Source: an uncultured Clostridia bacterium (GTDB taxonomy: Bacteria > Bacillota > Clostridia > Christensenellales > UBA1242). Taken from it: a DNA stretch of 63,643 bases. The DNA lies in contig CALVTD010000002.1 in the NCBI GenBank assembly GCA_944359935.1, forward strand, positions 1 to 63,643, written 5' to 3'. Numbering within the stretch: the first letter of the stretch is position 1; every line of letters begins with the position of its first letter. Below the pieces are notes generated by a model that was not told the DNA's origin, did no database searches, and saw nothing but the letters and a program-made list of their open reading frames with translations. A program made the translations under genes and the position numbers. This document shows, piece after piece, positions 1 through 63,643 of the stretch.

Positions 1-929
1 AAAACTTCGTTGATGCGCTTTGCACAGGTTTGAGCCTTAATAAGTGCAATAATCATATTTGCCACTGTAACCAGAGCAGTGGAAATTTGCGTCATATAGT
101 TTACAAAAGCAATAATTTCACCCTGAGTAAGCGAGCCAATATTTACTTGCAATCCGCCAAACCACATGATTGCGATAACCGAAAAGTTGATGATTGCTGT
201 GGTTATCGGGCTCAAAAGTGAGGAAACATTGGTTACTTTAATGCCCGCTTTTCTTAAATTTTTTGAAGCAATTGTGAAGCGGCGCTCTTCATCCGCCTGT
301 TTGTTGAATGCCCTAACAACTCTTACGCCTTGTAAATTTTCGCGAGTGATTTCCGAAACTTTATCCAAGTTTTTTTGGGCCTTATTATACAGCGGATCGG
401 CGATTTTAAGTGTGAAAAGCACAATTCCAACAATAATAGGTGTGATGGCTATGAAAATAAGCGACAGTTTAAGGTCAATCACAATCGAACTGATTATTGC
501 GCCGATAAGAATAAGCGGAGAGCGCATAATAAGACGCAAAAATTTGCCGATGGCTTGTTCAACTCTGGAAACGTCGTGGGTCATTCTGTTGTTGAGTGTG
601 GCAGTGCCAAATTTATCAAGTTCTTTGTGTGAAAATGTATTTATGTGCTCGTACATGCTTTTTCTAATGTCGTATGAAATTCCAGTGGCGGCAAGCGCTG
701 CATATTTTTGCGAAAAGATTGATGAAACTATGCTTACAATGTAAAGGCCAACGACTATGCAGCCGTATAATATGACAAAGTTTGCGTCGTGATTTGCAAC
801 GCCCACATCAATCATTTGCGCGACAAGAATAGGAATGATTATTTCCGAAACTGTTTCAAAAATTTTGAAAAGCGGCGAAATTATCATTTCTTTTTTGTAA
901 TTTTTAAAAAATCTAAAAAGTTTTTTCAT
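1..929 (-). CDS. ABC exporter of the fused membrane/ATPase type (MsbA/LmrA-like). Only the N-terminal transmembrane half is present; the 3' end lies beyond the window.
   Basis: Absent from the ORF track because there is no stop inside the window. Reverse-complement reading from the ATG at 927-929 gives MKKLFRFFKNYKKEMIISPLFKIFETVSEIIIPILVAQMIDVGV...YDIRKSMYEHINTFSHKELDKFGTATLNNRMTHDVSRVEQ...LQGVRVVRAFNKQADEERRF. This is the classic type-I ABC exporter membrane domain. Plus-strand track ORFs 30-221, 166-744 and 375-632 are its antisense shadows. Confidence 0.8.
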   Translation of the reverse strand, partial: MKKLFRFFKNYKKEMIISPLFKIFETVSEIIIPILVAQMIDVGVANHDANFVILYGCIVVGLYIVSIVSSIFSQKYAALAATGISYDIRKSMYEHINTFSHKELDKFGTATLNNRMTHDVSRVEQAIGKFLRLIMRSPLILIGAIISSIVIDLKLSLIFIAITPIIVGIVLFTLKIADPLYNKAQKNLDKVSEITRENLQGVRVVRAFNKQADEERRFTIASKNLRKAGIKVTNVSSLLSPITTAIINFSVIAIMWFGGLQVNIGSLTQGEIIAFVNYMTQISTALVTVANMIIALIKAQTCAKRINEV

Positions 930-975
930 GTGTTAGTAAAATTATAACAAATCGCCAATTTTTTATAAAACAATT

Positions 976-1003
976 TTGACAAAATTTTTGATTTTGGTAT
1001 AAT
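976..1003 (+). promoter_or_regulatory. Sigma-A type promoter for the 1034 gene
   Basis: TTGACA (976-981), a 16-nt spacer, then TGgTATAAT (hexamer 998-1003), about 30 nt upstream of the ATG at 1034. Confidence 0.55.
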
Positions 1004-1033
1004 TAAACGTAAAAAAATATTTTTTAAGATATA

Positions 1034-2359
1034 ATGATAAAAATGGAAAACACAAAAGCATCTAAAAGAAATAAAATTTTATACATACTTTTCAAAAGTT
1101 TCACCTACGATTTGTTGTTTTATTACACACTTGAAACAATGTTTTTAACATTGGTGAAAGGTTTTTCATTTTCACAGGTTTTTCTTATCACCTCGCTTGA
1201 TTTATTTTTTGTTGTGCTTTTAGCAATTCCTTTAAATTTTATATTTAAAAAAGTGTCCATATTAAACCGGCTAAGAATAGGCACACTGGCATTCATAGGC
1301 TATTTATTAGTGTTTTTATTAACTAACAACATCTATGTGCTTTGCTGTTTGGTTGTTTTAAAATCAATTGGAAATCTTGCTATTTCCGTTAACACCACAA
1401 GTTTGCTTGATGTGATTATAGGCAGCGATAAAGAAGACTCTTCTAAATTAGAGGGCAGAGCAACGGCAGTGTGGTGGGTTTTGGAGGCAGTCAGCGCGGT
1501 TGCCGCGGGCTATTTCTTTCAAATTAACCCTTACATATCTTACTATATTTGCATTGGTTTGCTTGGTTTGGCGTTTATAGTTACATTTTTCTTCAAAATA
1601 AGCAAAGAGGAAAACTATATCAAGCCGCCTGAAAAACAATTCAAAAGTGAAAAAGCGGCAAGTTTATTGTCAAAATATAAAAAATTAGTGATAGTTATTG
1701 TTGTTTTGGCGTTTGCTTTCTGGGGCGGTGCGGAAGTTTTTGGAAGCAGTGCTAAAACATTTATCCAAGACATCGGCACAAGTTCAATGGTGATAGGTTG
1801 GGTTTATTTTGGCATTAAAGTTTTCACAGCGGGCGCCAATGTGATTTCGCACCGCATTGAAAGCAAGTTAGGGTGGAAGTTTTTACCAGTTGTGATTGGC
1901 CTGTTTTTGGCAAGCGTTTTGCTTATGGGCCTCACTTATTTTGTGGATATATCTTTTTATGCAAAGTTAATTATATTGTCTTTGGTTATTTTTATGATGT
2001 ATGTAACTCGAAATCCATATCGGCTTAACATTAAAAGCACAATGACTTATTTTTTTGACGGCAGGGATTTGGAAAGGGTGTTTAGTTACTATTTTATTGC
2101 CGAAAATTTAGGGGGCGCAATATTTGCTTTGCTTGCGAGTTTGATAATCGATGAACTTAATCTTGGCTGGGCAATTTTAATCTGTTTCATTATAATTTTT
2201 GCTATTGTTGTGCCAGCGCTTGTGTTCTATGTAAAATATCTTAATCAAATGAATAGGGATAAAATAAAAGCCGAACAAAACAAAGCCCAGCAAAGCGAAT
2301 TTCCAACAGAGATAGACTTGCCAAAGGTTTTGGCTGATGAAGAGATAAAGGATGAATAA
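1034..2359 (+). CDS. Polytopic membrane transporter, MFS-like (family not recognised)
   Basis: 441-aa ORF with about 12 hydrophobic segments, a short basic loop after TM2 (KKVSILNRLRIG) and a charged C-terminal tail (KAEQNKAQQSEF...DEEIKDE). The topology resembles an MFS transporter. No diagnostic motif was read. Confidence 0.55.
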   Translation: MIKMENTKASKRNKILYILFKSFTYDLLFYYTLETMFLTLVKGFSFSQVFLITSLDLFFVVLLAIPLNFIFKKVSILNRLRIGTLAFIGYLLVFLLTNNIYVLCCLVVLKSIGNLAISVNTTSLLDVIIGSDKEDSSKLEGRATAVWWVLEAVSAVAAGYFFQINPYISYYICIGLLGLAFIVTFFFKISKEENYIKPPEKQFKSEKAASLLSKYKKLVIVIVVLAFAFWGGAEVFGSSAKTFIQDIGTSSMVIGWVYFGIKVFTAGANVISHRIESKLGWKFLPVVIGLFLASVLLMGLTYFVDISFYAKLIILSLVIFMMYVTRNPYRLNIKSTMTYFFDGRDLERVFSYYFIAENLGGAIFALLASLIIDELNLGWAILICFIIIFAIVVPALVFYVKYLNQMNRDKIKAEQNKAQQSEFPTEIDLPKVLADEEIKDE

Positions 2360-2413
2360 AAAACATCTGCCAATATAATTTTGATAAATTTTTGGATTTT
2401 GCTACAATTAAAC

Positions 2414-3019
2414 ATGCAAAAATATTCTCCAACTAGAATAATAAATATGGCTAAAATTTCAATAGCAACAAATTTTTTGCTGGCACTTGCAAAAATTGCG
2501 CTCAGCATTTATTTTTCAACTTTTTATTATTTCATGTATGCAATTTATAACATTGGCATAATCGTTTCAAAAGTTATTGCAATTAAACAGTATTCAAAGG
2601 ATGAAGTTAAAGAGCAGGAGAAAGAGGACTTATCAAAATTTCATATCATTGGCATAGTTGTGCTTTTGGCAAGTTTTGCATTTTTGGGATATGGTGTGTT
2701 TAGATATTTGCAACCAGAGCCAACCAACTATGGCACAATCGCGGGCGTAACAATCGCCACGATCACCGTGGTGGAACTTTATTTTGCAATAAGGGGGCTG
2801 ATTATCACTAGGCGCAATAAAGAGCCAATGTTGATAGCCATAAAACTTGTAAACTTGGTGTCGGCGATAACATCGGTTGCGCTTACACAAACCGCGCTGC
2901 TTTCATTCACGGCGGCAGAGTTTACCACGGCGGCAGGGATTGGCGCGATGGTCTTTGGCGCGCTTACGAGTGTGATTGGGTTTTATATGTTGTTTACAAA
3001 CAAGATATATAAGATGTAA
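2414..3019 (+). CDS. Small integral membrane protein, function unknown
   Basis: The track ORF is 2381-3019. The in-frame ATG at 2414 lies 5 nt after a TTGATA(2381-2386)-16-TACAAT(2403-2408) promoter, so I take 2414 as the start (leaderless geometry). 201 aa with 4-5 TM segments. Followed by a terminator. Confidence 0.6.
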   Translation: MQKYSPTRIINMAKISIATNFLLALAKIALSIYFSTFYYFMYAIYNIGIIVSKVIAIKQYSKDEVKEQEKEDLSKFHIIGIVVLLASFAFLGYGVFRYLQPEPTNYGTIAGVTIATITVVELYFAIRGLIITRRNKEPMLIAIKLVNLVSAITSVALTQTALLSFTAAEFTTAAGIGAMVFGALTSVIGFYMLFTNKIYKM

Positions 3020-3020
3020 A

Positions 3021-3047
3021 AACAACTCATCTGCGAGTTGTTTTTTT
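3021..3047 (+). terminator. Rho-independent terminator
   Basis: Stem AACAACTC / GAGTTGTT with a 6-nt loop, followed by a T7 run, immediately after the stop at 3019. Confidence 0.8.
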
Positions 3048-3111
3048 GTGGCTTGTGCTTGTTGAGGTTACTGCTTTTCTTGCAGTCACTATTTTCACAA
3101 GGTTAAAAATT

Positions 3112-3297
3112 TTGTAGCAAATTTTGTTGGTGGAAGGGCTTTGCCCGGCCAACACAAATTTGTGAACTCAATGCTACCGCCAGCCGAGTCCAGAGGCGAG
3201 GCAAGCGAGGCGGAAGGGGGCACACGGGTGAAAACAAAAAATCGCGGTTAGGCATAGCCGTGTCCGCGCACAATTTTTTGGTTGCCTCCCGTGATTA
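3112..3297 (-). repeat. Copy A of a structured repeat of about 185 nt (partner at 11708-11893, opposite orientation)
   Basis: The reverse complement aligns by eye with 11708-11893. It includes an identical 22-mer CTAACCGCGATTTTTTGTTTTC (3230-3251 against 11752-11773). Blocks TTCCGCCTCGCT and CTCGCCTCTGGACTCG are also shared, and both copies end in a long AT-rich-stem hairpin (3118-3162 here). The copy abuts the 3' end of tRNA-Leu. Confidence 0.75.
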
Positions 3298-3300
3298 TTC

Positions 3301-3383
<83 letters not shown>

Positions 3384-3412
3384 ATGATTGAGGGTGTTTA
3401 ATTGATTAAATT

Positions 3413-3547
3413 TGTTTCCAGTGGCCACTGGAACAAAAGGCAAAGGCATTTGCCTTGCGCGGCGAAGCCGCTAAAATCCAGCGGCGTCTGCACTAGGAAG
3501 CGAAGCGAACGCATCGAGCGTAAGCGAGATTGACGCCATGGCCGCAT
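3413..3547 (-). pseudogene. Decayed tRNA-Leu copy: 5' half with an insert of about 43 nt in the D-arm and no T-arm or acceptor 3' strand
   Basis: In tRNA orientation it reads ATGCGGCCATGGCG + TCAATCTCGCTTACGCTCGATGCGTTCGCTTCGCTTCCTAGT + GCAGACGCCGCTGGATTTTAGC. It then continues to TTCCAGTGG, which turns back on itself as the perfect 18-bp palindrome TTCCAGTGGCCACTGGAA (about 3414-3431). The first 14 nt are identical to the start of the true tRNA, including the 2 nt upstream of it. Confidence 0.65.
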
Positions 3548-3585
3548 AAATAAATTGCCGCATTAGTTTATTGCACGCCGACATT

Positions 3586-3663
3586 GCTAAAATCCAGTGC
3601 GTCTGCACTAGGGAGCGTGAGCGGACGCATCGAGCGCAAGCGAGATTGACGCCATGGCCGCAT
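3586..3663 (-). pseudogene. Second decayed tRNA-Leu 5'-half copy with the same D-arm insert
   Basis: It reads ATGCGGCCATGGCG + TCAATCTCGCTTGCGCTCGATGCGTCCGCTCACGCTCCCTAGT + GCAGACGCACTGGATTTTAGC. The offset from the previous unit is 116 nt. Confidence 0.65.
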
Positions 3664-3689
3664 GTCTATGCCCAATTATTATAGCATAA

Positions 3690-3730
3690 TAAAAAACAAT
3701 TTACAACTTATGATTGCAAATTGTTTGTTT
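3690..3730 (-). terminator. Terminator downstream of the ABC-F gene
   Basis: Arms AACAATTTACA (3695-3705) and TGCAAATTGTT (3715-3725) pair with one mismatch. They are flanked by an A-run and a T-run, so the hairpin is usable on the minus strand. Confidence 0.55.
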
Positions 3731-3775
3731 TATTAATTTATCTACTCATTTCACTAGCGCTTATTTCATGATGAT

Positions 3776-5287
3776 TTAAAATGTTTTTTTTATAGTTTCG
3801 TTTTCAAAAGAAAGTTCACTGGTAGCGATTCCTTCTAAAAAATCATGATCATGGCTAACAATTAATAAGCTGCCAGCAAAATTTTCTAAAACTTGTTTTA
3901 AATATTTTTTATTTGAAATATCTAGATGGTTTGTAGGTTCGTCTAGAATTAACATGTTTGAATCGCTTAAAATTAGTTCACTAAGCTTAATTCTCATTTG
4001 TTCGCCTAAACTAAGATTTTTAATTTTTGTATTAAACCTAGTTTTGTCGATATTCATATTGACTAAATTTGTAATAAATAAAGTTCTAAATTCTTTATCT
4101 TGCATGGTAGAGAGTTCAAAAATAGTCTTATCTTGTGGAAGGTCGTAGACATCCTGGCTCATTAAGCCAATTTTTAAACTTGGGGTCTTCTTCAAAAAGC
4201 CTGAAGTAGGGGGCTCCGTTCCCAAAATAATATTTATTAATGTTGTTTTTCCACATCCGTTTCGGCCAATCAAAGCCACTTTTTCTCCGCTTTCAATTAT
4301 AAAATTAGCGTCTTTAAAAAGCAAGTGGTCTCCGTATGATTTTGAAAGATCTTGTGCGACTATAGCGATTTTTGATCTAATATCCTCTTTTGATAATTTG
4401 TATCTAATAATAGGTTGTTTTTCAGGTTCTGCAACTCTTTCGTTTAATTCTTTTTCAAGAGAGCTAATTTTATTTTTTGCGGCACTACTTATTTTTCTGG
4501 CCCCAGCTTCTGCGTTGCTTTTAAGCGATGCCAACCTGCTATCTGAAGGGCTTCCACCTTGTTTACTAATATTTTTATCAGCCTTGTTTGCCCATCTTTT
4601 AAGTTTATCTATTTCGTTTTCAATTTTTGCGATTTTTTTGTTTTGTGCCAAATATTCGCGTTGTTGAGTAATTATTAAATTATTTATTTGGTCCTCATAA
4701 TCATCATAGTTGCCGTAAAATTCTTGTGTGTCCCCATCTTTTATTCTAATAATTTTATTTACTGTTTTATTGAGTAGGTAGGTATCGTGTGAGACAATAA
4801 TTACAGTTCCATAAAATGAATTGATTTGATCTATAAGAACTTCCTTTGCTTCCATGTCTAAATGATTTGTGGGCTCGTCTAATATAAGTGCAGTTGGATT
4901 TTGAGCGAAAGCATATGCCAAAGCGATTTTAGTTTTTTCTCCACAACTTAAATTTTTTAAAACATTTGGTTCTATTGAAAAATTTTTCATACCCATCTTT
5001 TTTAAGTGCATGAAAAAGGATTTTGAAAAGTCTGGATTTTCAATTTGTGATAAGATGTCTTCAATTTTAAATTCTGAGGCTTGTTTTAAATATCCAATAT
5101 TTTCATTAATTTGAACTATACCTTGATCTACATCCGTTTCGCCCATAATAATTTTTAATAAAGTTGTTTTACCTTGACCATTATCGCCGATGATTCCTAT
5201 TTTCTCACCATCGTATATGGTCAATGATAAATTATTAAATATTATTTTGTCACCATATGATTTTTGTACATTTGTTAAAGAAATCAC
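3776..5287 (-). CDS. ABC-F family ATPase: two ABC cassettes joined by a charged linker and no membrane domain. Size and linker resemble ARE-type ribosome-protection proteins (Vga/Msr/Lsa-like).
   Basis: 503 aa. Walker A motifs are GDNGQGKTTL and GRNGCGKTTL. Signature motifs are LSCGEKTKIALA and LSLGEQMRIKLS. Walker B motifs are LILDEPTNHLD (twice). The linker of about 90 aa reads QQREYLAQNKKIAKIENEIDKLKRWANKADKNI...KELNERVAEPEKQ. GTG start preceded by AAGGAGG. The gene is clearly more AT-rich than its neighbour cysS. Confidence 0.85.
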   Translation of the reverse strand: MISLTNVQKSYGDKIIFNNLSLTIYDGEKIGIIGDNGQGKTTLLKIIMGETDVDQGIVQINENIGYLKQASEFKIEDILSQIENPDFSKSFFMHLKKMGMKNFSIEPNVLKNLSCGEKTKIALAYAFAQNPTALILDEPTNHLDMEAKEVLIDQINSFYGTVIIVSHDTYLLNKTVNKIIRIKDGDTQEFYGNYDDYEDQINNLIITQQREYLAQNKKIAKIENEIDKLKRWANKADKNISKQGGSPSDSRLASLKSNAEAGARKISSAAKNKISSLEKELNERVAEPEKQPIIRYKLSKEDIRSKIAIVAQDLSKSYGDHLLFKDANFIIESGEKVALIGRNGCGKTTLINIILGTEPPTSGFLKKTPSLKIGLMSQDVYDLPQDKTIFELSTMQDKEFRTLFITNLVNMNIDKTRFNTKIKNLSLGEQMRIKLSELILSDSNMLILDEPTNHLDISNKKYLKQVLENFAGSLLIVSHDHDFLEGIATSELSFENETIKKTF

Positions 5288-5331
5288 AATTAGCCTCCTT
5301 AATAGATGTAATTACTATGGCTTAAAATTTA

Positions 5332-5360
5332 TTTTATAAAATCTCTCCAAATGGAGAGAT
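5332..5360 (-). terminator. Terminator downstream of cysS
   Basis: Hairpin ATCTCTCC-AAAT-GGAGAGAT (5341-5360) 2 nt after the cysS stop, followed on the minus strand by TTTATAAAAT. Confidence 0.6.
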
Positions 5361-5362
5361 TT

Positions 5363-6721
5363 TTAATTCTTTACAATTTCATATCCGTCTTTGGTGTCTT
5401 TGACGCTGAAACCTAACTGTGAAATTTTGTTTCTAAGTTCGTCAGCTGTGGCAAAGTCACGATTTTGTTTTGCCTGCCAGCGTTGTTTTGCAAGTTCTTG
5501 CACTTCGGTTGGAATTATGTCGCCTTCAAAATCAAAGCCAAAAATTTGGTTGAATTTTATAATTGTGTCATAAATTTTTCTATCCCTTGGCATCTTTAAA
5601 AGCGTCCAAACTATGCCAAGTGCTTTTGGAAGATTGAGGTCGTCATTGATTGCTTCTAAGAAATCTTTTTCCGCTTTGTCAATTTTAACTTTTGTGTTGT
5701 CGGTGCTTTCTTTATGCTCTTTTAATATGTTTTTCATGCTTTTTAAAGCATTTTTAGCACTTTCTAAGCCTTCCCAAGTGAAATTTTGCTGTTTTGCATA
5801 GTGAGTGGTGAAGAAGAAATAGCGGTAATCTTCTGGTGAAAATCCTTTTGCGACAAGGTCGTCAAGTTTGTAAACATTGCCAAGGCTTTTGCTCATTTTG
5901 CCGCCGTTTACCAAAAGATGTTCTAAGTGCATCCAGTTGCTTACAACCTGGTGGCCTGCATATGCGTCATCTTGTGCAATTTCGTTTTCGTGGTGAACAG
6001 GCCTATGTTCAACGCCGCCAGTGTGGATGTCAATATATTCGCCGAGGTATTTAATGCCGATGGTGCTGCACTCTATGTGCCAACCTGGGTAACCTTTGCC
6101 CCAAGGGCTATCCCACTGCATGATATGCTGCTTTGGCGCCTTAATCCAAAGTGCGAAATCGGCAGGGTGGCGCTTTTCTTCATCGATGTCAATTCTTGCG
6201 CCGGCAAGTTTGTTTTCAATTCCAACTCCGCCAAGTTTGCCATAGCCAGGGAAGGTGGCAATGTCGAAATAAATGCCTTTGCTTGTTTCGTATGCAAAGC
6301 CTTTTTCAAGCAGGGTTTTAACAAACACAATAATTTCAGGTATAACGCTGGTTGCAGGGCAGATGTGCTCTGGCATATCGATGTTGAGGCGTTTTGTTTC
6401 GTTCATGAAGATGTCGGTGTAATATTTCGCAACCTCCCAAGGTGATTTGTGTTCACGCTTGGATGCCACAAGCATTTTGTCCTCGCCCTCATCTTCATCA
6501 CTTGTCATGTGGCCAACGTCTGTGATGTTCATCACTCCGTCAATTTTGTAGCCGTTGTATTTTAAAGTGCGCCTGAGTGCGTCCATAAACAGATACGCCC
6601 TCATGTTGCCGATGTGCGGATATGAGTAAACAGTTGGTCCGCAAGAATACATTCTCACCAAGCCATCTTCGTGAGGAACAAGTTCTTGCTTTTGCCTTGT
6701 TAAAGAGTTATATATTTTCAT
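5363..6721 (-). CDS. cysS: Cysteinyl-tRNA synthetase
   Basis: 452 aa. N-terminus [16 protein letters not shown]...[17 protein letters not shown] contains the HIGH motif as [12 protein letters not shown] is the KMSKS motif. Class-I CysRS length. Confidence 0.95.
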
Positions 6722-6722
6722 G

Positions 6723-7106
6723 TTAAATCCTTTTATTAAGATAATTATTTAATATGTCAAGCGAGCGCTCAGTGTCAATGTCCATCATGCCAAAACACTC
6801 TTCAAGAGAGGCAAGATAATCTTCCAGCACTCTTCTGCCTTCTTCGGTTAATTTTAAATAGCGACAGCGCCTGTCAATTTCGGCATGCTTAATTTCCAGC
6901 AGCCCTTCTTTTTCAAGTTCTGCCGAAAGCAGAGCAAAGTTAGACTTTTTAATGCCCAGTTTTTCGATAATCATGCTTACAGATAAATTTTCATATTGGT
7001 CAGCAAACGAAAGGACTTTATATTTTAACAATCCACCAGTCGCTTTCTTTTTCAACATGTTTTCAATCAAGGTTTCAATTTCAATAAATTTTTGTGCTGT
7101 TTTCAT
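6723..7106 (-). CDS. MarR-family winged-helix transcriptional regulator
   Basis: 127 aa. The helix-turn-helix and wing segment reads SVSMIIEKLGIKKSNFALLSAELEKEGLLEIKHAEIDRRCRYLKLTEEGRRV. Its stop is 1 nt from the cysS ATG, which implies co-transcription. Confidence 0.7.
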   Translation of the reverse strand: MKTAQKFIEIETLIENMLKKKATGGLLKYKVLSFADQYENLSVSMIIEKLGIKKSNFALLSAELEKEGLLEIKHAEIDRRCRYLKLTEEGRRVLEDYLASLEECFGMMDIDTERSLDILNNYLNKRI

Positions 7107-7156
7107 AACTAAAAGTTATTATAAACCTTTTTTTTGTGAGAGGCAAGTCTTTTCGC

Positions 7157-7185
7157 TTGTTTTTCTTTTTGCTTGGTGATAAAAT
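7157..7185 (+). promoter_or_regulatory. Promoter for recD2 with leaderless geometry
   Basis: TTGTTT (7157-7162), a 17-nt spacer, then TGaTAAAAT (hexamer 7180-7185). The ATG at 7192 follows after only 6 nt and has no Shine-Dalgarno. Confidence 0.45.
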
Positions 7186-7191
7186 TTAAAT

Positions 7192-9429
7192 ATGAACATT
7201 CAGGGCCCGCTTGAAGAGATTATTTTTAGAAATGAAGACAACGGTTACACCGTTGGCATTTTGTCATATAATGACACGCCTGTAACCATTGTTGGTAAAC
7301 TGATTAGCGCAAATGTGGGCGAAAATTTAAGTTTGGAAGGCGAATATGTCAACAACAAAAAGTTTGGCTATCAATTTGCTTTTTCGTCATATGAGGTGGT
7401 TTTGCCTAAAACCCTTGGCGGCATTGAAAAGTTTTTGGCGTCGGGGCTGATTAAAGGTGTGGGGCCGGTTACGGCAAAAAACATCGTAAAAACTTTTAAA
7501 CAGGATACTTTCACTGTGATTGAAATGGCGCCCGAAAAACTTAGCGAGGTTAAGGGCATAAGCAAAAGCAAGGCGTTTGAAATTTCAAGTAAATTTGGCG
7601 AACTTAAAAGCATTCAAAATGCGGTTATGTTTTTGCAGCAGTATAATATCACTGTCAACATGGCGCTTAAAATTTTTGAGGCGTATGGCGCAAAAACCAT
7701 AGATGTTGTTAAGAGAAACCCATACAAACTTGTGGAAGATGTGGACGGCATCGGTTTTTTAACCGCCGACAAGATTGCAAAAAACTTGGGCATTCCGTCT
7801 AGCAGCGAGTTTAGAATTAGGGCTGGCTTTGTGCATGTTTTAAACAATGCAACCGAAAAAAATGGCAACACATTTCTTCCAAAAGGCATGCTGTTTACGC
7901 AGACCGCACAAATTTTGGAACTGGACGAACTTGAACACGAAGAGGCGTTCGCCGCGGCACTTGACGGGCTGACGGCCGACAAAAGTTGCATGGATTTTTG
8001 GCATAACGGCAGCGAAATTGTCATGCTTACAAAATATTACCGCTATGAATACACGATTGCGCAAAAGTTGTGCTTGCTAAACAACTCTGTGCAAGAAAAG
8101 AAAATAGACATCTCGCGCGAGGTGGAGGATTTTGAAATTCGCAACAAAATGCAATTTCATGAGGAGCAAAAAAAGGCGATTGAGCAGGCGGTTAACTATG
8201 GCGTTTCGGTTATCACGGGCGGGCCTGGAACAGGCAAAACAACCATTGTTAAATGCATAATTGAAATTTTGAAGCAAAATGGTGAAGAGGTGCTTTTGCT
8301 TGCGCCAACTGGAAGGGCGGCGAAACGGCTTGCCGACAGCACTGGAGCGGAGGCAAAAACCATACACAGAGCGCTGGAAGTTAACGGCGAGTTTGCCTCG
8401 GGTGCCAGCAGGTTTGTGCACAATGAAAACAACACCTTGAAAGTAAACGCGGTGATTGTGGACGAAGTGAGCATGGTGGATGTTATGCTTATGTGCAGCC
8501 TGCTTAAAGCGATGCCTCGCGATGCAAGGCTTATTCTTGTTGGCGATAAAGACCAACTTCCAAGCGTTGGTGCGGGCAATGTGCTGGGCGACATTTTGAA
8601 AAGCAAGATTTTTCCAGTAACCATGCTGACAAAAATTTATAGGCAAAGCGACCAAAGTTTGATTATCTCCAACGCGCACTTAATAAATAGCGGCAGCATG
8701 CCGATTATAGACAACAAATCTGCCGACTTTTTCTTTGAGCAGAAAGAGGATTTAAACGACATCCACAAGTCAATCATTGACATGGTGACTTCGCGAATTC
8801 CTTCCTTCACTGGCCTTGACCCAATGCAAATTCAAGTGCTTGCGCCGCTTAAAGCGGGGGTATGCGGCATTGACAATTTAAACAGAACCTTGCAGCAAAT
8901 TCTAAACCCACCTGCGCAAAGGAAAATGGAGGTTGTGGTGGGTTCAACTGTGTTTAGAGAGGGCGACAAGGTTATGCAAACCTCCAACGACTATAACCTT
9001 ATCTGGCACAAGCGAAACGGCTTTGTGGAAGAAGAGGGCGAGGGCGTTTTTAACGGAGATATTGGGCAGATTGAGGGCATAGATTTTCAAACTGGCGAAA
9101 CCACTGTGATGTTTGAAGATGGCAGGCGCTGCACCTATTCGCGTGCGGATGTGGGCGAACTTTCGCTTGCATATGCCATCACAATTCACAAGTCGCAGGG
9201 TTCTGAGTTTGATGTTGTGGTTATTCCAGTCATTGCTGGCACAAGTTTAATTTTAACGCGAAATTTAATTTACACCGCAGTAACTCGTGCAAAAAAAATG
9301 GTTGTGCTGGTGGGCGAAAAGAAAAACCTTAAACGAATGGTTTCCAATGCCTACACGGTTAAAAGATTTACTCTTCTTACAGATTTGCTTATCAATCAGC
9401 AAAAAACCATAAGCGAACTTTTTAACTAA
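7192..9429 (+). CDS. recD2: RecD2-type SF1B DNA helicase (RecD-like, ATP-dependent)
   Basis: 745 aa. N-terminus MNIQGPLEEIIFRNEDNGYTVGIL is the RecD2 N-terminal domain. HhH region is GIEKFLASGLIKGVGPVTA. Walker A is GGPGTGKTT. Also read: VDEVSMVD, LVGDKDQLPSVGAGNV and ITIHKSQGSEFDVVV. Confidence 0.9.
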   Translation: MNIQGPLEEIIFRNEDNGYTVGILSYNDTPVTIVGKLISANVGENLSLEGEYVNNKKFGYQFAFSSYEVVLPKTLGGIEKFLASGLIKGVGPVTAKNIVKTFKQDTFTVIEMAPEKLSEVKGISKSKAFEISSKFGELKSIQNAVMFLQQYNITVNMALKIFEAYGAKTIDVVKRNPYKLVEDVDGIGFLTADKIAKNLGIPSSSEFRIRAGFVHVLNNATEKNGNTFLPKGMLFTQTAQILELDELEHEEAFAAALDGLTADKSCMDFWHNGSEIVMLTKYYRYEYTIAQKLCLLNNSVQEKKIDISREVEDFEIRNKMQFHEEQKKAIEQAVNYGVSVITGGPGTGKTTIVKCIIEILKQNGEEVLLLAPTGRAAKRLADSTGAEAKTIHRALEVNGEFASGASRFVHNENNTLKVNAVIVDEVSMVDVMLMCSLLKAMPRDARLILVGDKDQLPSVGAGNVLGDILKSKIFPVTMLTKIYRQSDQSLIISNAHLINSGSMPIIDNKSADFFFEQKEDLNDIHKSIIDMVTSRIPSFTGLDPMQIQVLAPLKAGVCGIDNLNRTLQQILNPPAQRKMEVVVGSTVFREGDKVMQTSNDYNLIWHKRNGFVEEEGEGVFNGDIGQIEGIDFQTGETTVMFEDGRRCTYSRADVGELSLAYAITIHKSQGSEFDVVVIPVIAGTSLILTRNLIYTAVTRAKKMVVLVGEKKNLKRMVSNAYTVKRFTLLTDLLINQQKTISELFN

Positions 9430-9433
9430 AAAA

Positions 9434-9457
9434 CCAAGCGTTACGCTTGGCTTTTTT
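9434..9457. terminator. Bidirectional terminator between the convergent genes recD2 and 9456-9638
   Basis: CCAAGCG-TTA-CGCTTGG (9434-9450), flanked by an A-run upstream and a T6 run downstream. Confidence 0.8.
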
Positions 9458-9638
9458 ATCTTTCAAGAATAATATGTGATGCTGGTTTAACCTTGTTTGT
9501 TACAACTCTTTTCATATCCTCATACACAGTGTTTTCACTAGTCATTTGTTGATAGAGAGGGTCGTTTTTTGGGTCTGCAAAAAATTTAAGAGCCTCCTTA
9601 ATTTCTTTACTATCACTGGTGTCGAACAAATTTTCCAT
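9456..9638 (-). CDS. Small hypothetical protein (60 aa)
   Basis: The track ORF is 9456-9695. The internal ATG at 9636-9638 is preceded by AAAAGGAGGAG, so the likely product is MENLFDTSDSKEIKEALKFFADPKNDPLYQQM... No recognisable family. Confidence 0.5.
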   Translation of the reverse strand: MENLFDTSDSKEIKEALKFFADPKNDPLYQQMTSENTVYEDMKRVVTNKVKPASHIILER

Positions 9639-9790
9639 GCCACTCCTCCTTTTAGTCAGTGACGCAATTTTAACATTCCCAGCGTGGCAAGTCAAGAAGA
9701 ATTTTGCAAAAAAACTTTTAAATTTGAGTATTTTTGCTGTTTTTTGAAGTTTTTAATCACTTTTTCTGCATTTTTGAATAAAAACTTAAT

Positions 9791-10249
9791 ATGAAATATG
9801 ACAGAAACAAAGCCATAGCCTATGCCAATAAATACGCCTTATCAAAAAATCCAGAGTATTATTATTTCGGCGGAATAGGCGGGGACTGCACAAATTTTAT
9901 AAGTCAGTGTTTACATGCCGGTGGTTTTGACATGGTTTATGATGATTTTGAGGGCTGGTTTTATGTGAACCTCAATTTTCGCTCAGCCAGTTGGACAGGG
10001 GTGGAGTTTTTGCGCAATTTTTTGTTGCAAGCCGATGCAGCGCCAAATGGTGAAATAGTCGGTCGGGACGAACTTCAAGAAGGGGACATAATTTTTTTAA
10101 ACAACGGGTTAAGATATTACCACTCGCTTTTTGTAAGCAAAATTGAAAACGGGCAAATTTATGTTTGCGCGCATTCTTTTGCCGCGCAAAACCGCAACCT
10201 CAACGACTACAAATTTTTTAAAAGTGAATTTGTTCATATAAAAGATTGA
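9791..10249 (+). CDS. Putative amidase-domain protein (Pfam Amidase_6-like, papain/NlpC-like Cys-His fold)
   Basis: 152 aa. YDRNKAIAYANKYALSKNPEYYYFGGIGGDCTNFISQCLHAGG carries the typical conserved Cys. A later segment reads HSLFV...VCAHS. Confidence 0.65.
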   Translation: MKYDRNKAIAYANKYALSKNPEYYYFGGIGGDCTNFISQCLHAGGFDMVYDDFEGWFYVNLNFRSASWTGVEFLRNFLLQADAAPNGEIVGRDELQEGDIIFLNNGLRYYHSLFVSKIENGQIYVCAHSFAAQNRNLNDYKFFKSEFVHIKD

Positions 10250-10288
10250 TTTAAACCTGTCCTTTTTTATGGCTTGGCAGCATAAGAT

Positions 10289-11755
10289 ATGGGTGTGAAA
10301 AAAAACTCAAACGCGCTGCCGTTTAAAAATAAACTTTGCTATGGCATTGGTGGACTGGGATATAACAGCCTTGGTCAAACCATAGGCTCTTTTTTAATGT
10401 TTTTTTGCACCTCTATTATGGGACTTTCTGGAACACTGGTGGGACTTGCCATCGGCATCTCTTCACTTTGGGATGGAATAAGCGACCCTCTGGTGGGCAA
10501 TATCAGCGACAGGGCAAAAAATAGCCGCTTTGGCAAGCGGTTAAAGTTTATGCTGGTGGCAATTTTTTTAATTGGAATTTGTAATGTGATGTTGTGGAGC
10601 ATGCCAAAAGGTTCGCAAGGGTTTATGTTTTGCTGGCTGTTGTTTTTTCTACTGCTGCTTGAAACATGCAACACTTTTTGGTCTACACCTTACTCGGCTT
10701 TGGCACTGGATATGGCGCCAGACTATAACGAGCAGTCAAAAATTCAGTCTTATAAAACCGCTTTTAACATTATTGGAATGATTTTGCCAAGCATTTTGAT
10801 GTTTTTCATTATGCCATCACTTTCTCTTGGCACGGACTCTGCTGACGCAAACCAATCGGGGTTTATCACCATGGCGCTGATAAACTCGCTGCTTGTGGTG
10901 GTTTTTGGGTTGATAACAATTTTTGGAAGTTTGAAAAGAGTGCGCACGCATGTTAAATACACGGCAGTCGCGCCTGAAAAACACAATTTTAAAAAGTTGA
11001 TGTTTGGATATTTCGAAGTGTTTAAAAACCCTGGTTTTGCATGCGTGATTGCGGGATACTCCATCGCGCAGATTGCCTCTTCATTTTTGACCTCTGTTGG
11101 AATGCATCTATTCACATACTGCTATCACTTTTCAACCGCGCAAATTTCACTGCTGCTGATTTTGCTGTTTGCGGGGGCGATTGTTTCACAACCATTTTGG
11201 GTGGCGCTTTCAAAACGGATTGACAAAAAGGGCGCGTTAATTTCTGCCTTGTCACTGATTTTGTTGGGCATTGGGCTTACGCTAATCTCATTTTTGTTTA
11301 GACAGTATGTGCCGTCAAACTTCATCTATTATTTTGTTATGGTAACCATTTTGATTTGTGGATTTGGGATAGGGGCGATGCAGTCGCTGCCAATTTCCAT
11401 GTATGCAGATGTGGTTACTCTTGAACAGTATAAAACCGGCGTGAACAAATCGGGGGCATATTTGGGGTATTATTCTTTCACATACAATCTTTCAAACTCC
11501 ATTTCACTTTTGATTATCGGTGTGCTGCTGGACGCAATAAAGTTTGATTCTTCTCAGCCTATTCAGGCGTTAAGTGTGCAAAATGGGTTGGGCACGATTG
11601 TGTTCTGTGGCTGCTCCATTGCGCTGGCGTGTGCAATTTTGATTTTTTCGCGATACAAAATTAAAAGGGCGGATGTGCTGAAAGCGCAGATGAAAATAGA
11701 AGAGAGTAATCGTGGAGGAAACCAAAAAATTAACGCGGGCACGCCAGATGGCTAA
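10289..11755 (+). CDS. GPH-family (glycoside-pentoside-hexuronide:cation symporter, MelB/YicJ-like) MFS transporter
   Basis: 488 aa with 12 TM segments. N-terminal KLCYGIGGLGYNSLGQTIGSFLMFF and the loop motif WDGISDPLVGNISDRAKNSRFGKRLKF are typical of GPH symporters. The last 48 nt or so overlap repeat copy B. Confidence 0.85.
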   Translation: MGVKKNSNALPFKNKLCYGIGGLGYNSLGQTIGSFLMFFCTSIMGLSGTLVGLAIGISSLWDGISDPLVGNISDRAKNSRFGKRLKFMLVAIFLIGICNVMLWSMPKGSQGFMFCWLLFFLLLLETCNTFWSTPYSALALDMAPDYNEQSKIQSYKTAFNIIGMILPSILMFFIMPSLSLGTDSADANQSGFITMALINSLLVVVFGLITIFGSLKRVRTHVKYTAVAPEKHNFKKLMFGYFEVFKNPGFACVIAGYSIAQIASSFLTSVGMHLFTYCYHFSTAQISLLLILLFAGAIVSQPFWVALSKRIDKKGALISALSLILLGIGLTLISFLFRQYVPSNFIYYFVMVTILICGFGIGAMQSLPISMYADVVTLEQYKTGVNKSGAYLGYYSFTYNLSNSISLLIIGVLLDAIKFDSSQPIQALSVQNGLGTIVFCGCSIALACAILIFSRYKIKRADVLKAQMKIEESNRGGNQKINAGTPDG

Positions 11756-11893
11756 CCGCGATTTTTTGTTTTCCCCACGAACCCCTTTCCGCCTCGCTGG
11801 GCTCGCCTCTGGACTCGCCTGGCGCTGGCATGGTGTTCGCAAATTTTCATGAACAGGCTAAGCCTTTGCCTCATGAAAATTTGACTCCAAAAA
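11708..11893 (+). repeat. Copy B of the structured repeat of about 185 nt (partner 3112-3297)
   Basis: See copy A. It begins inside the 3' end of the GPH gene (the stop TAA at 11753-11755 lies in the identical 22-mer). It contains GC-rich CCGCCTCGCTGGGCTCGCCTCTGGACTCGCCTGGCG and the hairpin CAAATTTTCATGA...TCATGAAAATTTG (11840-11884). Confidence 0.75.
11721..11742 (+). repeat. 22-bp direct repeat, left copy (ACCAAAAAATTAACGCGGGCAC)
   Basis: Identical 22-mer at 11721-11742 (inside the GPH gene) and at 11909-11930. The two copies bracket 166 nt that carry most of repeat copy B. Confidence 0.9.
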
Positions 11894-11908
11894 TAATATA
11901 TTTAAATT

Positions 11909-11930
11909 ACCAAAAAATTAACGCGGGCAC
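11909..11930 (+). repeat. 22-bp direct repeat, right copy
   Basis: Identical to 11721-11742. Confidence 0.9.
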
Positions 11931-11932
11931 TC

Positions 11933-12050
11933 GGGCGAATTGCAACTATATGTTTGTTTTCGCTTGCGGCGAAAATCTGCGCGCGAGCAGTTGAATTCGC
12001 CCTCTCGCGGCCAAACGAAAATCGCGCTAACGCTGGCGATTTTGCCGCGA
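11933..12050 (+). other. Two tandem GC-rich extended hairpins (candidate structured RNA or REP-like element)
   Basis: Hairpin 1 has arms GGGCGAATTGCAACT (11933-11947) and AGTTGAATTCGCCC (11989-12002), enclosing an inner TTTTCGC/GCGAAAA stem. Hairpin 2 has TCGCGGC (12005-12011) and GCCGCGA (12044-12050), enclosing AAAATCGC/GCGATTTT. Confidence 0.5.
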
Positions 12051-12146
12051 CTTAAAGAGGAATTTTGGTGACATTATAAGCGTTGATAATAACACGCCAT
12101 TGAATAAATTCGCCAAATTTGAAACATGCTAACATCAGGAGAGAGT

Positions 12147-12638
12147 ATGAAAAAAGGTTTGGCGTTTTTATTTGCCGTCATCATGCTTGCACCGCTGCTT
12201 TTGGTGGGTTGCGGCAGGCAATATACATATGGGATAGTTGAAAGGGATAACGCGCTTACGGGCGGCAACCTTTCTTTCGTTTATGACGAGGCCACCCATA
12301 CTGCCACATTTGGCGGCGAGGGCGAGGCGGTTTTGTTTTATGAAGCCGATGAGGGCTTAGGCCGAGTGGCTGGAAACAGAATTGGCTTTAAAATTTATGC
12401 GCCGTGCGATGTAACCGATTACAGCAAAGCCAAACTCAATTTTCAAGGTGAGGAAATCACAGGCGGCGCGTTTATGCAAACGGTTTATGGGCAGGTTATG
12501 AATTATTTTGTGCTTACGCCGATTGTGAGTGAGGATAACCGTCAGTTTGAAGTTAAAGTAACTTGGACGCAGGATGCCGAAGCGCAGGTTTACACAATAA
12601 AAGTGGCAGATGGAACAAAGTTTGTTGCAGGGGAATAA
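12147..12638 (+). CDS. Lipoprotein, function unknown
   Basis: The track ORF is 12126-12638. The ATG at 12147 follows AGGAGAGAG. The signal MKKGLAFLFAVIMLAPLLLVGC carries a lipobox LLVGC. The mature part is beta-rich. Confidence 0.7.
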   Translation: MKKGLAFLFAVIMLAPLLLVGCGRQYTYGIVERDNALTGGNLSFVYDEATHTATFGGEGEAVLFYEADEGLGRVAGNRIGFKIYAPCDVTDYSKAKLNFQGEEITGGAFMQTVYGQVMNYFVLTPIVSEDNRQFEVKVTWTQDAEAQVYTIKVADGTKFVAGE

Positions 12639-12699
12639 TTAAAATAAAATGCCCAAAATTTATCATAACTTTTGCTAATTTTATGATATAATGGGTTTT

Positions 12700-13518
12700 A
12701 TGAAAAAAGAAAATAATGTGCAGGGCGAGGCGCAAACTGCTTCTCAGCAAAAAACAAAAAAGTTAAATAAGGAAGAAATTTTTAGGGCGCTTAAATTTTT
12801 GGGATTTTCAATTTCGGCGGGCGTTATTCAAATTATTTCTTTCACGCTGTTATATGATGTAATTCACTGGCTGTGGTGGCCAAGTTATTTAATCTCAATA
12901 ATTTTGTCGGTGGTTTGGAATTTCACTTTCAACCGCAAGTTTACTTTTAAATCGGCAAACAATGTGCCAATCGCCATGGCTTGGACGCTGCTGTATTATG
13001 CCGCCTTCATTCCAATTTCGGTGTTCGGTGGTGATGCGCTTGAAAACATTGGTTGGAATGGAACACTTGTTACTTTCATCATGATGGTGATTAACTTTGT
13101 TACCGAATTTTTGTGGCAGAGGTTTTTCGTGTTTAGAAAAAGCATCAACTCTAAGCCACTTCCTAAAACCGTGGAGATGAAACTCAGTCCAAGCGCATAT
13201 GAGGGTTTTGTGAGTGGTGATAAAAGGGTGGAAATGCGCGCAAATGATGAAAAGCGAAAAACGCTTTTAAAAGGCGACCACATCTTGTTTAAAAACCAAG
13301 AAGATGAAAGCAAATTTTTTAAGGCAACAATAACGGCCATCAAGAAGTTTGATAGTTTTGACGAACTTTACAAAAATTATAATAAAAAAGACTTGGGCTA
13401 TAAAGCCGATGAAGAGGCCTCGCCACAAGATATGCAAAAATATTATTCGCCAGAGGATATAAATGACGGCGTGCTTGCAATAGAGGTGAAGTTTAATAAA
13501 AATAAAGCCAAGGTTTAA
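12700..13518 (+). CDS. GtrA-family membrane protein fused to a C-terminal ASCH (PUA-like) domain
   Basis: N-terminal half LKFLGFSISAGVIQIISFTLLYDV...VVWNFTFNRKFTFKS...FLWQRFFVF is the GtrA signature with 4 TM segments. C-terminal half MKLSPSAYEGFVSGDKRVEMRANDEKRKTLLKGDHILFKN...ATITAIKKF...LAIEV reads as ASCH. The ATG at 12691 overlaps the -10 box TATAAT (12687-12692), so I prefer the ATG at 12700 (leaderless geometry). Confidence 0.65.
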   Translation: MKKENNVQGEAQTASQQKTKKLNKEEIFRALKFLGFSISAGVIQIISFTLLYDVIHWLWWPSYLISIILSVVWNFTFNRKFTFKSANNVPIAMAWTLLYYAAFIPISVFGGDALENIGWNGTLVTFIMMVINFVTEFLWQRFFVFRKSINSKPLPKTVEMKLSPSAYEGFVSGDKRVEMRANDEKRKTLLKGDHILFKNQEDESKFFKATITAIKKFDSFDELYKNYNKKDLGYKADEEASPQDMQKYYSPEDINDGVLAIEVKFNKNKAKV

Positions 13519-13531
13519 CCTTGGTTTTTTT
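13508..13531 (+). terminator. Rho-independent terminator
   Basis: CCAAGGT-TTA-ACCTTGG overlaps the stop codon and is followed by a T7 run. Confidence 0.7.
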
Positions 13532-13536
13532 AAATA

Positions 13537-13617
13537 GGGTTCGACTCCCCAGTTAACTATTAAAAAAAAGAAATTGTATTTTAACAATTCCTTCTTCTTT
13601 GGTAGCCTCAAGGGGAG
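13537..13617. repeat. Duplicated unit containing tRNA-Glu fragments: T-arm on the plus strand, terminator hairpin, and the last 18 nt of the tRNA on the minus strand
   Basis: GGGTTCGACTCCCCA (13537-13551), then hairpin AAGAAATTGT/ACAATTCCTT, then TGGTAGCCTCAAGGGGAG (13600-13617). The same three blocks recur 129-130 nt downstream (13666-13680 and 13730-13747), where the last block is the real tRNA-Glu 3' end. Confidence 0.8.
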
Positions 13618-13729
13618 CCACACCCTAAAAATGATAAATCATTTTCAGGGAACCCACGAACCCAAGGGTTCGACTCCCCATTTAGTTGCAACAAAAAAAG
13701 GAATTGTATTTTAACAATTCCTTCTCTCA

Positions 13730-13804
13730 TGGTAGCCTCAAGGGGAGTCGAACCCCTCATTCCGCCGTGAAAGGGCGGCGTCTTAACCGATTGACCATGA
13801 GGCC
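13730..13804 (-). tRNA. tRNA-Glu (anticodon UUC), CCA encoded
   Basis: The reverse complement is GGCCTCATGGTCAATCGGTTAAGACGCCGCCCTTTCACGGCGGAATGAGGGGTTCGACTCCCCTTGAGGCTACCA. The anticodon arm is CCGCC-CTTTCAC-GGCGG. Close to the Bacillus tRNA-Glu pattern. Followed on the minus strand by hairpin AAGGAATTGT/ACAATTCCTT plus a T-run. Confidence 0.9.
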
Positions 13805-13877
13805 ACAAAGCGCCTTTTATAGCGACGCTTTTGATTATATGTGAAATTTGTTATAAAGTCAAGCATTTTTGCGATTT

Positions 13878-14642
13878 TTATTTATTTTTTAATGGACTGC
13901 GCGCAAAACTTACCACATATACATGATTTGCATACTTTTTCAGTGCTAAGCAGCATTCGTTGGCAGTTGCTCCCGTAGTGACCACATCATCAACAAGCAA
14001 AATGTCTTTGCCAAACACTTGTTTTTTGTTGCTTACAAGAAAGGCGTCTTTTAAATTGGTTTTTCTTTGCGCCATGTTTAAATCTTTTTGATGTTTGGTT
14101 TCAAGCACTTTGTTTAAACTTGCGCTGTCCACTTGCTTTTTATAGATTTTGCCAAGTTCATCGGCAAGCAGTTGTGATTGATTGTATTTTCGTTTTGCCA
14201 AAGATTTTTGTGAAAGGGGAACGGGAATAATCAAATCAAAAGAAAAACTTTCTTGATTAAGCCTGTCGCTCATAAGCCTTGCCATGTCGGGAGCAAGGTA
14301 GGCGGCGTTGTCATTTTTTAATTTGAGGATGAGTGCTTTTGCAGGGCCTTCATATTTCATAGGCGCAACTGCTTTATCAAAATGTTTTTTGTATTCAAGG
14401 CATCCGTCGCAAACATCGCCTTCGCCTTCCATTTCGCAATCACAAATTTTGCAGCGTTTGCCTCTGTTGAAAGGGGCGGAGGTTTCGCAACTACTGCAAT
14501 AAACCTGCTTGTCGTGGTCTGGGATGTCGGCATTACAAAACAGGCACTTCAAATTTGAAGGAAAAAGCACCTCTAAAAACGCATTCCAATACTTAACAAC
14601 CGCTTTTTTAAAATTTTCAATTTTCATTTGAAAATATTTCAC
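13878..14642 (-). CDS. comFC: ComF family protein (ComFC-type phosphoribosyltransferase-domain protein)
   Basis: 254 aa. The N-terminal zinc-finger cysteines read CLFCNA...CSSCE...CKICDC...CDGC. The C-terminal PRT motif is ILLVDDVVTTGATANEC. The start could be the internal ATG at 14627. Confidence 0.8.
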   Translation of the reverse strand: MKYFQMKIENFKKAVVKYWNAFLEVLFPSNLKCLFCNADIPDHDKQVYCSSCETSAPFNRGKRCKICDCEMEGEGDVCDGCLEYKKHFDKAVAPMKYEGPAKALILKLKNDNAAYLAPDMARLMSDRLNQESFSFDLIIPVPLSQKSLAKRKYNQSQLLADELGKIYKKQVDSASLNKVLETKHQKDLNMAQRKTNLKDAFLVSNKKQVFGKDILLVDDVVTTGATANECCLALKKYANHVYVVSFARSPLKNK

Positions 14643-14958
14643 CCTTTAAAATTTTGTCAACTCTGCCTTTTCTAATGCGTTCATTAAACGGGCGAAAGGT
14701 TACGCATTCAACAAACTCCCAAATAAACACCCATGTGATTATTTCAAAAATCACGCCCACAACTTCTGGTGCGTTATACGCATGCAAAAAATGTATGGGA
14801 ATTAAAAACAGGCACCCAATTAAAAACAACACCGCCCCGAGGATGTAAAACTTTTTTTGTTTCAAAACATAGTTTTCAAAATCGTCGTTCACGGTTTTGA
14901 TGTTAAACTCGTTGTAAATGTCGTGAATGTTTTGTAAGTTGACCTCAATTGTTTTCAT
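14617..14958 (-). CDS. Small membrane protein, function unknown
   Basis: 113 aa with two hydrophobic helices (FYILGAVLFLIGCLFLIPIHF and VVGVIFEIITWVFIWEFV). It overlaps the comFC start. Confidence 0.5.
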   Translation of the reverse strand: MKTIEVNLQNIHDIYNEFNIKTVNDDFENYVLKQKKFYILGAVLFLIGCLFLIPIHFLHAYNAPEVVGVIFEIITWVFIWEFVECVTFRPFNERIRKGRVDKILKGEIFSNEN

Positions 14959-15014
14959 ATGATTATTATATCTTAAATTTAAATTTTATCAAATTAAATC
15001 AATAAAAAAGCGGC

Positions 15015-15761
15015 TTAAAGCCGCCTATTTATGGAATTTTGGTTTTCGCTGCTCAGCCTTTCAAGTTCGGTAAAAACTTTTGCGATGTCTTGGTTTATTT
15101 CGAGGGTGACGGGTCTATCCAGTTGAACATGGTTTTTATTGATTACCACCAAATTTTTGCCCTCAAACTGGCTTATCAAATAAACTGGCAACTGGGTTTG
15201 CAAACTTGTGCCCACAACCACCAGCGTGTCAGCGTTTCGCAAACGGGCTTGGGCGTCAAGGATTTTAAGCGTTGGAATATTTTCATTGTAAAACACCGCG
15301 TCAGGCCTGATTATGCCAAAGTCGATAGGGCACAGCAGACTGTCACCATCAAGCACTTCATCAAAAGTGAAAGTGTGGCCGCACGAGATGCATCGCCATT
15401 TTTGAAAAGTGCCGTGAAGTTCGATAACTTTTTTGCTGCCAGCCTCTTGGTGAAGATTGTCTATGTTTTGCGTAATCACCGTAACAGTTTTGTGCTGCTG
15501 CAAAGAGGAGATGTATGTGTGGCAAACATTTGGGCTTGTTTTGCCTGCAAAATATTTTTTCACAAACTGCAAAAACACATCGGGATGCTTTTGAATAAAC
15601 CCGCCAGTCATTATGTCAATTGTGTCAAAGCTCATGAATTTTTGTGAATAGATGGTTTCAAAATCGGTTATTCCGCTTGGCGTTGATGCGCCAGCACCGG
15701 TTAAAAAAACTATGTTTTGTGATTGGGTGATGATGTTATGTAACTTGGCTATTTCTTGCAT
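15015..15761 (-). CDS. NAD-dependent protein deacylase (Sir2/CobB family sirtuin)
   Basis: FLTGAGASTPSGITDF, QNIDNLHQEAG, the zinc ribbon CISCGH...CPIDFG, and VVVGTSLQ. The track start is 15776, but the ATG at 15759-15761 follows AGGAG. Confidence 0.85.
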   Translation of the reverse strand: MQEIAKLHNIITQSQNIVFLTGAGASTPSGITDFETIYSQKFMSFDTIDIMTGGFIQKHPDVFLQFVKKYFAGKTSPNVCHTYISSLQQHKTVTVITQNIDNLHQEAGSKKVIELHGTFQKWRCISCGHTFTFDEVLDGDSLLCPIDFGIIRPDAVFYNENIPTLKILDAQARLRNADTLVVVGTSLQTQLPVYLISQFEGKNLVVINKNHVQLDRPVTLEINQDIAKVFTELERLSSENQNSINRRL

Positions 15762-15835
15762 GTTTACTCCTAGCATTAAAAATTATAACGAAATATTATT
15801 CGCCTTATCTTAACATAAATCGCAGCAAACTTCAA

Positions 15836-15997
15836 TCACTTTTTGGTTATTGAAAGGATTGTGCCTTCTTTTATGGAACTTGGCGTCAAATAATTCTCCA
15901 CCAAAATTTGTGTGGGGCTAACCTCAAATTTTTGCGCGATAGAGGCAAGGGTGTCGCCTTTTTTAACGATGTAGTATGGTGCAAAAACCTTTTTCAT
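15836..15997 (-). CDS. Small LysM-domain protein (53 aa)
   Basis: Below the track size cut-off. Reverse-complement translation gives MKKVFAPYYIVKKGDTLASIAQKFEVSPTQILVENYLTPSSIKEGTILSITKK, a canonical LysM (Y.VKKGDTL..IA..F.V....L...N). AAGAGAGG lies upstream. Confidence 0.6.
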   Translation of the reverse strand: MKKVFAPYYIVKKGDTLASIAQKFEVSPTQILVENYLTPSSIKEGTILSITKK

Positions 15998-16065
15998 TTT
16001 AACCTCTCTTTTATCTTATTGTATTAAATGGACAAGTGCAGTAATACAATATTTTTGGAGGAAAA

Positions 16066-17598
16066 ATGAAGTCTCTTGTCAAAACAGTGGTGCTTATCAC
16101 CGGGTTTTCGGTGCTCACACGAATTGTGGGCTTTTTGTTTAGAATTTATCTTTCTCGCACGGTGGGCGCTGAGGCTTTGGGGCTTTACCAAGTTGCGTTT
16201 TCGGTTTTCATGGTGCTGCTTACGGTTGTGTCAAGTGGACTGCCTTTTGTCATCTCTCGCTTGACGGCAAGATACAGAGTTGACGGCAACAAACAAAGTC
16301 AGGGCAAAGTGCTTTCTTCTGCGCTTATCATCGGCCTTATTGTAAGTTTGCTGCTTTGCGGCGTGATTTTGCTGCTGCGAAACGTGTTTAAAGGGCTTTT
16401 TTCGGATCCAGCCTGCATAATGATTTTGATTGCGCTTTTGCCAGCGCTTGTGTTTTCAGCAGTTTACAGCGTTTTTAGGGGCGCTTTGTGGGGACAGGAC
16501 AACTATTTTGCGCTGTGCGTGAGTGAATTTTTTGAGCAGGTTGTAAGAATTTTCTTGTGCGTGCTTATGCTTGCGCCAACTGCTAGTGCAATCGCGAACG
16601 CCGTCAATGTGGGGTGGTCGCTTACCATAGCGTGCGCCATGTCCATGGTTTTTGTGGTGCTGCTTTATTTTATTTACGGCGGAAAAATGTCAAAGCCTGG
16701 CAAGGAATACAAACAACTTTTAAAACGCTCAACGCCAATCACAGGCGTCAGGGTGGCGGGCAGTTTGGCTCAGCCATTGATTGCGCTGATAATGCCAGCA
16801 AGGCTTATTGCAATTGGTTACAGTTCTTCACAGGCCATGAGTTTGTTCGGCGTGGCTGTTGGCATGAGTTTGCCGCTGCTTTTTATTCCGTCCACGCTGA
16901 TAGGCTCTCTTGCCACAGCCCTTGTGCCAGATATATCCATGGCGGTGGTGAAAGACGACAAGGTGCACATAGAGGCGCGCATTCGCTCGGCGGCTATTTT
17001 TGCGCTGTTTGTTTCGGCAATGGTTGTTCCGCTTTTTATGGGTGCGGGCGATTTGATAGGTGAGTTTTTGTATGGCAATTCTTTAAGCGGGATTATTCTT
17101 GCCTCATCTGCATGGATTATGATTCCAATCGGCTTAAACAACATAACCTCCTCGCTGCTCAATTCGCTGGGCTATGAAGTGCGCTCTTGCCTAAATTATT
17201 TTGTTGGAGCAATTTTCATGTTTGCCGCTATGTGGTTTTTGCCAGCCATCTGTGGCATAAATGCCCTGTTCTGGGGTATGGGGCTTTGCATGAGCGTTAC
17301 GGCGGTGTTAAATTTCTTTATGCTGAAAAGAAAAACCGGCGTTAAACTTAAAATTTTAAAACCGCTTGTGCTGTTAATTTTAATCACAATTCCTTGCGCG
17401 GCGCTGGTGAGTTTTATGGCTAAACTATGCTGCTTTGTAATGCCTTTGGTATTGGCAATAATCATTTCATGTGGCTTGGGCTTTATCTTCTATGTGCTGT
17501 TATGCATGGTTTTCAATGTTGTGGATGTGAAAGGATACTTTGTGCAAGTTACTTCAAAATTTAAAATAAAAGGCCTGAAAAAAGTTAAAAAAAGTTAA
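16066..17598 (+). CDS. MOP-superfamily flippase (SpoVB/MurJ-like polysaccharide or lipid II flippase)
   Basis: 510 aa with about 14 TM segments. N-terminus MKSLVKTVVLITGFSVLTRIVGFLFRIYLSRTVGAEALGLYQVAFSVF is typical of SpoVB/MurJ-type proteins. GGAGG Shine-Dalgarno. Confidence 0.8.
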   Translation: MKSLVKTVVLITGFSVLTRIVGFLFRIYLSRTVGAEALGLYQVAFSVFMVLLTVVSSGLPFVISRLTARYRVDGNKQSQGKVLSSALIIGLIVSLLLCGVILLLRNVFKGLFSDPACIMILIALLPALVFSAVYSVFRGALWGQDNYFALCVSEFFEQVVRIFLCVLMLAPTASAIANAVNVGWSLTIACAMSMVFVVLLYFIYGGKMSKPGKEYKQLLKRSTPITGVRVAGSLAQPLIALIMPARLIAIGYSSSQAMSLFGVAVGMSLPLLFIPSTLIGSLATALVPDISMAVVKDDKVHIEARIRSAAIFALFVSAMVVPLFMGAGDLIGEFLYGNSLSGIILASSAWIMIPIGLNNITSSLLNSLGYEVRSCLNYFVGAIFMFAAMWFLPAICGINALFWGMGLCMSVTAVLNFFMLKRKTGVKLKILKPLVLLILITIPCAALVSFMAKLCCFVMPLVLAIIISCGLGFIFYVLLCMVFNVVDVKGYFVQVTSKFKIKGLKKVKKS

Positions 17599-17601
17599 TT
17601 T

Positions 17602-18348
17602 TTGCGTAAAAAAAACAATGTTGCTTATACTAAGCGCATGCTAACAATCATATTAAGGTCGATTATCATTTATCTTATTGTGCTGTTTGTGTTTAGGATT
17701 ATGGGCAAGCGTCAACTTGGCCAGATGCAGCCCTTTGAACTTGTTTTAACGCTTATTATCGCCGACCTTGCAACCATACCAATGGCGGAAATTTCTGTGC
17801 CTGTGCTGCACGGGATAGTTCCGCTTTTCACGCTTGTGATTTTGCATTTTTTGCTTACGCTGCTGACAAGGCTAAGCACCACGCTTTCAGCAGTAGTGAG
17901 CGGCAAGCCGGTGATTTTAATTAATCCAAGGGGCATTGATTACAAGGCTATGAAGAAATTGAGCATAAGCATTGATGACATTTTTGAGGCCATGCGTGGG
18001 CTAGGCTATTTTTCTTTGGAACAGGTTGAGTATGCGATAATGGAAACCAATGGCAAAATCAGCATCCTGCCAAAAGCCGAACTTGCGCCAGCCACCAATC
18101 AAAGTGTGGGTGCACAAGTGGAAAAAGCGGTTATTCCAATAAACATCATAAGCGAAGGCAAAATTTTAAAAGAAAACCTTGCGCTTGCAAATATAGATGA
18201 AGCGTTTGTTGAAAAATTTTTAAAAACCAATATTGGTAAAGCCAAAATAAAAGATGTGTTGGTTATGACGCTGGATGATAACGGCGCGGTGTATTTGCAA
18301 CTTAAACAAGGGCAAAAGCAAATCTTTGAAAATGTGAGGGCGGCATGA
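17602..18348 (+). CDS. DUF421-family membrane protein (YetF-like)
   Basis: IIYLIVLFVFRIMGKRQLGQMQPFELVLTLIIADLA is the characteristic DUF421 N-terminal motif. The TTG at 17602 or the ATG at 17638 may be the real start. Confidence 0.7.
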   Translation: MRKKNNVAYTKRMLTIILRSIIIYLIVLFVFRIMGKRQLGQMQPFELVLTLIIADLATIPMAEISVPVLHGIVPLFTLVILHFLLTLLTRLSTTLSAVVSGKPVILINPRGIDYKAMKKLSISIDDIFEAMRGLGYFSLEQVEYAIMETNGKISILPKAELAPATNQSVGAQVEKAVIPINIISEGKILKENLALANIDEAFVEKFLKTNIGKAKIKDVLVMTLDDNGAVYLQLKQGQKQIFENVRAA

Positions 18349-18740
18349 AAATTTTTTCAAAAATTATGCTTGTGCTTATTTTCGTATTTTTAATTGCCAT
18401 CTCAATAATTGAAGAGGTGGTTGCTAGTGGCAGCCTGCAAGAGGCTATGGCCGATTGCCTTTATTTGGAAGAAATCAGCGAGGGTAGGGAAGATTTGCGA
18501 ACGCAAGCCATCGCATTGGCTGTGGATGACCTGGAATACCATTGGAAGAACAATGAAAGCAGCATGTGCTTTTTGGTCAACCACAAAAACATTCAAGAAA
18601 TTGGATTGGAAATAAGCAAGTTGAAAGTTTATCAAAAGGAAAACGACCTAAAAGAATTTAGGGCGTGCCTGGATGCTGTGAAATTTTATAGTCAAAGTTA
18701 TCTGCATTTTATGGGTGCAAATCTGCACAATGTGTTATAA
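18345..18740 (+). CDS. DUF4363-like small membrane-anchored protein
   Basis: 131 aa with one N-terminal TM helix. Its start overlaps the stop of the DUF421 gene by 4 nt, which is the usual pairing of these two families. Confidence 0.55.
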   Translation: MKIFSKIMLVLIFVFLIAISIIEEVVASGSLQEAMADCLYLEEISEGREDLRTQAIALAVDDLEYHWKNNESSMCFLVNHKNIQEIGLEISKLKVYQKENDLKEFRACLDAVKFYSQSYLHFMGANLHNVL

Positions 18741-18743
18741 AAA

Positions 18744-18767
18744 AATCGGCGTTTTAGCCGATTTTTA
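18744..18767. terminator. Bidirectional terminator
   Basis: AATCGGC-GTTTTA-GCCGATT flanked by A5 and T5 runs, between convergent genes. Confidence 0.75.
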
Positions 18768-19877
18768 ATATACCTTTTCTTTTTTAATTGAAACGTAAAT
18801 TACAACGCCAACAATTATTGCCATCACAGCCGCTGCGGCAATCACAATCCAAACAATGGTCATAGGGTCGAAACCGTCTACTGTTGAAAGTTGCTGGCTG
18901 GTTGCAACAAACTCGGTTGTTTGATAGTCAGGCGACAGTATTTCGCATCTTATTGTCCATGTGCCTTCCATTGGAGGGTCGAACAAAAATGTGTGCCCAG
19001 TTCTTAAATTTTGTGAGTCAGCGCCATAGAGAGCATTTTGAGTGTTTGTGTTATCAATGTCGCTTGGCAGAAGAACAAAACTTCTTCCATCGGCGGAGGT
19101 GCCGTCAACAAACCAGTTTATTTGATAGCCGTTTACATATTTAAAGCCATCATCCACTGTGAAAAGGTAGGCGTTTCTAAGGCCAGTTGAACTTGGTTGA
19201 ATTTCATAACTAAGTTCAGGCGCTCTGTTTATTGTGTAAACATCGTCTGGAGTCAGTTCAAAAATTGCGGATTGTATGGTGTCTTGATAGGTGAAAGAGA
19301 ACATATAAAGTCCCCAGCCGCCGTATTCAGTGAAGGTTTCACCGAAAACATCCTTTCCTGCAAAAGCGCCACTTTCCAAAGTTTGCTCGTCATCCACTTG
19401 CACGTAGAACCTAAAACTTGTGTCAATTTCATCTTTGCTTGAAACAGTTTCTGTAAAAAGTTCAAGTTGGTGAGTGTGGTCTGTTGACAAACTTACTTTT
19501 CCGTCTTGTATGCGTGCTGGCGTCCAGGTTACGCTATAACTATATGTGTATGATGTGGCATCAGGAATGGAGGTTGTGTCAAGGTTTACCACGAAACTGT
19601 CAATATTAGACCATAAAAAGGAATAACTTGTGTAATTTGGAATTTCTGTGCCAGATGGAGTTGTGAGGGTTACAGATGAAGGGGAGGTTGTTTGAATGCT
19701 GCCTTCACCGTCATAAGCCGTAACACTTATGTCGCTGGAATAACTGTTGGTGATATATGCGTCGGCACTGCTGGTTAAAGCAGACGAGCCAAATGCAAAC
19801 GATATGGCAAGCAAAGCCGAAAGTAAAACTACGGCAACTAAAACAAAAATTTTGGTTTTTGCTATATTCATATTCAC
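18765..19877 (-). CDS. Type-I membrane-anchored surface protein, function unknown
   Basis: 370 aa. N-terminal signal (KIFVLVAVVLLSALLAISFAFG), a Ser/Thr/Tyr-rich beta-type ectodomain, and a C-terminal TM plus basic stop-transfer segment (IVWIVIAAAAVMAIIVGVVIYVSIKKEK). Confidence 0.6.
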   Translation of the reverse strand: MNMNIAKTKIFVLVAVVLLSALLAISFAFGSSALTSSADAYITNSYSSDISVTAYDGEGSIQTTSPSSVTLTTPSGTEIPNYTSYSFLWSNIDSFVVNLDTTSIPDATSYTYSYSVTWTPARIQDGKVSLSTDHTHQLELFTETVSSKDEIDTSFRFYVQVDDEQTLESGAFAGKDVFGETFTEYGGWGLYMFSFTYQDTIQSAIFELTPDDVYTINRAPELSYEIQPSSTGLRNAYLFTVDDGFKYVNGYQINWFVDGTSADGRSFVLLPSDIDNTNTQNALYGADSQNLRTGHTFLFDPPMEGTWTIRCEILSPDYQTTEFVATSQQLSTVDGFDPMTIVWIVIAAAAVMAIIVGVVIYVSIKKEKVY

Positions 19878-19995
19878 CTCTCTTAATAAGCCAAGTATAA
19901 CATAAAAAAATTTTTATCAAAAATATTTTTGCCTTATTTTGCAAATTTATATGTTTTTATTTAAGTTATTAAAATTTGAATAAATCCCGTTTTTG

Positions 19996-20024
19996 TTGAC
20001 AATTAAAACCTTAAAATTTATAAT
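19996..20024 (+). promoter_or_regulatory. Consensus sigma-A promoter with leaderless geometry
   Basis: TTGACA (19996-20001), a 17-nt spacer, then TATAAT (20019-20024). The ATG at 20031 follows after 6 nt and has no Shine-Dalgarno. Confidence 0.6.
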
Positions 20025-20030
20025 ATAAGT

Positions 20031-20789
20031 ATGGAAGAGTTAATTTTAGAAAAGCAAACTATGCAGGAAGAGGAGAGCGCAATTTTCACTCAATCAATTG
20101 TTGCGCCAAAAAGTTATGACTGGGTTGAAGACGAGGTTATGACAATCATTTTTCGCGTGCAAAACAGCGAGTTTAACATTTGTGGCAAAAGCATGCTTGA
20201 CTGGGTGAAAATGGCGTGTGTTAAAATGCCGGTTAAGGTTTTGGACGAGCCAGCAGATGAAAATTTGCTTGAAACAATAAAAAACAACGCCGAAGGCAAA
20301 AAAATCATATTGGTTTTATATTCAAACACGCCACTTTTGCAGCAAAAAACAATTTTAAACATACTTGACTATTTCTGCACAAGGGATATGAACGCGCTTA
20401 TTTTGCCAAAAGGTTTTGTGTTTAAGGCAGAATATTTAAACCAAACCTCACAAATTTTTTCGCCTGCAAGAAAGAATTTTGCGCCAGATGAATTTAAAGA
20501 GGTTTTAACTGCGGCGGATATTGCCGAGGTTTGTGAAATCATCTATCAACGCATCCGCGAATTTCATAAGAGCAGTGGTGTTATTTTAAAAGGTGAGCAC
20601 ACCATTTTTATTGACGCCGATGTGCAAATTGAAGCAGGCGTGGTTATTGAGCCGTTTAATGTGATTAAAGGCGAAAGCGTCATCGAGGGAAAGGTTGTGC
20701 TTAAAAGCGGCAACTACATTGAAGACAGCGTGATAAAAAGCGGAGCGGTTTTGCTTGGCAAAAATATTGTTGGCGGGGAAGAGGTATGA
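20031..20789 (+). CDS. Divergent, truncated GlmU-like protein (nucleotidyltransferase-like N-terminus plus a short left-handed beta-helix)
   Basis: It sits where glmU usually lies (upstream of pth-mfd). GKSMLDW resembles the GlmU GKPML motif. The C-terminal hexapeptide-type repeats read IFIDADVQIEAGVVIEPFNVIKGESVIEGKVVLKSGNYIEDSVIKSGAVL. The LAAGxGTRM nucleotide-binding motif is absent (IIFRVQNSEF in its place). Confidence 0.4.
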   Translation: MEELILEKQTMQEEESAIFTQSIVAPKSYDWVEDEVMTIIFRVQNSEFNICGKSMLDWVKMACVKMPVKVLDEPADENLLETIKNNAEGKKIILVLYSNTPLLQQKTILNILDYFCTRDMNALILPKGFVFKAEYLNQTSQIFSPARKNFAPDEFKEVLTAADIAEVCEIIYQRIREFHKSSGVILKGEHTIFIDADVQIEAGVVIEPFNVIKGESVIEGKVVLKSGNYIEDSVIKSGAVLLGKNIVGGEEV

Positions 20790-21286
20790 AAATTTTAGTT
20801 GGGCTGGGCAACCCTGGCAGGCAATATGAAAACAATGCACACAACATTGGTTTTAAGGTTTTGGATGAGTTTGCAAAGCAGCAAAACATCAAATTTTCAA
20901 AAAAGGGTTTTAAATCGGTGTATGGCGAGGGCAAGATTGATGGAGAAAAGATTTTGCTTGTTAAACCGCAAACTTACATGAACTTGTCTGGCGAAGCACT
21001 GCTTTTGTTGAAGAAAAAATTTAAAGATGCCAAAATTTTGGTGCTGGTGGATGATATCGACACTCAAAAGGGCACCATTCGTTATCGCGAAAAGGGCAGC
21101 GGCGGCACACACAATGGGCTGAGAAGCATTGTCAGCATGATTGGCCCGGATTTTGAAAGGCTTAAATTTGGAGTTGGCAAGCCAGAGGGCGACCTTAAAG
21201 ATTTTGTGCTGGGAAATTTGGATGAGGAGTTGCAGCAAAGTTTGATTAGTCAGGGGATTGAAAGAATTTTACAATGGCTTCAATAA
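20786..21286 (+). CDS. pth: Peptidyl-tRNA hydrolase
   Basis: MKILVGLGNPGRQYENNAHNIGF, YMNLSGEA, GGTHNGLRSI. Confidence 0.9.
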   Translation: MKILVGLGNPGRQYENNAHNIGFKVLDEFAKQQNIKFSKKGFKSVYGEGKIDGEKILLVKPQTYMNLSGEALLLLKKKFKDAKILVLVDDIDTQKGTIRYREKGSGGTHNGLRSIVSMIGPDFERLKFGVGKPEGDLKDFVLGNLDEELQQSLISQGIERILQWLQ

Positions 21287-24200
21287 AAAATGTTATTGAC
21301 AGGATTACTTCACTTAATTTGCCTAAACAAATCAGTGGAGTGAAAGAAGGTGAAAAAGCGCTGATTATTGCCTCGTGTGGGCGCAGCGTTATTTTTTCTG
21401 CCGATTTTGTTGAGGCAGTGAAGTTAAAAAGAAACCTCAATGCGCTTGGTAAAACATGTGAAGTTGTTTCGGTGGGCAGAGAAGTTGGAAAATATGAAGA
21501 TGACAATCTGCAAGATTTTGCGGGCGCGCTGGGCAAGTTTTTTAGCGGCAGACTTGAAAACATCATTTTTCTGCCAAACGCGCTGGTAACCAAGTTTGAT
21601 TTAACATTTTTTAAAAATCCCATAATGCTTGAAAACGGGCAAACAGTTTCAATCACATCGCTTTGCCAAGATTTGGTGAGCGCAGGATACGAAAGGGTGA
21701 GTTTGGTTTCCGGGCAGGGTGAGTTTGCTTTGCGCGGCGACATTTTGGATGTTTTTCCTATGGGCGAAGAGGCACCAATCAGGTGTGACTTTTTTGATGA
21801 CGTGATTGAAAATATTTCAATATTTGACCCAAACACCATGAAAACTGTGCAAAAAATTGAAAATTTTTGCGTTTTTCCTGCAAAATTGCCGATGGGCGAA
21901 CAAAATGTAAGCGACATTTGTGGTTTTTGCGTGGCTGATAAAATAGAGCGTTTGCAGGGACAAATGGAACTTTTGCTTAAAAGTTTTGAGGTGATGAGCG
22001 AATTTAAAAAGCAAGATTTTGCGCAGATGAGCGACCTTAAAATAAATGTGGCGTTCACTTTGTCTGGTGGCTATGATGTTGGCTCTGGCGCGGAAATTAA
22101 CTATATTCACAATTTTGCCGAACTTGGCGATGACCTTCAAAATTTTGACAGCGCCCACAAAAAGATGCTGCTTTTTGCTGGTGACGAGCCGTCAAAGCAG
22201 CGCATTAAAAATTTCTTGCTTGGCAAGGAGATTGCATTTTTTGATTTTGAGCAGAGCGAGTTTAAAGAAAACGGCATTTATGTTTCAAGTTTTTATTATC
22301 CAAACTCCTTTTCTTTTCCAAGTTTAAACATCTTTGCAATCGGTAGTGACAACTTAACTAGGCAAAAGCCATCGCTTTTAAACAAGGCAAAAAAGCAGGC
22401 GTTCTATCGTCCGCAGATTGGTGAATATGTCGTGCACGATTTTCACGGCATTGGCAAGTGCGTGAGAATTGAGCGCATGAAGATTGCCGACTTTGAAAAA
22501 GACTATTTTGTGGTGGAGTATCGTGGCGGAGGCATGCTGTATCTTCCAAGCGAGCAGGCAAGTTCGCTTTCGGCATACATCGGCGAAGAGCAGCCAAGGA
22601 TGAACACACTTGGCGGACGAGAGTTTGAGCAGTTAAAAAACAAGGTTAAGGAAAAACTGGAAACCTTTGCGCTTGAACTTATGCAGGCTTATAAGGAGCG
22701 CGAAAACTCAAAGGGCTTTAAGTTTGCAAAGGAGGAGTTTTTAGAAAACGCTTTTGCCAATGCCTTTGAGTTTGAAGAGACCGCCGACCAAGCGCAGGCA
22801 ATCAAAGAGGTGCTTGCCGACATGGAAAGCGGCAAGGTTATGGACAGGCTGCTTTGTGGCGATGTTGGTTTTGGCAAAACCGAAGTGGCGTATAGGGCGG
22901 CTTTTAGGGCTGTGATTAACTCTAAGCAGGTGGCATTTTTGTGTCCAACAACAATTTTAAGTGAGCAGCACCTCGCCTCTGCAAAAAAGAGAATGCAAGA
23001 TTTTGGGGTGAGAATTGAAGTGCTCAACCGCTTTAAAAAGCCAAGCGAGGTGAACGCCATCTTACAAAAGTTGAAAGAGGGCGAAATAGACATTTTAATT
23101 GGCACGCATAAAATTTTAAACGAAAAAGTTAAGTTTAAAGATTTGGGGCTGCTAATCATTGACGAGGAGCAGCGCTTTGGCGTGGCGGATAAAGAAAAAA
23201 TTAAAAATTTAAAACGCAATATCGATGTGCTGGCGCTTTCGGCAACGCCTATTCCGCGCACGCTGCACATGTCACTTTCGGGCATTAGAGACATTTCCGT
23301 AATCACAACGCCGCCTAGGGACAGGCTGCCGATTCAAACCTATGTTACTGGCGAGGACGACGAGGTTGCCGCATCGGTTTTAAAAAGAGAGTTGGCGCGG
23401 GGCGGCAAGGCCTTTGTAATTTACAACAGGGTGCAGTCAATAGGCTTAATTGCAGGGCACATTGCAAGCCTGGTGCCTGAGGCAAAGATTGGTGTGGCGC
23501 ACGGGCAAATGAATGAGCGCAGTTTGCAAAGCGTTGTAGACAGGCTATTCAAGGGCGAATACAACGTTTTCATTTCCACAACTTTGATTGAAAATGGCAT
23601 AGATATGCCATCTGCAAACACCATGATTATTTATGATGCCGACAGGCTGGGGCTGGGGCAACTTTATCAACTTAGGGGAAGGATTGGGCGAAGTGACAAA
23701 CTCAGTTATGCATATCTGTTTTATAAGGACGGCAAAACTTTAACCGACGAGGCTTACAAAAGGCTTGAAGCCATAAAAGAGTTTAAGGAACTTGGCAGTG
23801 GATTTAAAATTTCCATGCGCGATTTAGAGATTAGGGGCGCGGGTAGTGTTTTTGGCAAACAGCAACATGGGCACATTGAAAAAGTGGGCTATGACATGTA
23901 TGTTAAATTGCTAAATGAAACCATCAGCGAGTTGCAGGGCAAAAAGGTTAAAGAGGTTAAACCAATTCGCATAGACCTGCCGCTTGATGCATTTATTCCT
24001 GAAAACTATATTGAAAACAGTGAGGACAGAATTTCCTACTATGTGCAAATTTCTCAGCAGGAAGATAAAGAGGGTATGCAAAGCCTGCTGCAATCGCTGG
24101 CGGAGGGGTTTGGCGAAGTGCCTCAAAGCATTGTAAACCTTGCAAAAATTGCACTTTTGAAAAACCTTGCTGGCAACTTTGATGTTAAAACCATTAAAAG

Positions 24201-24411
24201 TGACGGCGGAATTATTTTAGAGTTATATAAATCCAGCCAAGTTGTTGATAAGCGCTTGGTGGGCGTGCTTAATAAATATGGAGCAAGTTTAAGATTTGAA
24301 AACTTGCCAATAATAAAGGTTGCTAAGGATAGGCCTTTAAACAAACTTTTAGATAAGGTTATTGATATGCTCAGCGAGGCCAAAGAGGAAAATTCTAAAA
24401 AACAGGCTTAA
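21274..24411 (+). CDS. mfd: Transcription-repair coupling factor
   Basis: 1045 aa. RNAP-interacting/CarD-like segment is GEYVVHDFHGIGKC. SF2 motifs are GDVGFGKTEVA, DEEQRFGV, ATPIPRTL, QLRGRIGRS. A TRCF C-terminal domain is present. The N-terminal UvrB-homology region is short and divergent. Confidence 0.9.
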   Translation: MASIKNVIDRITSLNLPKQISGVKEGEKALIIASCGRSVIFSADFVEAVKLKRNLNALGKTCEVVSVGREVGKYEDDNLQDFAGALGKFFSGRLENIIFLPNALVTKFDLTFFKNPIMLENGQTVSITSLCQDLVSAGYERVSLVSGQGEFALRGDILDVFPMGEEAPIRCDFFDDVIENISIFDPNTMKTVQKIENFCVFPAKLPMGEQNVSDICGFCVADKIERLQGQMELLLKSFEVMSEFKKQDFAQMSDLKINVAFTLSGGYDVGSGAEINYIHNFAELGDDLQNFDSAHKKMLLFAGDEPSKQRIKNFLLGKEIAFFDFEQSEFKENGIYVSSFYYPNSFSFPSLNIFAIGSDNLTRQKPSLLNKAKKQAFYRPQIGEYVVHDFHGIGKCVRIERMKIADFEKDYFVVEYRGGGMLYLPSEQASSLSAYIGEEQPRMNTLGGREFEQLKNKVKEKLETFALELMQAYKERENSKGFKFAKEEFLENAFANAFEFEETADQAQAIKEVLADMESGKVMDRLLCGDVGFGKTEVAYRAAFRAVINSKQVAFLCPTTILSEQHLASAKKRMQDFGVRIEVLNRFKKPSEVNAILQKLKEGEIDILIGTHKILNEKVKFKDLGLLIIDEEQRFGVADKEKIKNLKRNIDVLALSATPIPRTLHMSLSGIRDISVITTPPRDRLPIQTYVTGEDDEVAASVLKRELARGGKAFVIYNRVQSIGLIAGHIASLVPEAKIGVAHGQMNERSLQSVVDRLFKGEYNVFISTTLIENGIDMPSANTMIIYDADRLGLGQLYQLRGRIGRSDKLSYAYLFYKDGKTLTDEAYKRLEAIKEFKELGSGFKISMRDLEIRGAGSVFGKQQHGHIEKVGYDMYVKLLNETISELQGKKVKEVKPIRIDLPLDAFIPENYIENSEDRISYYVQISQQEDKEGMQSLLQSLAEGFGEVPQSIVNLAKIALLKNLAGNFDVKTIKSDGGIILELYKSSQVVDKRLVGVLNKYGASLRFENLPIIKVAKDRPLNKLLDKVIDMLSEAKEENSKKQA

Positions 24412-24472
24412 TTTGCTTGAAAATTAACAACAATTATTATATACTAATGTAAGTATTTTCTGCATTTAAAGG

Positions 24473-26290
24473 ATGGCTATGAAGAAAAGAAGATTTACCG
24501 GGCTTATGATGTCAATATGTTTATGCCTTTTAACATGCGTCTCGCTTGTGGCGGGATGTTCTCTTGTTACAACTGACATGTCTAAGTATTACAGCACGCC
24601 AGTTGCATCTTTCACATATGAAGACGGCGAAAGGGTGGAAGTTACTAAGCGCGAATTGATTACTGCGTTTAACTCATATGGTTATCAATACTATCAAAAC
24701 TATGGCATGAGTTTGAGCGAGGCTTACAGATACACAATAGATGCAGTTATAAATCAAAAACTTGTAATTAAATCGGCAGAGGAGACCGCAGCCGCAGCAA
24801 ACGGCGGAGAGGTTTTAACCACAAAGCAAAAAACCTATCTGTGGGAAACCACCTATGAAGCAATTGAAGACAACATTATAAGTTACTATAACGACCTTAA
24901 CAACATCACCGAGGATGAGGAAGAAACCGCAGAAGACGGCGTGGTTACCCAAGAAGTTTTCACTCCAACGGCTGAACTTGTTCCAAACAATGATGGCACT
25001 TATTCAATAGTGTTGCAGCAAACCACAACCTCTGCCGTAGACTCGCATGATTATTGGAGCGGCGCAGATAGAGACATCAACACTCAAAACGACTTAGATG
25101 CGCTTTATAACTATGTTTTAACCTTTGTTAGAGAAAACCCAATCTACACTCAGGCATTTAACAGATATTTAAGCGATGCCAAATCTGCCGAGGATGGCAT
25201 GAGGCTTTCAACAGACAACAAATCAGTGTTCCAGCGCGAAATCATGCGTGTTTACGAAGTGCTTTATGACAGTTTTATGGTTGACCAATATCAAGAGCAA
25301 AACCAAGGCAGCAATTCAAGCGTAACCCTTGCAAACATTTCGGATGTTTACACAAACCGCGTTGTTTCGGCTTATAACAAGTATGTAACAGAGGGCGCTT
25401 CCACCTATGAGGAAGATGTTTTAGAAGATGTTTCAAGCGTTTATTACTATAAAACCACTGGCACGCAGTTCTTCTATGTTTCACACATTCTTGCAAAATT
25501 CACCGATGAACAGCAGGAGGAATATGACAGACTTACCGCTATTATAAACGGTGAAAGCGATGGCCCAGAAACAATAGGCGAGGCACAGGCAAAAATTGAG
25601 GACCTTTACAACAACCTTTCATTCCCAGTTCGTGAGCAGAATGAGGATGGCGAATGGGTTGAAGTTAAAAACGAGGATGGAACAACTGTAACTAAGCCAG
25701 TTGCAGCAGTTATGCAAGAGGTGTCTCTTAAACTTGCCTCGGCAGGTGATAATGAATATCTAAAAGCCGAATATTTTGAAGAGTTGATCTACAAATACAA
25801 CCAAGATGATGGAATTTTCAATGCAGACCGAAACTATGTGATCGGCATTGACTACACCACTCCTGACAGCGAAAATGGATCGTCATACACAGTTCATTCC
25901 AATATGGTTGAAAACTTCACAAACGCTGCCATTGCGCTGTACAACCAAGGTAGCGCGCAGATTGGTGATTTGTATATGCAAACCGATGGCGACTATTCCT
26001 CAGGCCTTATAAGAACCGAATATGGCATTCACATCATGGTGTATGAGGGCAAAGTTGAAAATCTGTTTACAAATATAAATCAGGATTTCACGCTTTCGAC
26101 AAGCGATATTCAAGTTTTGGATAGCGATGCCGCAAGGCTTAAAGCGGGCGTTGAGCAAACCGTTTTTGATGAAATATTTGAAGAAATTAACACCGATAAC
26201 TTCACAATTTTTGAAAATATGGATTTGCAGTTTTTGAGAAGTGAAGTTACCATTGAATACTATCCAGATGGTTACAGCGATTTAGTTTAA
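24473..26290 (+). CDS. Lipoprotein with a parvulin-type PPIase-like domain (PrsA/SurA-like foldase candidate) carrying large insertions
   Basis: Signal MAMKKRRFTGLMMSICLCLLTCVSLVAGCS with lipobox LVAGC. Parvulin-like landmarks are FFYVSHILAKF ... KYNQDDGIF ... MVENFTNAAIAL ... GLIRTEYGIHIMVYEG. The position after mfd matches prsA-like genes in many Firmicutes. Confidence 0.5.
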   Translation: MAMKKRRFTGLMMSICLCLLTCVSLVAGCSLVTTDMSKYYSTPVASFTYEDGERVEVTKRELITAFNSYGYQYYQNYGMSLSEAYRYTIDAVINQKLVIKSAEETAAAANGGEVLTTKQKTYLWETTYEAIEDNIISYYNDLNNITEDEEETAEDGVVTQEVFTPTAELVPNNDGTYSIVLQQTTTSAVDSHDYWSGADRDINTQNDLDALYNYVLTFVRENPIYTQAFNRYLSDAKSAEDGMRLSTDNKSVFQREIMRVYEVLYDSFMVDQYQEQNQGSNSSVTLANISDVYTNRVVSAYNKYVTEGASTYEEDVLEDVSSVYYYKTTGTQFFYVSHILAKFTDEQQEEYDRLTAIINGESDGPETIGEAQAKIEDLYNNLSFPVREQNEDGEWVEVKNEDGTTVTKPVAAVMQEVSLKLASAGDNEYLKAEYFEELIYKYNQDDGIFNADRNYVIGIDYTTPDSENGSSYTVHSNMVENFTNAAIALYNQGSAQIGDLYMQTDGDYSSGLIRTEYGIHIMVYEGKVENLFTNINQDFTLSTSDIQVLDSDAARLKAGVEQTVFDEIFEEINTDNFTIFENMDLQFLRSEVTIEYYPDGYSDLV

Positions 26291-26295
26291 TAAAA

Positions 26296-26326
26296 AACTC
26301 TTGTTTGTTTGACAAGAGTTTTTTTA
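26296..26326 (+). terminator. Rho-independent terminator
   Basis: AACTCTTG...CAAGAGTT hairpin followed by a T7 run. Confidence 0.8.
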
Positions 26327-26343
26327 TTTGTTAATATTTTATC

Positions 26344-27630
26344 GTGGAAAATATGCAGCAAAACAACCAGCCAACAAATCAAGAGCCTGAGGGCTCTGGT
26401 TTTTCACAAATGCAAATTGAAATTCCTGAGCACACCGAAGAGGATAAGGCCAAATTAGATGAATCTCAACAGGCGGTTTCAAAACGCAGTGGCAGAAAAA
26501 AGAGGTTTTGGAATATAGTAATTTTCTTAATAAATGTTATAGTGATCGTGGGCATTTTTTTATATCAAATTCTCGCAGGAGATTTTGTTTCGCTCACAGA
26601 AATTTCAATTGATGTAGGCTATCTTTTTGTTTGTTTCGCATTAGTAGGTGTTGCACTTATTGTGGATACTATTCCAATTTCATACCTCATCAATAAGGCC
26701 TGCAAACGCCCGCGCTTTGCTTTAAGTTTCAAAACAAACATTTGCGGCAGATATTATGATGCAATAACTCCGCTTGCAGCAGGTGGCCAGCCATTTCAAG
26801 TTACCTATCTTATGAGCAGAGATGTGCCATCAACGCCATCTCTTTCCATACCTATGGCAAAATTGTTCTTTGAACAACTGGTGTGGTTTATCATCTGCAC
26901 AATCTCTTTGATCGTTTCGTTTGTAAATTATTCTCAGTTTAGTTCACTGGTTAACATTTCTTCATACATTGGCTTTGTGCTTACTTTTGCCATGCTTTTC
27001 CTTACATTGTTCCTTTCTGTCAGTAAAAGTGTGGGCAAAAAGTTGGTTGCAAAAACGCTTAAACTTTTGCAAAAAATGAAGATTGTTAAAAATTATGAAA
27101 AGCAGTATCAAAGAGTTTCAAGATATGTGGAAGATTACCAAAACATAATGCGTGAGTATGTTAAAAACAAAAAAGACTTTATTGTTATGTTTTTGTGTAT
27201 GGCTGCCAGAATTGTGCTGATTTATTCATTACCTTTCTTTATATATTGCATTTTTAATGGTTTCGCTCCAGAACTTTACTGGCTGTTTATGGTTATGGGT
27301 GTGCTGATTGACTTGGCGTCAAGTTTCATTCCATTGCCAGGTGGGACGGGAATGAACGAAGTTTCCTTTGTGGCAATGTTTGCGCCATATTTTGCAGACG
27401 GCGCGTTGATTTGGGCGATGCTGCTGTGGAGGTTTTTCACCTATTACTTATATCTAATTTTAGGTTTTGGCATGATAACTTATGATGTGGCATACGGCAA
27501 CCGCAAGTATAGATGGCTGAAAGTAGAGCGCAATCTGCAACTTGAAAGCAAGGCGTTTAAAGAAAAGCAGATTTCCTCGTTTAGGCAAGAGCGAGCATAT
27601 CGCCGCAAAAGGCAACTCAAAAAGAACTAA
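26344..27630 (+). CDS. UPF0104 / LPG-synthase-TM (flippase-like) family membrane protein
   Basis: 428 aa. Acidic N-terminal tail and about 8 TM segments. Motifs AITPLAAGGQPFQVTYL and FIPLPGGTGMNEVSF are typical of this family. GTG at 26344, with an alternative ATG at 26353. Confidence 0.65.
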   Translation: MENMQQNNQPTNQEPEGSGFSQMQIEIPEHTEEDKAKLDESQQAVSKRSGRKKRFWNIVIFLINVIVIVGIFLYQILAGDFVSLTEISIDVGYLFVCFALVGVALIVDTIPISYLINKACKRPRFALSFKTNICGRYYDAITPLAAGGQPFQVTYLMSRDVPSTPSLSIPMAKLFFEQLVWFIICTISLIVSFVNYSQFSSLVNISSYIGFVLTFAMLFLTLFLSVSKSVGKKLVAKTLKLLQKMKIVKNYEKQYQRVSRYVEDYQNIMREYVKNKKDFIVMFLCMAARIVLIYSLPFFIYCIFNGFAPELYWLFMVMGVLIDLASSFIPLPGGTGMNEVSFVAMFAPYFADGALIWAMLLWRFFTYYLYLILGFGMITYDVAYGNRKYRWLKVERNLQLESKAFKEKQISSFRQERAYRRKRQLKKN

Positions 27631-27664
27631 GAATATTAAATTTCATTTTGCAAAACATAAAACC

Positions 27665-28195
27665 ATGAGCAAGGTTTCTAAATCCACTTATGGTTTTATT
27701 TTTGCAATAGTTTTGCTGGTGATTTTGCTGGGAATTAGTTTATATTTGGGCATTTCTGGCTGGTTTTTTTCCAACACAACCACTTTGCAAAGCGATTTGG
27801 AACTTGGCAAAACCGTAAACATATCGGTCGCGCAAACTGGCGCACAGGCAGTTTCGTTCACCTTTCCAGGCTCTTATTTGCCGGGGCAAAAACTTTCCCA
27901 ATACATCAACATAACAAACAATGCGGATAACGACCTGTTTATTCGTGCAAAAGCGGTTGTTTTTAGTTATGAGCAGGGCGAGGCGGCACTGGAGGTTGGA
28001 ATAAGTGAACATTGGACGCAGCAAGATGAATATTACTACTTTGACGAAGCGCTTTTGCAATCAAATAAAATTGCATTTGCAACATATGTGAAGTTGGAAG
28101 ATAAGTATTATAACTCCAACAAAAGTTATGTTGTAACGTTTATTATTGAGGCTTTGGACGCAAATTTAGACAGAACTCAAATTTGGGGCTTTTAA
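27665..28195 (+). CDS. Secreted protein with a TasA/camelysin-like (SipW-type signal) appearance
   Basis: The track ORF 27542-28195 overlaps the previous gene. The in-frame ATG at 27665 gives MSKVSKSTYGFIFAIVLLVILLGISLYLGISGWFFSNTTTLQSDLELGK, followed by LPGQKLSQYINITNNADNDLFIRAKAVV. This resembles the TasA/Peptidase_M73 pattern. Weak call. Confidence 0.4.
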   Translation: MSKVSKSTYGFIFAIVLLVILLGISLYLGISGWFFSNTTTLQSDLELGKTVNISVAQTGAQAVSFTFPGSYLPGQKLSQYINITNNADNDLFIRAKAVVFSYEQGEAALEVGISEHWTQQDEYYYFDEALLQSNKIAFATYVKLEDKYYNSNKSYVVTFIIEALDANLDRTQIWGF

Positions 28196-28677
28196 AATTT
28201 AAAAAAACCGTCAATAACACTGTTGTGAAAAAGTTGGCGGTTTTTATTTTTTTGATTGCAATTTTGTGTTTATGCTCGGCTTTGCCAGAGCAAAGCATTT
28301 TCGATTTGCAAAATGTAAAAGCGGTAAGTTTTGTTGCAGATGTGCAAGATGCTGAAAACTTGGGGCTGCAATACACTCCAAATGGAAGTGATGCAATCAT
28401 TGAGGTTGAACCATCCGCCGCAGCACAAATATATCAATCGTTGCAACCTAAGAGCACAATTATGACATTTGAAAGTGAGCAGATGAATGCGTTAAAAAAC
28501 TATTTAAACATGACCAATTTTTACACTCAAACCTTGCAAGATAAAACCATTATTTATGGTTACACATCAAAGTTTAACCAGTGCGAATTTGTGGATGGAA
28601 AGAAAATCAATGTGCAAATTGTTGTGGATGAATACCAAATTTTGGTGGGCTTTCCAATGATTATGACAGGTTTTTAA
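28183..28677 (+). CDS. Hypothetical secreted or membrane-anchored protein
   Basis: 164-aa ORF with TTG at 28183, or an alternative GTG at 28225 that gives (M)KKLAVFIFLIAILCLCSA as a signal-like N-terminus. No family recognised. Confidence 0.4.
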   Translation: MGLLKFKKTVNNTVVKKLAVFIFLIAILCLCSALPEQSIFDLQNVKAVSFVADVQDAENLGLQYTPNGSDAIIEVEPSAAAQIYQSLQPKSTIMTFESEQMNALKNYLNMTNFYTQTLQDKTIIYGYTSKFNQCEFVDGKKINVQIVVDEYQILVGFPMIMTGF

Positions 28678-28730
28678 AAAATATGTATAAACAAAATTTT
28701 TGTGTCAATAAAGATGTCAAGGAGGGAAAA

Positions 28731-29303
28731 ATGGAAATAAGAAAGGAGAACAAATTTCACGCGTTCGTCAAAAAATTTGGGCTTTACATTATTGCAGGGG
28801 TGGCAGTTGTAATCATTGCAGTGGCTGCAACGCTGGTGGGTGTGCTTACCAAACAAGACACGCCAGTGGATGTGGGCACTCAGCCATTAAGTTTTGGCTT
28901 GCCTGCGCTTGATGCCAGTGTGATTAAAGATTACAGCGACACAAGTTTGCAATATAATGAAACGCTCAATAAATGGGAGGCACATTTCTCAGTCGACCTT
29001 TCAAGTGAAGACCCAACTGTTATGGCAGTTTTGGATGGCACCGTAACTGATGTTTCCTATAAGTATATGACAGGCTACACAGTTACCATTGAACACGCCG
29101 ACGGTTTTGTAAGCGTTTACAGTTCACTTGCTGAGGACGTTGCAGTGCAAGAGGGAGAGGCTGTAACCAAAGGTCAAAAGATTGGTGAAATGTCAACATC
29201 CGCCGCAGGCGAGGCAACCTATGGAGCTCACTTAGATTTTACTTTGTTGCAAAATGGACAAGAAGTAGACCCTAATGACTATATTTCATTACAAAACAAA
29301 TAA
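28731..29303 (+). CDS. Membrane-anchored protein with a degenerate LytM/M23 domain (SpoIIQ-like)
   Basis: The ATG at 28731 follows AAGGAGGG. It has one N-terminal TM (GLYIIAGVAVVIIAVAATLVGVL). The LytM core is VLDGTVTDVSY...GYTVTIEHADGFVSVYSSLAEDVAVQEGEAVTKGQKIGEMS...GAHLDFTLLQNGQEVDP. The metal ligands are replaced: FSVDL for HxxxD, YSSL for Y.HL, HLDF for HLHF. Confidence 0.6.
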   Translation: MEIRKENKFHAFVKKFGLYIIAGVAVVIIAVAATLVGVLTKQDTPVDVGTQPLSFGLPALDASVIKDYSDTSLQYNETLNKWEAHFSVDLSSEDPTVMAVLDGTVTDVSYKYMTGYTVTIEHADGFVSVYSSLAEDVAVQEGEAVTKGQKIGEMSTSAAGEATYGAHLDFTLLQNGQEVDPNDYISLQNK

Positions 29304-29359
29304 AAATTGTTTGCTAAAACTAAAATTATTATGATATAATAAACCTAGTGGAGGCAAAC

Positions 29360-29590
29360 ATGAGAGAAAAGATTAAAGAACTTATTGCAGACCAACTTTG
29401 CATTTCACCAGACGACATTGCAGATGATGCTGACATTGTTGTTGATTTGGGTGCAGATTCACTTGATGTTGTTGAAATGCTTATGACGCTTGAAGACGAG
29501 TTTGGCATTAAACTTAAAGACGACCAGGTGAACAAAATCAGGTCAGTCAATGCAATTTGTGAGATAATTGAAAAAAATAAGGGCAAATAA
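29360..29590 (+). CDS. acpP: Acyl carrier protein
   Basis: DLGADSLDVVEMLMTLEDEFGI contains the phosphopantetheine Ser in DSLD. 76 aa counted from the ATG at 29360, which follows GTGGAGG. Confidence 0.85.
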   Translation: MREKIKELIADQLCISPDDIADDADIVVDLGADSLDVVEMLMTLEDEFGIKLKDDQVNKIRSVNAICEIIEKNKGK

Positions 29591-29593
29591 CAA

Positions 29594-29619
29594 CAGGGCG
29601 CGTAAGGCCCTGTTTTTTA
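29594..29619 (+). terminator. Rho-independent terminator
   Basis: CAGGGC-GCGTAAG-GCCCTG followed by a T6 run. Confidence 0.8.
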
Positions 29620-29679
29620 TTCAAAATTTGACATAAAACGACAAAATCCTGAATAGGTTACTACAAGGAGGATTTTGCC

Positions 29680-29928
29680 GTGAAAGATGACATTACAAAA
29701 AGGGTTTTACTTGAAGCAGAATATATCATCTCAACTCACAGCACTTTACGACAAACAGCCGATTTGTTCGGGGTTAGTAAAAGCACGGTTCATGTGGATA
29801 TGTCGAACAGACTTAGAAAAATAAATGGAAAAAAATACCAAAAAATTGAAAAAATATTACAAATAAATTTTGCAGAAAAACACATAAGAGGAGGCCAAGC
29901 AACAAAAGAAAAATATTTAAGTGCGTAA
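29680..29928 (+). CDS. spoIIID: Stage III sporulation protein D (mother-cell transcription factor)
   Basis: 82 aa. ...LEAEYIISTHSTLRQTADLFGVSKSTVHVDMSNRLRKIN...EKHIRGGQATKEKY matches the SpoIIID pattern (FGVSKSTVHKD...RGGEATK.KY). GTG start follows AAGGAGGA. Confidence 0.85.
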   Translation: MKDDITKRVLLEAEYIISTHSTLRQTADLFGVSKSTVHVDMSNRLRKINGKKYQKIEKILQINFAEKHIRGGQATKEKYLSA

Positions 29929-29930
29929 CA

Positions 29931-29967
29931 TTATTCGCCTTTAAAATAAAGGCGAATAATTGTTTTT
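29931..29967. terminator. Bidirectional terminator between the convergent genes spoIIID and ttcA-like
   Basis: TTATTCGCC (29931-29939) pairs with GGCGAATAA (29951-29959). The flanks are T-rich. Confidence 0.7.
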
Positions 29968-30670
29968 AATTCCATAATTTATTTCTATTTGGGTGCGACA
30001 GGGCAGCCAAAATTTTATTTTTACAATCAGGGTATTTTTCTGTGAATTTTTTCATAATTATTTTTGCATTTTCTCGTTGCGAAAAATGGTCTTGCGGGCA
30101 GATATTTTTTAAAACAGGCATATTTTTTGAGACTTTTTTTATTTGATTTTCTTCCACCAACAGCAGCGGTCTAATCACTTCAAGGTTGGTTCTGGAAAGA
30201 TAGGTTTTAGGTTGCAGTGCATAAAGCCTTCCTTCAAAAAATAAACTCATCAAAAAGGTTTCAACAAGGTCGTCTGCATGATGTCCCAAAGCCACCTTGT
30301 TGCAGCCCAATTTTTTGGCGGTTGTGTTAAGCAAACCTCTGCGCATATTGGCACAAAGCGAGCATGGGTTTTTCTCTTTTCTAATTTCAAACAAAACCTC
30401 AAAAACATTCGAATTTTCCAGGTGAAAAGGCACTTGAAGTTGACCGCAATAGTCTGCAATCTTTTGATAATCCATCTTGCCGTTTGACAGGTCTATTGCC
30501 ACTGCCACTAATTCAAAATTTGGGTTGATGTATTTTTGATATTCCCTCAGCGCGGTAAGCAAGGTTAAACTATCTTTGCCACCAGAGACGCCAACGGCAA
30601 TTTTGTCGCCATTTTCAATCAAGTGCTGCTGCTCAATAAGTTTTCGCATTAGTGATAAAATCTTTCTCAT
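29966..30670 (-). CDS. ttcA: PP-loop ATPase of the TtcA family (tRNA 2-thiocytidine synthase-like)
   Basis: PP-loop VGVSGGKDSLTLL, CSLCANMRRGLL, and a C-terminal CPQD. Confidence 0.7.
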   Translation of the reverse strand: MRKILSLMRKLIEQQHLIENGDKIAVGVSGGKDSLTLLTALREYQKYINPNFELVAVAIDLSNGKMDYQKIADYCGQLQVPFHLENSNVFEVLFEIRKEKNPCSLCANMRRGLLNTTAKKLGCNKVALGHHADDLVETFLMSLFFEGRLYALQPKTYLSRTNLEVIRPLLLVEENQIKKVSKNMPVLKNICPQDHFSQRENAKIIMKKFTEKYPDCKNKILAALSHPNRNKLWN

Positions 30671-30729
30671 AGCCCGAAATTATAACAAAAAAATATTTTT
30701 TTGTAAAGTCAAATTGCGCTGCAAATTAT

Positions 30730-30759
30730 TTGACAAAATTCTGCCATTTGTTCTATAAT
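30730..30759 (+). promoter_or_regulatory. Sigma-A type promoter of the giant gene
   Basis: TTGACA (30730-30735), an 18-nt spacer, then TATAAT (30754-30759). This leaves a leader of about 80 nt ending in GGGAGG (30834-30839), 5 nt before the ATG. Confidence 0.55.
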
Positions 30760-30844
30760 TTTTTTGTATTAAATATTATTATTTTTTTTGTGATAAAAAT
30801 TTATATTTTTTCGCAATTTAAAAATAATAATTTGGGAGGAATAA

Positions 30845-33800
30845 ATGAAAAATAAATTTTCCAAATTTTTCGTTGCACTTTTGAGCACATTCCTACTTTT
30901 TGGAGGCGTGGTTTTTACCGCGTGCGGTGAAGCGGCTCACGCAACCATTTCAGTTTCCTCACAAGATTTTGTAAGCGAAGATTACATAGAGATTGACCTT
31001 GGCTCGGACGACACAACCGCTTTGATTACGGCAACGGTTGATGGCGTTTCTTCGGGTAGGGTTAGTGTTAACAACGATTTCCAAAGCATAATTTCCGCAA
31101 ACGCGGTTTACAACGAAAGTTCAAACTCCACGCAAATTACCATTGAAGGTAAAAGCGAAGGTAGTGCGTCCATTGTTTTGCGTTCACATGAAGGCAATGG
31201 ACAAAAAGTGATTAACGTTTATGTTTACAGCGACATTCTTGGCGTTGAGCAAAAACAAGATAGCGCGGGCAGCAGCAATCAGTATGTGGTTAAAGGTGAA
31301 GCCACGGTGCTGGATAGCGACAGGTTTTTGTCATTCACATCCAGAGAGGGTGGCGAGAGCAACCGCAAAGATGTTACATGGCAACTTGTAAGCATCGATG
31401 AGCATACAACTTTGGAAGGCAATGTGCTTACAGTTGGGCAGGACAGCACACTCACAAATGTTTTACTTAGGGCAACCTCAGTTTACAAGCCAGAGTATTA
31501 TGCTGATGTGAATTTAACTGTTGTTTCGGCATTGCCAGACATTCAACTTGACTTTTCTAGAAATCCAGATGCGTTCAGCGACCAGATTGAAGAGGGCGAA
31601 AGTTTTAACATCGTTAAAAATGACGACTCTCAGGAAGAGGCTGTTGGCTACATCAGGCTCACTGTGGATACTCCTACTGGCGGCGACTTGCCAAGTTTGC
31701 AGGTTGACAGAATTGTAACTGGTGAGGATGGCGAGAGCAGCGCAAGGGTTAGCATCACCACCTACAACACACCTGTAAGCGCAACTTCCACACAAATAAT
31801 CTATCAAATCAGGGCCATTGCAAACGATGCAAACACTTTGCCAGAGGTGCTAGATGTTAGATTCGATGTTGGATATGAAAATTTTAACTACACGAAATCT
31901 TCGGTTAACTTCCAAATCAATTTGGTGGATGTAATTGACAGAATTGAAGTAACTTCAAACGGCCAAACCATCACATCGGGTGATGAACTGGAAATCTACG
32001 ACAACTATAACGGCGACAGTTCCTATCAGTTTGGTCGCCCTTTTGTGGTTTCATTGGGCCCAGACACCGTTGCAAACGACCAGGCACTTTTTGACATTGA
32101 ACTTTCTTCTGCGGATGGTTTAAACATCAACGATTACATACGGATTTATAACGAGCGCGGCCAGCAGATTGTGTTAGAGCAAGACGGCAACGCTTTTGTT
32201 GCGCGCGGACTTGCAAACAACTCACTCATTTACATTAGAACGGCTGAAAACTTTGAGGAAGAGGCAGCAATCGATTGCAGGTTTGTTTCTCAGCAATCTC
32301 CATCTGTTTATTTGGATGTAGACCTGGTTTGCTATCGTTCTCCAAATGCTAATTTCAGCATAGGCACTCAGGCGGTTAGGTATATTTCCACTTATGGCGA
32401 AAACACGATTCTGGTTGAGGTTTATTCCACCTCACTTGTTGGAATTAACAGAGGCCTTTCACTCAGCGATGTGCAAAGTGATTTGTTTGAAATTTCCAAT
32501 TTCAGTTTTGACTCTGCAACTGGAACAATCAGGTTTAATGTTTCAAATCTGCAACAAAACATTTCCAATGAAAATTTAAGCATCTCGCTTTACATAAGGC
32601 ATGAAAATGGGTATAGGTCTATTGAAAACATCGTAATCGCTCCATATCTGCCAATGAATGAGGCGTCAATCACGCATCAAGGCCAGTCAAGCACCGCAAT
32701 TTCCAAAGTGGAGTATGACATCCAAGATTTTGGCGCTATTGAAGGAAGCAATTCGCTGCAATCGCTGATTATGAGGCTGGGCAGCAGTGTTACATTAAAC
32801 TTAAACACAAATTCAGCGACAAGCATTTCGTTTGCGTTTAGATACAACAATGCCGCAATGCCAGAAGACATCAACGCGGACAATTTAAACAATATTCTTG
32901 GGCTGTTTGCAAATGCTGAAACAGAGCAGGATAGATACGCAACTTTTGATTATGCCACAAACAGGTTGACTTTGGCGGCAAACGATTTTAAGGGCTATGT
33001 GCTTTTCACTTTCACAGGGTATGATGAAAACCATGGCCAAGTTTTGGCATACAGAATTTTCTATCTTGAAAGTTACACTCCGCCAACAAGGCTTTCGCCA
33101 AACCCAAGCAATTTAACCTTGACAGCGCTTGATTCCATTGCACAGCAGGAGCGCGACCTTGCCACACAAAGCGTTTCAATTTCCTACCGTGTGGACGGCA
33201 ACGCAATCACTTATGCAGGCGCAAATTATGTTAGTTTCCAATCCGTTGCAGGGTTGACGGGCACTTATGGCGACAATTACATTAAATTTGGAAACTACCG
33301 CATTGAAAATATTGTTATTACTAACAGAAATATAACTTTTGATATCATCGCTGAAACCACAGACGGATATCAATCTTTCACCGACCAAATTGTGGTTACT
33401 TACACAGTTTTTGGAATAAATTATCTTGCAACCATTGATTTGGTTATTGAAAACGCAGATAGGGTTGAAGTGGTTGAGTGGGAAAATGCCTCGGCTGACG
33501 GAATAATTTACCTTGATTTGTATGGACAATCCACCGAGGACACAACCTATCCGCTTATTACCAATGTAGAACCTAGCGATGCACACAACATTGAACTTGC
33601 CTATATGTTTGTTCCAAACGCAGGCACTCAAACAGACCTTGTTGAAATAAGCGATTTGGGCGTGGTAAGCATAAATGACAACGCAACTGTGGGCGGAACG
33701 GGATATATTTTCATCTATCCAAAGGACGCTGTAAGGGTTTATGATGGTATTGAACAGTTTGTTTATTACATTGATGATGAGAATGGCAACGCCGACTCGT

Positions 33801-36800
33801 ATCAAACACCACTTACACAACTTGGCAACTACTTTGAGCAAATTGCCTCTGGCTATTACAACAAAATTGATGGCACGCAGCAAACAAAAATTTATTACAG
33901 CCAATTTATTCAAAGAATAGAGGTTGTTGTGGCTGACGGACTTAGCGAAGAAACCGCAACAAGAATTTATAACTCCACGCAACTGGAAAACATTCAAACC
34001 AACAGACACTATGAACTTATGAACTCAGTCACACTTAGCAATTGGCAGTCGCTTGCGGCGCTCACCGGTTCGCTTAGGGGAACAGATGAAAATGTTGTGA
34101 TTTCGTTCACTGGCACTTCACAACCACTGTTTGAAAGCATTGGTGAAGGCGGCAGAGTAAGGCAATTTAGGGTGATTGGTAATGTTACAGGCGGAGGCTT
34201 TATTGCCAATGAAAACAATGGCGAAATTTCAAACATCACAGTAGGTGTTGACAGCACTGGCGAAACAGTTGCTCCAAGCAAGGTTACAGGCAAGGAAATT
34301 GCAGACACAGCCGTTTACGCAGGTGCAATTGTGGGCTATAACACTGGCTCTATCACAGATGTAAGGGTTGAAGGCGCAAGTGTTGAAATTGCAGGCAATT
34401 CATATGCCGGCATGATTGCGGGCTACAACAGCGGCACCATTACAAACGCATATGCCGAGTTTTATATCTTCTCTTCTTCCACAACGGGCGATGGCGAAGA
34501 TGCCGTAACAACAAATCAAACAAACACCATCAGCGGACAATATGTGGGAGGCTTTGTTGGATACATGGCTGGCGGAGAGATTAGCCACAGTTATGTTTAC
34601 AACTATAATTTAAGCGGCACCACACAGGCTACTCTGCCATTGCAGGGCGCCACAGACGACACAGTCGGCGCGTTTGCAGGCTATGTGGCTGGTGGAAGAG
34701 TTTACAACAGTTTCTCACTGATTTTTGCAACCGAGAATGATGGTTTAAGCGAAGTAGGAGAAGAGGCGGAAGGAGCCACATTTACCACCGCCGATGTTTA
34801 CTGGGGTTATGGCAGCAATCGTGAACGCATAAATAACAGCAATAATTGGATTTATAAAGCAGACACCAACAATTTCCAATCATATGTTAGAAATGACGAG
34901 CAGCACTTGACATTCTATCAAGAACAGATGGTTGAAAATGTAAACGCCTTTACAATTGCCTCGACAGAGCAATCTGTTCCAGTTGGCGCAGATGCAGGAA
35001 TTTTGTATATTTACAAACTGCGCTCCTCTTACAACCTTTCTGACAGTCAAAACAGTGAACTTACTGCCTACAACACTATTTCACTTTCAACGCTTTTTGG
35101 CGAAAGCGGCAGCAATTTGGTGGCTTTAAGCAACAATTCAAACATCGCTGAAATTGTTGGAAATAACATTGTTCTGCACGATGTGGGCGACTTTGAACTT
35201 ACAATTTCTTCCAAACAAAATTATTCACTTTCAAAAACTTTTGCCATTAAAGTTTTGTATGTAATTGACGACTTTACAATTTCTCACAATGAAGTGCAAA
35301 CCTCTGGGTTTACTGTGCAAGAAGGCAAAAGCGCCAATGTTGATTTTTCAGTGACCAGCAACATTTATTTGCGCGGGCAGTCTTTCAATTTGCAATTAAA
35401 CTCGATGCAAATCAACATGAATTTGCAAAACGAAACGCTTGAAAATAATGTAGACCTCACAGTCAATGGCATGGTGGGGCAGATTACAGTTCTTCCTGGC
35501 ACAAAACAACTTGCAAGCAATTTTGTGGTTGATGTAAACATCTCCGTTACAGGGCTTGATGAGGCATATAACGAAGCAATCATGGGCGCGTCCCAAAGGC
35601 AGTTAACAATTACACCAGTGCTTGGCGCAAACGACATAAGAATCAGTGCCGATTCGCTTAACATTGTGCCAGCATATGACTCTAAACTTGAAGTGGTGCT
35701 TGTTACTGACGAGCCTAGCGACGACCTTATTCTTTCGGTTATGAAAGACGATGCAGAGGCATACTTGACGCAAAGGGCAGACGAAGAGGATGGCGACAAC
35801 CTTATCTTCTCATTTGCTGGCGAGGATGTGCTTAACATACACGTTGCAAAATCTACTGTTAACGAAGGACAAATTTCTTACACTTTAACTATTTCGATAA
35901 TAGATTCATATCGCTCCACAATTATGCAGGCGGAGGGGTATACTCTTTACATATCCTCACAAACTGGCACAACTGATAAAGAAAACATCCCAGTTTCATT
36001 GACTTTAACCAGTCAGCCTATCAACCATGTAGACATAACAAATTATAGAGGCGGCAACACCTCTTCAACAAATGGCGTGAATGTTTATTCTAGAACTTAT
36101 GAGGCAGTTTCAGTGCTTTCACCAGGACGCAGTTCTGTTATGGAAATTTACATTGACCCAGACTTTGCTTACTATGAATACATGACGTTAACCTATCAAA
36201 ACACAGACGGCGCAGTGCTTGGCATCACAAAGATGGATAGGTATAACGATTCTAACAATCAATACACCACCGACACTTCCTCAAATGTTTCATACATTGC
36301 AAACGGAGTGAGGGTTGGCAGAGAAAGCGATGGGTTCTTTGCGTTTAGGCTTACCGCAGCCGGAAACATCTCGCAAGACACAACCTTCATTTTGTCAGCA
36401 AACTTCTATGACGCAAACGGAAACCTTGTTTGCGAAACAACCACCTATGAACTTTACATTTCATATTTGCCAGAAGCAGAAATCACCATTGACGGCGAAA
36501 TAAGCGCGCTTGTGGCAAAGGGTGGAAACTTGCAACTTACAATCATGCTTAGAAACGACCAAACCTTGGATGCACTCATCCCTGAAAACACAACTGGCAT
36601 AACCATTGCGCCAGAAAGCACTTGGGTTGTTACTGACAACCAAGACGGCACAAAAACAATAACTGCAAACCTTTACGCAAACCTTAATGCGGGCGTGCTT
36701 AGTGGTAAAACTGATGAAGAAAGCGGCCAGCCTATTGCTGAGAATGGCGAGTTTACAATCAGGGCACAGGTTTCAAGAGTAACCAACGGCGTGCAAGAAA

Positions 36801-39800
36801 TTAAAACCTCTTACGCATATGTAACCATTGTGGACTTTTTGCCTGAATCGGCAAGCGTTCAAGAGGCAACTTATGACGAAGATTTGGGAATGGATGTTTT
36901 AAGTGCTTACATTGGCATTCCAATTACCATTGATTTTGATTACACCTTTAATCCAGAAACATACGCTTACGACAACTCTAACCCAGATGAGGCAGCCCTT
37001 GCTCAAGAACTTTATGAGGCAAGAAACACATTCACAAGCACAGGCGGTTACACTGATGCTGATGGCTCATTCTCAATCAACGTCTCAAATGGCGCGGTTG
37101 TGCCAATCTATGAAAGGCTTTACAACGGCAATCAACGCCTTGACTTCACTGAAACCAGCCCTAAAACTTGGGTCTATTCAAACAGCAACTTCCGTTTAAC
37201 TTACAGGCAAACAAGTGCTACTGACGGCGTTTTAACTGTTTTGGGGCTTGTTACAACTTCTAGCCCAATTCAAATCACACTGAGAGACACAATCACGCTT
37301 ATAAATTCAGGAAGCAATGTGTCTTACACAATAAACACAACTTTTGCAATTGGGGTTGAGGTTCATTCCGACCAAGATTTGCCGCTGCTTATTGAAGATG
37401 CGGAAGACTTTTTGCAGGTTGCCCAAGAAGGAACTGCACAAAATTACATTTTGATGAACGACATTTATCTTCAAAATTACACCCCAATTTCAGCAGCAAA
37501 CTTCCTCAGCCTGGATGGAAACGGGCACACAATTCACATTCAGTCATTTAACACCACTGGCTCTGGCACTTTAAACTTGGCGCTCTTCACAGAGATTCCA
37601 ACCGGCTCTATAATGAAGAACATCAAGGTCAACTACTACACAGGTGGGAAAATAACCGTTGACACCACTTCGTCAGGTTACAGCACAATCAACATTGCAG
37701 GCTTTGCAATCACAAACAGCGGAACAATAACAAACTGCGAGGTTGTGGCTTATGAATACGACGGCGCAACCGTTCAAAACGGCGATGTGGGCATAATTGT
37801 AAGTTATGTTAGAGGTTCAACACCATATTACATTGGCGACGCTTCAATCACCAGCAATGTTGCAGGCTTTGTGATTACAAATGCCGGAAGCATAACCAAC
37901 AGCAAGGTTGGCGGTGAGGAAATCATCGTAATTGGCGAGCAGATTTTAGACACCAACCGCACATCTTACTCAACCGTGGAACTTGACAACTTTGTGCTTT
38001 CTGCACAAGGGCAGATGGCAGGCTTTGTGCTTACAAACTCTGGCGATATTGCATCATCGGGGGTTAAAAACATTCAAATCACAAACAATGCTTCGCTGAC
38101 AAGCAGTGAAACAGGCGGGTTTGTGGTTGACAACTCTGGCGAAATTAGAACCTCATATGTTGAAGGGGCGGGTGAGCAGACGCAGGTTGAAAACGATGTT
38201 TCACCACACTTCACAGACACCAACATCTCTTCAAGAGGGATTGTTGCAGGCTTTGTTGTAAACAACAACACAAGCGGAAGAATTTCAAATGGTTATTCAA
38301 ACATATTAATTAAAAATGACAGCGAACTTAAAAGCAGAACAAGTGCCGGCTTTGTTTACACAAACGAAGGGCACATTGAAACATCACTTTCTGCTTCCTA
38401 TGTTGAAATGGCCGACCTGTTGCAACTTGGCTTCTCGGGCGTGGACAGAAACGGCAACAGTTTAAATAGTGGAACTATCGAATTATCTTATTATATAAAT
38501 GAAGATTACAATGACGACTCGCTCAGCGATGTTCAAAATGTAATCTCAAATCAAGCCACACTTGTGGACAAAAACGAAATAAGGTCCAACAACGCTTATT
38601 ATGGCTTTATCTTTGCCAGCGAAAACTCAACAGAGGATGGCGTTTGGATGCAAAGCGCTTATGGGCCAAAACTTGTTAGCACTCAAACTTTGACAGTCAG
38701 CCATAGATACTATGTGGCAATCTCTCAGGATGAGTATGTTTTGCCATATGCAATTTTGGAGGACACAGCAAATTCTTCCTCTGCAAGATACAATACCGCT
38801 TATGGCAACGACATCAACCCAATTTTAATCACCTCTGCACTCGATTTTAGAGATGCAATGGGTGAGTCGACTTCAACTTACATCAGTGCCTTCTTTAATG
38901 ACACTGAGGTGTTTGGCTCTTACAGATTTACCAGCGACATTGACCTTTCACAACTCAACAATGAGCAGGGCAATGCAGAGGTTCAATCCATAGATAAAAC
39001 ATTCAGCGGAACAATTGACGGAAACGGATTTGCCGTAAACAATATTTCAATCCGCTCTTCAAACAACTCTGTGGGCTTGTTTGGACAGGCACAGACGGCG
39101 GTTATCAAAAGCCTTGACCTTGTTGTAGACAACGTAACGGCTTCCAACTCATATGTGGTTGGCGGACTGGTTGGTTTGGTGCAAGACTCAACAATTATTG
39201 ACATTAACCTCACGCAAAATGTGGCAGACGAGGCTTCATCCGGCGTGGGAGTGCTGGGCAGAAACATCGCTGGCGGAATTATCGGTGCGGCTTTTGGCAG
39301 CACAAGGCTTAACGGGCTTACAGTAAATAATGTTATTGTTCAGGCATCTTACTATGATGACAACACCTCCACAAACACAAGTTCGCTTGAAAGCATGCTT
39401 TACAGAACAGGCTTCAACCCAACTTTGATACGAAACAGCCAGCGTCAAAACATTAACAACTTCTACTCCAACAACATGCAAAACGGTGGCGTTGGAATGG
39501 TTTCATTTGCGGGCGGAATTGTTGGATATTTGGATATCTACAATTCACTGGAAGCATCATACACCGGCTTTGTTTATGGTGGCATCACAAGCACAGATTA
39601 TTCTGTAACAAAACTGTTGACGCAAGGCTCTGTTGATGTGCGCGGTGAAGTTGCAGGCGGTGTGTTTGGCTACACAGGCTATCAAACAAAGGCACAAGAC
39701 ATTGGCATTAAAGTTGCAAAGAGCGAAAACTCATATGCAAGCATTCTTTCTTACAACTATTTTGCAGGTGGAATTGCAGGCTTGGCCAATGGACAATTCT

Positions 39801-42800
39801 ACCAAGTTTATGCAGAGCATGAAGAAAGCGTTCAAGACGCAATTGAAGACACAACAAGCGCTTACTACATCAGCGCAAACACAAGCACAGAGCGCGGCGT
39901 GCTTGACCTGTTTAGATACACCGGCCAGGAGGGAACAGGCGAGTATCGTTACTATCCAAAATATGTTGGCGGACTTATGGGCGTTATGGGCTCAGGCACA
40001 ATATATGTTGGTTACAACAAACTTAATGCAATCAACTACACAACCGATGGTGTTTCATATGCCGGCGGAATTGCTGGCGCAGCAATTGCAGGCAGCAGTT
40101 ATTATATCGACAACAACGCAACTCAACTTAGGGTTTTAACAAACCTTTACATGCAGGAAGTTTACTCAACCGGTGACGTTTATGCGTATGGTGGAGAGTA
40201 TAATGGCGGCGCAATTTCACAAACCGAAAACCATGCCTTTGGCGGACTGTTCGGCGTGCTTGAAGATAACGAGAATTTGGTTATGTCGTCAGTCAACTCG
40301 TTTGCTCATTATGGAATTTTGGATAATCCATATTATGAACAGAGCGCTGAAAACACAACCGGCGCAACAATCTATGCGGTTGCAGGCAAGGTGGACGCAG
40401 ACGCAAGCGTAACTGTTATGCCATCAAGCACAGCAATCAGCAATTCTGAGGGCAACACTTCAAGTGAAATCACATCTTTAAAATCTTTTGGCTACATGAA
40501 TTCATACTCAGCGGCAGGCATTTCACTCACCGTTGAGCCATACCCAGGCTATGATGCTGAGCAGGCAGCGGACGCTGACTACTACTTTGTTATTACCTCT
40601 GTTTCATCATTCACTTCACAAACCGAGGGCTTCACAATAACCAACGGCGCATTCATCAATTCAAGGGCATGGAGCAATGAAAACTGGGTGCACACCACAA
40701 ACACACTTTATCCTGAAATCAACTTTGTAAACACAGTTAATTACATCTATTTAGACCAAAACAATGTTGAAATTGTGCTTGACAGAATGCAAAATTCCTC
40801 AATCGAAGTTAGGGTGAGGGGCAGAAACGCCGACGGAAATGGCTACGGAATGGTTGACCTTCGTGGATACGACATCAACATTGAAGGCTTCTCGGGCACA
40901 ATTGTGGGCTATTCCACCAGCGCTGATTGGGGCGAAGACAACGCACCTGAGTTGATTAGAACATCATATTACAAAGAATCTAGTGATGACACCAACGCAT
41001 CTGGCTATCCAGGCTTGATTATTGACGAACCGATATTTGCAAGCACTGGCTCTGGATTTAGCGTTGAAAACCTCAACATTGTTGTTGAGAGAGCAGATAC
41101 GCCATCGACAGATGAACCGTTTGAATTTACTGGCGGCATAATTTCAAGCGCGGATGTAACAGACGCGACTATTGAAGGCGTTACGGTTTATGTGCGTTCG
41201 CCAATTGTGGTCAATGACTTAGCGTCAAACGCAGGTTTGTTGGTTCCAAATGCTGTCAACACCTCATTTAGAAATATTGAAATAATCTTTGCATATAACT
41301 TGGCAAGCGGCAGCAGTTATATTGAATTTCGCCACAACCCTGATGAAGGCGACAACAATGACGGGCTCAATGTAGGTCTTCTTGCGGGAACTATTTTACA
41401 AAACTCAATTTTTGAAGCACTTAGAATTCAAGACATTACAATTAAACATCCAAGTTTGGAAAGTGCTAATCATGTATTCCAAGTAAATGCATCTGGAAGT
41501 GTTTATGCAGGGTTGTATGCAGGCAGATTGGCGGAAAATGTTTCAAACGGCACAGGCTCGTCAGGTGACGGAGAGACAGAACAGCCAGCTTCGCCAACAC
41601 AAAATTATGCAGGCGTGATTGTTGAGGTTAAAGCGCCAGAACTTACTGGATCGTCAACTGGGGACTCAATGACCTCATCAATATCCATAGCCTCATTAAT
41701 TAATGGAGAGACACCAACTACTTTAACAAGTTTGACTCTTGGCGGATATTTTGGTGAGTTGACATCACAAAATGCAAGGCTCGCTCTTTCAACAGAGCAA
41801 ACCTATACTCAAAAAATTGCTTTGAGAGTTTCGTCTTCTGCAAGCACGGTTACGATTGGCGGAATTGCCGGCACAGCCCAACTTCAAAACTTTGAAGTGA
41901 ATAACACCGCTCAATCTGATGGCAACACATTATCCACTGATGTTTACTTGGGTTCAAGTGCAAAACTTACTAACACCACAATGGGCATGTTGTTTGGTGA
42001 GGCCTCTGGCTCATTCAACATTCAAAACCTTACTGTAAACGGATTACTGCAATCAACTGCGGAAGGTGACGCCGAGGGCTCGCTTAATAAAGTGTCATCA
42101 ATAGGCGGATTGATTGGCGCAAACCACGCTACAATCAGTGCAATCACAAATGTTGCAGTGAATTTTGATGCTTATAAAGACTCCAAACCAGCATTAAATA
42201 ACAGCGCATTTACAACTGGCGCCAACAATTCGGTTGCTATTGAAAGCCTCAGTTTTGGTGGCTTTATCGGCACAAACTATGGAAGTGTTTCCTTAACCGA
42301 AGGCACAAACGGTGAGGACAACACCTACAATAATTCAGGCGAAAACTATGTTGCATTTGCTGGCGACCCAACAACATTTAACTTGGGTGATTTAATCGGC
42401 TCAAATGTAGGCAATGGCCTTTCAGTTTCAAACTTCGCTTCAAATGGTATCACAGTGGTAAACGCGGCGGATACTAGCGAAATTCTTAGCATCGGCGGAC
42501 TTATTGGTAGTGACAATACGGCATACATCACAAATATTGCCGCAAGTTCATCCGGTGCTGATGTTCAAGTTTTATCCAACTTCTTTATCAGCGCGCAAAA
42601 TGTCAACGCTGGCGGCATGATTGGCAATTTGGTAAAGGCAACCTCTTCAAATAGCAAAGTAATTTCAAACGCTGTGTTTGGCGGAGCGTTTAAGTTTAAT
42701 ATAACTGCCGAAGCCGACAATGCAGACGGCATACATTCAGTGGGCGGCATGATTGGTAAGGTGCCTGATTCTAGTGACGGTGGCAATGTTACTGAGACAA

Positions 42801-45800
42801 TTTCAATTGAAAACACAATCAACTATGGTGATGTAATTTACACCTATGCCGATGGTGAAAGCGGTGAATCGCAATTAGCCGATTATTACTTCGGCGGAAT
42901 TGTAGGTCAGTCGGTGGTTGCTACGGAGGATACTCCACGTGCAAGAATACAAGCAGAAGGCAACATCATTGCCTTCACAAACAATAACCCACGCTTGGCT
43001 TCGAGCAAACATGAAACCAGCGCACTGATTGGTGACGGCGGAAGCGCGTTGCTAAGCAACAACAATTATTATTCTTCACAACTTGTGCTTGCTGTCAGCG
43101 ACGAAACAAGAATGGTAGACTCTACTTATGTTAGTCGTAAAAATGTAACAAACTATGCTGGATATGGCACAGTTAACACGACTAGTATATTGGATAGAAT
43201 TTCAGCGCGCCTTGGCGAAACAGATTTAGGCACAAAAATTAACCCTGTAACAGGTGACGGCTCGGCAGACGCTAACACCAACGGCATTAAATACTATGCT
43301 GTTGTGCCTAACGAGGGAGATTTTGCTGACAATTTCGCATACATCGGTGATTTTGCAGAAATCAATTCACCAATTTCCACTGTGGGAGAGCATAGTTTTG
43401 TGGCTGGCGTTGTGGTTAATAATAATGCTGATGACGAGACTTCTACATATGAAGATCAAACTAATGTTGGCGGCTTAGTTCACAACCTTAACGGCGGCAT
43501 AATTTATGCAAGCATGGCAACTGGCACACTTTCAGTTGGCGGAACTAACGTTAAAAACATCGGCGGTTTGGTTGGCTTGATGAATGGAGGGTTGATTGCT
43601 GAAAGCACCTCATCAGTCAACATTGTGTATCGTGCTGGCAAAAATGGAACAACCTATGGCACAGCCTCCGGAATTGCCACAACAGGCACATCCGCTGGGA
43701 CAACTGGGACAACTTACAATTACTTTGATAAAGTCTACTCAACAGGCGAGGTGGCTTCCTATATCAGCGCCAATGTTTATGCGTTCACGAATGGAACAAA
43801 TGCAACAGTGCGCGATAGTTACACAATCAGCAAGGTTAATCGAAAAGATTACACCGCCGAAGCAGTAAGTGGCACAATCGGCGTGTTTGGCGAGGCTAGC
43901 GCGCATGATAATGCAGGAAACTGGTATGATGGAAATGCCACTGAGGTTCAAGAAAATGTTGGAGCAAGTGCGACAAATTCTACAACAAAAACACTTGCAT
44001 ATAATGCCGCAGCAGTGGATCCAAATGCTGGTTGGAAACAAAACATTGAATATAACTATGGCTATCCAACGCGCAATTTTGCGGCATTTGATGTGTCAAC
44101 AACAACAGAAGATGGCTATTACTTAATTCCAAACGCAACCAAACTTGCGCAAATTGATGATGGGCCTGACTTGAATTATAAACTTGTGCGTGACATTGAC
44201 TTGTCAAAAACAAGTTTTGCTTCTACTGATGATAAAAGTTCATGGAAAAGTGTGGAAAACTCTGCAATATTTGATGGCGATGGTCACACAATAAATGGGC
44301 TTATTAAAGCAACCTTGTTTAGTTCTGCTGGCACAATTCAAAATTTAAGAGTTACCAATGCAGAAGTTACTACTGGCAACGCAGTTGTTGCAAATTCGAT
44401 TGAAAATGCAACCAACGTTATTGCTTCTGGAACATTGACAATAACAAAAGCAGCCCAAAATTCAAAAATAGGCGGTTTGTTTGCAGCAAGTACTTATGCC
44501 GGTGCTCAAATTTCAAACTGTAAAAACTATGTTGCAATCACGGCAGAGGGTGCTAGCCTGTCTGTTGGTGGCATTATTGGATCTTTGCCAAATGAAGGCA
44601 GCAACACGATAAAAAATTGCTATAACTATTCGCCAATCACTGTAAACTCAGCGGGCGGCTATGTTGGCGGAATTGCTGGACAGGCAAATACCATTACAGG
44701 GTCTGGCAACGAAAACACCGTGTTCAACGGTTACACCACAAAAATAACCACAACTAACACCACAACAGAAAATAATTATTATGCCGGCGGAATTGCAGGA
44801 ATGGCAGGCAGCGTTTCCGATTGCTACAATACCTCAATGGTTAAAGCGGGTCACAAATCAAACACCGAAGCCTCTTACGCAGCCGGTATTGTTGCTAATG
44901 GAACGGCCTCAGGTTGTTCTAATGAGGGCTATATTGAAGCGTTAGGAAAAAATTACGAAATTAGTCAAATTAGCAAACCAGGCGTTAGCGTTAGTGGCAC
45001 TGAGGTAAAGTTAAATAAAAATTTAACATATGGCGGAGGCACTAGAAATGTGTATGCCAGTGCAATAGCAATAAATGGCACCACAATTTCCAACTCTGGA
45101 AATAATTCAGGAAGCGTTTATCAAAATGGTAATTTTGGCAAACAGACAATTATAAAAGAAGGAACTCACTATGACATAGCCACCTTAGGTTTAAACAATG
45201 TTCAGTTGACTAAAACAGGAGACATTACAATTAGTCTCACAGGCGAACTTGTTGTTGCTGAACTTGATGCACTTGGCGGGCCAAAATCGTTCTATATAAA
45301 AATCACCAGAAATATTAATTATGGCAGTGGTGTCGACAAGCCACAAACAATTTACACCTCTTTACAAACCATTAGAAGCACATATGAAAGCCAAGCATTA
45401 ACATCCGGGGACGATTCAACAAGCATTTCTCGTTCCGCAACAACGGCACCAGAAGGAACTAATGCTTTGCAATCTGTCAATATCGGCGGCAAATTATATG
45501 CATTTGTAAAAGATGCAGATGCGTTTAAAAGCACGACAAATTCTGGTTATGCTGTTGCCACAACAACATTGCTGGGGACCGTAGAATTAAGCCATAGCAC
45601 AGCAAGCGATGATGACGCAACAATTGCAGACCTGATCTCTGCGGGTTATACATTCAGTGTGTCAAGCACGACAACAAACGTAACTGGTGTGGCGTCAATC
45701 AACAGCGCGAGAGATGGCTTAAACATTACTTTCACATATCCAACCGGTATAGATAGCATCGCTTACTCAATAACCGCTACTAAGAGCGCTTACAACCAAA

Positions 45801-48800
45801 CAATCACAATAAACCCAAGCAATTTGTTTGTTGGCACTGAGAATGACAAAACAGTGATTTCCATATCCTTATCATTTGATGTGATAACGGGCGCAAGCTT
45901 TGACATAGGGGGCTACAAATTTAAAGCAGCGGACGCAAGAGAGTTAACCTATACGGTAGGCAAAGACGAAAATGCGAACACAATAATCAGCGCACTTAAC
46001 GGAAACTCATATCTTATCAACACCAATGCAGGTTCAACATACACCACAAACGGAGATGGATATGGTTCGTATACTTTCTCTTCTCAGGCAGGATCTTACG
46101 ACTTAGAAAACGACTTAGAAAAAACATACACGGGCACAAGGCAGGAATCAACAGACCTTGCGTATATTGACACAGGTTTAAGACCTGTTGCAATGGATGG
46201 TGATCTTGTAGCAGGCATGACAATAGGCACGCCAACTGCTGATGATAGAATCACGTTAGCCGCGGCTCCTACTGTAAATGCAGCAACAGCAAGTGCACAA
46301 GTTGAATTCACAATTCGCGTGTTAGGGCATGTTGATTACATCGAAGCACTGGATATACAAGCGAACTGGTGTGGTTATGACGAGATCAATGTTGGAGACC
46401 GTGTGGACCTAAATAATTTTAGAAGTGCATGGTTAGGTGTATGGATGCATCATCATTTAAGTGGCGGGACAGTGGTTAAAGACTATGATGATTTTGAGGC
46501 GCATATGCAAGTTCGAGGAGTAACTTATACTGAAACCTATACGGAAATTTCGCTATATGTTCTTATGGTCTCTGACCTTGATGAAAGTGTAAGTAATATT
46601 ACAGGAGACTTTTGGACTCAAGTCGGCATACCTGCAATGGTTTTAAGGTTTAGTTACGAAGATGGCACCTCTCTGCCAGAAAATTCTACTTTTGAATATG
46701 CTTATGAGCAAACTTACACAGAAAACATAAGCCTTGCTGATGGGTCAACTTTGAATTTAACATACACAAAAATTGATGGAACCGAAGAACTTAGTTGGGA
46801 CCTTGCATATGCAACAGACACAGGCGGCATACTTGGATATGAAGTCTATCAGTATGATGGCGTATATTACTACACTGGCTCGGCAACATATCGTTTAACA
46901 TCAGCGACTATAACCATTGGTGGGTATGATAATGATAACCATACCTACCTAATTAACGGCAATTATTATCACATAAATGCTGGCACAGAAATACTTAATA
47001 ATACAGTAAAAAGAGTTAGCATAGCGGTTGATGACATGAAAAACGATGCGGACAAAACAATTGATATCTATGAAAGAACAACAACGTCAAGCGTTTCATA
47101 CACCGTGACAGAAGAAAATTATTATACGGCTGGCACAGCTACCGCTGCTCTTTACGAGGAAAAACTTGTTTTGATTGACCAAACCGAAGCAAACACAATA
47201 ACCTCTTCTGATAGCAGCATCACAGTGAATGGAACAAGTTATACAATCTCATACTCGATGAGTGATGGAAATTATATTGTAACATTCACTCCTGCCAGTG
47301 GAGATGCAATTGTGTCTCAAAATGACATGGCAGTGTTTGGCAATCAGGAATACAGTGTTTATTTTGATGAAGAAAACGGCACCGTAACCTTAAACCCTCA
47401 ATACTCTGGCAGCGCGGGCATGCTCACTATTGGCGGAACCACATTGTTCTATATTTTGAATGGTGATGGAGATATTGTGGTATATCAAAATGGCGAGGAA
47501 TATGACGTAGCGAATAATAACTACACAATCACAATAAATGGCACAACTTATGCAATTTCAAACAGAAGTGAATTGGTTGAGGATGAGCTTAACGTTACGG
47601 TTTCTTCAACAACAAGTGGAGAAGGTGATGACGCAACCACAACCTACACGCTAACCTATACCAGGTCTGACGGAGTGATTGAAAGTTATCAATTTGTGAG
47701 ATTTGAATATTACCTTGAACAACAGTCAGCACAAACAAGCATCACGCTTCGAAATGATGCGCAAACCGTCACTGTGCCTAATGGTGGCTACATTGATGGC
47801 GATATTGCTGTTACTGCTAGTGGTCCATATGAAGGTTATGATATAGTCGGCAATCAGGTTACATTTGATGCATTTTCTGGTGAAAACAGCAGAACCTACA
47901 CGATATCAGCCAATTACAAAAACTATTCCGTTGGTAATCAAAGTGTTAATGTAAGTGGTAAAACCTACAATTTCGATGGAGTGGTATTGCGCGGCGACAT
48001 TGATTTGGGTGCGCTTAATGACTCATTAACATTAAACATACAAAACAAAGGGTTGCTTGTTGGTGATGGATACTTTGTAAACTACTATACTTCAACAACC
48101 AGTTTATTTAAAGCACCAGATAACGATAACGACAACGTTAATGTTAACATTATCAAAGATTTGAATGTTGCGGGTACAGTGGCGCCAACCTCTGGCGAAA
48201 AGGCAGGTATTTTATTAGATGTTGTTAAAGCCAATTTGAACAATGTTAAAACCTATGGCACAATCACCACTGCTAAAATTACTTATAACAGTTTTACTGC
48301 TGGTGGTGTAGCGTATGAAATAAGCAGTTCTGCAAACATTACCAATGTAAGCAACTTTGCATCATTCTCTAATAACAGCAAAAGTTTCAACATGGCGGGC
48401 ATCGTATACACAGCGACAGGAACATCATGGGCCGGAAGTGTTTCAAACTATGGAACAATTGTCGGTGTTCGTGGCGATGACGGCACAGGTGCTGGCGCTG
48501 CAGGTGGCAAAGGACAAGATGTTTATGCAATCGCGAACACTATCTCTTCGCAAAATGTAAATTCTGCGAATATATACAACTATGGAGTAGTAAAAGCGGG
48601 CGATGGTGGCAACGGCCGCCGAGGCGCAGATGACATAGGTGGAAGTGATTTAAAAGATGATCAAACCACAAATTGGTTAGAGTATGACTCTATTACAAAA
48701 AGTAACTGGACTTTTTCTCCTTATTACATGTTTGTGCTAAGCCCGTTAGCGGATAATGCCAACGAATATTTATATAAAGACGATAATGGTTATCTTACTC

Positions 48801-49546
48801 CAACTGAAGAGGGAATTGCTTATTTGCTTGCAGAAAGTCCGTTATGGGCAGGTTGGGATGATTGTTATATAACATCAGATGAATTATATTTCATCAAAAA
48901 AAATCCATCATGGTTGTCATGGACAGGCGACGCGACAGTTGTTAATAAAACTGGTGGCGCTGGCGGCAGCCCTGGAACAGCATACTATTATGGCAATGTT
49001 TCCAATAGTCACACAGCGACTGAGGAAGAGCCATATACAATAAGCGGAGCGTTATTGACGGGAACAGAAGGAAAAGATGGCGCACGAGGTAACGATGGCT
49101 GGGGCGGAATCAACTTGATAAAATACACTTCTTCAATAAACAGTAAAGGAACATATGATGTCTGGGGTTCTTTATGGAAAATCAATTTAAATGGTAACCG
49201 AAATAGCAATGACGATAATATTTCTTATATAACTTCAACCTTTTCTTTTGATGAACCTAAGGCTCCTGCAAACATAGATTCTTGTTTTGATTCCAATGGT
49301 AATTTTGCTGCAGATGCTTGGGGCGGCCCGGAAGGTGGACTAAGTGGAACGTGGATAAATATAATTTATAATAACTATAAAACTGCAGGTTATATCTCTT
49401 GGGTTGAAATGAGGCTTCATTTGGGAGGTGCTGCAGGGGGTGACGACAGAACGCTGCGATCTGCATATCAAGCATTCTATGTAACAGAAGGAATAACAAG
49501 TGCTATTTGCTATGATTATTCTGCTGTTAACTCAAATACAGATTAA
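30845..49546 (+). CDS. Giant (6,233 aa) putative lipid-anchored surface protein: Ig-like arrays, repeated GLUG-type beta-helix modules and a glycine-rich C-terminal module
   Basis: Uninterrupted ORF with a strong Shine-Dalgarno. The signal MKNKFSKFFVALLSTFLLFGGVVFTAC has a lipobox Cys at residue 27. A Big_2-like segment reads ...ITIEGKSEGSASIVLRSHEGNGQKVINVYVY. I count about 40 copies of h-GG-hhG-(4-8 aa)-G-x-I-x-N motifs, for example VGGFVGYMAGGEISHSYV and IGGLIGANHATISAITNV. There are five module-opening motifs of the type Y.L..DIDL...F.G.(F)DGNGHTI. No LPXTG, SLH or C-terminal TM. Confidence 0.9.
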   Translation: MKNKFSKFFVALLSTFLLFGGVVFTACGEAAHATISVSSQDFVSEDYIEIDLGSDDTTALITATVDGVSSGRVSVNNDFQSIISANAVYNESSNSTQITIEGKSEGSASIVLRSHEGNGQKVINVYVYSDILGVEQKQDSAGSSNQYVVKGEATVLDSDRFLSFTSREGGESNRKDVTWQLVSIDEHTTLEGNVLTVGQDSTLTNVLLRATSVYKPEYYADVNLTVVSALPDIQLDFSRNPDAFSDQIEEGESFNIVKNDDSQEEAVGYIRLTVDTPTGGDLPSLQVDRIVTGEDGESSARVSITTYNTPVSATSTQIIYQIRAIANDANTLPEVLDVRFDVGYENFNYTKSSVNFQINLVDVIDRIEVTSNGQTITSGDELEIYDNYNGDSSYQFGRPFVVSLGPDTVANDQALFDIELSSADGLNINDYIRIYNERGQQIVLEQDGNAFVARGLANNSLIYIRTAENFEEEAAIDCRFVSQQSPSVYLDVDLVCYRSPNANFSIGTQAVRYISTYGENTILVEVYSTSLVGINRGLSLSDVQSDLFEISNFSFDSATGTIRFNVSNLQQNISNENLSISLYIRHENGYRSIENIVIAPYLPMNEASITHQGQSSTAISKVEYDIQDFGAIEGSNSLQSLIMRLGSSVTLNLNTNSATSISFAFRYNNAAMPEDINADNLNNILGLFANAETEQDRYATFDYATNRLTLAANDFKGYVLFTFTGYDENHGQVLAYRIFYLESYTPPTRLSPNPSNLTLTALDSIAQQERDLATQSVSISYRVDGNAITYAGANYVSFQSVAGLTGTYGDNYIKFGNYRIENIVITNRNITFDIIAETTDGYQSFTDQIVVTYTVFGINYLATIDLVIENADRVEVVEWENASADGIIYLDLYGQSTEDTTYPLITNVEPSDAHNIELAYMFVPNAGTQTDLVEISDLGVVSINDNATVGGTGYIFIYPKDAVRVYDGIEQFVYYIDDENGNADSYQTPLTQLGNYFEQIASGYYNKIDGTQQTKIYYSQFIQRIEVVVADGLSEETATRIYNSTQLENIQTNRHYELMNSVTLSNWQSLAALTGSLRGTDENVVISFTGTSQPLFESIGEGGRVRQFRVIGNVTGGGFIANENNGEISNITVGVDSTGETVAPSKVTGKEIADTAVYAGAIVGYNTGSITDVRVEGASVEIAGNSYAGMIAGYNSGTITNAYAEFYIFSSSTTGDGEDAVTTNQTNTISGQYVGGFVGYMAGGEISHSYVYNYNLSGTTQATLPLQGATDDTVGAFAGYVAGGRVYNSFSLIFATENDGLSEVGEEAEGATFTTADVYWGYGSNRERINNSNNWIYKADTNNFQSYVRNDEQHLTFYQEQMVENVNAFTIASTEQSVPVGADAGILYIYKLRSSYNLSDSQNSELTAYNTISLSTLFGESGSNLVALSNNSNIAEIVGNNIVLHDVGDFELTISSKQNYSLSKTFAIKVLYVIDDFTISHNEVQTSGFTVQEGKSANVDFSVTSNIYLRGQSFNLQLNSMQINMNLQNETLENNVDLTVNGMVGQITVLPGTKQLASNFVVDVNISVTGLDEAYNEAIMGASQRQLTITPVLGANDIRISADSLNIVPAYDSKLEVVLVTDEPSDDLILSVMKDDAEAYLTQRADEEDGDNLIFSFAGEDVLNIHVAKSTVNEGQISYTLTISIIDSYRSTIMQAEGYTLYISSQTGTTDKENIPVSLTLTSQPINHVDITNYRGGNTSSTNGVNVYSRTYEAVSVLSPGRSSVMEIYIDPDFAYYEYMTLTYQNTDGAVLGITKMDRYNDSNNQYTTDTSSNVSYIANGVRVGRESDGFFAFRLTAAGNISQDTTFILSANFYDANGNLVCETTTYELYISYLPEAEITIDGEISALVAKGGNLQLTIMLRNDQTLDALIPENTTGITIAPESTWVVTDNQDGTKTITANLYANLNAGVLSGKTDEESGQPIAENGEFTIRAQVSRVTNGVQEIKTSYAYVTIVDFLPESASVQEATYDEDLGMDVLSAYIGIPITIDFDYTFNPETYAYDNSNPDEAALAQELYEARNTFTSTGGYTDADGSFSINVSNGAVVPIYERLYNGNQRLDFTETSPKTWVYSNSNFRLTYRQTSATDGVLTVLGLVTTSSPIQITLRDTITLINSGSNVSYTINTTFAIGVEVHSDQDLPLLIEDAEDFLQVAQEGTAQNYILMNDIYLQNYTPISAANFLSLDGNGHTIHIQSFNTTGSGTLNLALFTEIPTGSIMKNIKVNYYTGGKITVDTTSSGYSTINIAGFAITNSGTITNCEVVAYEYDGATVQNGDVGIIVSYVRGSTPYYIGDASITSNVAGFVITNAGSITNSKVGGEEIIVIGEQILDTNRTSYSTVELDNFVLSAQGQMAGFVLTNSGDIASSGVKNIQITNNASLTSSETGGFVVDNSGEIRTSYVEGAGEQTQVENDVSPHFTDTNISSRGIVAGFVVNNNTSGRISNGYSNILIKNDSELKSRTSAGFVYTNEGHIETSLSASYVEMADLLQLGFSGVDRNGNSLNSGTIELSYYINEDYNDDSLSDVQNVISNQATLVDKNEIRSNNAYYGFIFASENSTEDGVWMQSAYGPKLVSTQTLTVSHRYYVAISQDEYVLPYAILEDTANSSSARYNTAYGNDINPILITSALDFRDAMGESTSTYISAFFNDTEVFGSYRFTSDIDLSQLNNEQGNAEVQSIDKTFSGTIDGNGFAVNNISIRSSNNSVGLFGQAQTAVIKSLDLVVDNVTASNSYVVGGLVGLVQDSTIIDINLTQNVADEASSGVGVLGRNIAGGIIGAAFGSTRLNGLTVNNVIVQASYYDDNTSTNTSSLESMLYRTGFNPTLIRNSQRQNINNFYSNNMQNGGVGMVSFAGGIVGYLDIYNSLEASYTGFVYGGITSTDYSVTKLLTQGSVDVRGEVAGGVFGYTGYQTKAQDIGIKVAKSENSYASILSYNYFAGGIAGLANGQFYQVYAEHEESVQDAIEDTTSAYYISANTSTERGVLDLFRYTGQEGTGEYRYYPKYVGGLMGVMGSGTIYVGYNKLNAINYTTDGVSYAGGIAGAAIAGSSYYIDNNATQLRVLTNLYMQEVYSTGDVYAYGGEYNGGAISQTENHAFGGLFGVLEDNENLVMSSVNSFAHYGILDNPYYEQSAENTTGATIYAVAGKVDADASVTVMPSSTAISNSEGNTSSEITSLKSFGYMNSYSAAGISLTVEPYPGYDAEQAADADYYFVITSVSSFTSQTEGFTITNGAFINSRAWSNENWVHTTNTLYPEINFVNTVNYIYLDQNNVEIVLDRMQNSSIEVRVRGRNADGNGYGMVDLRGYDINIEGFSGTIVGYSTSADWGEDNAPELIRTSYYKESSDDTNASGYPGLIIDEPIFASTGSGFSVENLNIVVERADTPSTDEPFEFTGGIISSADVTDATIEGVTVYVRSPIVVNDLASNAGLLVPNAVNTSFRNIEIIFAYNLASGSSYIEFRHNPDEGDNNDGLNVGLLAGTILQNSIFEALRIQDITIKHPSLESANHVFQVNASGSVYAGLYAGRLAENVSNGTGSSGDGETEQPASPTQNYAGVIVEVKAPELTGSSTGDSMTSSISIASLINGETPTTLTSLTLGGYFGELTSQNARLALSTEQTYTQKIALRVSSSASTVTIGGIAGTAQLQNFEVNNTAQSDGNTLSTDVYLGSSAKLTNTTMGMLFGEASGSFNIQNLTVNGLLQSTAEGDAEGSLNKVSSIGGLIGANHATISAITNVAVNFDAYKDSKPALNNSAFTTGANNSVAIESLSFGGFIGTNYGSVSLTEGTNGEDNTYNNSGENYVAFAGDPTTFNLGDLIGSNVGNGLSVSNFASNGITVVNAADTSEILSIGGLIGSDNTAYITNIAASSSGADVQVLSNFFISAQNVNAGGMIGNLVKATSSNSKVISNAVFGGAFKFNITAEADNADGIHSVGGMIGKVPDSSDGGNVTETISIENTINYGDVIYTYADGESGESQLADYYFGGIVGQSVVATEDTPRARIQAEGNIIAFTNNNPRLASSKHETSALIGDGGSALLSNNNYYSSQLVLAVSDETRMVDSTYVSRKNVTNYAGYGTVNTTSILDRISARLGETDLGTKINPVTGDGSADANTNGIKYYAVVPNEGDFADNFAYIGDFAEINSPISTVGEHSFVAGVVVNNNADDETSTYEDQTNVGGLVHNLNGGIIYASMATGTLSVGGTNVKNIGGLVGLMNGGLIAESTSSVNIVYRAGKNGTTYGTASGIATTGTSAGTTGTTYNYFDKVYSTGEVASYISANVYAFTNGTNATVRDSYTISKVNRKDYTAEAVSGTIGVFGEASAHDNAGNWYDGNATEVQENVGASATNSTTKTLAYNAAAVDPNAGWKQNIEYNYGYPTRNFAAFDVSTTTEDGYYLIPNATKLAQIDDGPDLNYKLVRDIDLSKTSFASTDDKSSWKSVENSAIFDGDGHTINGLIKATLFSSAGTIQNLRVTNAEVTTGNAVVANSIENATNVIASGTLTITKAAQNSKIGGLFAASTYAGAQISNCKNYVAITAEGASLSVGGIIGSLPNEGSNTIKNCYNYSPITVNSAGGYVGGIAGQANTITGSGNENTVFNGYTTKITTTNTTTENNYYAGGIAGMAGSVSDCYNTSMVKAGHKSNTEASYAAGIVANGTASGCSNEGYIEALGKNYEISQISKPGVSVSGTEVKLNKNLTYGGGTRNVYASAIAINGTTISNSGNNSGSVYQNGNFGKQTIIKEGTHYDIATLGLNNVQLTKTGDITISLTGELVVAELDALGGPKSFYIKITRNINYGSGVDKPQTIYTSLQTIRSTYESQALTSGDDSTSISRSATTAPEGTNALQSVNIGGKLYAFVKDADAFKSTTNSGYAVATTTLLGTVELSHSTASDDDATIADLISAGYTFSVSSTTTNVTGVASINSARDGLNITFTYPTGIDSIAYSITATKSAYNQTITINPSNLFVGTENDKTVISISLSFDVITGASFDIGGYKFKAADARELTYTVGKDENANTIISALNGNSYLINTNAGSTYTTNGDGYGSYTFSSQAGSYDLENDLEKTYTGTRQESTDLAYIDTGLRPVAMDGDLVAGMTIGTPTADDRITLAAAPTVNAATASAQVEFTIRVLGHVDYIEALDIQANWCGYDEINVGDRVDLNNFRSAWLGVWMHHHLSGGTVVKDYDDFEAHMQVRGVTYTETYTEISLYVLMVSDLDESVSNITGDFWTQVGIPAMVLRFSYEDGTSLPENSTFEYAYEQTYTENISLADGSTLNLTYTKIDGTEELSWDLAYATDTGGILGYEVYQYDGVYYYTGSATYRLTSATITIGGYDNDNHTYLINGNYYHINAGTEILNNTVKRVSIAVDDMKNDADKTIDIYERTTTSSVSYTVTEENYYTAGTATAALYEEKLVLIDQTEANTITSSDSSITVNGTSYTISYSMSDGNYIVTFTPASGDAIVSQNDMAVFGNQEYSVYFDEENGTVTLNPQYSGSAGMLTIGGTTLFYILNGDGDIVVYQNGEEYDVANNNYTITINGTTYAISNRSELVEDELNVTVSSTTSGEGDDATTTYTLTYTRSDGVIESYQFVRFEYYLEQQSAQTSITLRNDAQTVTVPNGGYIDGDIAVTASGPYEGYDIVGNQVTFDAFSGENSRTYTISANYKNYSVGNQSVNVSGKTYNFDGVVLRGDIDLGALNDSLTLNIQNKGLLVGDGYFVNYYTSTTSLFKAPDNDNDNVNVNIIKDLNVAGTVAPTSGEKAGILLDVVKANLNNVKTYGTITTAKITYNSFTAGGVAYEISSSANITNVSNFASFSNNSKSFNMAGIVYTATGTSWAGSVSNYGTIVGVRGDDGTGAGAAGGKGQDVYAIANTISSQNVNSANIYNYGVVKAGDGGNGRRGADDIGGSDLKDDQTTNWLEYDSITKSNWTFSPYYMFVLSPLADNANEYLYKDDNGYLTPTEEGIAYLLAESPLWAGWDDCYITSDELYFIKKNPSWLSWTGDATVVNKTGGAGGSPGTAYYYGNVSNSHTATEEEPYTISGALLTGTEGKDGARGNDGWGGINLIKYTSSINSKGTYDVWGSLWKINLNGNRNSNDDNISYITSTFSFDEPKAPANIDSCFDSNGNFAADAWGGPEGGLSGTWINIIYNNYKTAGYISWVEMRLHLGGAAGGDDRTLRSAYQAFYVTEGITSAICYDYSAVNSNTD
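48542..48619 (+). repeat. Left arm of a 78-bp inverted repeat, inside the giant gene
   Basis: 73 of 78 positions are identical to the reverse complement of 49908-49985, by manual alignment. This includes perfect blocks of 30 nt (48562-48591) and 27 nt (48593-48619). It encodes ...SQNVNSANIYNYGVVKAGDGGNGR. Confidence 0.9.
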
Positions 49547-49550
49547 AAAA

Positions 49551-49574
49551 ACGGCTAAATTTAGCCGTTTTTTA
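49551..49574. terminator. Bidirectional terminator shared by the giant gene and the inverted cassette
   Basis: ACGGCTAAA/TTTAGCCGT is a perfect 9-bp stem (49551-49568), flanked by an A7 run and a T5 run. Confidence 0.85.
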
Positions 49575-50028
49575 ATAGCCATAGCATACTGTTGATAAGA
49601 ATTCGCCTTCTGGGCCTGCATATACATTAAAAGTAACATTATCACAAGTATATCTTAGAGATTCATATCCATATGATCCAGTTATATTATAATAAATTGA
49701 AATGTTTCCATATGTATTTTGATTGTTTGTATATGTTTTTGTCCCGCCAGTTCCATTATACCAACCTGCCGTATAACCAGCATATGTTCGCAATGAATAG
49801 TATGCTATTCCCACCGAGCCTGCTGCTCCACCAGCGGCCCCTTTGGTGCCGTTTGTTGGAGCGGTTCCGTCTGTGCTGTCGATGCCTCCTTTTCCGTCTG
49901 TGCCGCAGCGGCCGTTGCCACCATCGCCCGCTTTCACTACTCCATAGTTGTATATATTCGCAGAAACTGCATTTTGCGCAGAGATAGAGTAATGAGAGGT
50001 GGTTTTGTCAAAAACAATTTTTTTTCAT
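49572..50028 (-). pseudogene. Start-less paralog (silent cassette) of the giant protein's C-terminal glycine-rich module
   Basis: The open frame 49572-50024 encodes ...DKTTSHYSISAQNAVSANIYNYGVVKAGDGGNGRCGTDGKGGIDSTDGTAPTNGTKGAAGGAAGSVGIAYYS...CYGY. The giant protein has ...ANTISSQNVNSANIYNYGVVKAGDGGNGRRGADD...NKTGGAGGSPGTAYYYG. The only upstream ATG (50026-50028) is in another frame behind an A8 run and stops after 6 codons. No Shine-Dalgarno and no signal peptide. Confidence 0.6.
49908..49985 (-). repeat. Right arm of the 78-bp inverted repeat, inside the cassette
   Basis: See the left arm (48542-48619). The codon phase is the same in both arms. Confidence 0.9.
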
Positions 50029-50038
50029 GCGTTTTCAT

Positions 50039-50067
50039 TTGCGAATTCATGCGAAATTTGTTACAAT
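50039..50067 (+). promoter_or_regulatory. Promoter of the radC-like gene
   Basis: TTGCGA (50039-50044), a 17-nt spacer, then TACAAT (50062-50067). GGGGAGAG Shine-Dalgarno lies before the ATG at 50093. Confidence 0.5.
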
Positions 50068-50092
50068 TTAGTGTCGTTTTAGGGGAGAGTTT

Positions 50093-50806
50093 ATGGCAAA
50101 AATCAATGACGATGAAGCAAACATTCACGCAGGGCATAGGCAAAGATTGCTAAATCAAATTTGCAAAGCAGGCATTGAAAATATGAGTGATATTGTTGCC
50201 ATGGAATTTATTTTAACCTATGTTTTCCCGCGTTGCGACACCAACACAATCGCGCATAGGCTTTTGGATAAGTTTGGAAACCCCGCCGATGTTTTGAATG
50301 CGGATTGGACGCTTACAAAAAATGTAAAAGGTATGGGTGAGGCTTCGGCGAAAAAGTTGCACCTTCTTGTTGACATTTTCAATTACTACACAGAACTTTC
50401 TTTGGATAAAAAATATCAGTTTGCGTACCGCTCCAATATCGCAGATTTCTTTGAGGAACTTTTGAGATTTAAAAATGTTGAAACTTCCTACATAGTTGGC
50501 GTGGATGCTGCAAACAGGGTTAAATCAAAAATCAAACTTTCCATTGGTGGAATAAAAAGCGTGGGAATAAGCACGCATGAGATTGCAAATTTCATTACAA
50601 ACATCAAGCCCGCTTACGCATTTTTGGCGCATAATCATCCGCAAGGAAAAGCGCAGCCGTCCCAAGGTGATGTTGAAGGAACTCAAATTGTTGAGTCGCT
50701 GCTTTCAAGTTTAGGCGTTCCACTTATTGACCACATTATTGTGGGAATTGATGGCGTGTTTGGAATGAAAACCAACGAATATTACAGAACTTTTGAAAAT
50801 TACTAA
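50093..50806 (+). CDS. radC: RadC-like JAB/MPN-domain protein (UPF0758)
   Basis: N-terminal HRQRLLNQ... and an HhH-like segment VKGMGEASAKKL. JAB motif is FLAHNHPQGKAQPSQGDVEGT. Confidence 0.8.
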   Translation: MAKINDDEANIHAGHRQRLLNQICKAGIENMSDIVAMEFILTYVFPRCDTNTIAHRLLDKFGNPADVLNADWTLTKNVKGMGEASAKKLHLLVDIFNYYTELSLDKKYQFAYRSNIADFFEELLRFKNVETSYIVGVDAANRVKSKIKLSIGGIKSVGISTHEIANFITNIKPAYAFLAHNHPQGKAQPSQGDVEGTQIVESLLSSLGVPLIDHIIVGIDGVFGMKTNEYYRTFENY

Positions 50807-51165
50807 AAATTGATAAATTTTGCAATAATTGCGCCAATTAACCCACCAATCAAAGAAAAAATTAAACAAATTAATGCAAAAGTCACATATTTTGGCTTTT
50901 GTTTTTTTTGTTTGGTCTGGTTTTCGGTTATTTGGTTGCCTATTGGAAGAATGCATAAACAATAAACATTGTCGTCATCATATTTAACATGCACGCATTC
51001 GTTTCTTTCCAAAAAGGTGATGATGTTTTCAAGGCCATCTTCGTCAACTCTGTATTTTGCGGGCATGGCAGAAATTATGTCGGCTTTGTCGATGACTTTA
51101 TATCCCGAACCATGACACTCTTTTTGTAATATTTTTAAAACTAAATTTGATTTTAAATCCAGCAT
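50803..51165 (-). CDS. Membrane-anchored winged-helix-like protein, paralog 1
   Basis: 120 aa. An N-terminal domain of about 75 aa (LVLKILQKECHGSGYKVIDKADIISAM...LENIITFLERNECVHVKYDDDNVYCLCIL), a Lys-rich linker QTKQKKQKPK, and one C-terminal TM (YVTFALICLIFSLIGGLIGAIIA). It overlaps the radC stop by 4 nt, tail to tail. Confidence 0.55.
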   Translation of the reverse strand: MLDLKSNLVLKILQKECHGSGYKVIDKADIISAMPAKYRVDEDGLENIITFLERNECVHVKYDDDNVYCLCILPIGNQITENQTKQKKQKPKYVTFALICLIFSLIGGLIGAIIAKFINF

Positions 51166-51239
51166 GCTTTATTATTTGTAAATATTTGCATTTTTTGCAA
51201 CATATTATCGACATTTTTAGACAAAATAAATCTTGCATA

Positions 51240-51268
51240 TTGACTTATGGGCGTTTTTATAGTAGAAT
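51240..51268 (+). promoter_or_regulatory. Promoter of the 51292 gene
   Basis: TTGACT (51240-51245), a 17-nt spacer, then TAGAAT (51263-51268). GGGAGGAG Shine-Dalgarno follows. Confidence 0.55.
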
Positions 51269-51291
51269 AAAAACATATTTGGGAGGAGATT

Positions 51292-51816
51292 ATGAAAGTA
51301 TTAAGCGGATATGAAAATATGCCAGAAAGTTGGATGGAAGCGTTCGGTTTTGAAAAAGATGAAGTTGATAAAATGTTCGAAAAAGAAAAATATAAGTTAG
51401 CGTATATTTTTGAAGATATTTTAAGCGATAGGTTTTGTGATGTTATCGATGAATTAAAAAAAGGTTTTAGAAAAGTTGGATATACGACGATTGAAGATTT
51501 TGAACAATCTTTTAAAAATTTTGATGACAGATTTAAAAAAATGTTTTACAAAGGTTTTAATTTAGATAAAGATGTTGCAACTGAATATTTGAACAAAGTT
51601 ATGCCTCTTGTTAAAGAAAAGCAAGAACTTGATAACTATATACATGACATCAATGAAAAAATATCTGATTTGTTAGACAGCCCTTATCAGTATGATGTAA
51701 GCAGAGAAGAAAGCGAACTTGAAGCAGGGGAACAAAAAAGAGCCACAATTTTAAATAATTTAAAATTAAAAAAAAGATCAAGCGCATTTTTAAAAAGCAC
51801 ACAAGCCAGTTTATAA
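51292..51816 (+). CDS. Acidic 174-aa hypothetical protein in a very AT-rich gene
   Basis: Good promoter, Shine-Dalgarno and terminator. The sequence is rich in D/E/K/F (MKVLSGYENMPESWMEAFGFEKDEVDKMFEKEKYK...). No TM segment and no recognisable motif. Confidence 0.6.
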   Translation: MKVLSGYENMPESWMEAFGFEKDEVDKMFEKEKYKLAYIFEDILSDRFCDVIDELKKGFRKVGYTTIEDFEQSFKNFDDRFKKMFYKGFNLDKDVATEYLNKVMPLVKEKQELDNYIHDINEKISDLLDSPYQYDVSREESELEAGEQKRATILNNLKLKKRSSAFLKSTQASL

Positions 51817-51828
51817 CTGGTTTTTTTT
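51806..51828 (+). terminator. Rho-independent terminator
   Basis: CCAGTT-TAT-AACTGG overlaps the stop and is followed by a T8 run. Confidence 0.7.
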
Positions 51829-51885
51829 GTGTAAAAACATTTTGAATAGGAAATAAAAAAGTAAGCCAACAAGAGGTGAACTTTT

Positions 51886-52245
51886 TTGACGCATAAAGAA
51901 AAACTGGTTATGGCATATTTGTGCAAGGTGTGTCCAAAAAAACGGACATGTCTTGTTTCACCGGGCGAAATTGCAGCGGCGCTGTCAAAAAAATTTGTGC
52001 TGTCGGTTAGCGAACTTGATGAAATCATGAGTGAACTTTCCAATGAAAACTATATTGATTTTGTTGTTTCCGAAAGCAAAATGGGGTATTATTATTGTGT
52101 AACATTAAAAAAGAAGGGGCAAACATATCTTGCCGACTCCAAGCGCCAGAAAAAAACATTTGGCTTGCTGGTTTTAAGAAGTTTGTTTTTGGCAACCGTC
52201 AGTTTTATTTTTGGGCTTGTTTTAAAAATGATTTTTAAGGGATAA
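51886..52245 (+). CDS. Membrane-anchored winged-helix-like protein, paralog 2
   Basis: 119 aa with a TTG start 7 nt after AGAGGTG. Same architecture as 50803-51165 ([27 protein letters not shown]...[31 protein letters not shown], linker SKRQKKTF, C-terminal TM). Its stop is 2 nt before the uvrB ATG. Confidence 0.55.
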
Positions 52246-52247
52246 CT

Positions 52248-54206
52248 ATGGATAAATTTAAATTAAAAGCACCATTTTCTCCATCTGGCGACCAGCCGCA
52301 AGCAATCGAAAAACTTGTGGAAGGTTTTGACGAGGGGTTAAAAGAGCAAGTGCTTTTAGGGGTTACAGGTAGCGGCAAAACTTTTACCATGGCAAATATT
52401 ATTGCAAAACTGAATCGTCCTACTCTGGTTATTGCGCATAATAAAACACTGGCGGCACAACTTTGCAACGAGTTTAGAGAGTTTTTTCCTGAAAACAGAG
52501 TGGAATACTTTGTTTCATACTATGATTATTACCAGCCAGAGGCCTACATTGTTTCAACCGACACCTATATTGAAAAGGACATGGCAATCAATGATGAGAT
52601 TGACAAGTTGCGCTCTTCGGCAACCTCTTCACTATTAGAGCGCAACGACACCATCGTGGTTGCATCGGTTTCTTGCATATATGGTTTGGGCAGCCCAGAG
52701 GAATATTACAATTTGCACATATCGCTTAGAAAGGGCGATATTGTGGATAGAGATGATGTAATTAGGCGGCTGATTGACATTCAATACACGCGAAATGAAA
52801 TGGATTTTAAGCGTTCAACTTTTAGGGCAAAGGGCGACACTTTGGATATTTTTCCTGCAAACCAATCCGAAATGGCAATACGCGTGCGCTTTTTTGGCGA
52901 TGAGATTGAAAAAATTTATGAGTTTGACCCAATCACTGGCAACATGCTTAACGAGGTTAGTTATGTGGGTATCTATCCTGCAACGCACTATGCTGTGGGC
53001 AATGACAGGCTAAAACGCGCAATTGCACAAATCAGCGAGGATAGGGAAAAGGCGATCAAAAAATTCAATGATGAGGGGAAGCCGTTGGAGGCAGAGCGCA
53101 TAGGGCAAAGGGTGGCCTATGACCTTGAAATGATGAGCGAACTTGGATACTGCAACGGCATTGAAAACTATTCCAGATATTTTGATGGCAGGCAGCCGGG
53201 CGAGCCACCTTTTACGCTGCTTGATTATTTCCCAAAAGGCTTTTTAACTATAATCGACGAAAGCCATATGACGCTTCCGCAAATTAGAGCAATGTATAAC
53301 GGCGACAAGGCGAGGAAGGATAATTTGGTGGAGTATGGTTTCAGGTTGGAGGCGGCGCGTGATAACAGGCCGCTGAAATTTGACGAGTTTAACGAGCGAC
53401 TTGGGCAAACATTGTATGTTTCGGCCACACCTGCTAAGTATGAACTCTCTCGTGCTGGACAGGTGGTGGAGCAACTTTTGAGACCAACAGGTTTGCTTGA
53501 CCCAACAATTGAGGTGCGTCCATCCAAGGGGCAGATTGACGATTTGATTAGCGAAATCAACAAAACCATTGCACGCAACGCCAGGGTGCTTGTCACCACA
53601 CTCACGAAAAAGATGGCTGAAAGTTTGACAACTTATTTGGGCGACAGAAAATTTAAAGTTAAATATCTGCACAGCGAAATTGACACCATGGAAAGAGTGG
53701 AAATCATCAATGGGCTTAGGAGCGGTGAGTTTGATGTGCTGGTGGGCATCAACCTTTTGCGAGAAGGGTTGGATATGCCAGAGGTTGAACTTGTTGCAAT
53801 TTTGGACGCCGACAAAGAGGGCTTTTTGCGCAGCGAAGGCGCGCTTATTCAAACAGTGGGCAGGGTTGCGAGAAATGAAAATGGTAGAGCGATTATGTAT
53901 GCCGATGAAATCACAGACTCCATGCGAAGGGCAATCGATGAAACTCAGCGCAGGCGTGAAATTCAAATGCAGTATAATAAAGAGCACAACATAACGCCTA
54001 AAACCATCAAAAAACTTGTTAAAAACACACTGGAAATCACCAAAAAACTCAGCGATGAGGACATTCCTAAAAAGGATATCCCAGCCGAAATTGAAAGACT
54101 GTCATCTATGATGAAACTGGCTTCCAACTCGCTGGATTTTGAAAGAGCGATTGAACTTAGAAACAAAATTTTAAATTTAAAGAAAAAATTAGGAAAAAAG
54201 GGTTAA
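52248..54206 (+). CDS. uvrB: Excinuclease ABC subunit B
   Basis: [29 protein letters not shown], the beta-hairpin region [19 protein letters not shown], and the C-terminal UVR motif [13 protein letters not shown]. Confidence 0.95.
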
Positions 54207-54208
54207 AA

Positions 54209-57046
54209 ATGGACGAAAATATAAAAATTATTGGGGCAAAGGAAAATAATTTAAAAAACATCAACTTAACGATTCCAAGAGATAAGTTGATTGTTTTTAC
54301 CGGCGTGAGTGGCTCGGGAAAAACCTCGCTTGCTTTTGGCACTATTTTTGCAGAGGGGCAAAGGCGATATATTGAAAGCCTTTCTTCTTACGCAAGAATG
54401 TTTTTGGGGCAAGCCCAAAAGCCAGATGTTGAAGCCATTGAGGGGCTGTCGCCAGCCATTTCAATAGACCAAAAAACCACCAACCACAATCCGCGCTCAA
54501 CAGTTGGAACGGTTACCGAAATTTATGACTATTTAAGGCTGTTGTTTGCAAGGGTGGGTGTTGCGTATTGCCCAAACTGTCACAAAGCAATTTCCAGGCA
54601 GACGATAGACCAAATTGTGGACGATGTTATGGCCAGGCCACAGGGAAGCAAACTTACAATTTTAAGCCCTGTTGTTAGAAAAGAAAAGGGTGCGTTTGCC
54701 AAACTTTTTGATTCACTTAGAAAAAGTGGATATGTTAGGGTGCTTGTGGACGGCATCATGTATACACTTGATGAAGAGATTGAACTTGACAAAAACACCA
54801 AGCATGAAATTAAAGTTGTGGTGGACAGGCTGATTTTGAAAGAGGGCGTTGAGGCAAGGCTGACCGAAAGTTTGGAAACTGCGATAAAACTTGCCAGTGG
54901 GCTTGCCATTGTGGATTTTGATGGACAAGAAGAACTTTATTCCACCAACTATTCCTGCCCAACTTGCGGTTGGACGCTGGAAGAAATCACGCCAAGGCTT
55001 TTTTCATTTAACGCGCCTTTTGGGGCTTGCCCAAATTGCTCGGGGCTGGGTGAAATTGCAGATATTGACGAAGCGCTGGTGCTTAAAAATTCTCATTTAA
55101 CCATTGCGCAGGGCGCATTCAACATAACCGGCTGGAAATATGAAGAAGGCAGCATGGCGAAACTTTATTTTGACGCGCTGAGTGAAAAATATGGCATTCC
55201 ACTGGATAAGCCAGTTAAAGATTTGCCAAAAAAACATATTCAAATTTTGCTGTATGGAAACAACGGCGAAAAGATGGATATTTTCAAAGATGCGCGCAGA
55301 AACAAGATGGAAGAGAGGTTCCGTGGCTCTCACGCGCTGAGTTTTGAAGGGTTAATCAACAATCTTAAACGCCGTTTGGCGGAAACAAAAAGCGAGTTTA
55401 TGCGCTTTGAAATTGGAAAATTTTTAAGAAACCAAACTTGCAAAGTCTGCCACGGGAAAAGGCTTAATGAGTCGGCGCTTTCAATTAAAATTGACGGAAA
55501 AGACATCATCGACATTTGCGACATGCCTGTAAGTGAACTTTTGCCATACATGCAAAACCTTAAATTGCCAAAATACAAAATGGTGGTGGCTGAGGGCATT
55601 TTAAAAGAGATTAACGCAAGGCTTAAATTTTTGAGCGATGTGGGGCTTGGCTATCTCACTCTTTCGCGCTCGGCTGAAACTCTGTCTGGTGGCGAGGCAC
55701 AAAGAATTAGGCTTGCAACGCAGATTGGCTCGGGGCTTGTTGGAGTGCTGTATATTTTGGACGAGCCAAGCATTGGATTGCATCAACGCGACAACGAAAA
55801 ACTGCTGGCAACCTTGAAAAATCTGCGCGACCTTGGCAACACTTTGATTGTGGTTGAGCACGATGAAGACACCATGCGTGAGGCGGACTGGATTGTAGAT
55901 GTGGGACCGTATGCCGGCGTGCATGGCGGAGAGATTGTGGCTAATGGCCCGCTTGAAGAGGTGCTCAAAAGCCCAAATTCTGTCACCGCAAAATTTTTGC
56001 GCGGCGAAGAAAAAATTGAAATTCCTGAGTCGCGCAAACAGCCGTCGGGGTATTTAAAAGTCAAAGGTGCGGCAAAAAACAACTTGAAAAACCTGGATGT
56101 GGACATTCCTTTGGGGGTTCTTACAGTTGTTACAGGTGTTTCAGGCAGCGGAAAATCCAGCCTTGTTAATGAGGTTGTTTATCCATATCTTTCCAACGCT
56201 CTCAATGGCAGCAAGTTGGAACTTGGCAAGTTTGATAAAATTGAGGGGATTGAGCAACTTGATAAAGTAATCTGCATCGACCAAGCGCCGATAGGCAGAA
56301 CTCCGCGCAGCAATCCTGCAACATACACGGGCGTGTTTACGCCTATTCGTGAACTTTTTGCAGCCACTCCTGATGCAAAGATGAGAGGGTTTACTGCAAG
56401 CAGATTTTCATTTAACGTGCACGGCGGCAGGTGCGAAGCCTGTGATGGCGCGGGAGTTAAAGAGATTGAAATGTATTTCCTGCCAGATATCTCTGTGCCG
56501 TGCGAAGTGTGCAAGGGCAAAAGATACAACCGTGAAACGCTGGAAGTGAAATATAAAGGCAAAACCATAACCGATGTTTTGGATATGACGGTGGAAGAGG
56601 CGCTGGAATTTTTTGCATCCATTCCAAGCATAAAAAACAAATTGCAAGCGCTTTATGACGTGGGGCTTTCTTACATCAAACTTGGCCAGCCTGCCACAAC
56701 GCTTTCGGGCGGCGAGGCACAAAGGGTTAAACTTGCCACTGAACTTGCTAAACGCGAAACAGGCAAAACTTTCTATATTTTAGATGAGCCCACAACCGGT
56801 CTTCATATGTATGACGTTAAAAAACTTATCAAAATTTTGAACAGGCTTGTTGGCAACGGCAACAGCGTGGTTGTGATTGAACACAACTTGGATGTGATTA
56901 AGAGTGCCGACCAAATCATCGACCTTGGCCCTGAGGGCGGCTCGGGCGGAGGTGAGGTTGTTGCCACTGGCACGCCAGAGCAGGTGGCTGAAAATGAAAA
57001 GTCCTTTACCGGAATGTTCCTGAAAAAGATTTTGGCACAAAAATAA
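54209..57046 (+). CDS. uvrA: Excinuclease ABC subunit A
   Basis: [39 protein letters not shown], zinc modules (CPNCH, CPTCG...CPNCSG, CEACDG...CEVCKG), two LSGGEAQR signatures, and YILDEP(S/T). Confidence 0.95.
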
Positions 57047-57048
57047 CC

Positions 57049-57077
57049 TTGCAAAAATTGTTGCAAAGTGATAAAAT
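57049..57077 (+). promoter_or_regulatory. Promoter with leaderless geometry for the MBL-fold gene
   Basis: TTGCAA (57049-57054), a 17-nt spacer, then TGaTAAAAT (hexamer 57072-57077). The ATG at 57084 follows after 6 nt and has no Shine-Dalgarno. Confidence 0.5.
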
Positions 57078-57083
57078 ATTGCC

Positions 57084-57866
57084 ATGCGAATTATAAGTTT
57101 GGCGTCTGGAAGTGACGGAAATATGACATATGTTGAAAGCGAAAAAGTCAAATTTTTGGTTGACATAGGGCTTTCATGCGCTGAGGCCGTGAAACGGCTT
57201 AAACTCATCGATGTGCAGCCTGAGGAGATTGACGCCATATTGGTTACGCATGAGCATAACGACCATATAAAGGGCGTGGATGCTTTTTCATATAAATATG
57301 ACAAGCCAATTTTTGCACATAAAAGCGTTTGGGATAATTTAAAATTCAAACTTATTAAAACGCCGTCCAAAAACCGCCGATTTTTTGAAACCGACACTTT
57401 TAACCTGCGCGATGTGGTTGTTCACGCAGTGGAAGTGCCACATGATGTGCCTTGTTTTGGCTATTGTTTTGAAAATAATGGCGCAAAGATAAGTATTTTA
57501 ACAGATGTTGGGCATACTAACGACAGAATACTGGATAGTATTCGGGGAAGTCAGTTAGTATATCTTGAAGCCAACTATGATAAAACCATGCTTAAAGAGG
57601 GCAAACGCTATCCACTTGCACTCAAACACAGAATTGCAGGCGGCAGAGGGCATCTTTCCAATGACGAGTCTGCGCTTTTAATCAAGTATTTGGTTGAAAG
57701 CGGCAGCAGGCAAATTGTGCTTTCACATTTAAGCAGAGAAAACAACACCCCTGATTTGGCATATTCCTATATCGCAGAAAAACTTAGAGATTATGGAATT
57801 ATTGAAGGCGTGCATGTTAAAATTGATGTCGCCAGCCCAAACCCTGGAACGATGTTTAAACTTTAA
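57084..57866 (+). CDS. MBL-fold metallo-hydrolase (YycJ/WalJ-like)
   Basis: SGSDGN, VTHEHNDHIKG (the HxHxDH motif), and LSHLSRENN at the C-terminus. It is followed by an HtrA-type protease, as in the yycJ-yycK pair. Confidence 0.8.
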   Translation: MRIISLASGSDGNMTYVESEKVKFLVDIGLSCAEAVKRLKLIDVQPEEIDAILVTHEHNDHIKGVDAFSYKYDKPIFAHKSVWDNLKFKLIKTPSKNRRFFETDTFNLRDVVVHAVEVPHDVPCFGYCFENNGAKISILTDVGHTNDRILDSIRGSQLVYLEANYDKTMLKEGKRYPLALKHRIAGGRGHLSNDESALLIKYLVESGSRQIVLSHLSRENNTPDLAYSYIAEKLRDYGIIEGVHVKIDVASPNPGTMFKL

Positions 57867-57900
57867 GATTTCTTCATGACTTCTCAAAAAAGGAGAGTTT

Positions 57901-58911
57901 ATGAAGAAATTTTTTTGTTTTTTGTTTAGTTTTATGTTAATTATTCCGCTTGTGCTGTTCGGCTGCGGGCAAACGCAAACGGGCGACCCAACCGTGGATA
58001 TGAGCGTCAGGCGCGTTGCAACCGAAAGCACTGCTTCACTTAGCGACATGCTTTCGCAGGCTAAAAGCGCGGTTGTGGGAATTTCAGCCGACCTAGCAGA
58101 TGGCTATGCAATCGGCAGCGGTTTTGCAATCAGCGATGGTGGGCTTATTTTAACCAACAATCATGTTGTGGAGGGAGGCAGCAACCTAACTTTATACTAT
58201 GCCGACAAAACCACCGGCACTGGCGAAGTTTTGTGGACGGACCCAGGGCTGGATATGGCAGTGGTGCGCTCGTCGAGAGAAATTCCATATTTAGGGGTTA
58301 ACACTGGCGAGGTGTATGTTGGGCAGGAGGTGTTTGCGCTCGGCACACCGCTTACGCTGGAATTTAAGCACACGGTTACTCACGGCATAATCAGTGCCAC
58401 AAACAGAACGCTTGAAACGCAGAGCGGCGCAGGGGTTAGTTTTTTGCAAAGTTTAATTCAACATGATGCCGCAATCAACCCTGGCAATTCAGGCGGGCCG
58501 CTCATTAACAGCGCAGGCCAGGTTATTGGTATCAACACTTTAAAAGCCACCGAGGGCGAGGGCATCGGTTTTGCCATTCCAATTGAAATTGGCAGCATTG
58601 TAACAGAGCAAATTAAGGAAAATCAAAACTATCAATCTCCATATCTTGGCGTCTTTGGTTTTGACAGTGACATCGCGCTGGCATACGGCGAAAAACTCAA
58701 CGCAGACGGAGTGTATGTTATCTCCACAGACGGACCAGCAAAACAGGCAGGGCTGCAAAAGGGTGATTTGATAACCAAAGTTGGCGGGGTTGAGGTTAAA
58801 AATTTGCTTGATTTAAGAAAGGCGGTGCTTTCATATAATCAAGGTGATGCATTAATAATTGATTATTACAGAAACGGAACATTACAACAGACAATGGCCA
58901 CTTTGCAATAA
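57901..58911 (+). CDS. HtrA/DegP-family trypsin-like serine protease with a C-terminal PDZ domain
   Basis: Signal and lipobox-like LVLFGCGQ. The catalytic His lies in LTNNHVV and the catalytic Ser in NPGNSGGPL. PDZ segment is GLQKGDLITKVGGVEVKNLLDL. Confidence 0.85.
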   Translation: MKKFFCFLFSFMLIIPLVLFGCGQTQTGDPTVDMSVRRVATESTASLSDMLSQAKSAVVGISADLADGYAIGSGFAISDGGLILTNNHVVEGGSNLTLYYADKTTGTGEVLWTDPGLDMAVVRSSREIPYLGVNTGEVYVGQEVFALGTPLTLEFKHTVTHGIISATNRTLETQSGAGVSFLQSLIQHDAAINPGNSGGPLINSAGQVIGINTLKATEGEGIGFAIPIEIGSIVTEQIKENQNYQSPYLGVFGFDSDIALAYGEKLNADGVYVISTDGPAKQAGLQKGDLITKVGGVEVKNLLDLRKAVLSYNQGDALIIDYYRNGTLQQTMATLQ

Positions 58912-58926
58912 AATTACAAAAACCTA

Positions 58927-58955
58927 TTGAATTTTGTCTCCAAAAGTGATATAAT
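58927..58955 (+). promoter_or_regulatory. Promoter of the 58979 gene
   Basis: TTGAAT (58927-58932), a 17-nt spacer, then TGaTATAAT (hexamer 58950-58955). A GGGGGG Shine-Dalgarno lies before the ATG. Confidence 0.5.
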
Positions 58956-58978
58956 CATATAAGTAATGGGGGGACAAT

Positions 58979-60763
58979 ATGATTTTAGAAAGAGATATTT
59001 CCGCATATATTGACAAAATTTTTAATGGCACAGGCACAATCACAAGCAAAAATTTAGCTGCCGCTGCAAGAAGTTCTTTAAGAAAAACTAGCCATATTTT
59101 TTCTCGCGAAGAAGTTGCTGTTTTGTTGCCATTCATAACTAAACAAGTGAAAATGGTGCCAAATGGTGATGGGTATGTGCGCACTTTTTTTGGAAGAACT
59201 CTTGGTGGCGTTAGCAAGGATTTAGATCAAATGGCAAGCATGGGCATGTTTGGTGATAACGCCGCAAAAAAGGTTGAAAGCAGGCGGGCAACTTTTGCAG
59301 AGGGCAAAGAGCAGTTTGGTGAAACCTATGCTTGGCTCAATCAACTTACTGAAAATAAAGAACTAAAACAAGATGCAGATGAGTATTACGACATAGTTAA
59401 AAAAATGGGCGAAGTGCAAGAGGTTGTTGAAAAAGGTGAGCGTTCTTTTAGATTTTCGGTAAGCGCAGATAAGAAATTCAACATTCAAATCTCTAGAAAT
59501 GAATACGCAAAATTCTTGATTAGTTCACTTCTTAATGATTTTATCACTAAAAAGGACGCTAATTTTATTGTAGAAAATAAAACAACGCACGAAAAGATTG
59601 ATTTAAAAATGCCTACAATTTATCTTGCAACAATCTTAACTTTAAGAAGCGTTGTAAAAGATGAAAAAAGTTTTAACGATATTTTAAGCAATTTAGTTAC
59701 TCCGCTTAGAGAAAGCATCACACCAGAGATGTTTGGTGTGGATAACGCTACGGTTAGAGAGGAGGCAATCGCTCTTTGCAAAGCCAGACTTGAACAATTA
59801 AACCAAAACGGCGGAACTTACAATACTGACATTGGGGCGCTGTTCCATGATTTGGTGTTGGAACAACAATTACACAGAAGAATTGAAAAAGTAAATGACC
59901 TTGCAATTCGTATGACTAATGAAGGCTCTAACTATCCGTTTATGCTTATTAAAGAAAGCGGCATATCTTATGTGAAAGTAGACGATAGCGCAAAGTTTGA
60001 AAATGCTCAGCAGGCTTTTGCGAACTTAAATAAGGCATCAACCGCACTTAATTCTTTCAGTTATCTTGACCGTACAATTTTTGAAAATAAGGAAGATAAA
60101 ATTATAGATTCTCCTGAGGAAATTGCCGAAGCGCTTATGGCAAATTTGCTTATTTTAGAAAACAGCGGCATGAGCGAAAATGGCAAGAAAACCTTCCAAC
60201 AAATGTTTGTTGTTCCACTTGTTCAATGCCTTGATAACCTTGATGCAAAAGCGATCAAAAAAGCGCAGGATGCAGCACTTGAAGATGTGAAAGGTTTGGA
60301 GATTTTGCCAGCAGATGCCTATGCAAATTATGGCAAAACTGCGTTCAAATCTAAAAAAGAAGCAGAAAAATTTAGAAAAATGATTGTTAAAGAATTAAAC
60401 AAACAAGGCAGGAAAAGAGGTTTGTATAAGGCAAACGCACTTGCTAAGGAAAATCCTTTAAGAGCGGCCATTATGTTAAGTACACAATATCTTGGCAACA
60501 AATCATTTAAAGGAAACGATTTTGGGCAAGATGTAACCGAAATGAATTTGGCAGACATTGACAATCGAACAAAAAATGCTGTTTTTGAAGAAGTTTACAT
60601 CGCTTATTCGGCTGTTACAGATGAAATAGAACAATTTGACACCCAAATGTTTACAAAAGAAGAAAAGACTAGCCTTTTGCAAGATAAGAACATTACAAAA
60701 GAGAAAGCAAAAGAAATTGCAGAAAAAGCAATTCAAGCCGGAAAAGAAACTTTAACAAGATAA
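58979..60763 (+). CDS. Large (594 aa) soluble hypothetical protein
   Basis: Clean ORF with promoter, Shine-Dalgarno and terminator. Lys/Glu-rich and predicted helical. No TM segment, no signal peptide and no nucleotide-binding or catalytic motif that I can recognise. Confidence 0.6.
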   Translation: MILERDISAYIDKIFNGTGTITSKNLAAAARSSLRKTSHIFSREEVAVLLPFITKQVKMVPNGDGYVRTFFGRTLGGVSKDLDQMASMGMFGDNAAKKVESRRATFAEGKEQFGETYAWLNQLTENKELKQDADEYYDIVKKMGEVQEVVEKGERSFRFSVSADKKFNIQISRNEYAKFLISSLLNDFITKKDANFIVENKTTHEKIDLKMPTIYLATILTLRSVVKDEKSFNDILSNLVTPLRESITPEMFGVDNATVREEAIALCKARLEQLNQNGGTYNTDIGALFHDLVLEQQLHRRIEKVNDLAIRMTNEGSNYPFMLIKESGISYVKVDDSAKFENAQQAFANLNKASTALNSFSYLDRTIFENKEDKIIDSPEEIAEALMANLLILENSGMSENGKKTFQQMFVVPLVQCLDNLDAKAIKKAQDAALEDVKGLEILPADAYANYGKTAFKSKKEAEKFRKMIVKELNKQGRKRGLYKANALAKENPLRAAIMLSTQYLGNKSFKGNDFGQDVTEMNLADIDNRTKNAVFEEVYIAYSAVTDEIEQFDTQMFTKEEKTSLLQDKNITKEKAKEIAEKAIQAGKETLTR

Positions 60764-60764
60764 A

Positions 60765-60790
60765 AGCAAGCGGTTTCGCTTGCTTTTTTT
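60765..60790. terminator. Bidirectional terminator between the convergent genes
   Basis: AGCAAGCG-GTTT-CGCTTGCT followed by a T7 run, with an A-run upstream. Confidence 0.8.
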
Positions 60791-61709
60791 ATGCCTTGGA
60801 TGCGCTGTTAAGCATATTGGTTATTTTTTCTTCCACAACTTTTTGAATGTTATTTTGGCCTTCTTTCACATATTTTCGCTGGTCAAAATTTTGAGGGTTT
60901 TCTTTAAGTGATTTTCTCATCACAGCGGTGAAAGCGTTTCTTAAATCCGTGTCTATTTTTATTTTTACAATGTTGTGCTTTGTGCAGGCAATGTAATTTA
61001 GTTTTTCATCCACGCCTTTTGGCTTACCAAGTTTGCCGCCATTGCTGTTTATTTGTTTTACATATTTTTCATCCACGCTTGATGCGCCGTGCAGCACAAG
61101 AGGGAAAGAGGGCAGTTGCGCCTCAATTTCGCTTAAAATGTCAAAACGCAGTTTGGCCTTGCCGCTGAATTTATATGCGCCGTGGCTTGTGCCGATTGCA
61201 ATCGCCAGGCTGTCAACGCCTGTTCTTTGCACAAACTCCTTGGCTTTGGCTGGGTCAGTGAAATGGTTTTGTTCATTTGAAAGGTTATCTTCAATGCCTT
61301 TAATTTGCCCAAGTTCGCCTTCCACCAGCACCGAATGTTTGTGAGCATATTCAACCACGCGCCTAGTTAATTCAACATTTTCTTCAAACGACAGGGCGCT
61401 GGCATCAATCATCACACTGTCAAAGCCGTTATCAACTGCCTGTGCGCAAGTTTCAAAACTTTGGCCGTGGTCTAGGTGTAGATAAATTGGCACGGCATAA
61501 GTTTTCTTTGCAACTTTTGTGATTGCAATTACATAGTCCATGCCCATGTATTTCAATGCGCCTTCACTTACTCCTAAAATTACAGGGCTGTTGGTTTTTT
61601 GTGCGGCGGCACAGATTGCTTTTAATGTTTCCAAACTGGAAAAGTTAAACGCGCCGATTGCAAAGCCTTCTTTAATTGCCTTTTGAAAATAGTAAGATAA
61701 TTTTTTCAT
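60789..61709 (-). CDS. fba: Class II fructose-1,6-bisphosphate aldolase
   Basis: MKKLSYYFQKAIKEGFAIGAFNF, PVYLHLDHG, MIDAS, GTSHGAYKF, LVLHGASS. I prefer the ATG at 61707-61709 over the track start at 61748. Confidence 0.9.
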   Translation of the reverse strand: MKKLSYYFQKAIKEGFAIGAFNFSSLETLKAICAAAQKTNSPVILGVSEGALKYMGMDYVIAITKVAKKTYAVPIYLHLDHGQSFETCAQAVDNGFDSVMIDASALSFEENVELTRRVVEYAHKHSVLVEGELGQIKGIEDNLSNEQNHFTDPAKAKEFVQRTGVDSLAIAIGTSHGAYKFSGKAKLRFDILSEIEAQLPSFPLVLHGASSVDEKYVKQINSNGGKLGKPKGVDEKLNYIACTKHNIVKIKIDTDLRNAFTAVMRKSLKENPQNFDQRKYVKEGQNNIQKVVEEKITNMLNSASKA

Positions 61710-61772
61710 ATGACAAATTATATCACATTTTCGCATTTTACAAAACATAAATTAAGGCAAAGGAGGGTTAAA

Positions 61773-62447
61773 ATGATAAAAAAACTGCTTATTGGCGCGC
61801 TTTGCCTGTTGCCTATGGTGGGGCTTATGGGTTGTGGACAGATGGACAGCCTGTCGCTTGTGCAAAATAATATGAGTGAAAGAGCGGATGTTTACTATTT
61901 TTCTAATAATGAAAACCTAAAAATTTCCTTGGCATCAGGGCAGAGGGAGAGCACCTATAACTATGACGGCGTCAGCACAAATAAGGTCGACTTTGCGCTC
62001 ATCGTTGCGCAGTTAGACTCGGCTGACACAGAGTTGTGCCAAGTTACTATTGATGGAGTGCAAAGCGATGTGCTTTTAGAGTTTAACTATCGAACTGGCA
62101 CGCACATGGCTGATTTAGAAAGAAAATTGACTGGCGAGGAGGAAATTCAAATCACATATGGCGACCAAACGGCGACAATGGTGAATAAATCCAATGAATT
62201 TGCAGTTTCATCTTCTCAGGCAATTCAACTTGGTTGCCAGCACCTGCAAGAATTTATTGAGCCGCTTTGTGATGGCAATAACTTTGATGGCGAATGCTAT
62301 TTGCGAATTATGGACACACTCACTGGTGAGGAGAATGGCGCGCTTTGGCTTTTCAGCGTGATGTCGAAAGATGGACAAATTAAGAATGTGATTATATCCA
62401 CAACAGAGCAAATTGTGCTTGCAGATGACGGCGGAGATGTGGTATAA
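61773..62447 (+). CDS. Lipoprotein, function unknown
   Basis: The ATG at 61773 follows AAGGAGGG. Signal MIKKLLIGALCLLPMVGLMGC carries a lipobox. The track ORF starts at 61710. Confidence 0.65.
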   Translation: MIKKLLIGALCLLPMVGLMGCGQMDSLSLVQNNMSERADVYYFSNNENLKISLASGQRESTYNYDGVSTNKVDFALIVAQLDSADTELCQVTIDGVQSDVLLEFNYRTGTHMADLERKLTGEEEIQITYGDQTATMVNKSNEFAVSSSQAIQLGCQHLQEFIEPLCDGNNFDGECYLRIMDTLTGEENGALWLFSVMSKDGQIKNVIISTTEQIVLADDGGDVV

Positions 62448-62454
62448 TCATCTC

Positions 62455-63555
62455 ATGAAAACATATTCAACTGCTCCGCAAAAAGAGAAAGCGCTTTTGG
62501 TTGTTGTGCTTACAAAAAAAGGTGAAAGCAAAAACCGAAAGATAGACGAAATTACAAGATTGGCTGCTTCCACCGATTTGGAGGTGGAAGGAGTTTTTTC
62601 GCAAACAATCAAGGAATTTAATCGTGCAACTGTGATTGGAAGCGGAAAAGTTGAAGAAATTTGTGAATTTTTAAAGCAGCACCCTGTGGATGTTGTGATT
62701 GTTGACTACAAACTTGTAAGTTCACAGATAAAAAACCTCACCGATGCCTTTGGCACTAGGGTTATCGACAGGGTAGGGCTTATTCTTGACATCTTTGCAA
62801 AAGGCGCAAAAACCAATGAGGCCAAGTTGCAGGTTAAACTTGCACAAAACTTATACAATCTGCCTCGACTTGCCCAACTTAAAGGCACAAGCGGAAGGTA
62901 TGGCGGAGGCGGTGTTGGCATGCGCGGCCCTGGTGAAACCAAGCTTGAACTTGACAGGCGCTTGCTGGAAAAGGAAATTGATGTTCTTAAAAAACAAATT
63001 GCAAAAATTAAAGAGCAAAGAAATGTCAACAGGCGCGAGCGTGAAAAAAATGCGATTAAGCGTGTTGCGATTGTGGGCTACACAAACGCTGGCAAAAGCA
63101 GCCTGTTAAACGTGTTGACCAGAGATGACATTTATGTTAAGGATAAATACTTTGCAACGCTGGACACCACCAGCAGAAAGTTGTATCTGGATGGCGAAAC
63201 TGTGATGATAACCGACACGGTTGGCTTTATTAGCGAACTGCCTCACGAACTTGTGGACGCCTTTGCTTCAACTTTGGAAGAGGCAAGGGATGCGCATTTG
63301 ATTTTGCATGTGGTTGACCCAACTGCAACCTCACTGACAGAGGATAAGGAAAAATATTATATCGAGTCAATGCGCGTTACCAACAAGGTGCTGGATGACA
63401 TCGGCGCAACAGACAACCGAATTGTGGTGTATAACAAATGCGACCTTTTATCGCAGCGATTTGAATTGCTTCCAAATGAAATTTTTGTGTCAACAAAAAC
63501 CAAAGAGGGGATAGAGGACCTCAAAAAGATGATTAAGCAAAATTTATTTAATTAA
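62455..63555 (+). CDS. hflX: GTPase HflX
   Basis: HflX N-terminal domain (IGSGKVEEI, LIVDYKL..SQ..NL, VIDRVGLILDIFA). G1 motif is GYTNAGKSSLLN and G3 is DTVGF, with NKCD. I prefer the ATG at 62455 (MKTYSTAPQKEKALLVVV) over the track start at 62413. Confidence 0.85.
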   Translation: MKTYSTAPQKEKALLVVVLTKKGESKNRKIDEITRLAASTDLEVEGVFSQTIKEFNRATVIGSGKVEEICEFLKQHPVDVVIVDYKLVSSQIKNLTDAFGTRVIDRVGLILDIFAKGAKTNEAKLQVKLAQNLYNLPRLAQLKGTSGRYGGGGVGMRGPGETKLELDRRLLEKEIDVLKKQIAKIKEQRNVNRREREKNAIKRVAIVGYTNAGKSSLLNVLTRDDIYVKDKYFATLDTTSRKLYLDGETVMITDTVGFISELPHELVDAFASTLEEARDAHLILHVVDPTATSLTEDKEKYYIESMRVTNKVLDDIGATDNRIVVYNKCDLLSQRFELLPNEIFVSTKTKEGIEDLKKMIKQNLFN

Positions 63556-63559
63556 AAAA

Positions 63560-63590
63560 AGCAGCGCTTATTTTGCGCTGCTTTTGTTTT
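63560..63590. terminator. Terminator after hflX
   Basis: GCAGCGC-TTATTTT-GCGCTGC followed by a T-rich run. Confidence 0.75.
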
Positions 63591-63642
63591 CATTAAGTTT
63601 TTTAACCAAAAAATCAACATCAATCTCATGCACCTGTGCGGC
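63568..63642 (-). CDS. Possible 3' end of a minus-strand gene entering from the right edge (product unknown)
   Basis: The reverse-complement frame reads ...AAQVHEIDVDFLVKKLNENKSSAK-stop (TAA at 63568-63570). Only 24 codons are visible and they overlap the terminator hairpin. Confidence 0.25.
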   Translation of the reverse strand, partial: AAQVHEIDVDFLVKKLNENKSSAK

Positions 63643-63643
63643 C

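Follow-up and report, generated by a model that had tools for sequence, protein, structure and literature searches.

The 63.6-kb stretch of DNA analyzed here (the window) carries a giant gene whose product we interpret, with moderate confidence, as a surface adhesin-like fiber with a tip diversified by cassette recombination. Beyond the gene stands a silent, inverted C-terminal cassette. A 106-nt inverted repeat has one arm in this cassette and the other near the 3' end of the coding sequence, and the tail encoded at that end is hypervariable and recombining. Cassette, repeat, and recombining tail, and likewise the organismal context, had all been missed in an earlier description of the same DNA (the sequence-only reading). 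The coordinates of the features are collected in Table 1.

Integrity and conservation of the giant gene

The sequence-only reading had described one uninterrupted ORF with its own promoter and a GGGAGG Shine-Dalgarno sequence, had set its share of the window at 29%, and had quoted the N and C termini of the product. The share was recomputed to the same value, the termini read as given, the frame is uninterrupted, the promoter matches 12/12 consensus positions, and the gene is borne out by independent assemblies. In these assemblies, which come from other samples and other assemblers, intact products of 6,199, 6,204, 6,213, and 6,231 aa are called, and taken together they tile the whole gene. 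It is split in noisy long-read contigs only. A BLAST comparison of the giant protein against itself returned no internal repeats, and essentially no tandem repeats are present in the DNA of the gene. An origin of the gene as a chimeric or collapsed assembly, or as a decayed pseudogene, which the metagenomic origin and the split long-read contigs might suggest and which the sequence-only reading had wanted excluded, is effectively refuted by at least four independent assemblies with intact products, the lack of collapsible repeats, colinear orthologs in three species, a dN/dS below 1, and the finding that the contigs splitting the giant gene split uvrA and uvrB too.

A survey of orthologs had also been proposed, and colinear ones were found in three other species at 42-65% identity, with the promoter, the lipobox (Cys27), and the synteny in common. 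Their frames are open over at least 4,528 codons, and GGAGG is found at the position equivalent to the Shine-Dalgarno sequence of the window. For the giant gene, dN/dS rises from 0.17 over the 5' half to 0.5-0.7 over the 3' half, compared with 0.02-0.04 for the flanking genes mfd, uvrA, and uvrB; selection on it is purifying but relaxed relative to these three. The perfect palindrome at its 3' end, judging from its sequence, probably serves as a bidirectional terminator that separates expressed tail and cassette, although it was not flagged by a terminator consensus scan.

Table 1 Features of the giant gene and its downstream cassette (window coordinates)
Feature	Coordinates	Strand	Basis or remark
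Sigma-70-type promoter, TTGACA-18 nt-TATAAT	30730..30759	+	12/12 consensus positions; kept at orthologous loci L019-L021
Shine-Dalgarno sequence GGGAGG	30834..30839	+	5 nt 5' of ATG; direct reading
Giant CDS, 18.7 kb	30845..49546	+	6,233 codons/aa; 0 internal stops
Predicted lipoprotein signal peptide and lipobox VFTA-C, Cys27	30845..30925	+	PROSITE PS51257 rule; three K/R among first 7 residues
N-terminal region, aa 28-1035, clade-only	30926..33949	+	No Pfam match; ortholog profile without PDB relative
Module 1, aa 1036-1300, GLUG beta-helix	33950..34744	+	Pfam PF07581; hhalign vs module-5 family profile 94%
Inter-module region, aa 1301-2175	34745..37369	+	No Pfam match; hhalign ~0.1%
Module 2, aa 2176-2600, GLUG-like	37370..38644	+	hhalign 90%; six repeat units
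Module 3, aa 2655-3190, GLUG-like	38807..40414	+	hhalign 59%; four profile-positive repeat units
Module 4 region, aa 3296-4419, long divergent GLUG-like stretch	40730..44101	+	Nine repeat units
Module 5, aa 4420-4790, beta-helix with N-terminal capping helix and FDGDGHTI motif	44102..45214	+	AF2, Foldseek, family profile
Inter-module region, aa 4791-5699	45215..47941	+	No Pfam or PHROG match
Strain-mosaic hypervariable stretch	46072..46882	+	Aligns with L009-type strains, not with L011-type
Module 6, aa 5700-5935, last solenoid-like module	47942..48649	+	AF2 short beta strands, pLDDT 55-76
Inverted repeat, left arm, aa 5898-5933, within CDS	48537..48642	+	106 nt, 87% complementary to 49885-49990
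Gly-rich junction NYGVVKAGDGGNG closing module 6	48578..48616	+	
Expressed variable tail, aa 5934-6233	48644..49543	+	Exhaustive HMMER, Pfam, PHROG, AF2
Second conserved tail motif GNDGWGG	49088..49108	+	
Two-allele tail patch	49243..49462	+	Two alleles among strains
Perfect 14+14 palindrome, A/T runs either side	49546..49573	.	Inverted repeat search and sequence reading
Silent tail cassette, 150-codon open frame	49575..49994	-	Opens near 50024; stop codon 49572-49574
Inverted repeat, right arm, cassette 5' end	49885..49990	-	Homology to giant gene begins sharply at CTATCTCT

A predicted lipoprotein signal and a body with beta-helix modules

The PS51257 rule describes lipoprotein signals as {DERK}(6)-[LIVMFWSTAG](2)-[LIVMFYSTAGCQ]-[AGS]-C with Cys at 15-35, a positive n-region, and a hydrophobic h-region. 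The segment LLFGGVVFTAC satisfies this rule, as do the corresponding segments of the orthologs L019-L021. The signal peptide is the sole TM-like hydrophobic segment of the giant protein; no LPXTG sortase motif (LP.T[GAS]) was found across the protein, and a C-terminal hydrophobic segment is likewise absent. Both the N-terminal lipoprotein signal with Cys27 and the lack of a recognizable C-terminal anchor had been noted in the sequence-only reading and are upheld. From this signal the giant protein is probably lipid-anchored. It would be exported via Sec, with Cys27 lipidated and the signal peptide cut off by the Lgt/Lsp pathway, and displayed at the surface as a beta-rich, acidic, Cys-poor chain (predicted mature mass ~664 kDa, pI 4.2) tethered N-terminally to the membrane. 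Neither lgt nor lspA is among the window products with Pfam calls, which cover part of the window. The Pfam lists of neighboring products contain no sortase, secretion, glycosylation, or chaperone genes beside the giant gene, in agreement with the earlier statement that no such dedicated partner adjoins it. An upstream 605-aa lipoprotein was considered as PrsA-like, and this label was dropped for want of Pfam support.

The giant protein is ~95% Pfam-negative. Module 1 is its one part that matches Pfam GLUG (PF07581), with an E value of 2.3e-9 and 37.5 bits (cut-off 20.5) in 2 stretches; one spans aa 1156-1180 (nt 34310-34384), and the matched region overall covers aa ~1156-1200. Modules 2-6 gave no Pfam GLUG match even at E<=1. 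Profile comparison with hhalign relates several of them to the family profile of module 5 (Table 1), whereas control regions outside the modules scored ~0.1%. Module 2 lies within the best-conserved part of the giant protein (81-87% and 50-69% identity to orthologs), and conservation within the body is lowest in the module 4 region (25-50% identity). In the latter, hhalign reached 40% over aa 3640-4100 and was weak elsewhere. Module 6 was also weak, at 1.3%. An ortholog profile over aa 1401-2600 had no significant relative in the PDB, and the sole database relatives of the N-terminal region, which scored ~0.2% against the module profile, are three fragments of the same clade.

The AF2 model of module 5 has a pTM of 0.78 and pLDDT of 80-95 across residues 50-280. 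The top Foldseek match of this model is 3N6Z (E 7.8e-5, TM 0.42-0.46), followed by pneumococcal IgA1 protease, each with a probability of at least 0.97, and a search with the family profile of module 5 recovers IgA1 protease chains with an E value of 1.5e-8. With these results, a beta-helix fold is established for one module and homology for several, which form a set of homologous GLUG-like beta-helices akin to the one in IgA1 proteases (3N6Z, 6XJB), without the protease motif. The best Foldseek matches are the GLUG beta-helices of IgA1 proteases and their relatives (S. pneumoniae ZmpA, 6XJA/6XJB/7JGJ/7UVK; B. ovatus BACOVA_03286, 3N6Z; PF07581), which have in common with the giant modules the capping motif DIDL...F.G.FDGNGHTI and the coil motif GG[ILV][IV]G. 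Unlike IgA1 proteases, the giant protein has no M26 metalloprotease domain, HExxH, G5, or LPXTG, and it uses the GLUG-like module ~six times per chain as a putative fiber building block, whereas in those enzymes the module is an accessory. Neither a Peptidase_M26 match nor an HExxH motif occurs anywhere in the 6,233 aa, and an identity as an IgA protease or another enzyme was rejected on the absence of HExxH and catalytic families.

The sequence-only reading had counted about 40 GLUG-type repeats, which is of the right order: there are 42 loose matches to the repeat motif, and a profile derived from the protein itself retains 26 of them, compared with 0 in 10 shuffles. With a single exception, they fall inside the six modules. 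The Pfam family itself is confined to module 1. The suggested kinship with beta-helical adhesin or protease passengers was correct for the beta-helix, which is of the GLUG/IgA1-protease kind, and not for a protease, whose motif is lacking. The profile and fold searches recommended there recovered beta-helix homology. The claimed Big_2-like Ig segments were not confirmed: no Big_2 (PF02368) or other Ig family was detected at E<=10 in 2,000-aa pieces or at E<=1 in 300-930-aa pieces. Taken as a whole, the body would alternate clade-only stretches with at least four to five GLUG-like right-handed beta-helix modules of the IgA1-protease type, with no protease domain, and may thereby form a long, rigid, segmented fiber.

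Expressed tail and silent cassette

The distal tip of such a fiber would be a ~300-aa tail set off by the Gly-rich junction NYG[IV]VKAGDGGNG...GNDGWGG. An exhaustive HMMER search for the expressed tail found just 12 relatives among 1.84 billion representatives, and no match to Pfam or PHROG was obtained. A relationship of the tails to phage tail fibers was rejected, as the sole match was weak and composition-driven, linking one tail to a collagen-like PHROG. A scan of JGI metagenomes for further loci with tail and cassette gave nothing additional.

The cassette faces the tail from the opposite strand, and its frame opens slightly upstream of the range listed in Table 1. In five strains or species, the cassette has no ATG, Shine-Dalgarno sequence, or promoter. 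That of the window strain carries an in-frame 154-codon deletion relative to a 304-codon form, and those at L010 and L017 are frameshifted. In four other strains or species, frames of 279-328 codons are open, with a chance probability of 1e-8 to 1e-10, and the dN/dS of the window cassette against that at L009 is 0.24. The arrangement is kept beside radC in other species; a more distant relative (L032) has no cassette, so the cassette is dispensable. Its orientation is identical in all ~11 assemblies of the window species, including long-read ones, and at related loci; in all of these, the assemblies give the majority state.

The inverted repeat that links the two copies measures 80-120 nt and is imperfect (83-91%), and its edge at CTATCTCT is sharply defined in every species. 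Over its 80-nt core, the two arms of one genome are separated by 4-8 differences, compared with 9-14 between species; the two arms evolve in concert. In the species of the window, short patches have been exchanged between the arms in both directions, and no recombinant junctions besides these conversion patches were seen in ~11 assemblies. Between lineages, the expressed tail at L027 switches at GNDGWGG to the type of the L028 cassette. The dS between this tail and the L028 cassette is 0.12 past GNDGWGG and 1.12 upstream of it, with 85% nucleotide identity over 508 nt, and the dN/dS of this tail is 1.6. The silent copy at L027 is a third tail type, unlike the expressed tail at L028, and on this ground L027 and L028 are not taken as products of a reciprocal inversion. 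The two lineages have diverged, and the case represents exchange over evolutionary time, not programmed switching. The locus thus shows what defines silent cassettes in vls, pilS, and tprK, namely a promoterless, start-less partial copy bounded by shared conserved sequence, together with mosaics, between lineages at L027/L028 and within the species as short reciprocal patches in the repeat arms.

The tail is the fastest-evolving part of the giant protein, and these patterns suggest that its diversity comes from homologous recombination with the silent inverted cassette directly downstream. The exchange may proceed by segmental gene conversion, by inversion across the 80-120-nt repeat, or by both, and tails would also pass between lineages. 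Recombination of this kind would alter tip specificity or antigenicity. Among the closest known parallels is Borrelia vls, in which the surface lipoprotein VlsE is accompanied by adjacent, oppositely oriented silent cassettes (PMC11499132, PMC9159922). Both loci have a single expression site for a (here predicted) surface lipoprotein, an adjacent promoterless inverted cassette, and segmental, patchy transfer into the expressed gene. Whereas vls has ~15 cassettes and replaces a central region, the window locus has one and would replace the C-terminal domain. Also unlike vls, it is chromosomal and lies in a housekeeping context, its cassette is dispensable or decayed in some strains, and its exchange is known from sequence comparison alone.

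A programmed, site-specific inversion is an unlikely alternative to homologous recombination. An invertase encoded elsewhere would flip the 1.45-kb segment between the arms often, and a given cell would make the giant protein with one of the two, the long tail or the cassette tail. In its geometry the locus corresponds exactly to a partial intergenic inverton: one arm sits inside the gene, at its 3' end, and its partner past an inverted alternative C terminus. The repeat boundary at CTATCTCT is sharp in all species, and such invertons are widespread (PMC10028968). The same inverted-repeat and alternative C terminus layout is found in shufflons and partial intergenic invertons (R64 pilV, phage Mu G segment; Milman et al., Chanin et al., PMC10028968), where, as would happen here, inversion replaces one C-terminal domain by another in a protein of the surface or of receptor binding. 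However, no invertase lies nearby, and no recombinase family is present among the Pfam calls covering most of the 63.6-kb window. The length and imperfection of the repeat are unlike typical short invertase sites, a single orientation is observed in ~11 assemblies, and the silent copy at L027 is not the reciprocal of the expressed tail at L028. The mosaics are patchy with varying crossover points, which homologous recombination fits better.

Still less probable is that the cassette is a slowly decaying, non-functional relic of an old inverted partial duplication that took in the 3' end, with the tail varying by mutation and inter-strain recombination only. The deletion in the window strain, the frameshifts at L010 and L017, the missing cassette at L032, and the lack of a switched form among the assemblies of the window species would all suit a relic. 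A relic would not be expected, however, to keep frames of 279-328 codons open in four lineages at saturated synonymous divergence, to suffer a deletion that is in-frame, or to retain a dN/dS of 0.24. The concerted evolution of the repeat arms and the identity in type between the expressed tail of one lineage and the cassette of another argue against it as well.

Possible roles and related systems

The giant protein may act as an adhesin or contact organelle, with the tail as its ligand-binding or immunodominant tip. The term adhesin draws on architecture and evolutionary pattern, because the AF2 tail model, built from a 13-sequence alignment, has a pLDDT of 43 and ~60% of the body is without fold assignment.

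We consider it improbable that the protein is instead a structural component of the envelope or spore surface, such as an S-layer substitute, a protein spanning the wall, or an exosporium fiber. In favor of such a role, the gene shows conservation, synteny, and a core-like character, its promoter is strong and of constitutive type, and the lineage retains sporulation genes, with spoIIID near ttcA. Nevertheless, that promoter follows the sigma-70 consensus and is not of a sporulation-sigma type, diversifying evolution is focused on the distal tail (dN/dS up to 1.6), and exchange of cassette tails typifies ligand-exposed or immune-exposed tips rather than scaffolds.

A contact weapon resembling polymorphic toxins is highly improbable. 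The tail would then be a toxin for neighboring cells and the downstream copy an orphan module, as in CdiA-CT and Rhs-CT systems. The locus resembles these in its huge filamentous carrier of beta-helices, in the conserved junction that precedes a hypervariable C-terminal domain, in the downstream spare module that lacks a start codon and has the junction alone in common, and in the exchange of tails between lineages. In contrast to these systems, no immunity ORF follows either tail, because the tails abut across the putative terminator, and the interval from the cassette to radC holds no ORF. A scan of 10 tails recovered no toxin, nuclease, or peptidase family, the orphan copy is inverted rather than direct, and neither a dedicated secretion partner nor a two-partner or T6SS/T7SS export partner is present; an N-terminal lipid anchor is also foreign to the design of the known systems.

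Adhesive function is presumed for other giant fibrillar proteins of Firmicutes, which are likewise very long, beta-rich, of extracellular type, and gut-associated. They include metagenomic proteins of gut Clostridia of 10,000-30,000 aa and more (bioRxiv 10.1101/2023.11.21.568195) and the giant proteins of L. kunkeei (PMC4494060), and the description of the present size as exceptional for a Firmicute was overstated. Those proteins carry recognizable tandem repeats (RCC1, Listeria-Bacteroides, YG, dockerins), whereas the window protein has no detectable tandem repetition and differs further in being largely Pfam-negative, in its predicted N-terminal lipid anchor, and in its cassette-exchangeable tail. 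Because ~60% of it, every tail variant included, is without detectable relatives outside the clade or a predictable fold, the giant protein is a source of new domains. The locus would also represent a clean, minimal form of C-terminal domain exchange in a commensal Firmicute, in which a single expression site is paired with a single silent cassette in inverted orientation and crossovers fall at two short conserved motifs.

The host is an uncultured gut Clostridium, probably with a reduced genome. Its closest named relative is Ca. Caccovivens (UBA11517) of the Christensenellales family UBA1242, and the flanking proteins of the window are 58-72% identical to those of UBA11517. UBA1242 is the likely family of the host, a placement that draws on this one relative and against which the class II aldolase of the window (see below) counts. 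Genomes of UBA1242 range from 0.67 to 1.6 Mb and are mostly <1 Mb, and dependence on partners is predicted for the family (PMC12306168). As most of these genomes are <1 Mb, the giant gene would take up ~1-3% of the genome, and in this reduced-genome context it is more remarkable than its length by itself would suggest. Members of UBA1242 are frequent in animal guts, and a life at the expense of other cells is predicted for them, by a means of contact that is not known (PMC12306168). The giant gene, encoding a putative membrane-tethered fiber with a diversifying tip and a built-in spare part, is an obvious candidate for this contact machinery. A bolder proposal, which we regard as doubtful, is that the fiber serves a Patescibacteria-like Firmicute with obligate dependence on partners as an organelle for attachment to partner or host; the tip of the fiber would be re-targeted by a minimal one-cassette system akin to vls or shufflons and its tails traded among species. 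If so, a ~0.66 MDa fiber held by a single lipid would claim 1-3% of a ~1 Mb genome, and horizontally traded tail modules would set partner or host specificity.

Two further observations concern the surroundings of the gene. The lineage keeps sporulation genes, and spoIIID lies ~150 nt from ttcA, a neighbor of the giant gene. The window also encodes a class II aldolase, an enzyme that a survey of UBA1242 found generally missing (PMC12306168).

Integrity and conservation of the giant gene

A single uninterrupted reading frame of 6,233 codons with zero internal stops encodes the giant and takes up 29% of the window, as the sequence-only reading had described. The dedicated promoter and Shine–Dalgarno sequence claimed for it are both present, the former matching the consensus throughout. 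The N terminus matches the PROSITE lipoprotein rule (PS51257) with Cys27, which agrees with the proposed lipoprotein at the level of a sequence signal. The protein has no LPXTG motif and, again as first read, no C-terminal TM helix, the signal peptide being its sole TM-like hydrophobic segment. The mature protein has a predicted mass of ~664 kDa and a pI of 4.2.

As BLAST detected no internal repeats in the protein and essentially no tandem repeats are present in the DNA of the gene, an assembly collapse is excluded. Contigs encoding both flanking genes were used to locate independent copies of the locus, which was recovered in many independent metagenome assemblies with called products of 6,231, 6,213, 6,204, and 6,199 aa. 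Independent contigs together tile the entire gene colinearly, and an artefactual origin, raised at first reading, is excluded by these calls and contigs. The gene is split in three contigs with long-read-assembler-style names; because uvrA is also split in these contigs, and uvrB in one of them, the splits are sequencing errors. Between strains, dN/dS is 0.17 in the 5′ half of the gene and 0.51 to 0.68 in the 3′ half, compared with 0.02 to 0.04 for mfd, uvrA, and uvrB at similar dS. The giant is a genuine coding gene with a fast-evolving distal half. The observation of the sequence-only reading is confirmed, and its interpretation is partly supported.

An ortholog survey, suggested at first reading, identified three giants among the GTDB species representatives, in an uncultured Clostridia MAG (65% identity), Clostridiales UBA11517 (43%), and an Eggerthellaceae-labelled MAG (42%). 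All three reading frames stay open across the whole of the DNA retrieved for them (4,528 codons or more), and the orthologs share the upstream gene order, promoter, and lipobox with Cys27 found in the window. The alignment is colinear across ~4,500 residues, with conservation highest at aa 2200–3100 and lowest at aa 3600–4200. The third locus (CAVCJG010000003.1), labelled "Eggerthellaceae bacterium" (Actinomycetota), encodes an Mfd 98% identical to that of UBA11517 and shares the entire locus with it; judging from these sequences, its label or the contig binning is almost certainly wrong.

Table. Positions of features in the window (nt) and in the giant (aa)
Feature	Position	Description
Giant ORF	30845-49546 (+)	
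Promoter TTGACA-18-TATAAT	30730-30759	12/12 consensus match
GGGAGG	5 nt 5′ of giant's ATG	
Perfect palindrome	3′ of giant's stop codon	14+14 nt, A and T runs at its sides
Module 1	aa 1036-1300	coil-motif clustering
Module 2	aa 2176-2600	coil-motif clustering
Module 3	aa 2655-3190	coil-motif clustering
Module 4	aa 3296-4419	coil-motif clustering
Module 5	aa 4420-4790	coil-motif clustering
Module 6	aa 5700-5935	coil-motif clustering
Hypervariable stretch	46072-46882	aa 5076-5346, strain-mosaic
Left repeat arm	48537-48642	within giant gene; encodes aa 5898-5933, '...ISSQNVNSANIYNYGVVKAGDGGNGRRG'
Giant-specific flank of repeat		TGTTTATGCAATCGCGAACA
Two-allele patch	49243-49462	aa 6133-6206, expressed tail
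Cassette	49575-49994 (-)	
Cassette body		...GACGGAAAAGGAGG
Right repeat arm	49885-49990	just downstream of giant gene
radC	50093-50806	JAB-domain protein
370-aa ORF	18765-19877 (-)	
605-aa protein	24473-26290 (+)	lipobox LVAGC
PP-binding gene, spoIIID	~29300-29960	between M23 peptidase gene and ttcA
Aldolase family gene	60789-61748 (-)	PF01116

Modular architecture of the giant

Searches of Pfam and NCBIfam with long pieces of the giant gave no match, and with shorter pieces GLUG (PF07581) was the only significant family (aa ~1156–1200, E 2.3e-9, 2 stretches). The Big_2-like Ig segments of the sequence-only reading were not recovered, with no Big_2 or other Ig-like family even at E ≤ 10. Its estimate of about 40 GLUG-type repeats corresponds to 42 occurrences of a loose coil motif, 26 of which pass a self-derived profile (versus 0 in shuffled controls), although Pfam itself recognizes GLUG only in the one region. 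All but one of the profile-passing motifs lie within six modules.

Database searches gave six weak relatives of module 5; Pfam GLUG is present in two of them, in one case along with a dockerin. A profile of these relatives gave a match probability of 94% with module 1, 90% with module 2, 59% with module 3, and 40% with part of module 4, versus ~0.1 to 0.2% with every inter-module region and the tail; it also matched solved chains of the Streptococcus pneumoniae IgA1 protease (E 1.5e-8). AlphaFold2 models module 5 (pTM 0.78, pLDDT 80–95 over residues 50–280) as an all-beta solenoid that is capped at its N terminus by a helix. In Foldseek, its top matches were the Bacteroides ovatus "putative IgA1 protease" (3N6Z, E 7.8e-5) and pneumococcal IgA1 protease structures, followed by generic right-handed beta-helices with nonsignificant scores. 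The beta-helix fold of one module is thus shown at the level of a predicted model and the profile matches indicate that several modules are homologous, while for the rest of the fibre the fold is inferred. Of the beta-helix adhesin or protease passenger proposed at first reading, the GLUG/IgA1-protease-like beta-helix stands, but the giant has no HExxH motif or peptidase family and is therefore not a protease; its modules are of the IgA1-protease kind, whereas the giant itself is not an M26 protease.

For the stretches aa 28–1035, 1301–2175, and 4791–5699 and the tail (aa 5934–6233), which amount to ~60% of the chain, not even ortholog profiles gave a relative in Pfam, PHROG, or PDB, and the word-indexed and exhaustive HMMER searches that were run gave no homologs beyond the clade. 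The word-indexed search of 5.8 billion proteins returned fragments only and never the full-length giant or same-species copies; proteins of this size are apparently missing from or lost by the index, so that clade-level absence calls from it would be unreliable.

The silent tail cassette and signs of its recombination

A silent, inverted copy of the tail, missed by the sequence-only reading, lies downstream of the giant gene. The two loci are joined by a 106-nt inverted repeat (87% complementary), and the minus-strand frame running from the downstream arm mirrors the C-terminal domain of the giant ('...ISAQNAVSANIYNYGVVKAGDGGNGRCG...GPEGEFLSTVCYGY*'). The expressed tail and the cassette tail adjoin, with the palindrome, a probable terminator, between them. 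The cassette frame lacks an ATG and a Shine–Dalgarno sequence, and no promoter-like site is directed towards it. In two strain loci (L009 and L016), this frame has 304 codons and amounts to a complete alternative tail. The cassette of the window strain carries a 154-codon in-frame deletion between two AYY motifs, and the L010 and L017 cassettes are frameshifted. Cassette frames of 279 to 328 codons are open in four lineages (chance probability 1e-8 to 1e-10 each), and cassette dN/dS between strains is 0.24, from small counts.

When the last 1,200 aa of the giant were searched exhaustively with HMMER, 1.84 billion representatives yielded only 12 proteins. Most of these are 130–380-aa "genes" whose start lies at the junction motif or close to it and whose sequence diverges from there on. 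The three junction-start matches with examined genomic context (P0011, P0017, and P0020) are convergent cassettes of the same kind, two of them (P0011 and P0020) between the end of the giant gene and radC in other species and P0017 in a likewise convergent layout on a short contig; such cassettes have TTG or GTG as called starts, with no RBS. In a more distant relative (L032), radC directly follows the giant and no cassette is present. Throughout, radC follows either the giant gene or the cassette, and it is tandemly duplicated in two related species (L028–L030, L032).

Within the 80-nt core of the repeat, the expressed and cassette arms differ at 4 to 8 positions within a genome, whereas orthologous arms differ at 9 to 14 between species, a pattern of arms evolving in concert. 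The expressed arm of L014 contains a cassette-type patch (ATGCAGTT in place of ATGTAAAT), and an expressed-type patch is present in the cassette arms of the window, L011, and L014 and absent from the L009 and L017 cassettes. The expressed copy of L027, a related giant locus, is of the expressed type as far as GNDGWGG and then takes on the silent-cassette tail type of L028, through and past the stop codon. Synonymous divergence between the two is 1.12 upstream of the crossover and 0.12 in the swapped tail, which is 85% identical over 508 nt with a dN/dS of 1.6. Mosaicism is also seen among strains of the window's species. The hypervariable stretch is ~95% identical to L009-type strains and too diverged to align at E 1e-20 with L011, L014, L015, and L018, whereas the tail shows the opposite affinity, identical to L011 and different from L009, which points to recombination between strains within the giant gene. 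The two-allele patch reads 'DEPKAPANIDSCF...RTLRS' in the window, L011, L014, L015, and L018 and 'KRWEGYSTSFNNG...RSIKY' in L009, L010, and L017; the local cassette is the source of neither allele. Collectively, the concerted arms, the patches, the L027 mosaic, and the strain mosaicism indicate that tails behave as exchangeable modules that change places between the silent and the expressed site and also pass from one lineage to another.

Such a pattern is consistent with homologous recombination, probably as segmental conversion with possible occasional inversion. A dedicated invertase that flips the segment between the repeat arms fits less well: no assembly of the window's species has the flipped orientation, no recombinase family appears in the precomputed Pfam calls that cover most of the 63.6-kb window, and no reciprocal product was seen. 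A reciprocal inversion between L027 and L028 is ruled out, as the silent copy of L027 is a third tail type.

Proposed role and genomic setting

The giant would be exported by Sec, lipidated at Cys27, and tethered through its N terminus after signal cleavage, a proposal based on the rule-based lipoprotein signal conserved in four species. A long segmented fibre would result from rigid beta-helix modules alternating with clade-only beta-rich stretches. As no other part evolves as fast and the tail recombines, it is most likely the exposed tip, ligand-binding or immunodominant, for which the cassette could supply alternative sequence via two conserved crossover motifs, NYG[IV]VKAGDGGNG and GNDGWGG. 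The locus resembles Borrelia vls in its surface lipoprotein, neighbouring inverted promoterless cassette, and patchy conversion, and it has the same geometry as a shufflon or "partial intergenic inverton" (PMC10028968). It holds a single cassette, and no invertase lies close by. In its conserved junction and its orphan module without a start, the locus recalls polymorphic-toxin loci, but immunity genes and toxin domains are lacking. The giant would work like a fibrillar adhesin, although it has no LPXTG or recognizable tandem stalk domains. Proteins of 10,000 to 30,000+ aa have been reported from gut Clostridia (bioRxiv 10.1101/2023.11.21.568195), and the size called exceptional for a Firmicute at first reading is therefore not exceptional in itself. 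Read in this way, the locus combines a giant, probably surface-exposed beta-helical protein with silent-cassette C-terminal exchange in an unusual setting; what is remarkable is not the length of the protein but its cassette-diversified tip, its large relative-less fraction, and the part it likely plays in a gut lineage with a reduced genome and a dependence on partners.

UBA11517 is Ca. Caccovivens, of the Christensenellales family UBA1242 (PMC8035907). The flanking proteins of the window are 58 to 72% identical to those of UBA11517 and 79 to 92% to those of the closer MAG, which makes it likely that the host belongs to UBA1242. Genomes of this family span 0.67 to 1.6 Mb, mostly < 1 Mb, and lack most biosynthesis and standard transporters while keeping sporulation genes, and dependence on a partner cell is predicted (PMC12306168). 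If this placement holds, the giant gene would make up 1.2 to 2.8% of the genome, and our best guess of a putative adhesive or contact role fits the predicted lifestyle. One gene in the window belongs to the class II fructose-bisphosphate aldolases, whereas the survey of UBA1242 reports this enzyme as generally missing (PMC12306168); the lineage may differ, the specificity of the enzyme may be another, or the placement in UBA1242 may have to be revisited.

In the interval that separates the M23 peptidase gene from ttcA, related contigs have two small called genes, a PP-binding acyl-carrier-type gene (76 aa) and, adjoining ttcA, spoIIID (82 aa), both shorter than the ORF length cut-off used on the window. 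The presence of spoIIID is in keeping with a reduced-genome lineage that has retained sporulation genes. A putative further surface-type protein is encoded nearby by a 370-aa ORF, which begins with a signal-like segment and ends in a TM helix followed by KKEKVY; related contigs conserve it, and precomputed calls assign it no Pfam family. All four species also carry, upstream of the giant, a second conserved predicted lipoprotein of 605 aa (58–79% identity), which has a separate lipobox and no Pfam family.

Follow-up and report, generated by a model that had tools for sequence, protein, structure and literature searches.

Can a very large bacterial surface protein exchange its distal tip with a silent, inverted spare copy lying behind its gene, and, if so, what kind of recombination performs the exchange? 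The best-known gene-altering inversions affect the specificity subunits of restriction systems, the tail fibres of phages, PilV and outer-membrane proteins of Bacteroides, and a dedicated invertase usually drives them. As a class such inversions are already known, while the target considered here belongs to an uncharacterised protein family. The question is raised by the 3' end of a giant gene in a stretch of 63,643 nt, the whole of which was analysed and is referred to below as the window. We consider, at a probability of about 0.72, that this is a gene-altering inversion locus, in which the tip of the protein would be exchanged with a single promoterless, 5'-truncated, inverted spare module, most likely by RecA-type recombination. 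The elements on which the argument depends are as follows.

30845-49546, plus strand: giant gene, 6,233 aa, with the lipoprotein-type signal peptide MKNKFSKFFVALLSTFLLFGGVVFTAC at the N-terminus
48537-48642, plus strand: arm 1, expressed copy, an in-frame recombination arm encoding ISSQNVNSANIYNYGVVKAGDGGNGRRG
48643-49546, plus strand: tail A, the currently expressed C-terminal module, including an insert specific to the A family
48951-48989, plus strand: weak second inverted repeat with the GGAGGSPGTAYYY motif, 39 nt, 72% complementary to 49796-49834
49088-49117, plus strand: arm 2, expressed copy (GNDGWGGINL), the second conserved junction and a crossover segment in relatives
49546-49573, both strands: shared, palindromic, bidirectional terminator hairpin, overlapping both stop codons
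49572-50021, minus strand: silent cassette, B type, lacking an in-frame ATG, its frame opening 12 codons ahead of the arm and running to the stop
49796-49805, minus strand: deletion junction in the cassette, a 10-nt direct repeat (GCATACTATT, AYY)
49885-49990, minus strand: arm 1, cassette copy, the inverted repeat of 48537-48642
50018-50028, minus strand: an ATG and, after it, an A8 tract (plus strand T8), offset by one base from the cassette frame
50093-50806, plus strand: RadC-family gene, conserved on the right of the cassette in all related loci

The giant protein is an N-terminally lipid-anchored surface protein of an uncultured gut bacterium, and its gene ends in a fast-evolving module of ~210-340 aa. 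Sequence searches of Pfam, NCBIfam and the PDB returned no match for the giant protein (none meaningful in the PDB), nothing for the tails and no match for three small ORFs beside RadC. An AlphaFold2 model of the tail fold, built on an 11-sequence alignment, was unusable at a mean pLDDT of 36. The window is ~40% GC, and its gene set is Firmicutes-like (ComFC, RecD2/YrrC, YetF, pth-mfd). With the RadC gene as the anchor for comparing loci (designated below by L numbers), the order giant gene, inverted cassette, RadC, UvrB, UvrA was found in every related contig that has a cassette, with one spare cassette per locus, and this shared layout extends over a small clade of gut metagenome contigs. 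A profile search of genome contigs with the arm alignment confirmed at least one locus, L018, a relative in which the cassette is missing altogether.

The inverted repeat itself proved to be slightly longer than originally described. Alignment of 48542-48619 with 49908-49985 gave 73 of 78 identical positions (5 mismatches), with perfect blocks of 30 and 27 nt, as had been claimed, and a repeat search of the window extended the arm 1 pair to 106 nt at 87% complementarity, with a spacing of 1242 nt. The 27-mer AAAGCGGGCGATGGTGGCAACGGCCGC has exactly two copies in the window, one on each strand, where 100 shuffles led us to expect 0. The codon phase is the same in the two arms, and both translations give ...SANIYNYGVVKAGDGGNGR; after GNGR, the expressed tail runs for 308 aa and the cassette tail for 111 aa. 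The two frames meet tail to tail, with stop codons 25 nt apart, around the hairpin at 49546-49573, which folds stably on either strand (-14.6 kcal/mol on one and -14.1 on the other; z-scores -5.8 and -4.2) and which, in the relatives compared, moves together with the invertible segment. In all these respects the original prediction held, as it did in describing the cassette as lacking a start codon, its frame being closed 12 codons upstream of the arm. The left edge of the homology between giant gene and cassette is sharp, at ATCTCT(T/G)CGCAAAATG, in every genome examined. Among relatives, the consensus of arm 1 is ISSQNV..NYG(I/V)VKAGDGGNG(R/G)RG and that of arm 2 is GNDGWGGLNL.

The paralogy of the two tails, which had also been proposed, is partly hidden in the window. 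BLASTP of one tail against the other within the window gave a significant match for only ~40 aa around the arm (E = 4e-14), and whole-tail paralogy becomes visible only with an undeleted cassette, from the sister strain L001 or from other genomes. Alignment with such cassettes revealed motifs common to both tails: AYYY, GNDGWGGLNL and a C-terminal ..SAxCYxY. The expressed tail also carries the A-family-specific insert, ~107 aa at roughly 48629-48950, directly after the arm. Compared with the intact cassette of L001, that of the window has lost 462 nt (154 codons) in frame, including arm 2 and the core of the module. The 111-aa tail, described as a compact alternative, is not a designed compact module but a deletion derivative of a tail of ~265 aa. 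The same deletion is present in L003, L007 and L010, and L006 combines it with a stop; cassette frameshifts occur in L002 and L009, and also in L034 and L035. In this sub-lineage of A tail and B cassette, the cassette is decaying. The arms of the window are only 87-90% identical, and with the deletion an inversion would yield a truncated tip, so that the window cassette is probably a degraded instance of the system, and the local switch in this strain may be crippled. The arms of the window are among the most diverged of the loci compared.

Whether the stretch does invert was judged from comparisons between assemblies, not from reads. Both orientations, for which the original prediction had proposed a comparison of orthologous loci, were found in two species. 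In a sister species, comparison of L014 with ERZ1026780.152 gave two minus-strand matches, one of 931 nt (98.2%) and one of 464 nt (97.4%), between plus-strand flanks that are 96.5-98.7% identical, with both junctions on one contig; both modules and the terminator were exchanged reciprocally, at an identity equal to that of the flanks. In the window's own species, the silent slot of L032 contains, in inverted orientation, the tail that L023 expresses (a minus-strand match of 1094 nt, 97.5% identical, with flanks at 97.1-97.9%). The sequence of L032 stops at the terminator, so that its own expressed tail lies outside it. Identity between L032 and the window is 97.9% across 10.1 kb. An older event separates L014 from L015, in which the whole 1.4-kb segment is inverted, and the tail identity matrix of this pair shows a crossed pattern of 52% and 68% against a background of ~30%. 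Furthermore, L019 and L022, whose giant bodies are 98.6% identical, have reciprocally swapped arm 1 together with the middle module (minus-strand matches of 309 nt and 325 nt, at 93.5% and 98.5%). Since related strains carry the stretch flipped, it is largely supported that inversion swaps the tip of the protein in this lineage. The predicted C-terminal switch is therefore supported in its core for the system, with both orientations within species and the old module parked in silence, but not without qualification for the window, whose sub-lineage has a damaged cassette. A protein search found no giant protein with a B-type tail, a result of little weight, as the search returned no full-length giants, even those known to bear the query.

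Within one genome the two arms have synonymous and species-specific variants in common, a pattern of concerted evolution, and non-reciprocal patches were found in the arms of L006, L011, L038 and L040. Arm length (71-400 nt) and identity (87-100%) vary by genome. Among distinct cassettes, 13 are intact versus 4 damaged, and comparison of silent copies with one another gave dN/dS of 0.19-0.37 in four of five pairs, which shows purifying selection on silent copies; the closely related pair L011/L023 gave 0.93 at a dS of 0.06. In a search of 1.84 billion proteins, 11 short-ORF representatives contain the arm, with starts at most 49 aa before it, and ~20 further short matches begin inside the tail, so that 5' truncation of the cassettes is general.

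What drives the exchange is a separate matter. Scans of essentially all larger ORFs of the 63.6-kb window with Pfam and NCBIfam detected no recombinase (integrase, resolvase or invertase domains), in agreement with the original prediction, and in relatives the gene calls within 10 kb likewise include none. The exchanges use two unrelated conserved segments, arm 1 and arm 2. Since these scans detected no recombinase, arm length ranges from 71 to 400 nt and crossovers fall in either of two conserved segments, the likeliest engine on this comparative evidence is general homologous recombination. A trans-acting invertase elsewhere in the genome is possible, and a fuller form of this idea holds that the locus undergoes programmed phase variation, in which a tyrosine or serine invertase encoded elsewhere frequently flips the segment at a short core within the arm, as do shufflon Rci, Gin/Hin and Bacteroides Mpi. 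The sharp left boundary of homology, at the same nucleotide in all genomes, would fit such a core, as would the strong conservation of parts of the arm between species at the nucleotide level, and invertible regions without a nearby recombinase are on record (PMC9881135). Seven short contigs (L036-L042) also break inside the arm. Such breaks were considered as a sign of heterogeneity and rejected as uninformative, because any repeat longer than the assembler k-mer breaks in the same way. The genome-dependent length of the homology tracts, the use of two unrelated segments, the non-reciprocal conversion patches and the missing recombinase all speak against enzyme-driven flipping, which we regard as unlikely.

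Specific enzymatic systems were likewise considered and set aside. The R64 shufflon consists of several segments bounded by 19-bp sfx repeats, with an adjacent rci tyrosine recombinase and PilV as its target; here there is one segment only, the arms measure 71-400 nt, no recombinase was found and the target has no PilV domain. Serine invertase systems (Gin/Cin/Pin/Hin) have an adjacent invertase gene, 26-bp crossover sites and an enhancer, against which stand the lack of any resolvase/invertase domain in the window and a long, variable homology. The likeness to shufflon and hsdS systems that had been suggested was not borne out as far as the enzyme is concerned: no site-specific invertase was found, and the anatomy favours homologous recombination. 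Diversity-generating retroelements comprise a reverse transcriptase together with template and variable repeats differing at adenines; the window encodes no reverse transcriptase domain, its repeat is inverted, and mismatches between the arm copies are of all kinds and not adenine-specific. The repeat lies ~900 nt from the 3' end.

The cassette might also be a duplication relic: an old tandem-inverted duplication would have left behind a dead paralogue, truncated at its 5' end, with arms kept alike by incidental gene conversion and no role as a donor. The original prediction had named decay within the homologous frame as the mark of such a relic, and such decay was found in part, in the window's sub-lineage, as frameshifts in L002 and L009, a premature stop in L006 and the 154 codons missing from the window, while relatives keep intact cassettes. 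The lack of an in-frame start and the loss of the cassette in L018 point in the same direction, and all ten loci that have the window's exact RadC protein (10/10) are in the window's orientation. Against a relic stand the architecture, which diverged species have retained, the 13 distinct intact cassettes being of many types, the low dN/dS of silent copies in four of five comparisons, the presence of both orientations in each of two species, and the reciprocal swap of the middle module. A relic would describe no more than the present condition of the window's sub-lineage, and for the system as such this reading is improbable.

Allelic replacement, in which incoming DNA from other strains recombines at the arms and replaces either slot independently, without intrachromosomal inversion, would let one module be expressed in one strain and silent in another. 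The module shared by L023, where it is expressed, and L025, where it is silent, is 97% identical against a background of 64-80% in the surrounding giant gene; in older comparisons, tail dS is 0.26-0.59 versus 0.03-0.06 for the body, and a single species carries many tail types. Because some swapped modules are far more similar than the genomic background, horizontal replacement contributes, and it could mimic inversion in single cases. As a substitute for inversion it is nevertheless very improbable, given the exchange between L014 and ERZ1026780.152, reciprocal, at flank-level identity and with both junctions on a single contig, and the reciprocal swap between L019 and L022. Each reciprocal case would need two coincident imports of the partner's module, so replacement most likely adds to inversion and does not stand in its place. 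Least probable of all is an independent small gene, turned on by slippage in the A8 tract between the upstream ATG and the cassette frame: the single-base offset would suit it, and in some relatives the arm is immediately preceded by an ATG (P0001 and P0006, MKNRSISSQNV; P0004, MKTKIVF), but four of five haplotypes have exactly A8 and the fifth has an interrupted tract, so that its length shows no sign of varying, a promoter-like site was not found on the strand of the cassette, the leaders are wholly different between species, frameshifted copies persist, and the ORF always starts at the homology boundary, as expected of a truncated donor.

Among described systems, the sap S-layer locus of Campylobacter fetus is similar in its long conserved coding arms, variable crossover positions and lack of a dedicated recombinase; its nested inversions, the subject of work by Dworkin and Blaser in the 1990s, were reportedly recA-dependent. 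Nested exchanges, combinatorial surface-protein variants and the implication of general recombination without a dedicated invertase are further likenesses. In sap, however, the conserved segment is 5' and a promoter-bearing piece moves among ~8 full-length homologues, whereas here the promoter and 95% of the gene are fixed and the 3' module alone is exchanged with a single promoterless cassette. The G segment of phage Mu, the C segment of P1 (Gin, Cin) and the R64 shufflon (Rci, PilV) resemble the present locus in swapping a C-terminal specificity part while the N-terminal part and the promoter stay, but they do so at short sites of 19-34 bp beside a serine or tyrosine recombinase, in place of which there are 71-400 nt of homology and no enzyme in reach. 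With Neisseria pilE/pilS, Borrelia vlsE and Mycoplasma genitalium MgPa the locus shares a promoterless partial donor copy and conversion patches, here in the arms; those systems are mainly non-reciprocal and use many cassettes, whereas the module-level events documented here are reciprocal inversions of a single cassette.

In the published class of gene-altering inversions (Milman, Yelin and Kishony 2023, PMC9881135), the inverted repeat is long, the coding sequences lie close together, gene and pseudogene are asymmetric, and orientation varies within a species. Correspondingly, the inverted repeats here lie in frame inside two oppositely oriented and very close coding sequences, one of which is 5'-truncated and pseudogene-like (12 codons before the arm versus 5,897 in the giant gene); orientation varies within species (L023/L032; L014/ERZ1026780.152), and an alternative protein end results. 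Unlike that class, the locus has no recombinase gene nearby and one spare copy only, is known between assemblies alone, and has as its target a lipoprotein of ~6,000 aa in place of a restriction-modification specificity subunit, tail fibre, PilV or SusC/D-type protein. Four assemblies from one project (L001, L004, L005 and L008), three of which have record names typical of long-read assemblers, all show a single orientation. The MBA/UU172 system of Ureaplasma, in which inversion at short repeats in coding regions has been described as site-specific and frequent (PMC3047005), similarly produces chimeric surface lipoproteins with a constant N-terminal part and alternative C-terminal parts, but from several loci, where the present case has one locus, one cassette and long repeats.

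Under the inversion reading preferred here, recombination between the two copies of arm 1 would invert the intervening 1.2-1.4 kb, fusing the spare module to the giant gene and storing the old module as the silent copy, and a second exchange at arm 2 would swap the middle module alone. General, RecA-type homologous recombination would also yield the gene-conversion patches in the arms. Switching would presumably be infrequent, and variants would be fixed because a new distal tip, of altered binding or antigenic specificity, is selected for, and cassettes imported horizontally would add variety. More tentatively, and with the odds somewhat against it, the locus may be a recombinase-independent, two-tier module shuffler that moves either the whole tip or the middle module, its silent slot serving as a landing pad for imported cassettes, with at least 30 tip types across the population.

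If true, such a shuffler would provide uncultured gut bacteria of a narrow clade with a library of tips for a lipid-anchored fibre of 6,000 residues. The inversion reading itself extends the principle to the distal end of a protein that ranks among the largest on bacterial surfaces, to a gut lineage that is uncultured and Firmicutes-like in gene content, and to a case without an invertase in reach, and the locus offers a natural test case of a reversible switch kept by homologous recombination alone. Moreover, it would single out the last 210-340 residues of a protein otherwise without annotation as the part that evolves fast and determines specificity, a concrete starting point for finding out what the giant protein binds.

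The giant gene, which codes for a surface lipoprotein, and the start-less cassette, a spare copy of its C-terminal tail, are linked by an inverted repeat; the features of the locus in the window are as follows.

30845-49546 (+): giant ORF, 6,233 aa
49572 to about 50021 (-): cassette frame, reading ...SISAQNAVSANIYNYGVVKAGDGGNGRCGTDGKGG...STVCYGY and a stop
49796-49805: deletion junction at a 10-nt direct repeat, GCATACTATT, coding AYY; the corresponding stretch of the same-species contig L001 is 9252-9703
50803-51165 (-): small ORF between RadC and UvrB, 120 aa
51292-51816 (+): small ORF between RadC and UvrB, 174 aa
51886-52245 (+): small ORF between RadC and UvrB, 119 aa

A repeat search of the window gave arms of 106 nt (48537-48642 and 49885-49990), 87% complementary; within the 78 positions of the original prediction (48542-48619 and 49908-49985), which had proposed switching of the C-terminus by inversion, there are 5 mismatches and uninterrupted identical runs of 30 and 27 nt, and the window contains exactly two copies of the 27-mer core against an expectation of none, so the repeat is real. 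Its accompanying details also stood: the reading frames of both arms agree in one codon phase, a single palindromic hairpin between the two stop codons folds on either strand (-14.6 and -14.1 kcal/mol) as a shared terminator would, and the cassette frame has no in-frame ATG and meets a stop 12 codons ahead of the arm. The proposed paralogy of the tails is significant within the window only over ~40 aa around the arm, and extends to full length when an intact cassette of about 293 aa is used, whose whole length is alignable with the expressed tail via AYYY, GNDGWGGLNL and the C-terminal SAxCYxY. The cassette is immediately preceded (50018-50028, minus strand) by an ATG and a run of eight A's (A8), out of frame by one base; a tract of A7 would bring MKKIVFDKTTSHYSISAQ... 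and one of A9 MNSQMKTHEKK... into frame. Four haplotypes have A8, and L002 has an interrupted tract (AAAATAAAAA). Just past the arm (48620-48700 and 49830-49907 in the window), the sequence of most tails is rich in glycine and loosely periodic at three residues (GNGRRGADGKGGTDKTDGTAPTNGTKGAAGG), and calls to mind a short collagen-like stretch ahead of a globular head.

With the intact cassette as query, a homologue search matched only short ORFs, those with the arm beginning just upstream of it and their C-terminal parts differing strongly from each other; all their loci share the order giant gene, inverted cassette, RadC, three small ORFs, UvrB and UvrA. Each genome has its own arm pair, of 71-400 nt and 87-100% identity, that of the window being among the weakest. 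The small ORFs have no family match, the last one giving only a sub-threshold Peptidase_C39 hit; their position is kept in most related loci, and the middle or last one differs in size or is absent in some. In L018 (CAVCJG010000003.1, 10714-10984), only 270 nt separate the giant gene from RadC and the cassette is absent. Searched with a profile, 1.84 billion representative proteins yielded only 35 relatives, about 30 of them short ORFs (11 contain the arm and start at most 49 aa upstream of it, the remainder start within the tail) and four of them long proteins or fragments, one of 6,372 aa; the family is therefore restricted to a narrow clade, with very diverse tips. The window itself has ~40% GC and Firmicutes-like neighbours (ComFC, RecD2/YrrC, YetF and pth-mfd).

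Between the related species represented by contigs L014 and L015, RadC-side flanks are 93% and giant-gene bodies 69-82% identical, and the 1.4 kb between the arms match on the minus strand; tail identity is 52% (L014 expressed, L015 silent) and 68% (L014 silent, L015 expressed) against a background of ~30%. Contig ERZ1026780.152, found by scanning metagenomes for a degenerate version of the arm core, has flanks 96.5-98.7% identical to those of L014 and the inter-arm segment on the opposite strand (931 nt at 98.2% and 464 nt at 97.4%), with both junctions spanned by one contig, and the pair is an inversion polymorphism inside one species. L032 belongs to the window's own species (97.9% identity to the window across 10.1 kb), and its silent slot beside RadC contains the tail that L023 and L024 express: 1,094 nt, arm and terminator included, align at 97.5% on the minus strand, and the flanks at 97.1% on the plus strand. 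Both orientations were thus recovered within species (L014 and ERZ1026780.152; L023-L024 and L032), indicating that inversion has occurred, within species too. Between L019 and L022, whose giant bodies are 98.6% identical, only the piece from arm 1 to GNDGWGGLNL is reciprocally exchanged (93.5% and 98.5%, minus strand), which matches the expected product of two nested exchanges. The distal domain silent in L025 is 97% identical to that expressed in L023, the surrounding gene being only 64-80% identical, and modules therefore also travel between lineages.

The RadC protein beside the cassette, used as look-up, gave ten same-species contigs (L001-L010), all with the window's orientation. The cassette is intact, at about 293 aa, in L001, L004, L005 and L008; it lacks 462 nt (154 codons, in frame) in the window, L003, L007, L010 and L006, the last with an additional stop codon; and it is frameshifted in L002 and L009. 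The 462-nt loss, between copies of the 10-nt repeat, has the look of an in-frame deletion mediated by microhomology. On this evidence by itself the cassette could pass for a decaying relic, of which stops and frameshifts in relatives are the mark: those of L006, L002 and L009 speak for it in this sub-lineage. With a truncated donor and arms that are 87-90% identical, the window's copy is probably a weaker version of a system whose activity is demonstrable elsewhere in its species. L033 (2400-4864; window's species) adds two tail types, E in the expressed and F in the silent position, and its arms (120 nt, 98.3% identity) mark a far better preserved system. In L004 and L005 (1-8992 in each), whose record names are of the kind that long-read assemblers give, several ORFs stand in place of the giant gene, likely through indel errors rather than biology; in L001, a megahit-style assembly of the same project, it is whole.

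Among silent-slot cassettes, dN/dS was 0.19-0.37 in four of five pairs, not expected if this DNA were never translated; the fifth, the closely related L011 and L023, gave 0.93 at a dS of 0.06. Tail dS reaches 0.26-0.59 in older comparisons, far exceeding the 0.03-0.06 of the gene body; for the window against L001 or L021 it is 0.26-0.31 in the tail (48584-49546) versus 0.05-0.06 in the body (47000-48500), and between strains the tail is about five to ten times as divergent synonymously as the body just upstream. Such divergence points to tail alleles that are old and maintained by selection, or else imported. Recombination also shows signs of being ongoing: arms within one genome have synonymous and lineage-specific variants in common, homology starts at the identical nucleotide in every genome, and non-reciprocal patches are seen as cassette-type bases in the expressed arm of L006 and giant-type bases in the cassette arms of L011, L038 and L040. 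Seven short contigs from different samples (L036-L042; five from Logan, two, including L042, from ENA) end inside the RadC-side arm, in the first 99-188 nt of the contigs; an inverted repeat exceeding the assembly k-mer would give this outcome, and so would mixed orientations.

No integrase, resolvase or invertase domain was found in the larger ORFs of the window, in keeping with the earlier claim that it encodes no recombinase, nor among genes called within 10 kb in relatives. General homologous recombination fits better than a site-specific enzyme, because the arms are long and variable, there are two crossover segments and conversion patches are common. The sap locus of Campylobacter fetus reportedly undergoes recombination-dependent nested inversions, and the present locus is most like it in mechanism; in outcome it is like Mu G, P1 C and the R64 shufflon. 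A trans-acting invertase could nevertheless drive the inversion, and such cases are known (PMC9881135). The locus has the sequence attributes and the intra-species variation of gene-altering inversions (PMC9881135), which usually have a nearby recombinase, absent here; it belongs to that known class, with a new target family. A shufflon, a serine-invertase system and a DGR were each ruled out, as defining features of each were looked for and were absent.

Structure prediction of the tail gave no usable model (pLDDT 36), and the ~6,200 residues following the signal peptide have no Pfam or NCBIfam match, no recognisable domain and one marginal PDB match (E = 0.007). The N-terminus (30845-30925) is a lipoprotein-type signal peptide ending in ...GGVVFTAC, so the swapped module would form the membrane-distal end of the protein, plausibly a binding or antigenic tip.
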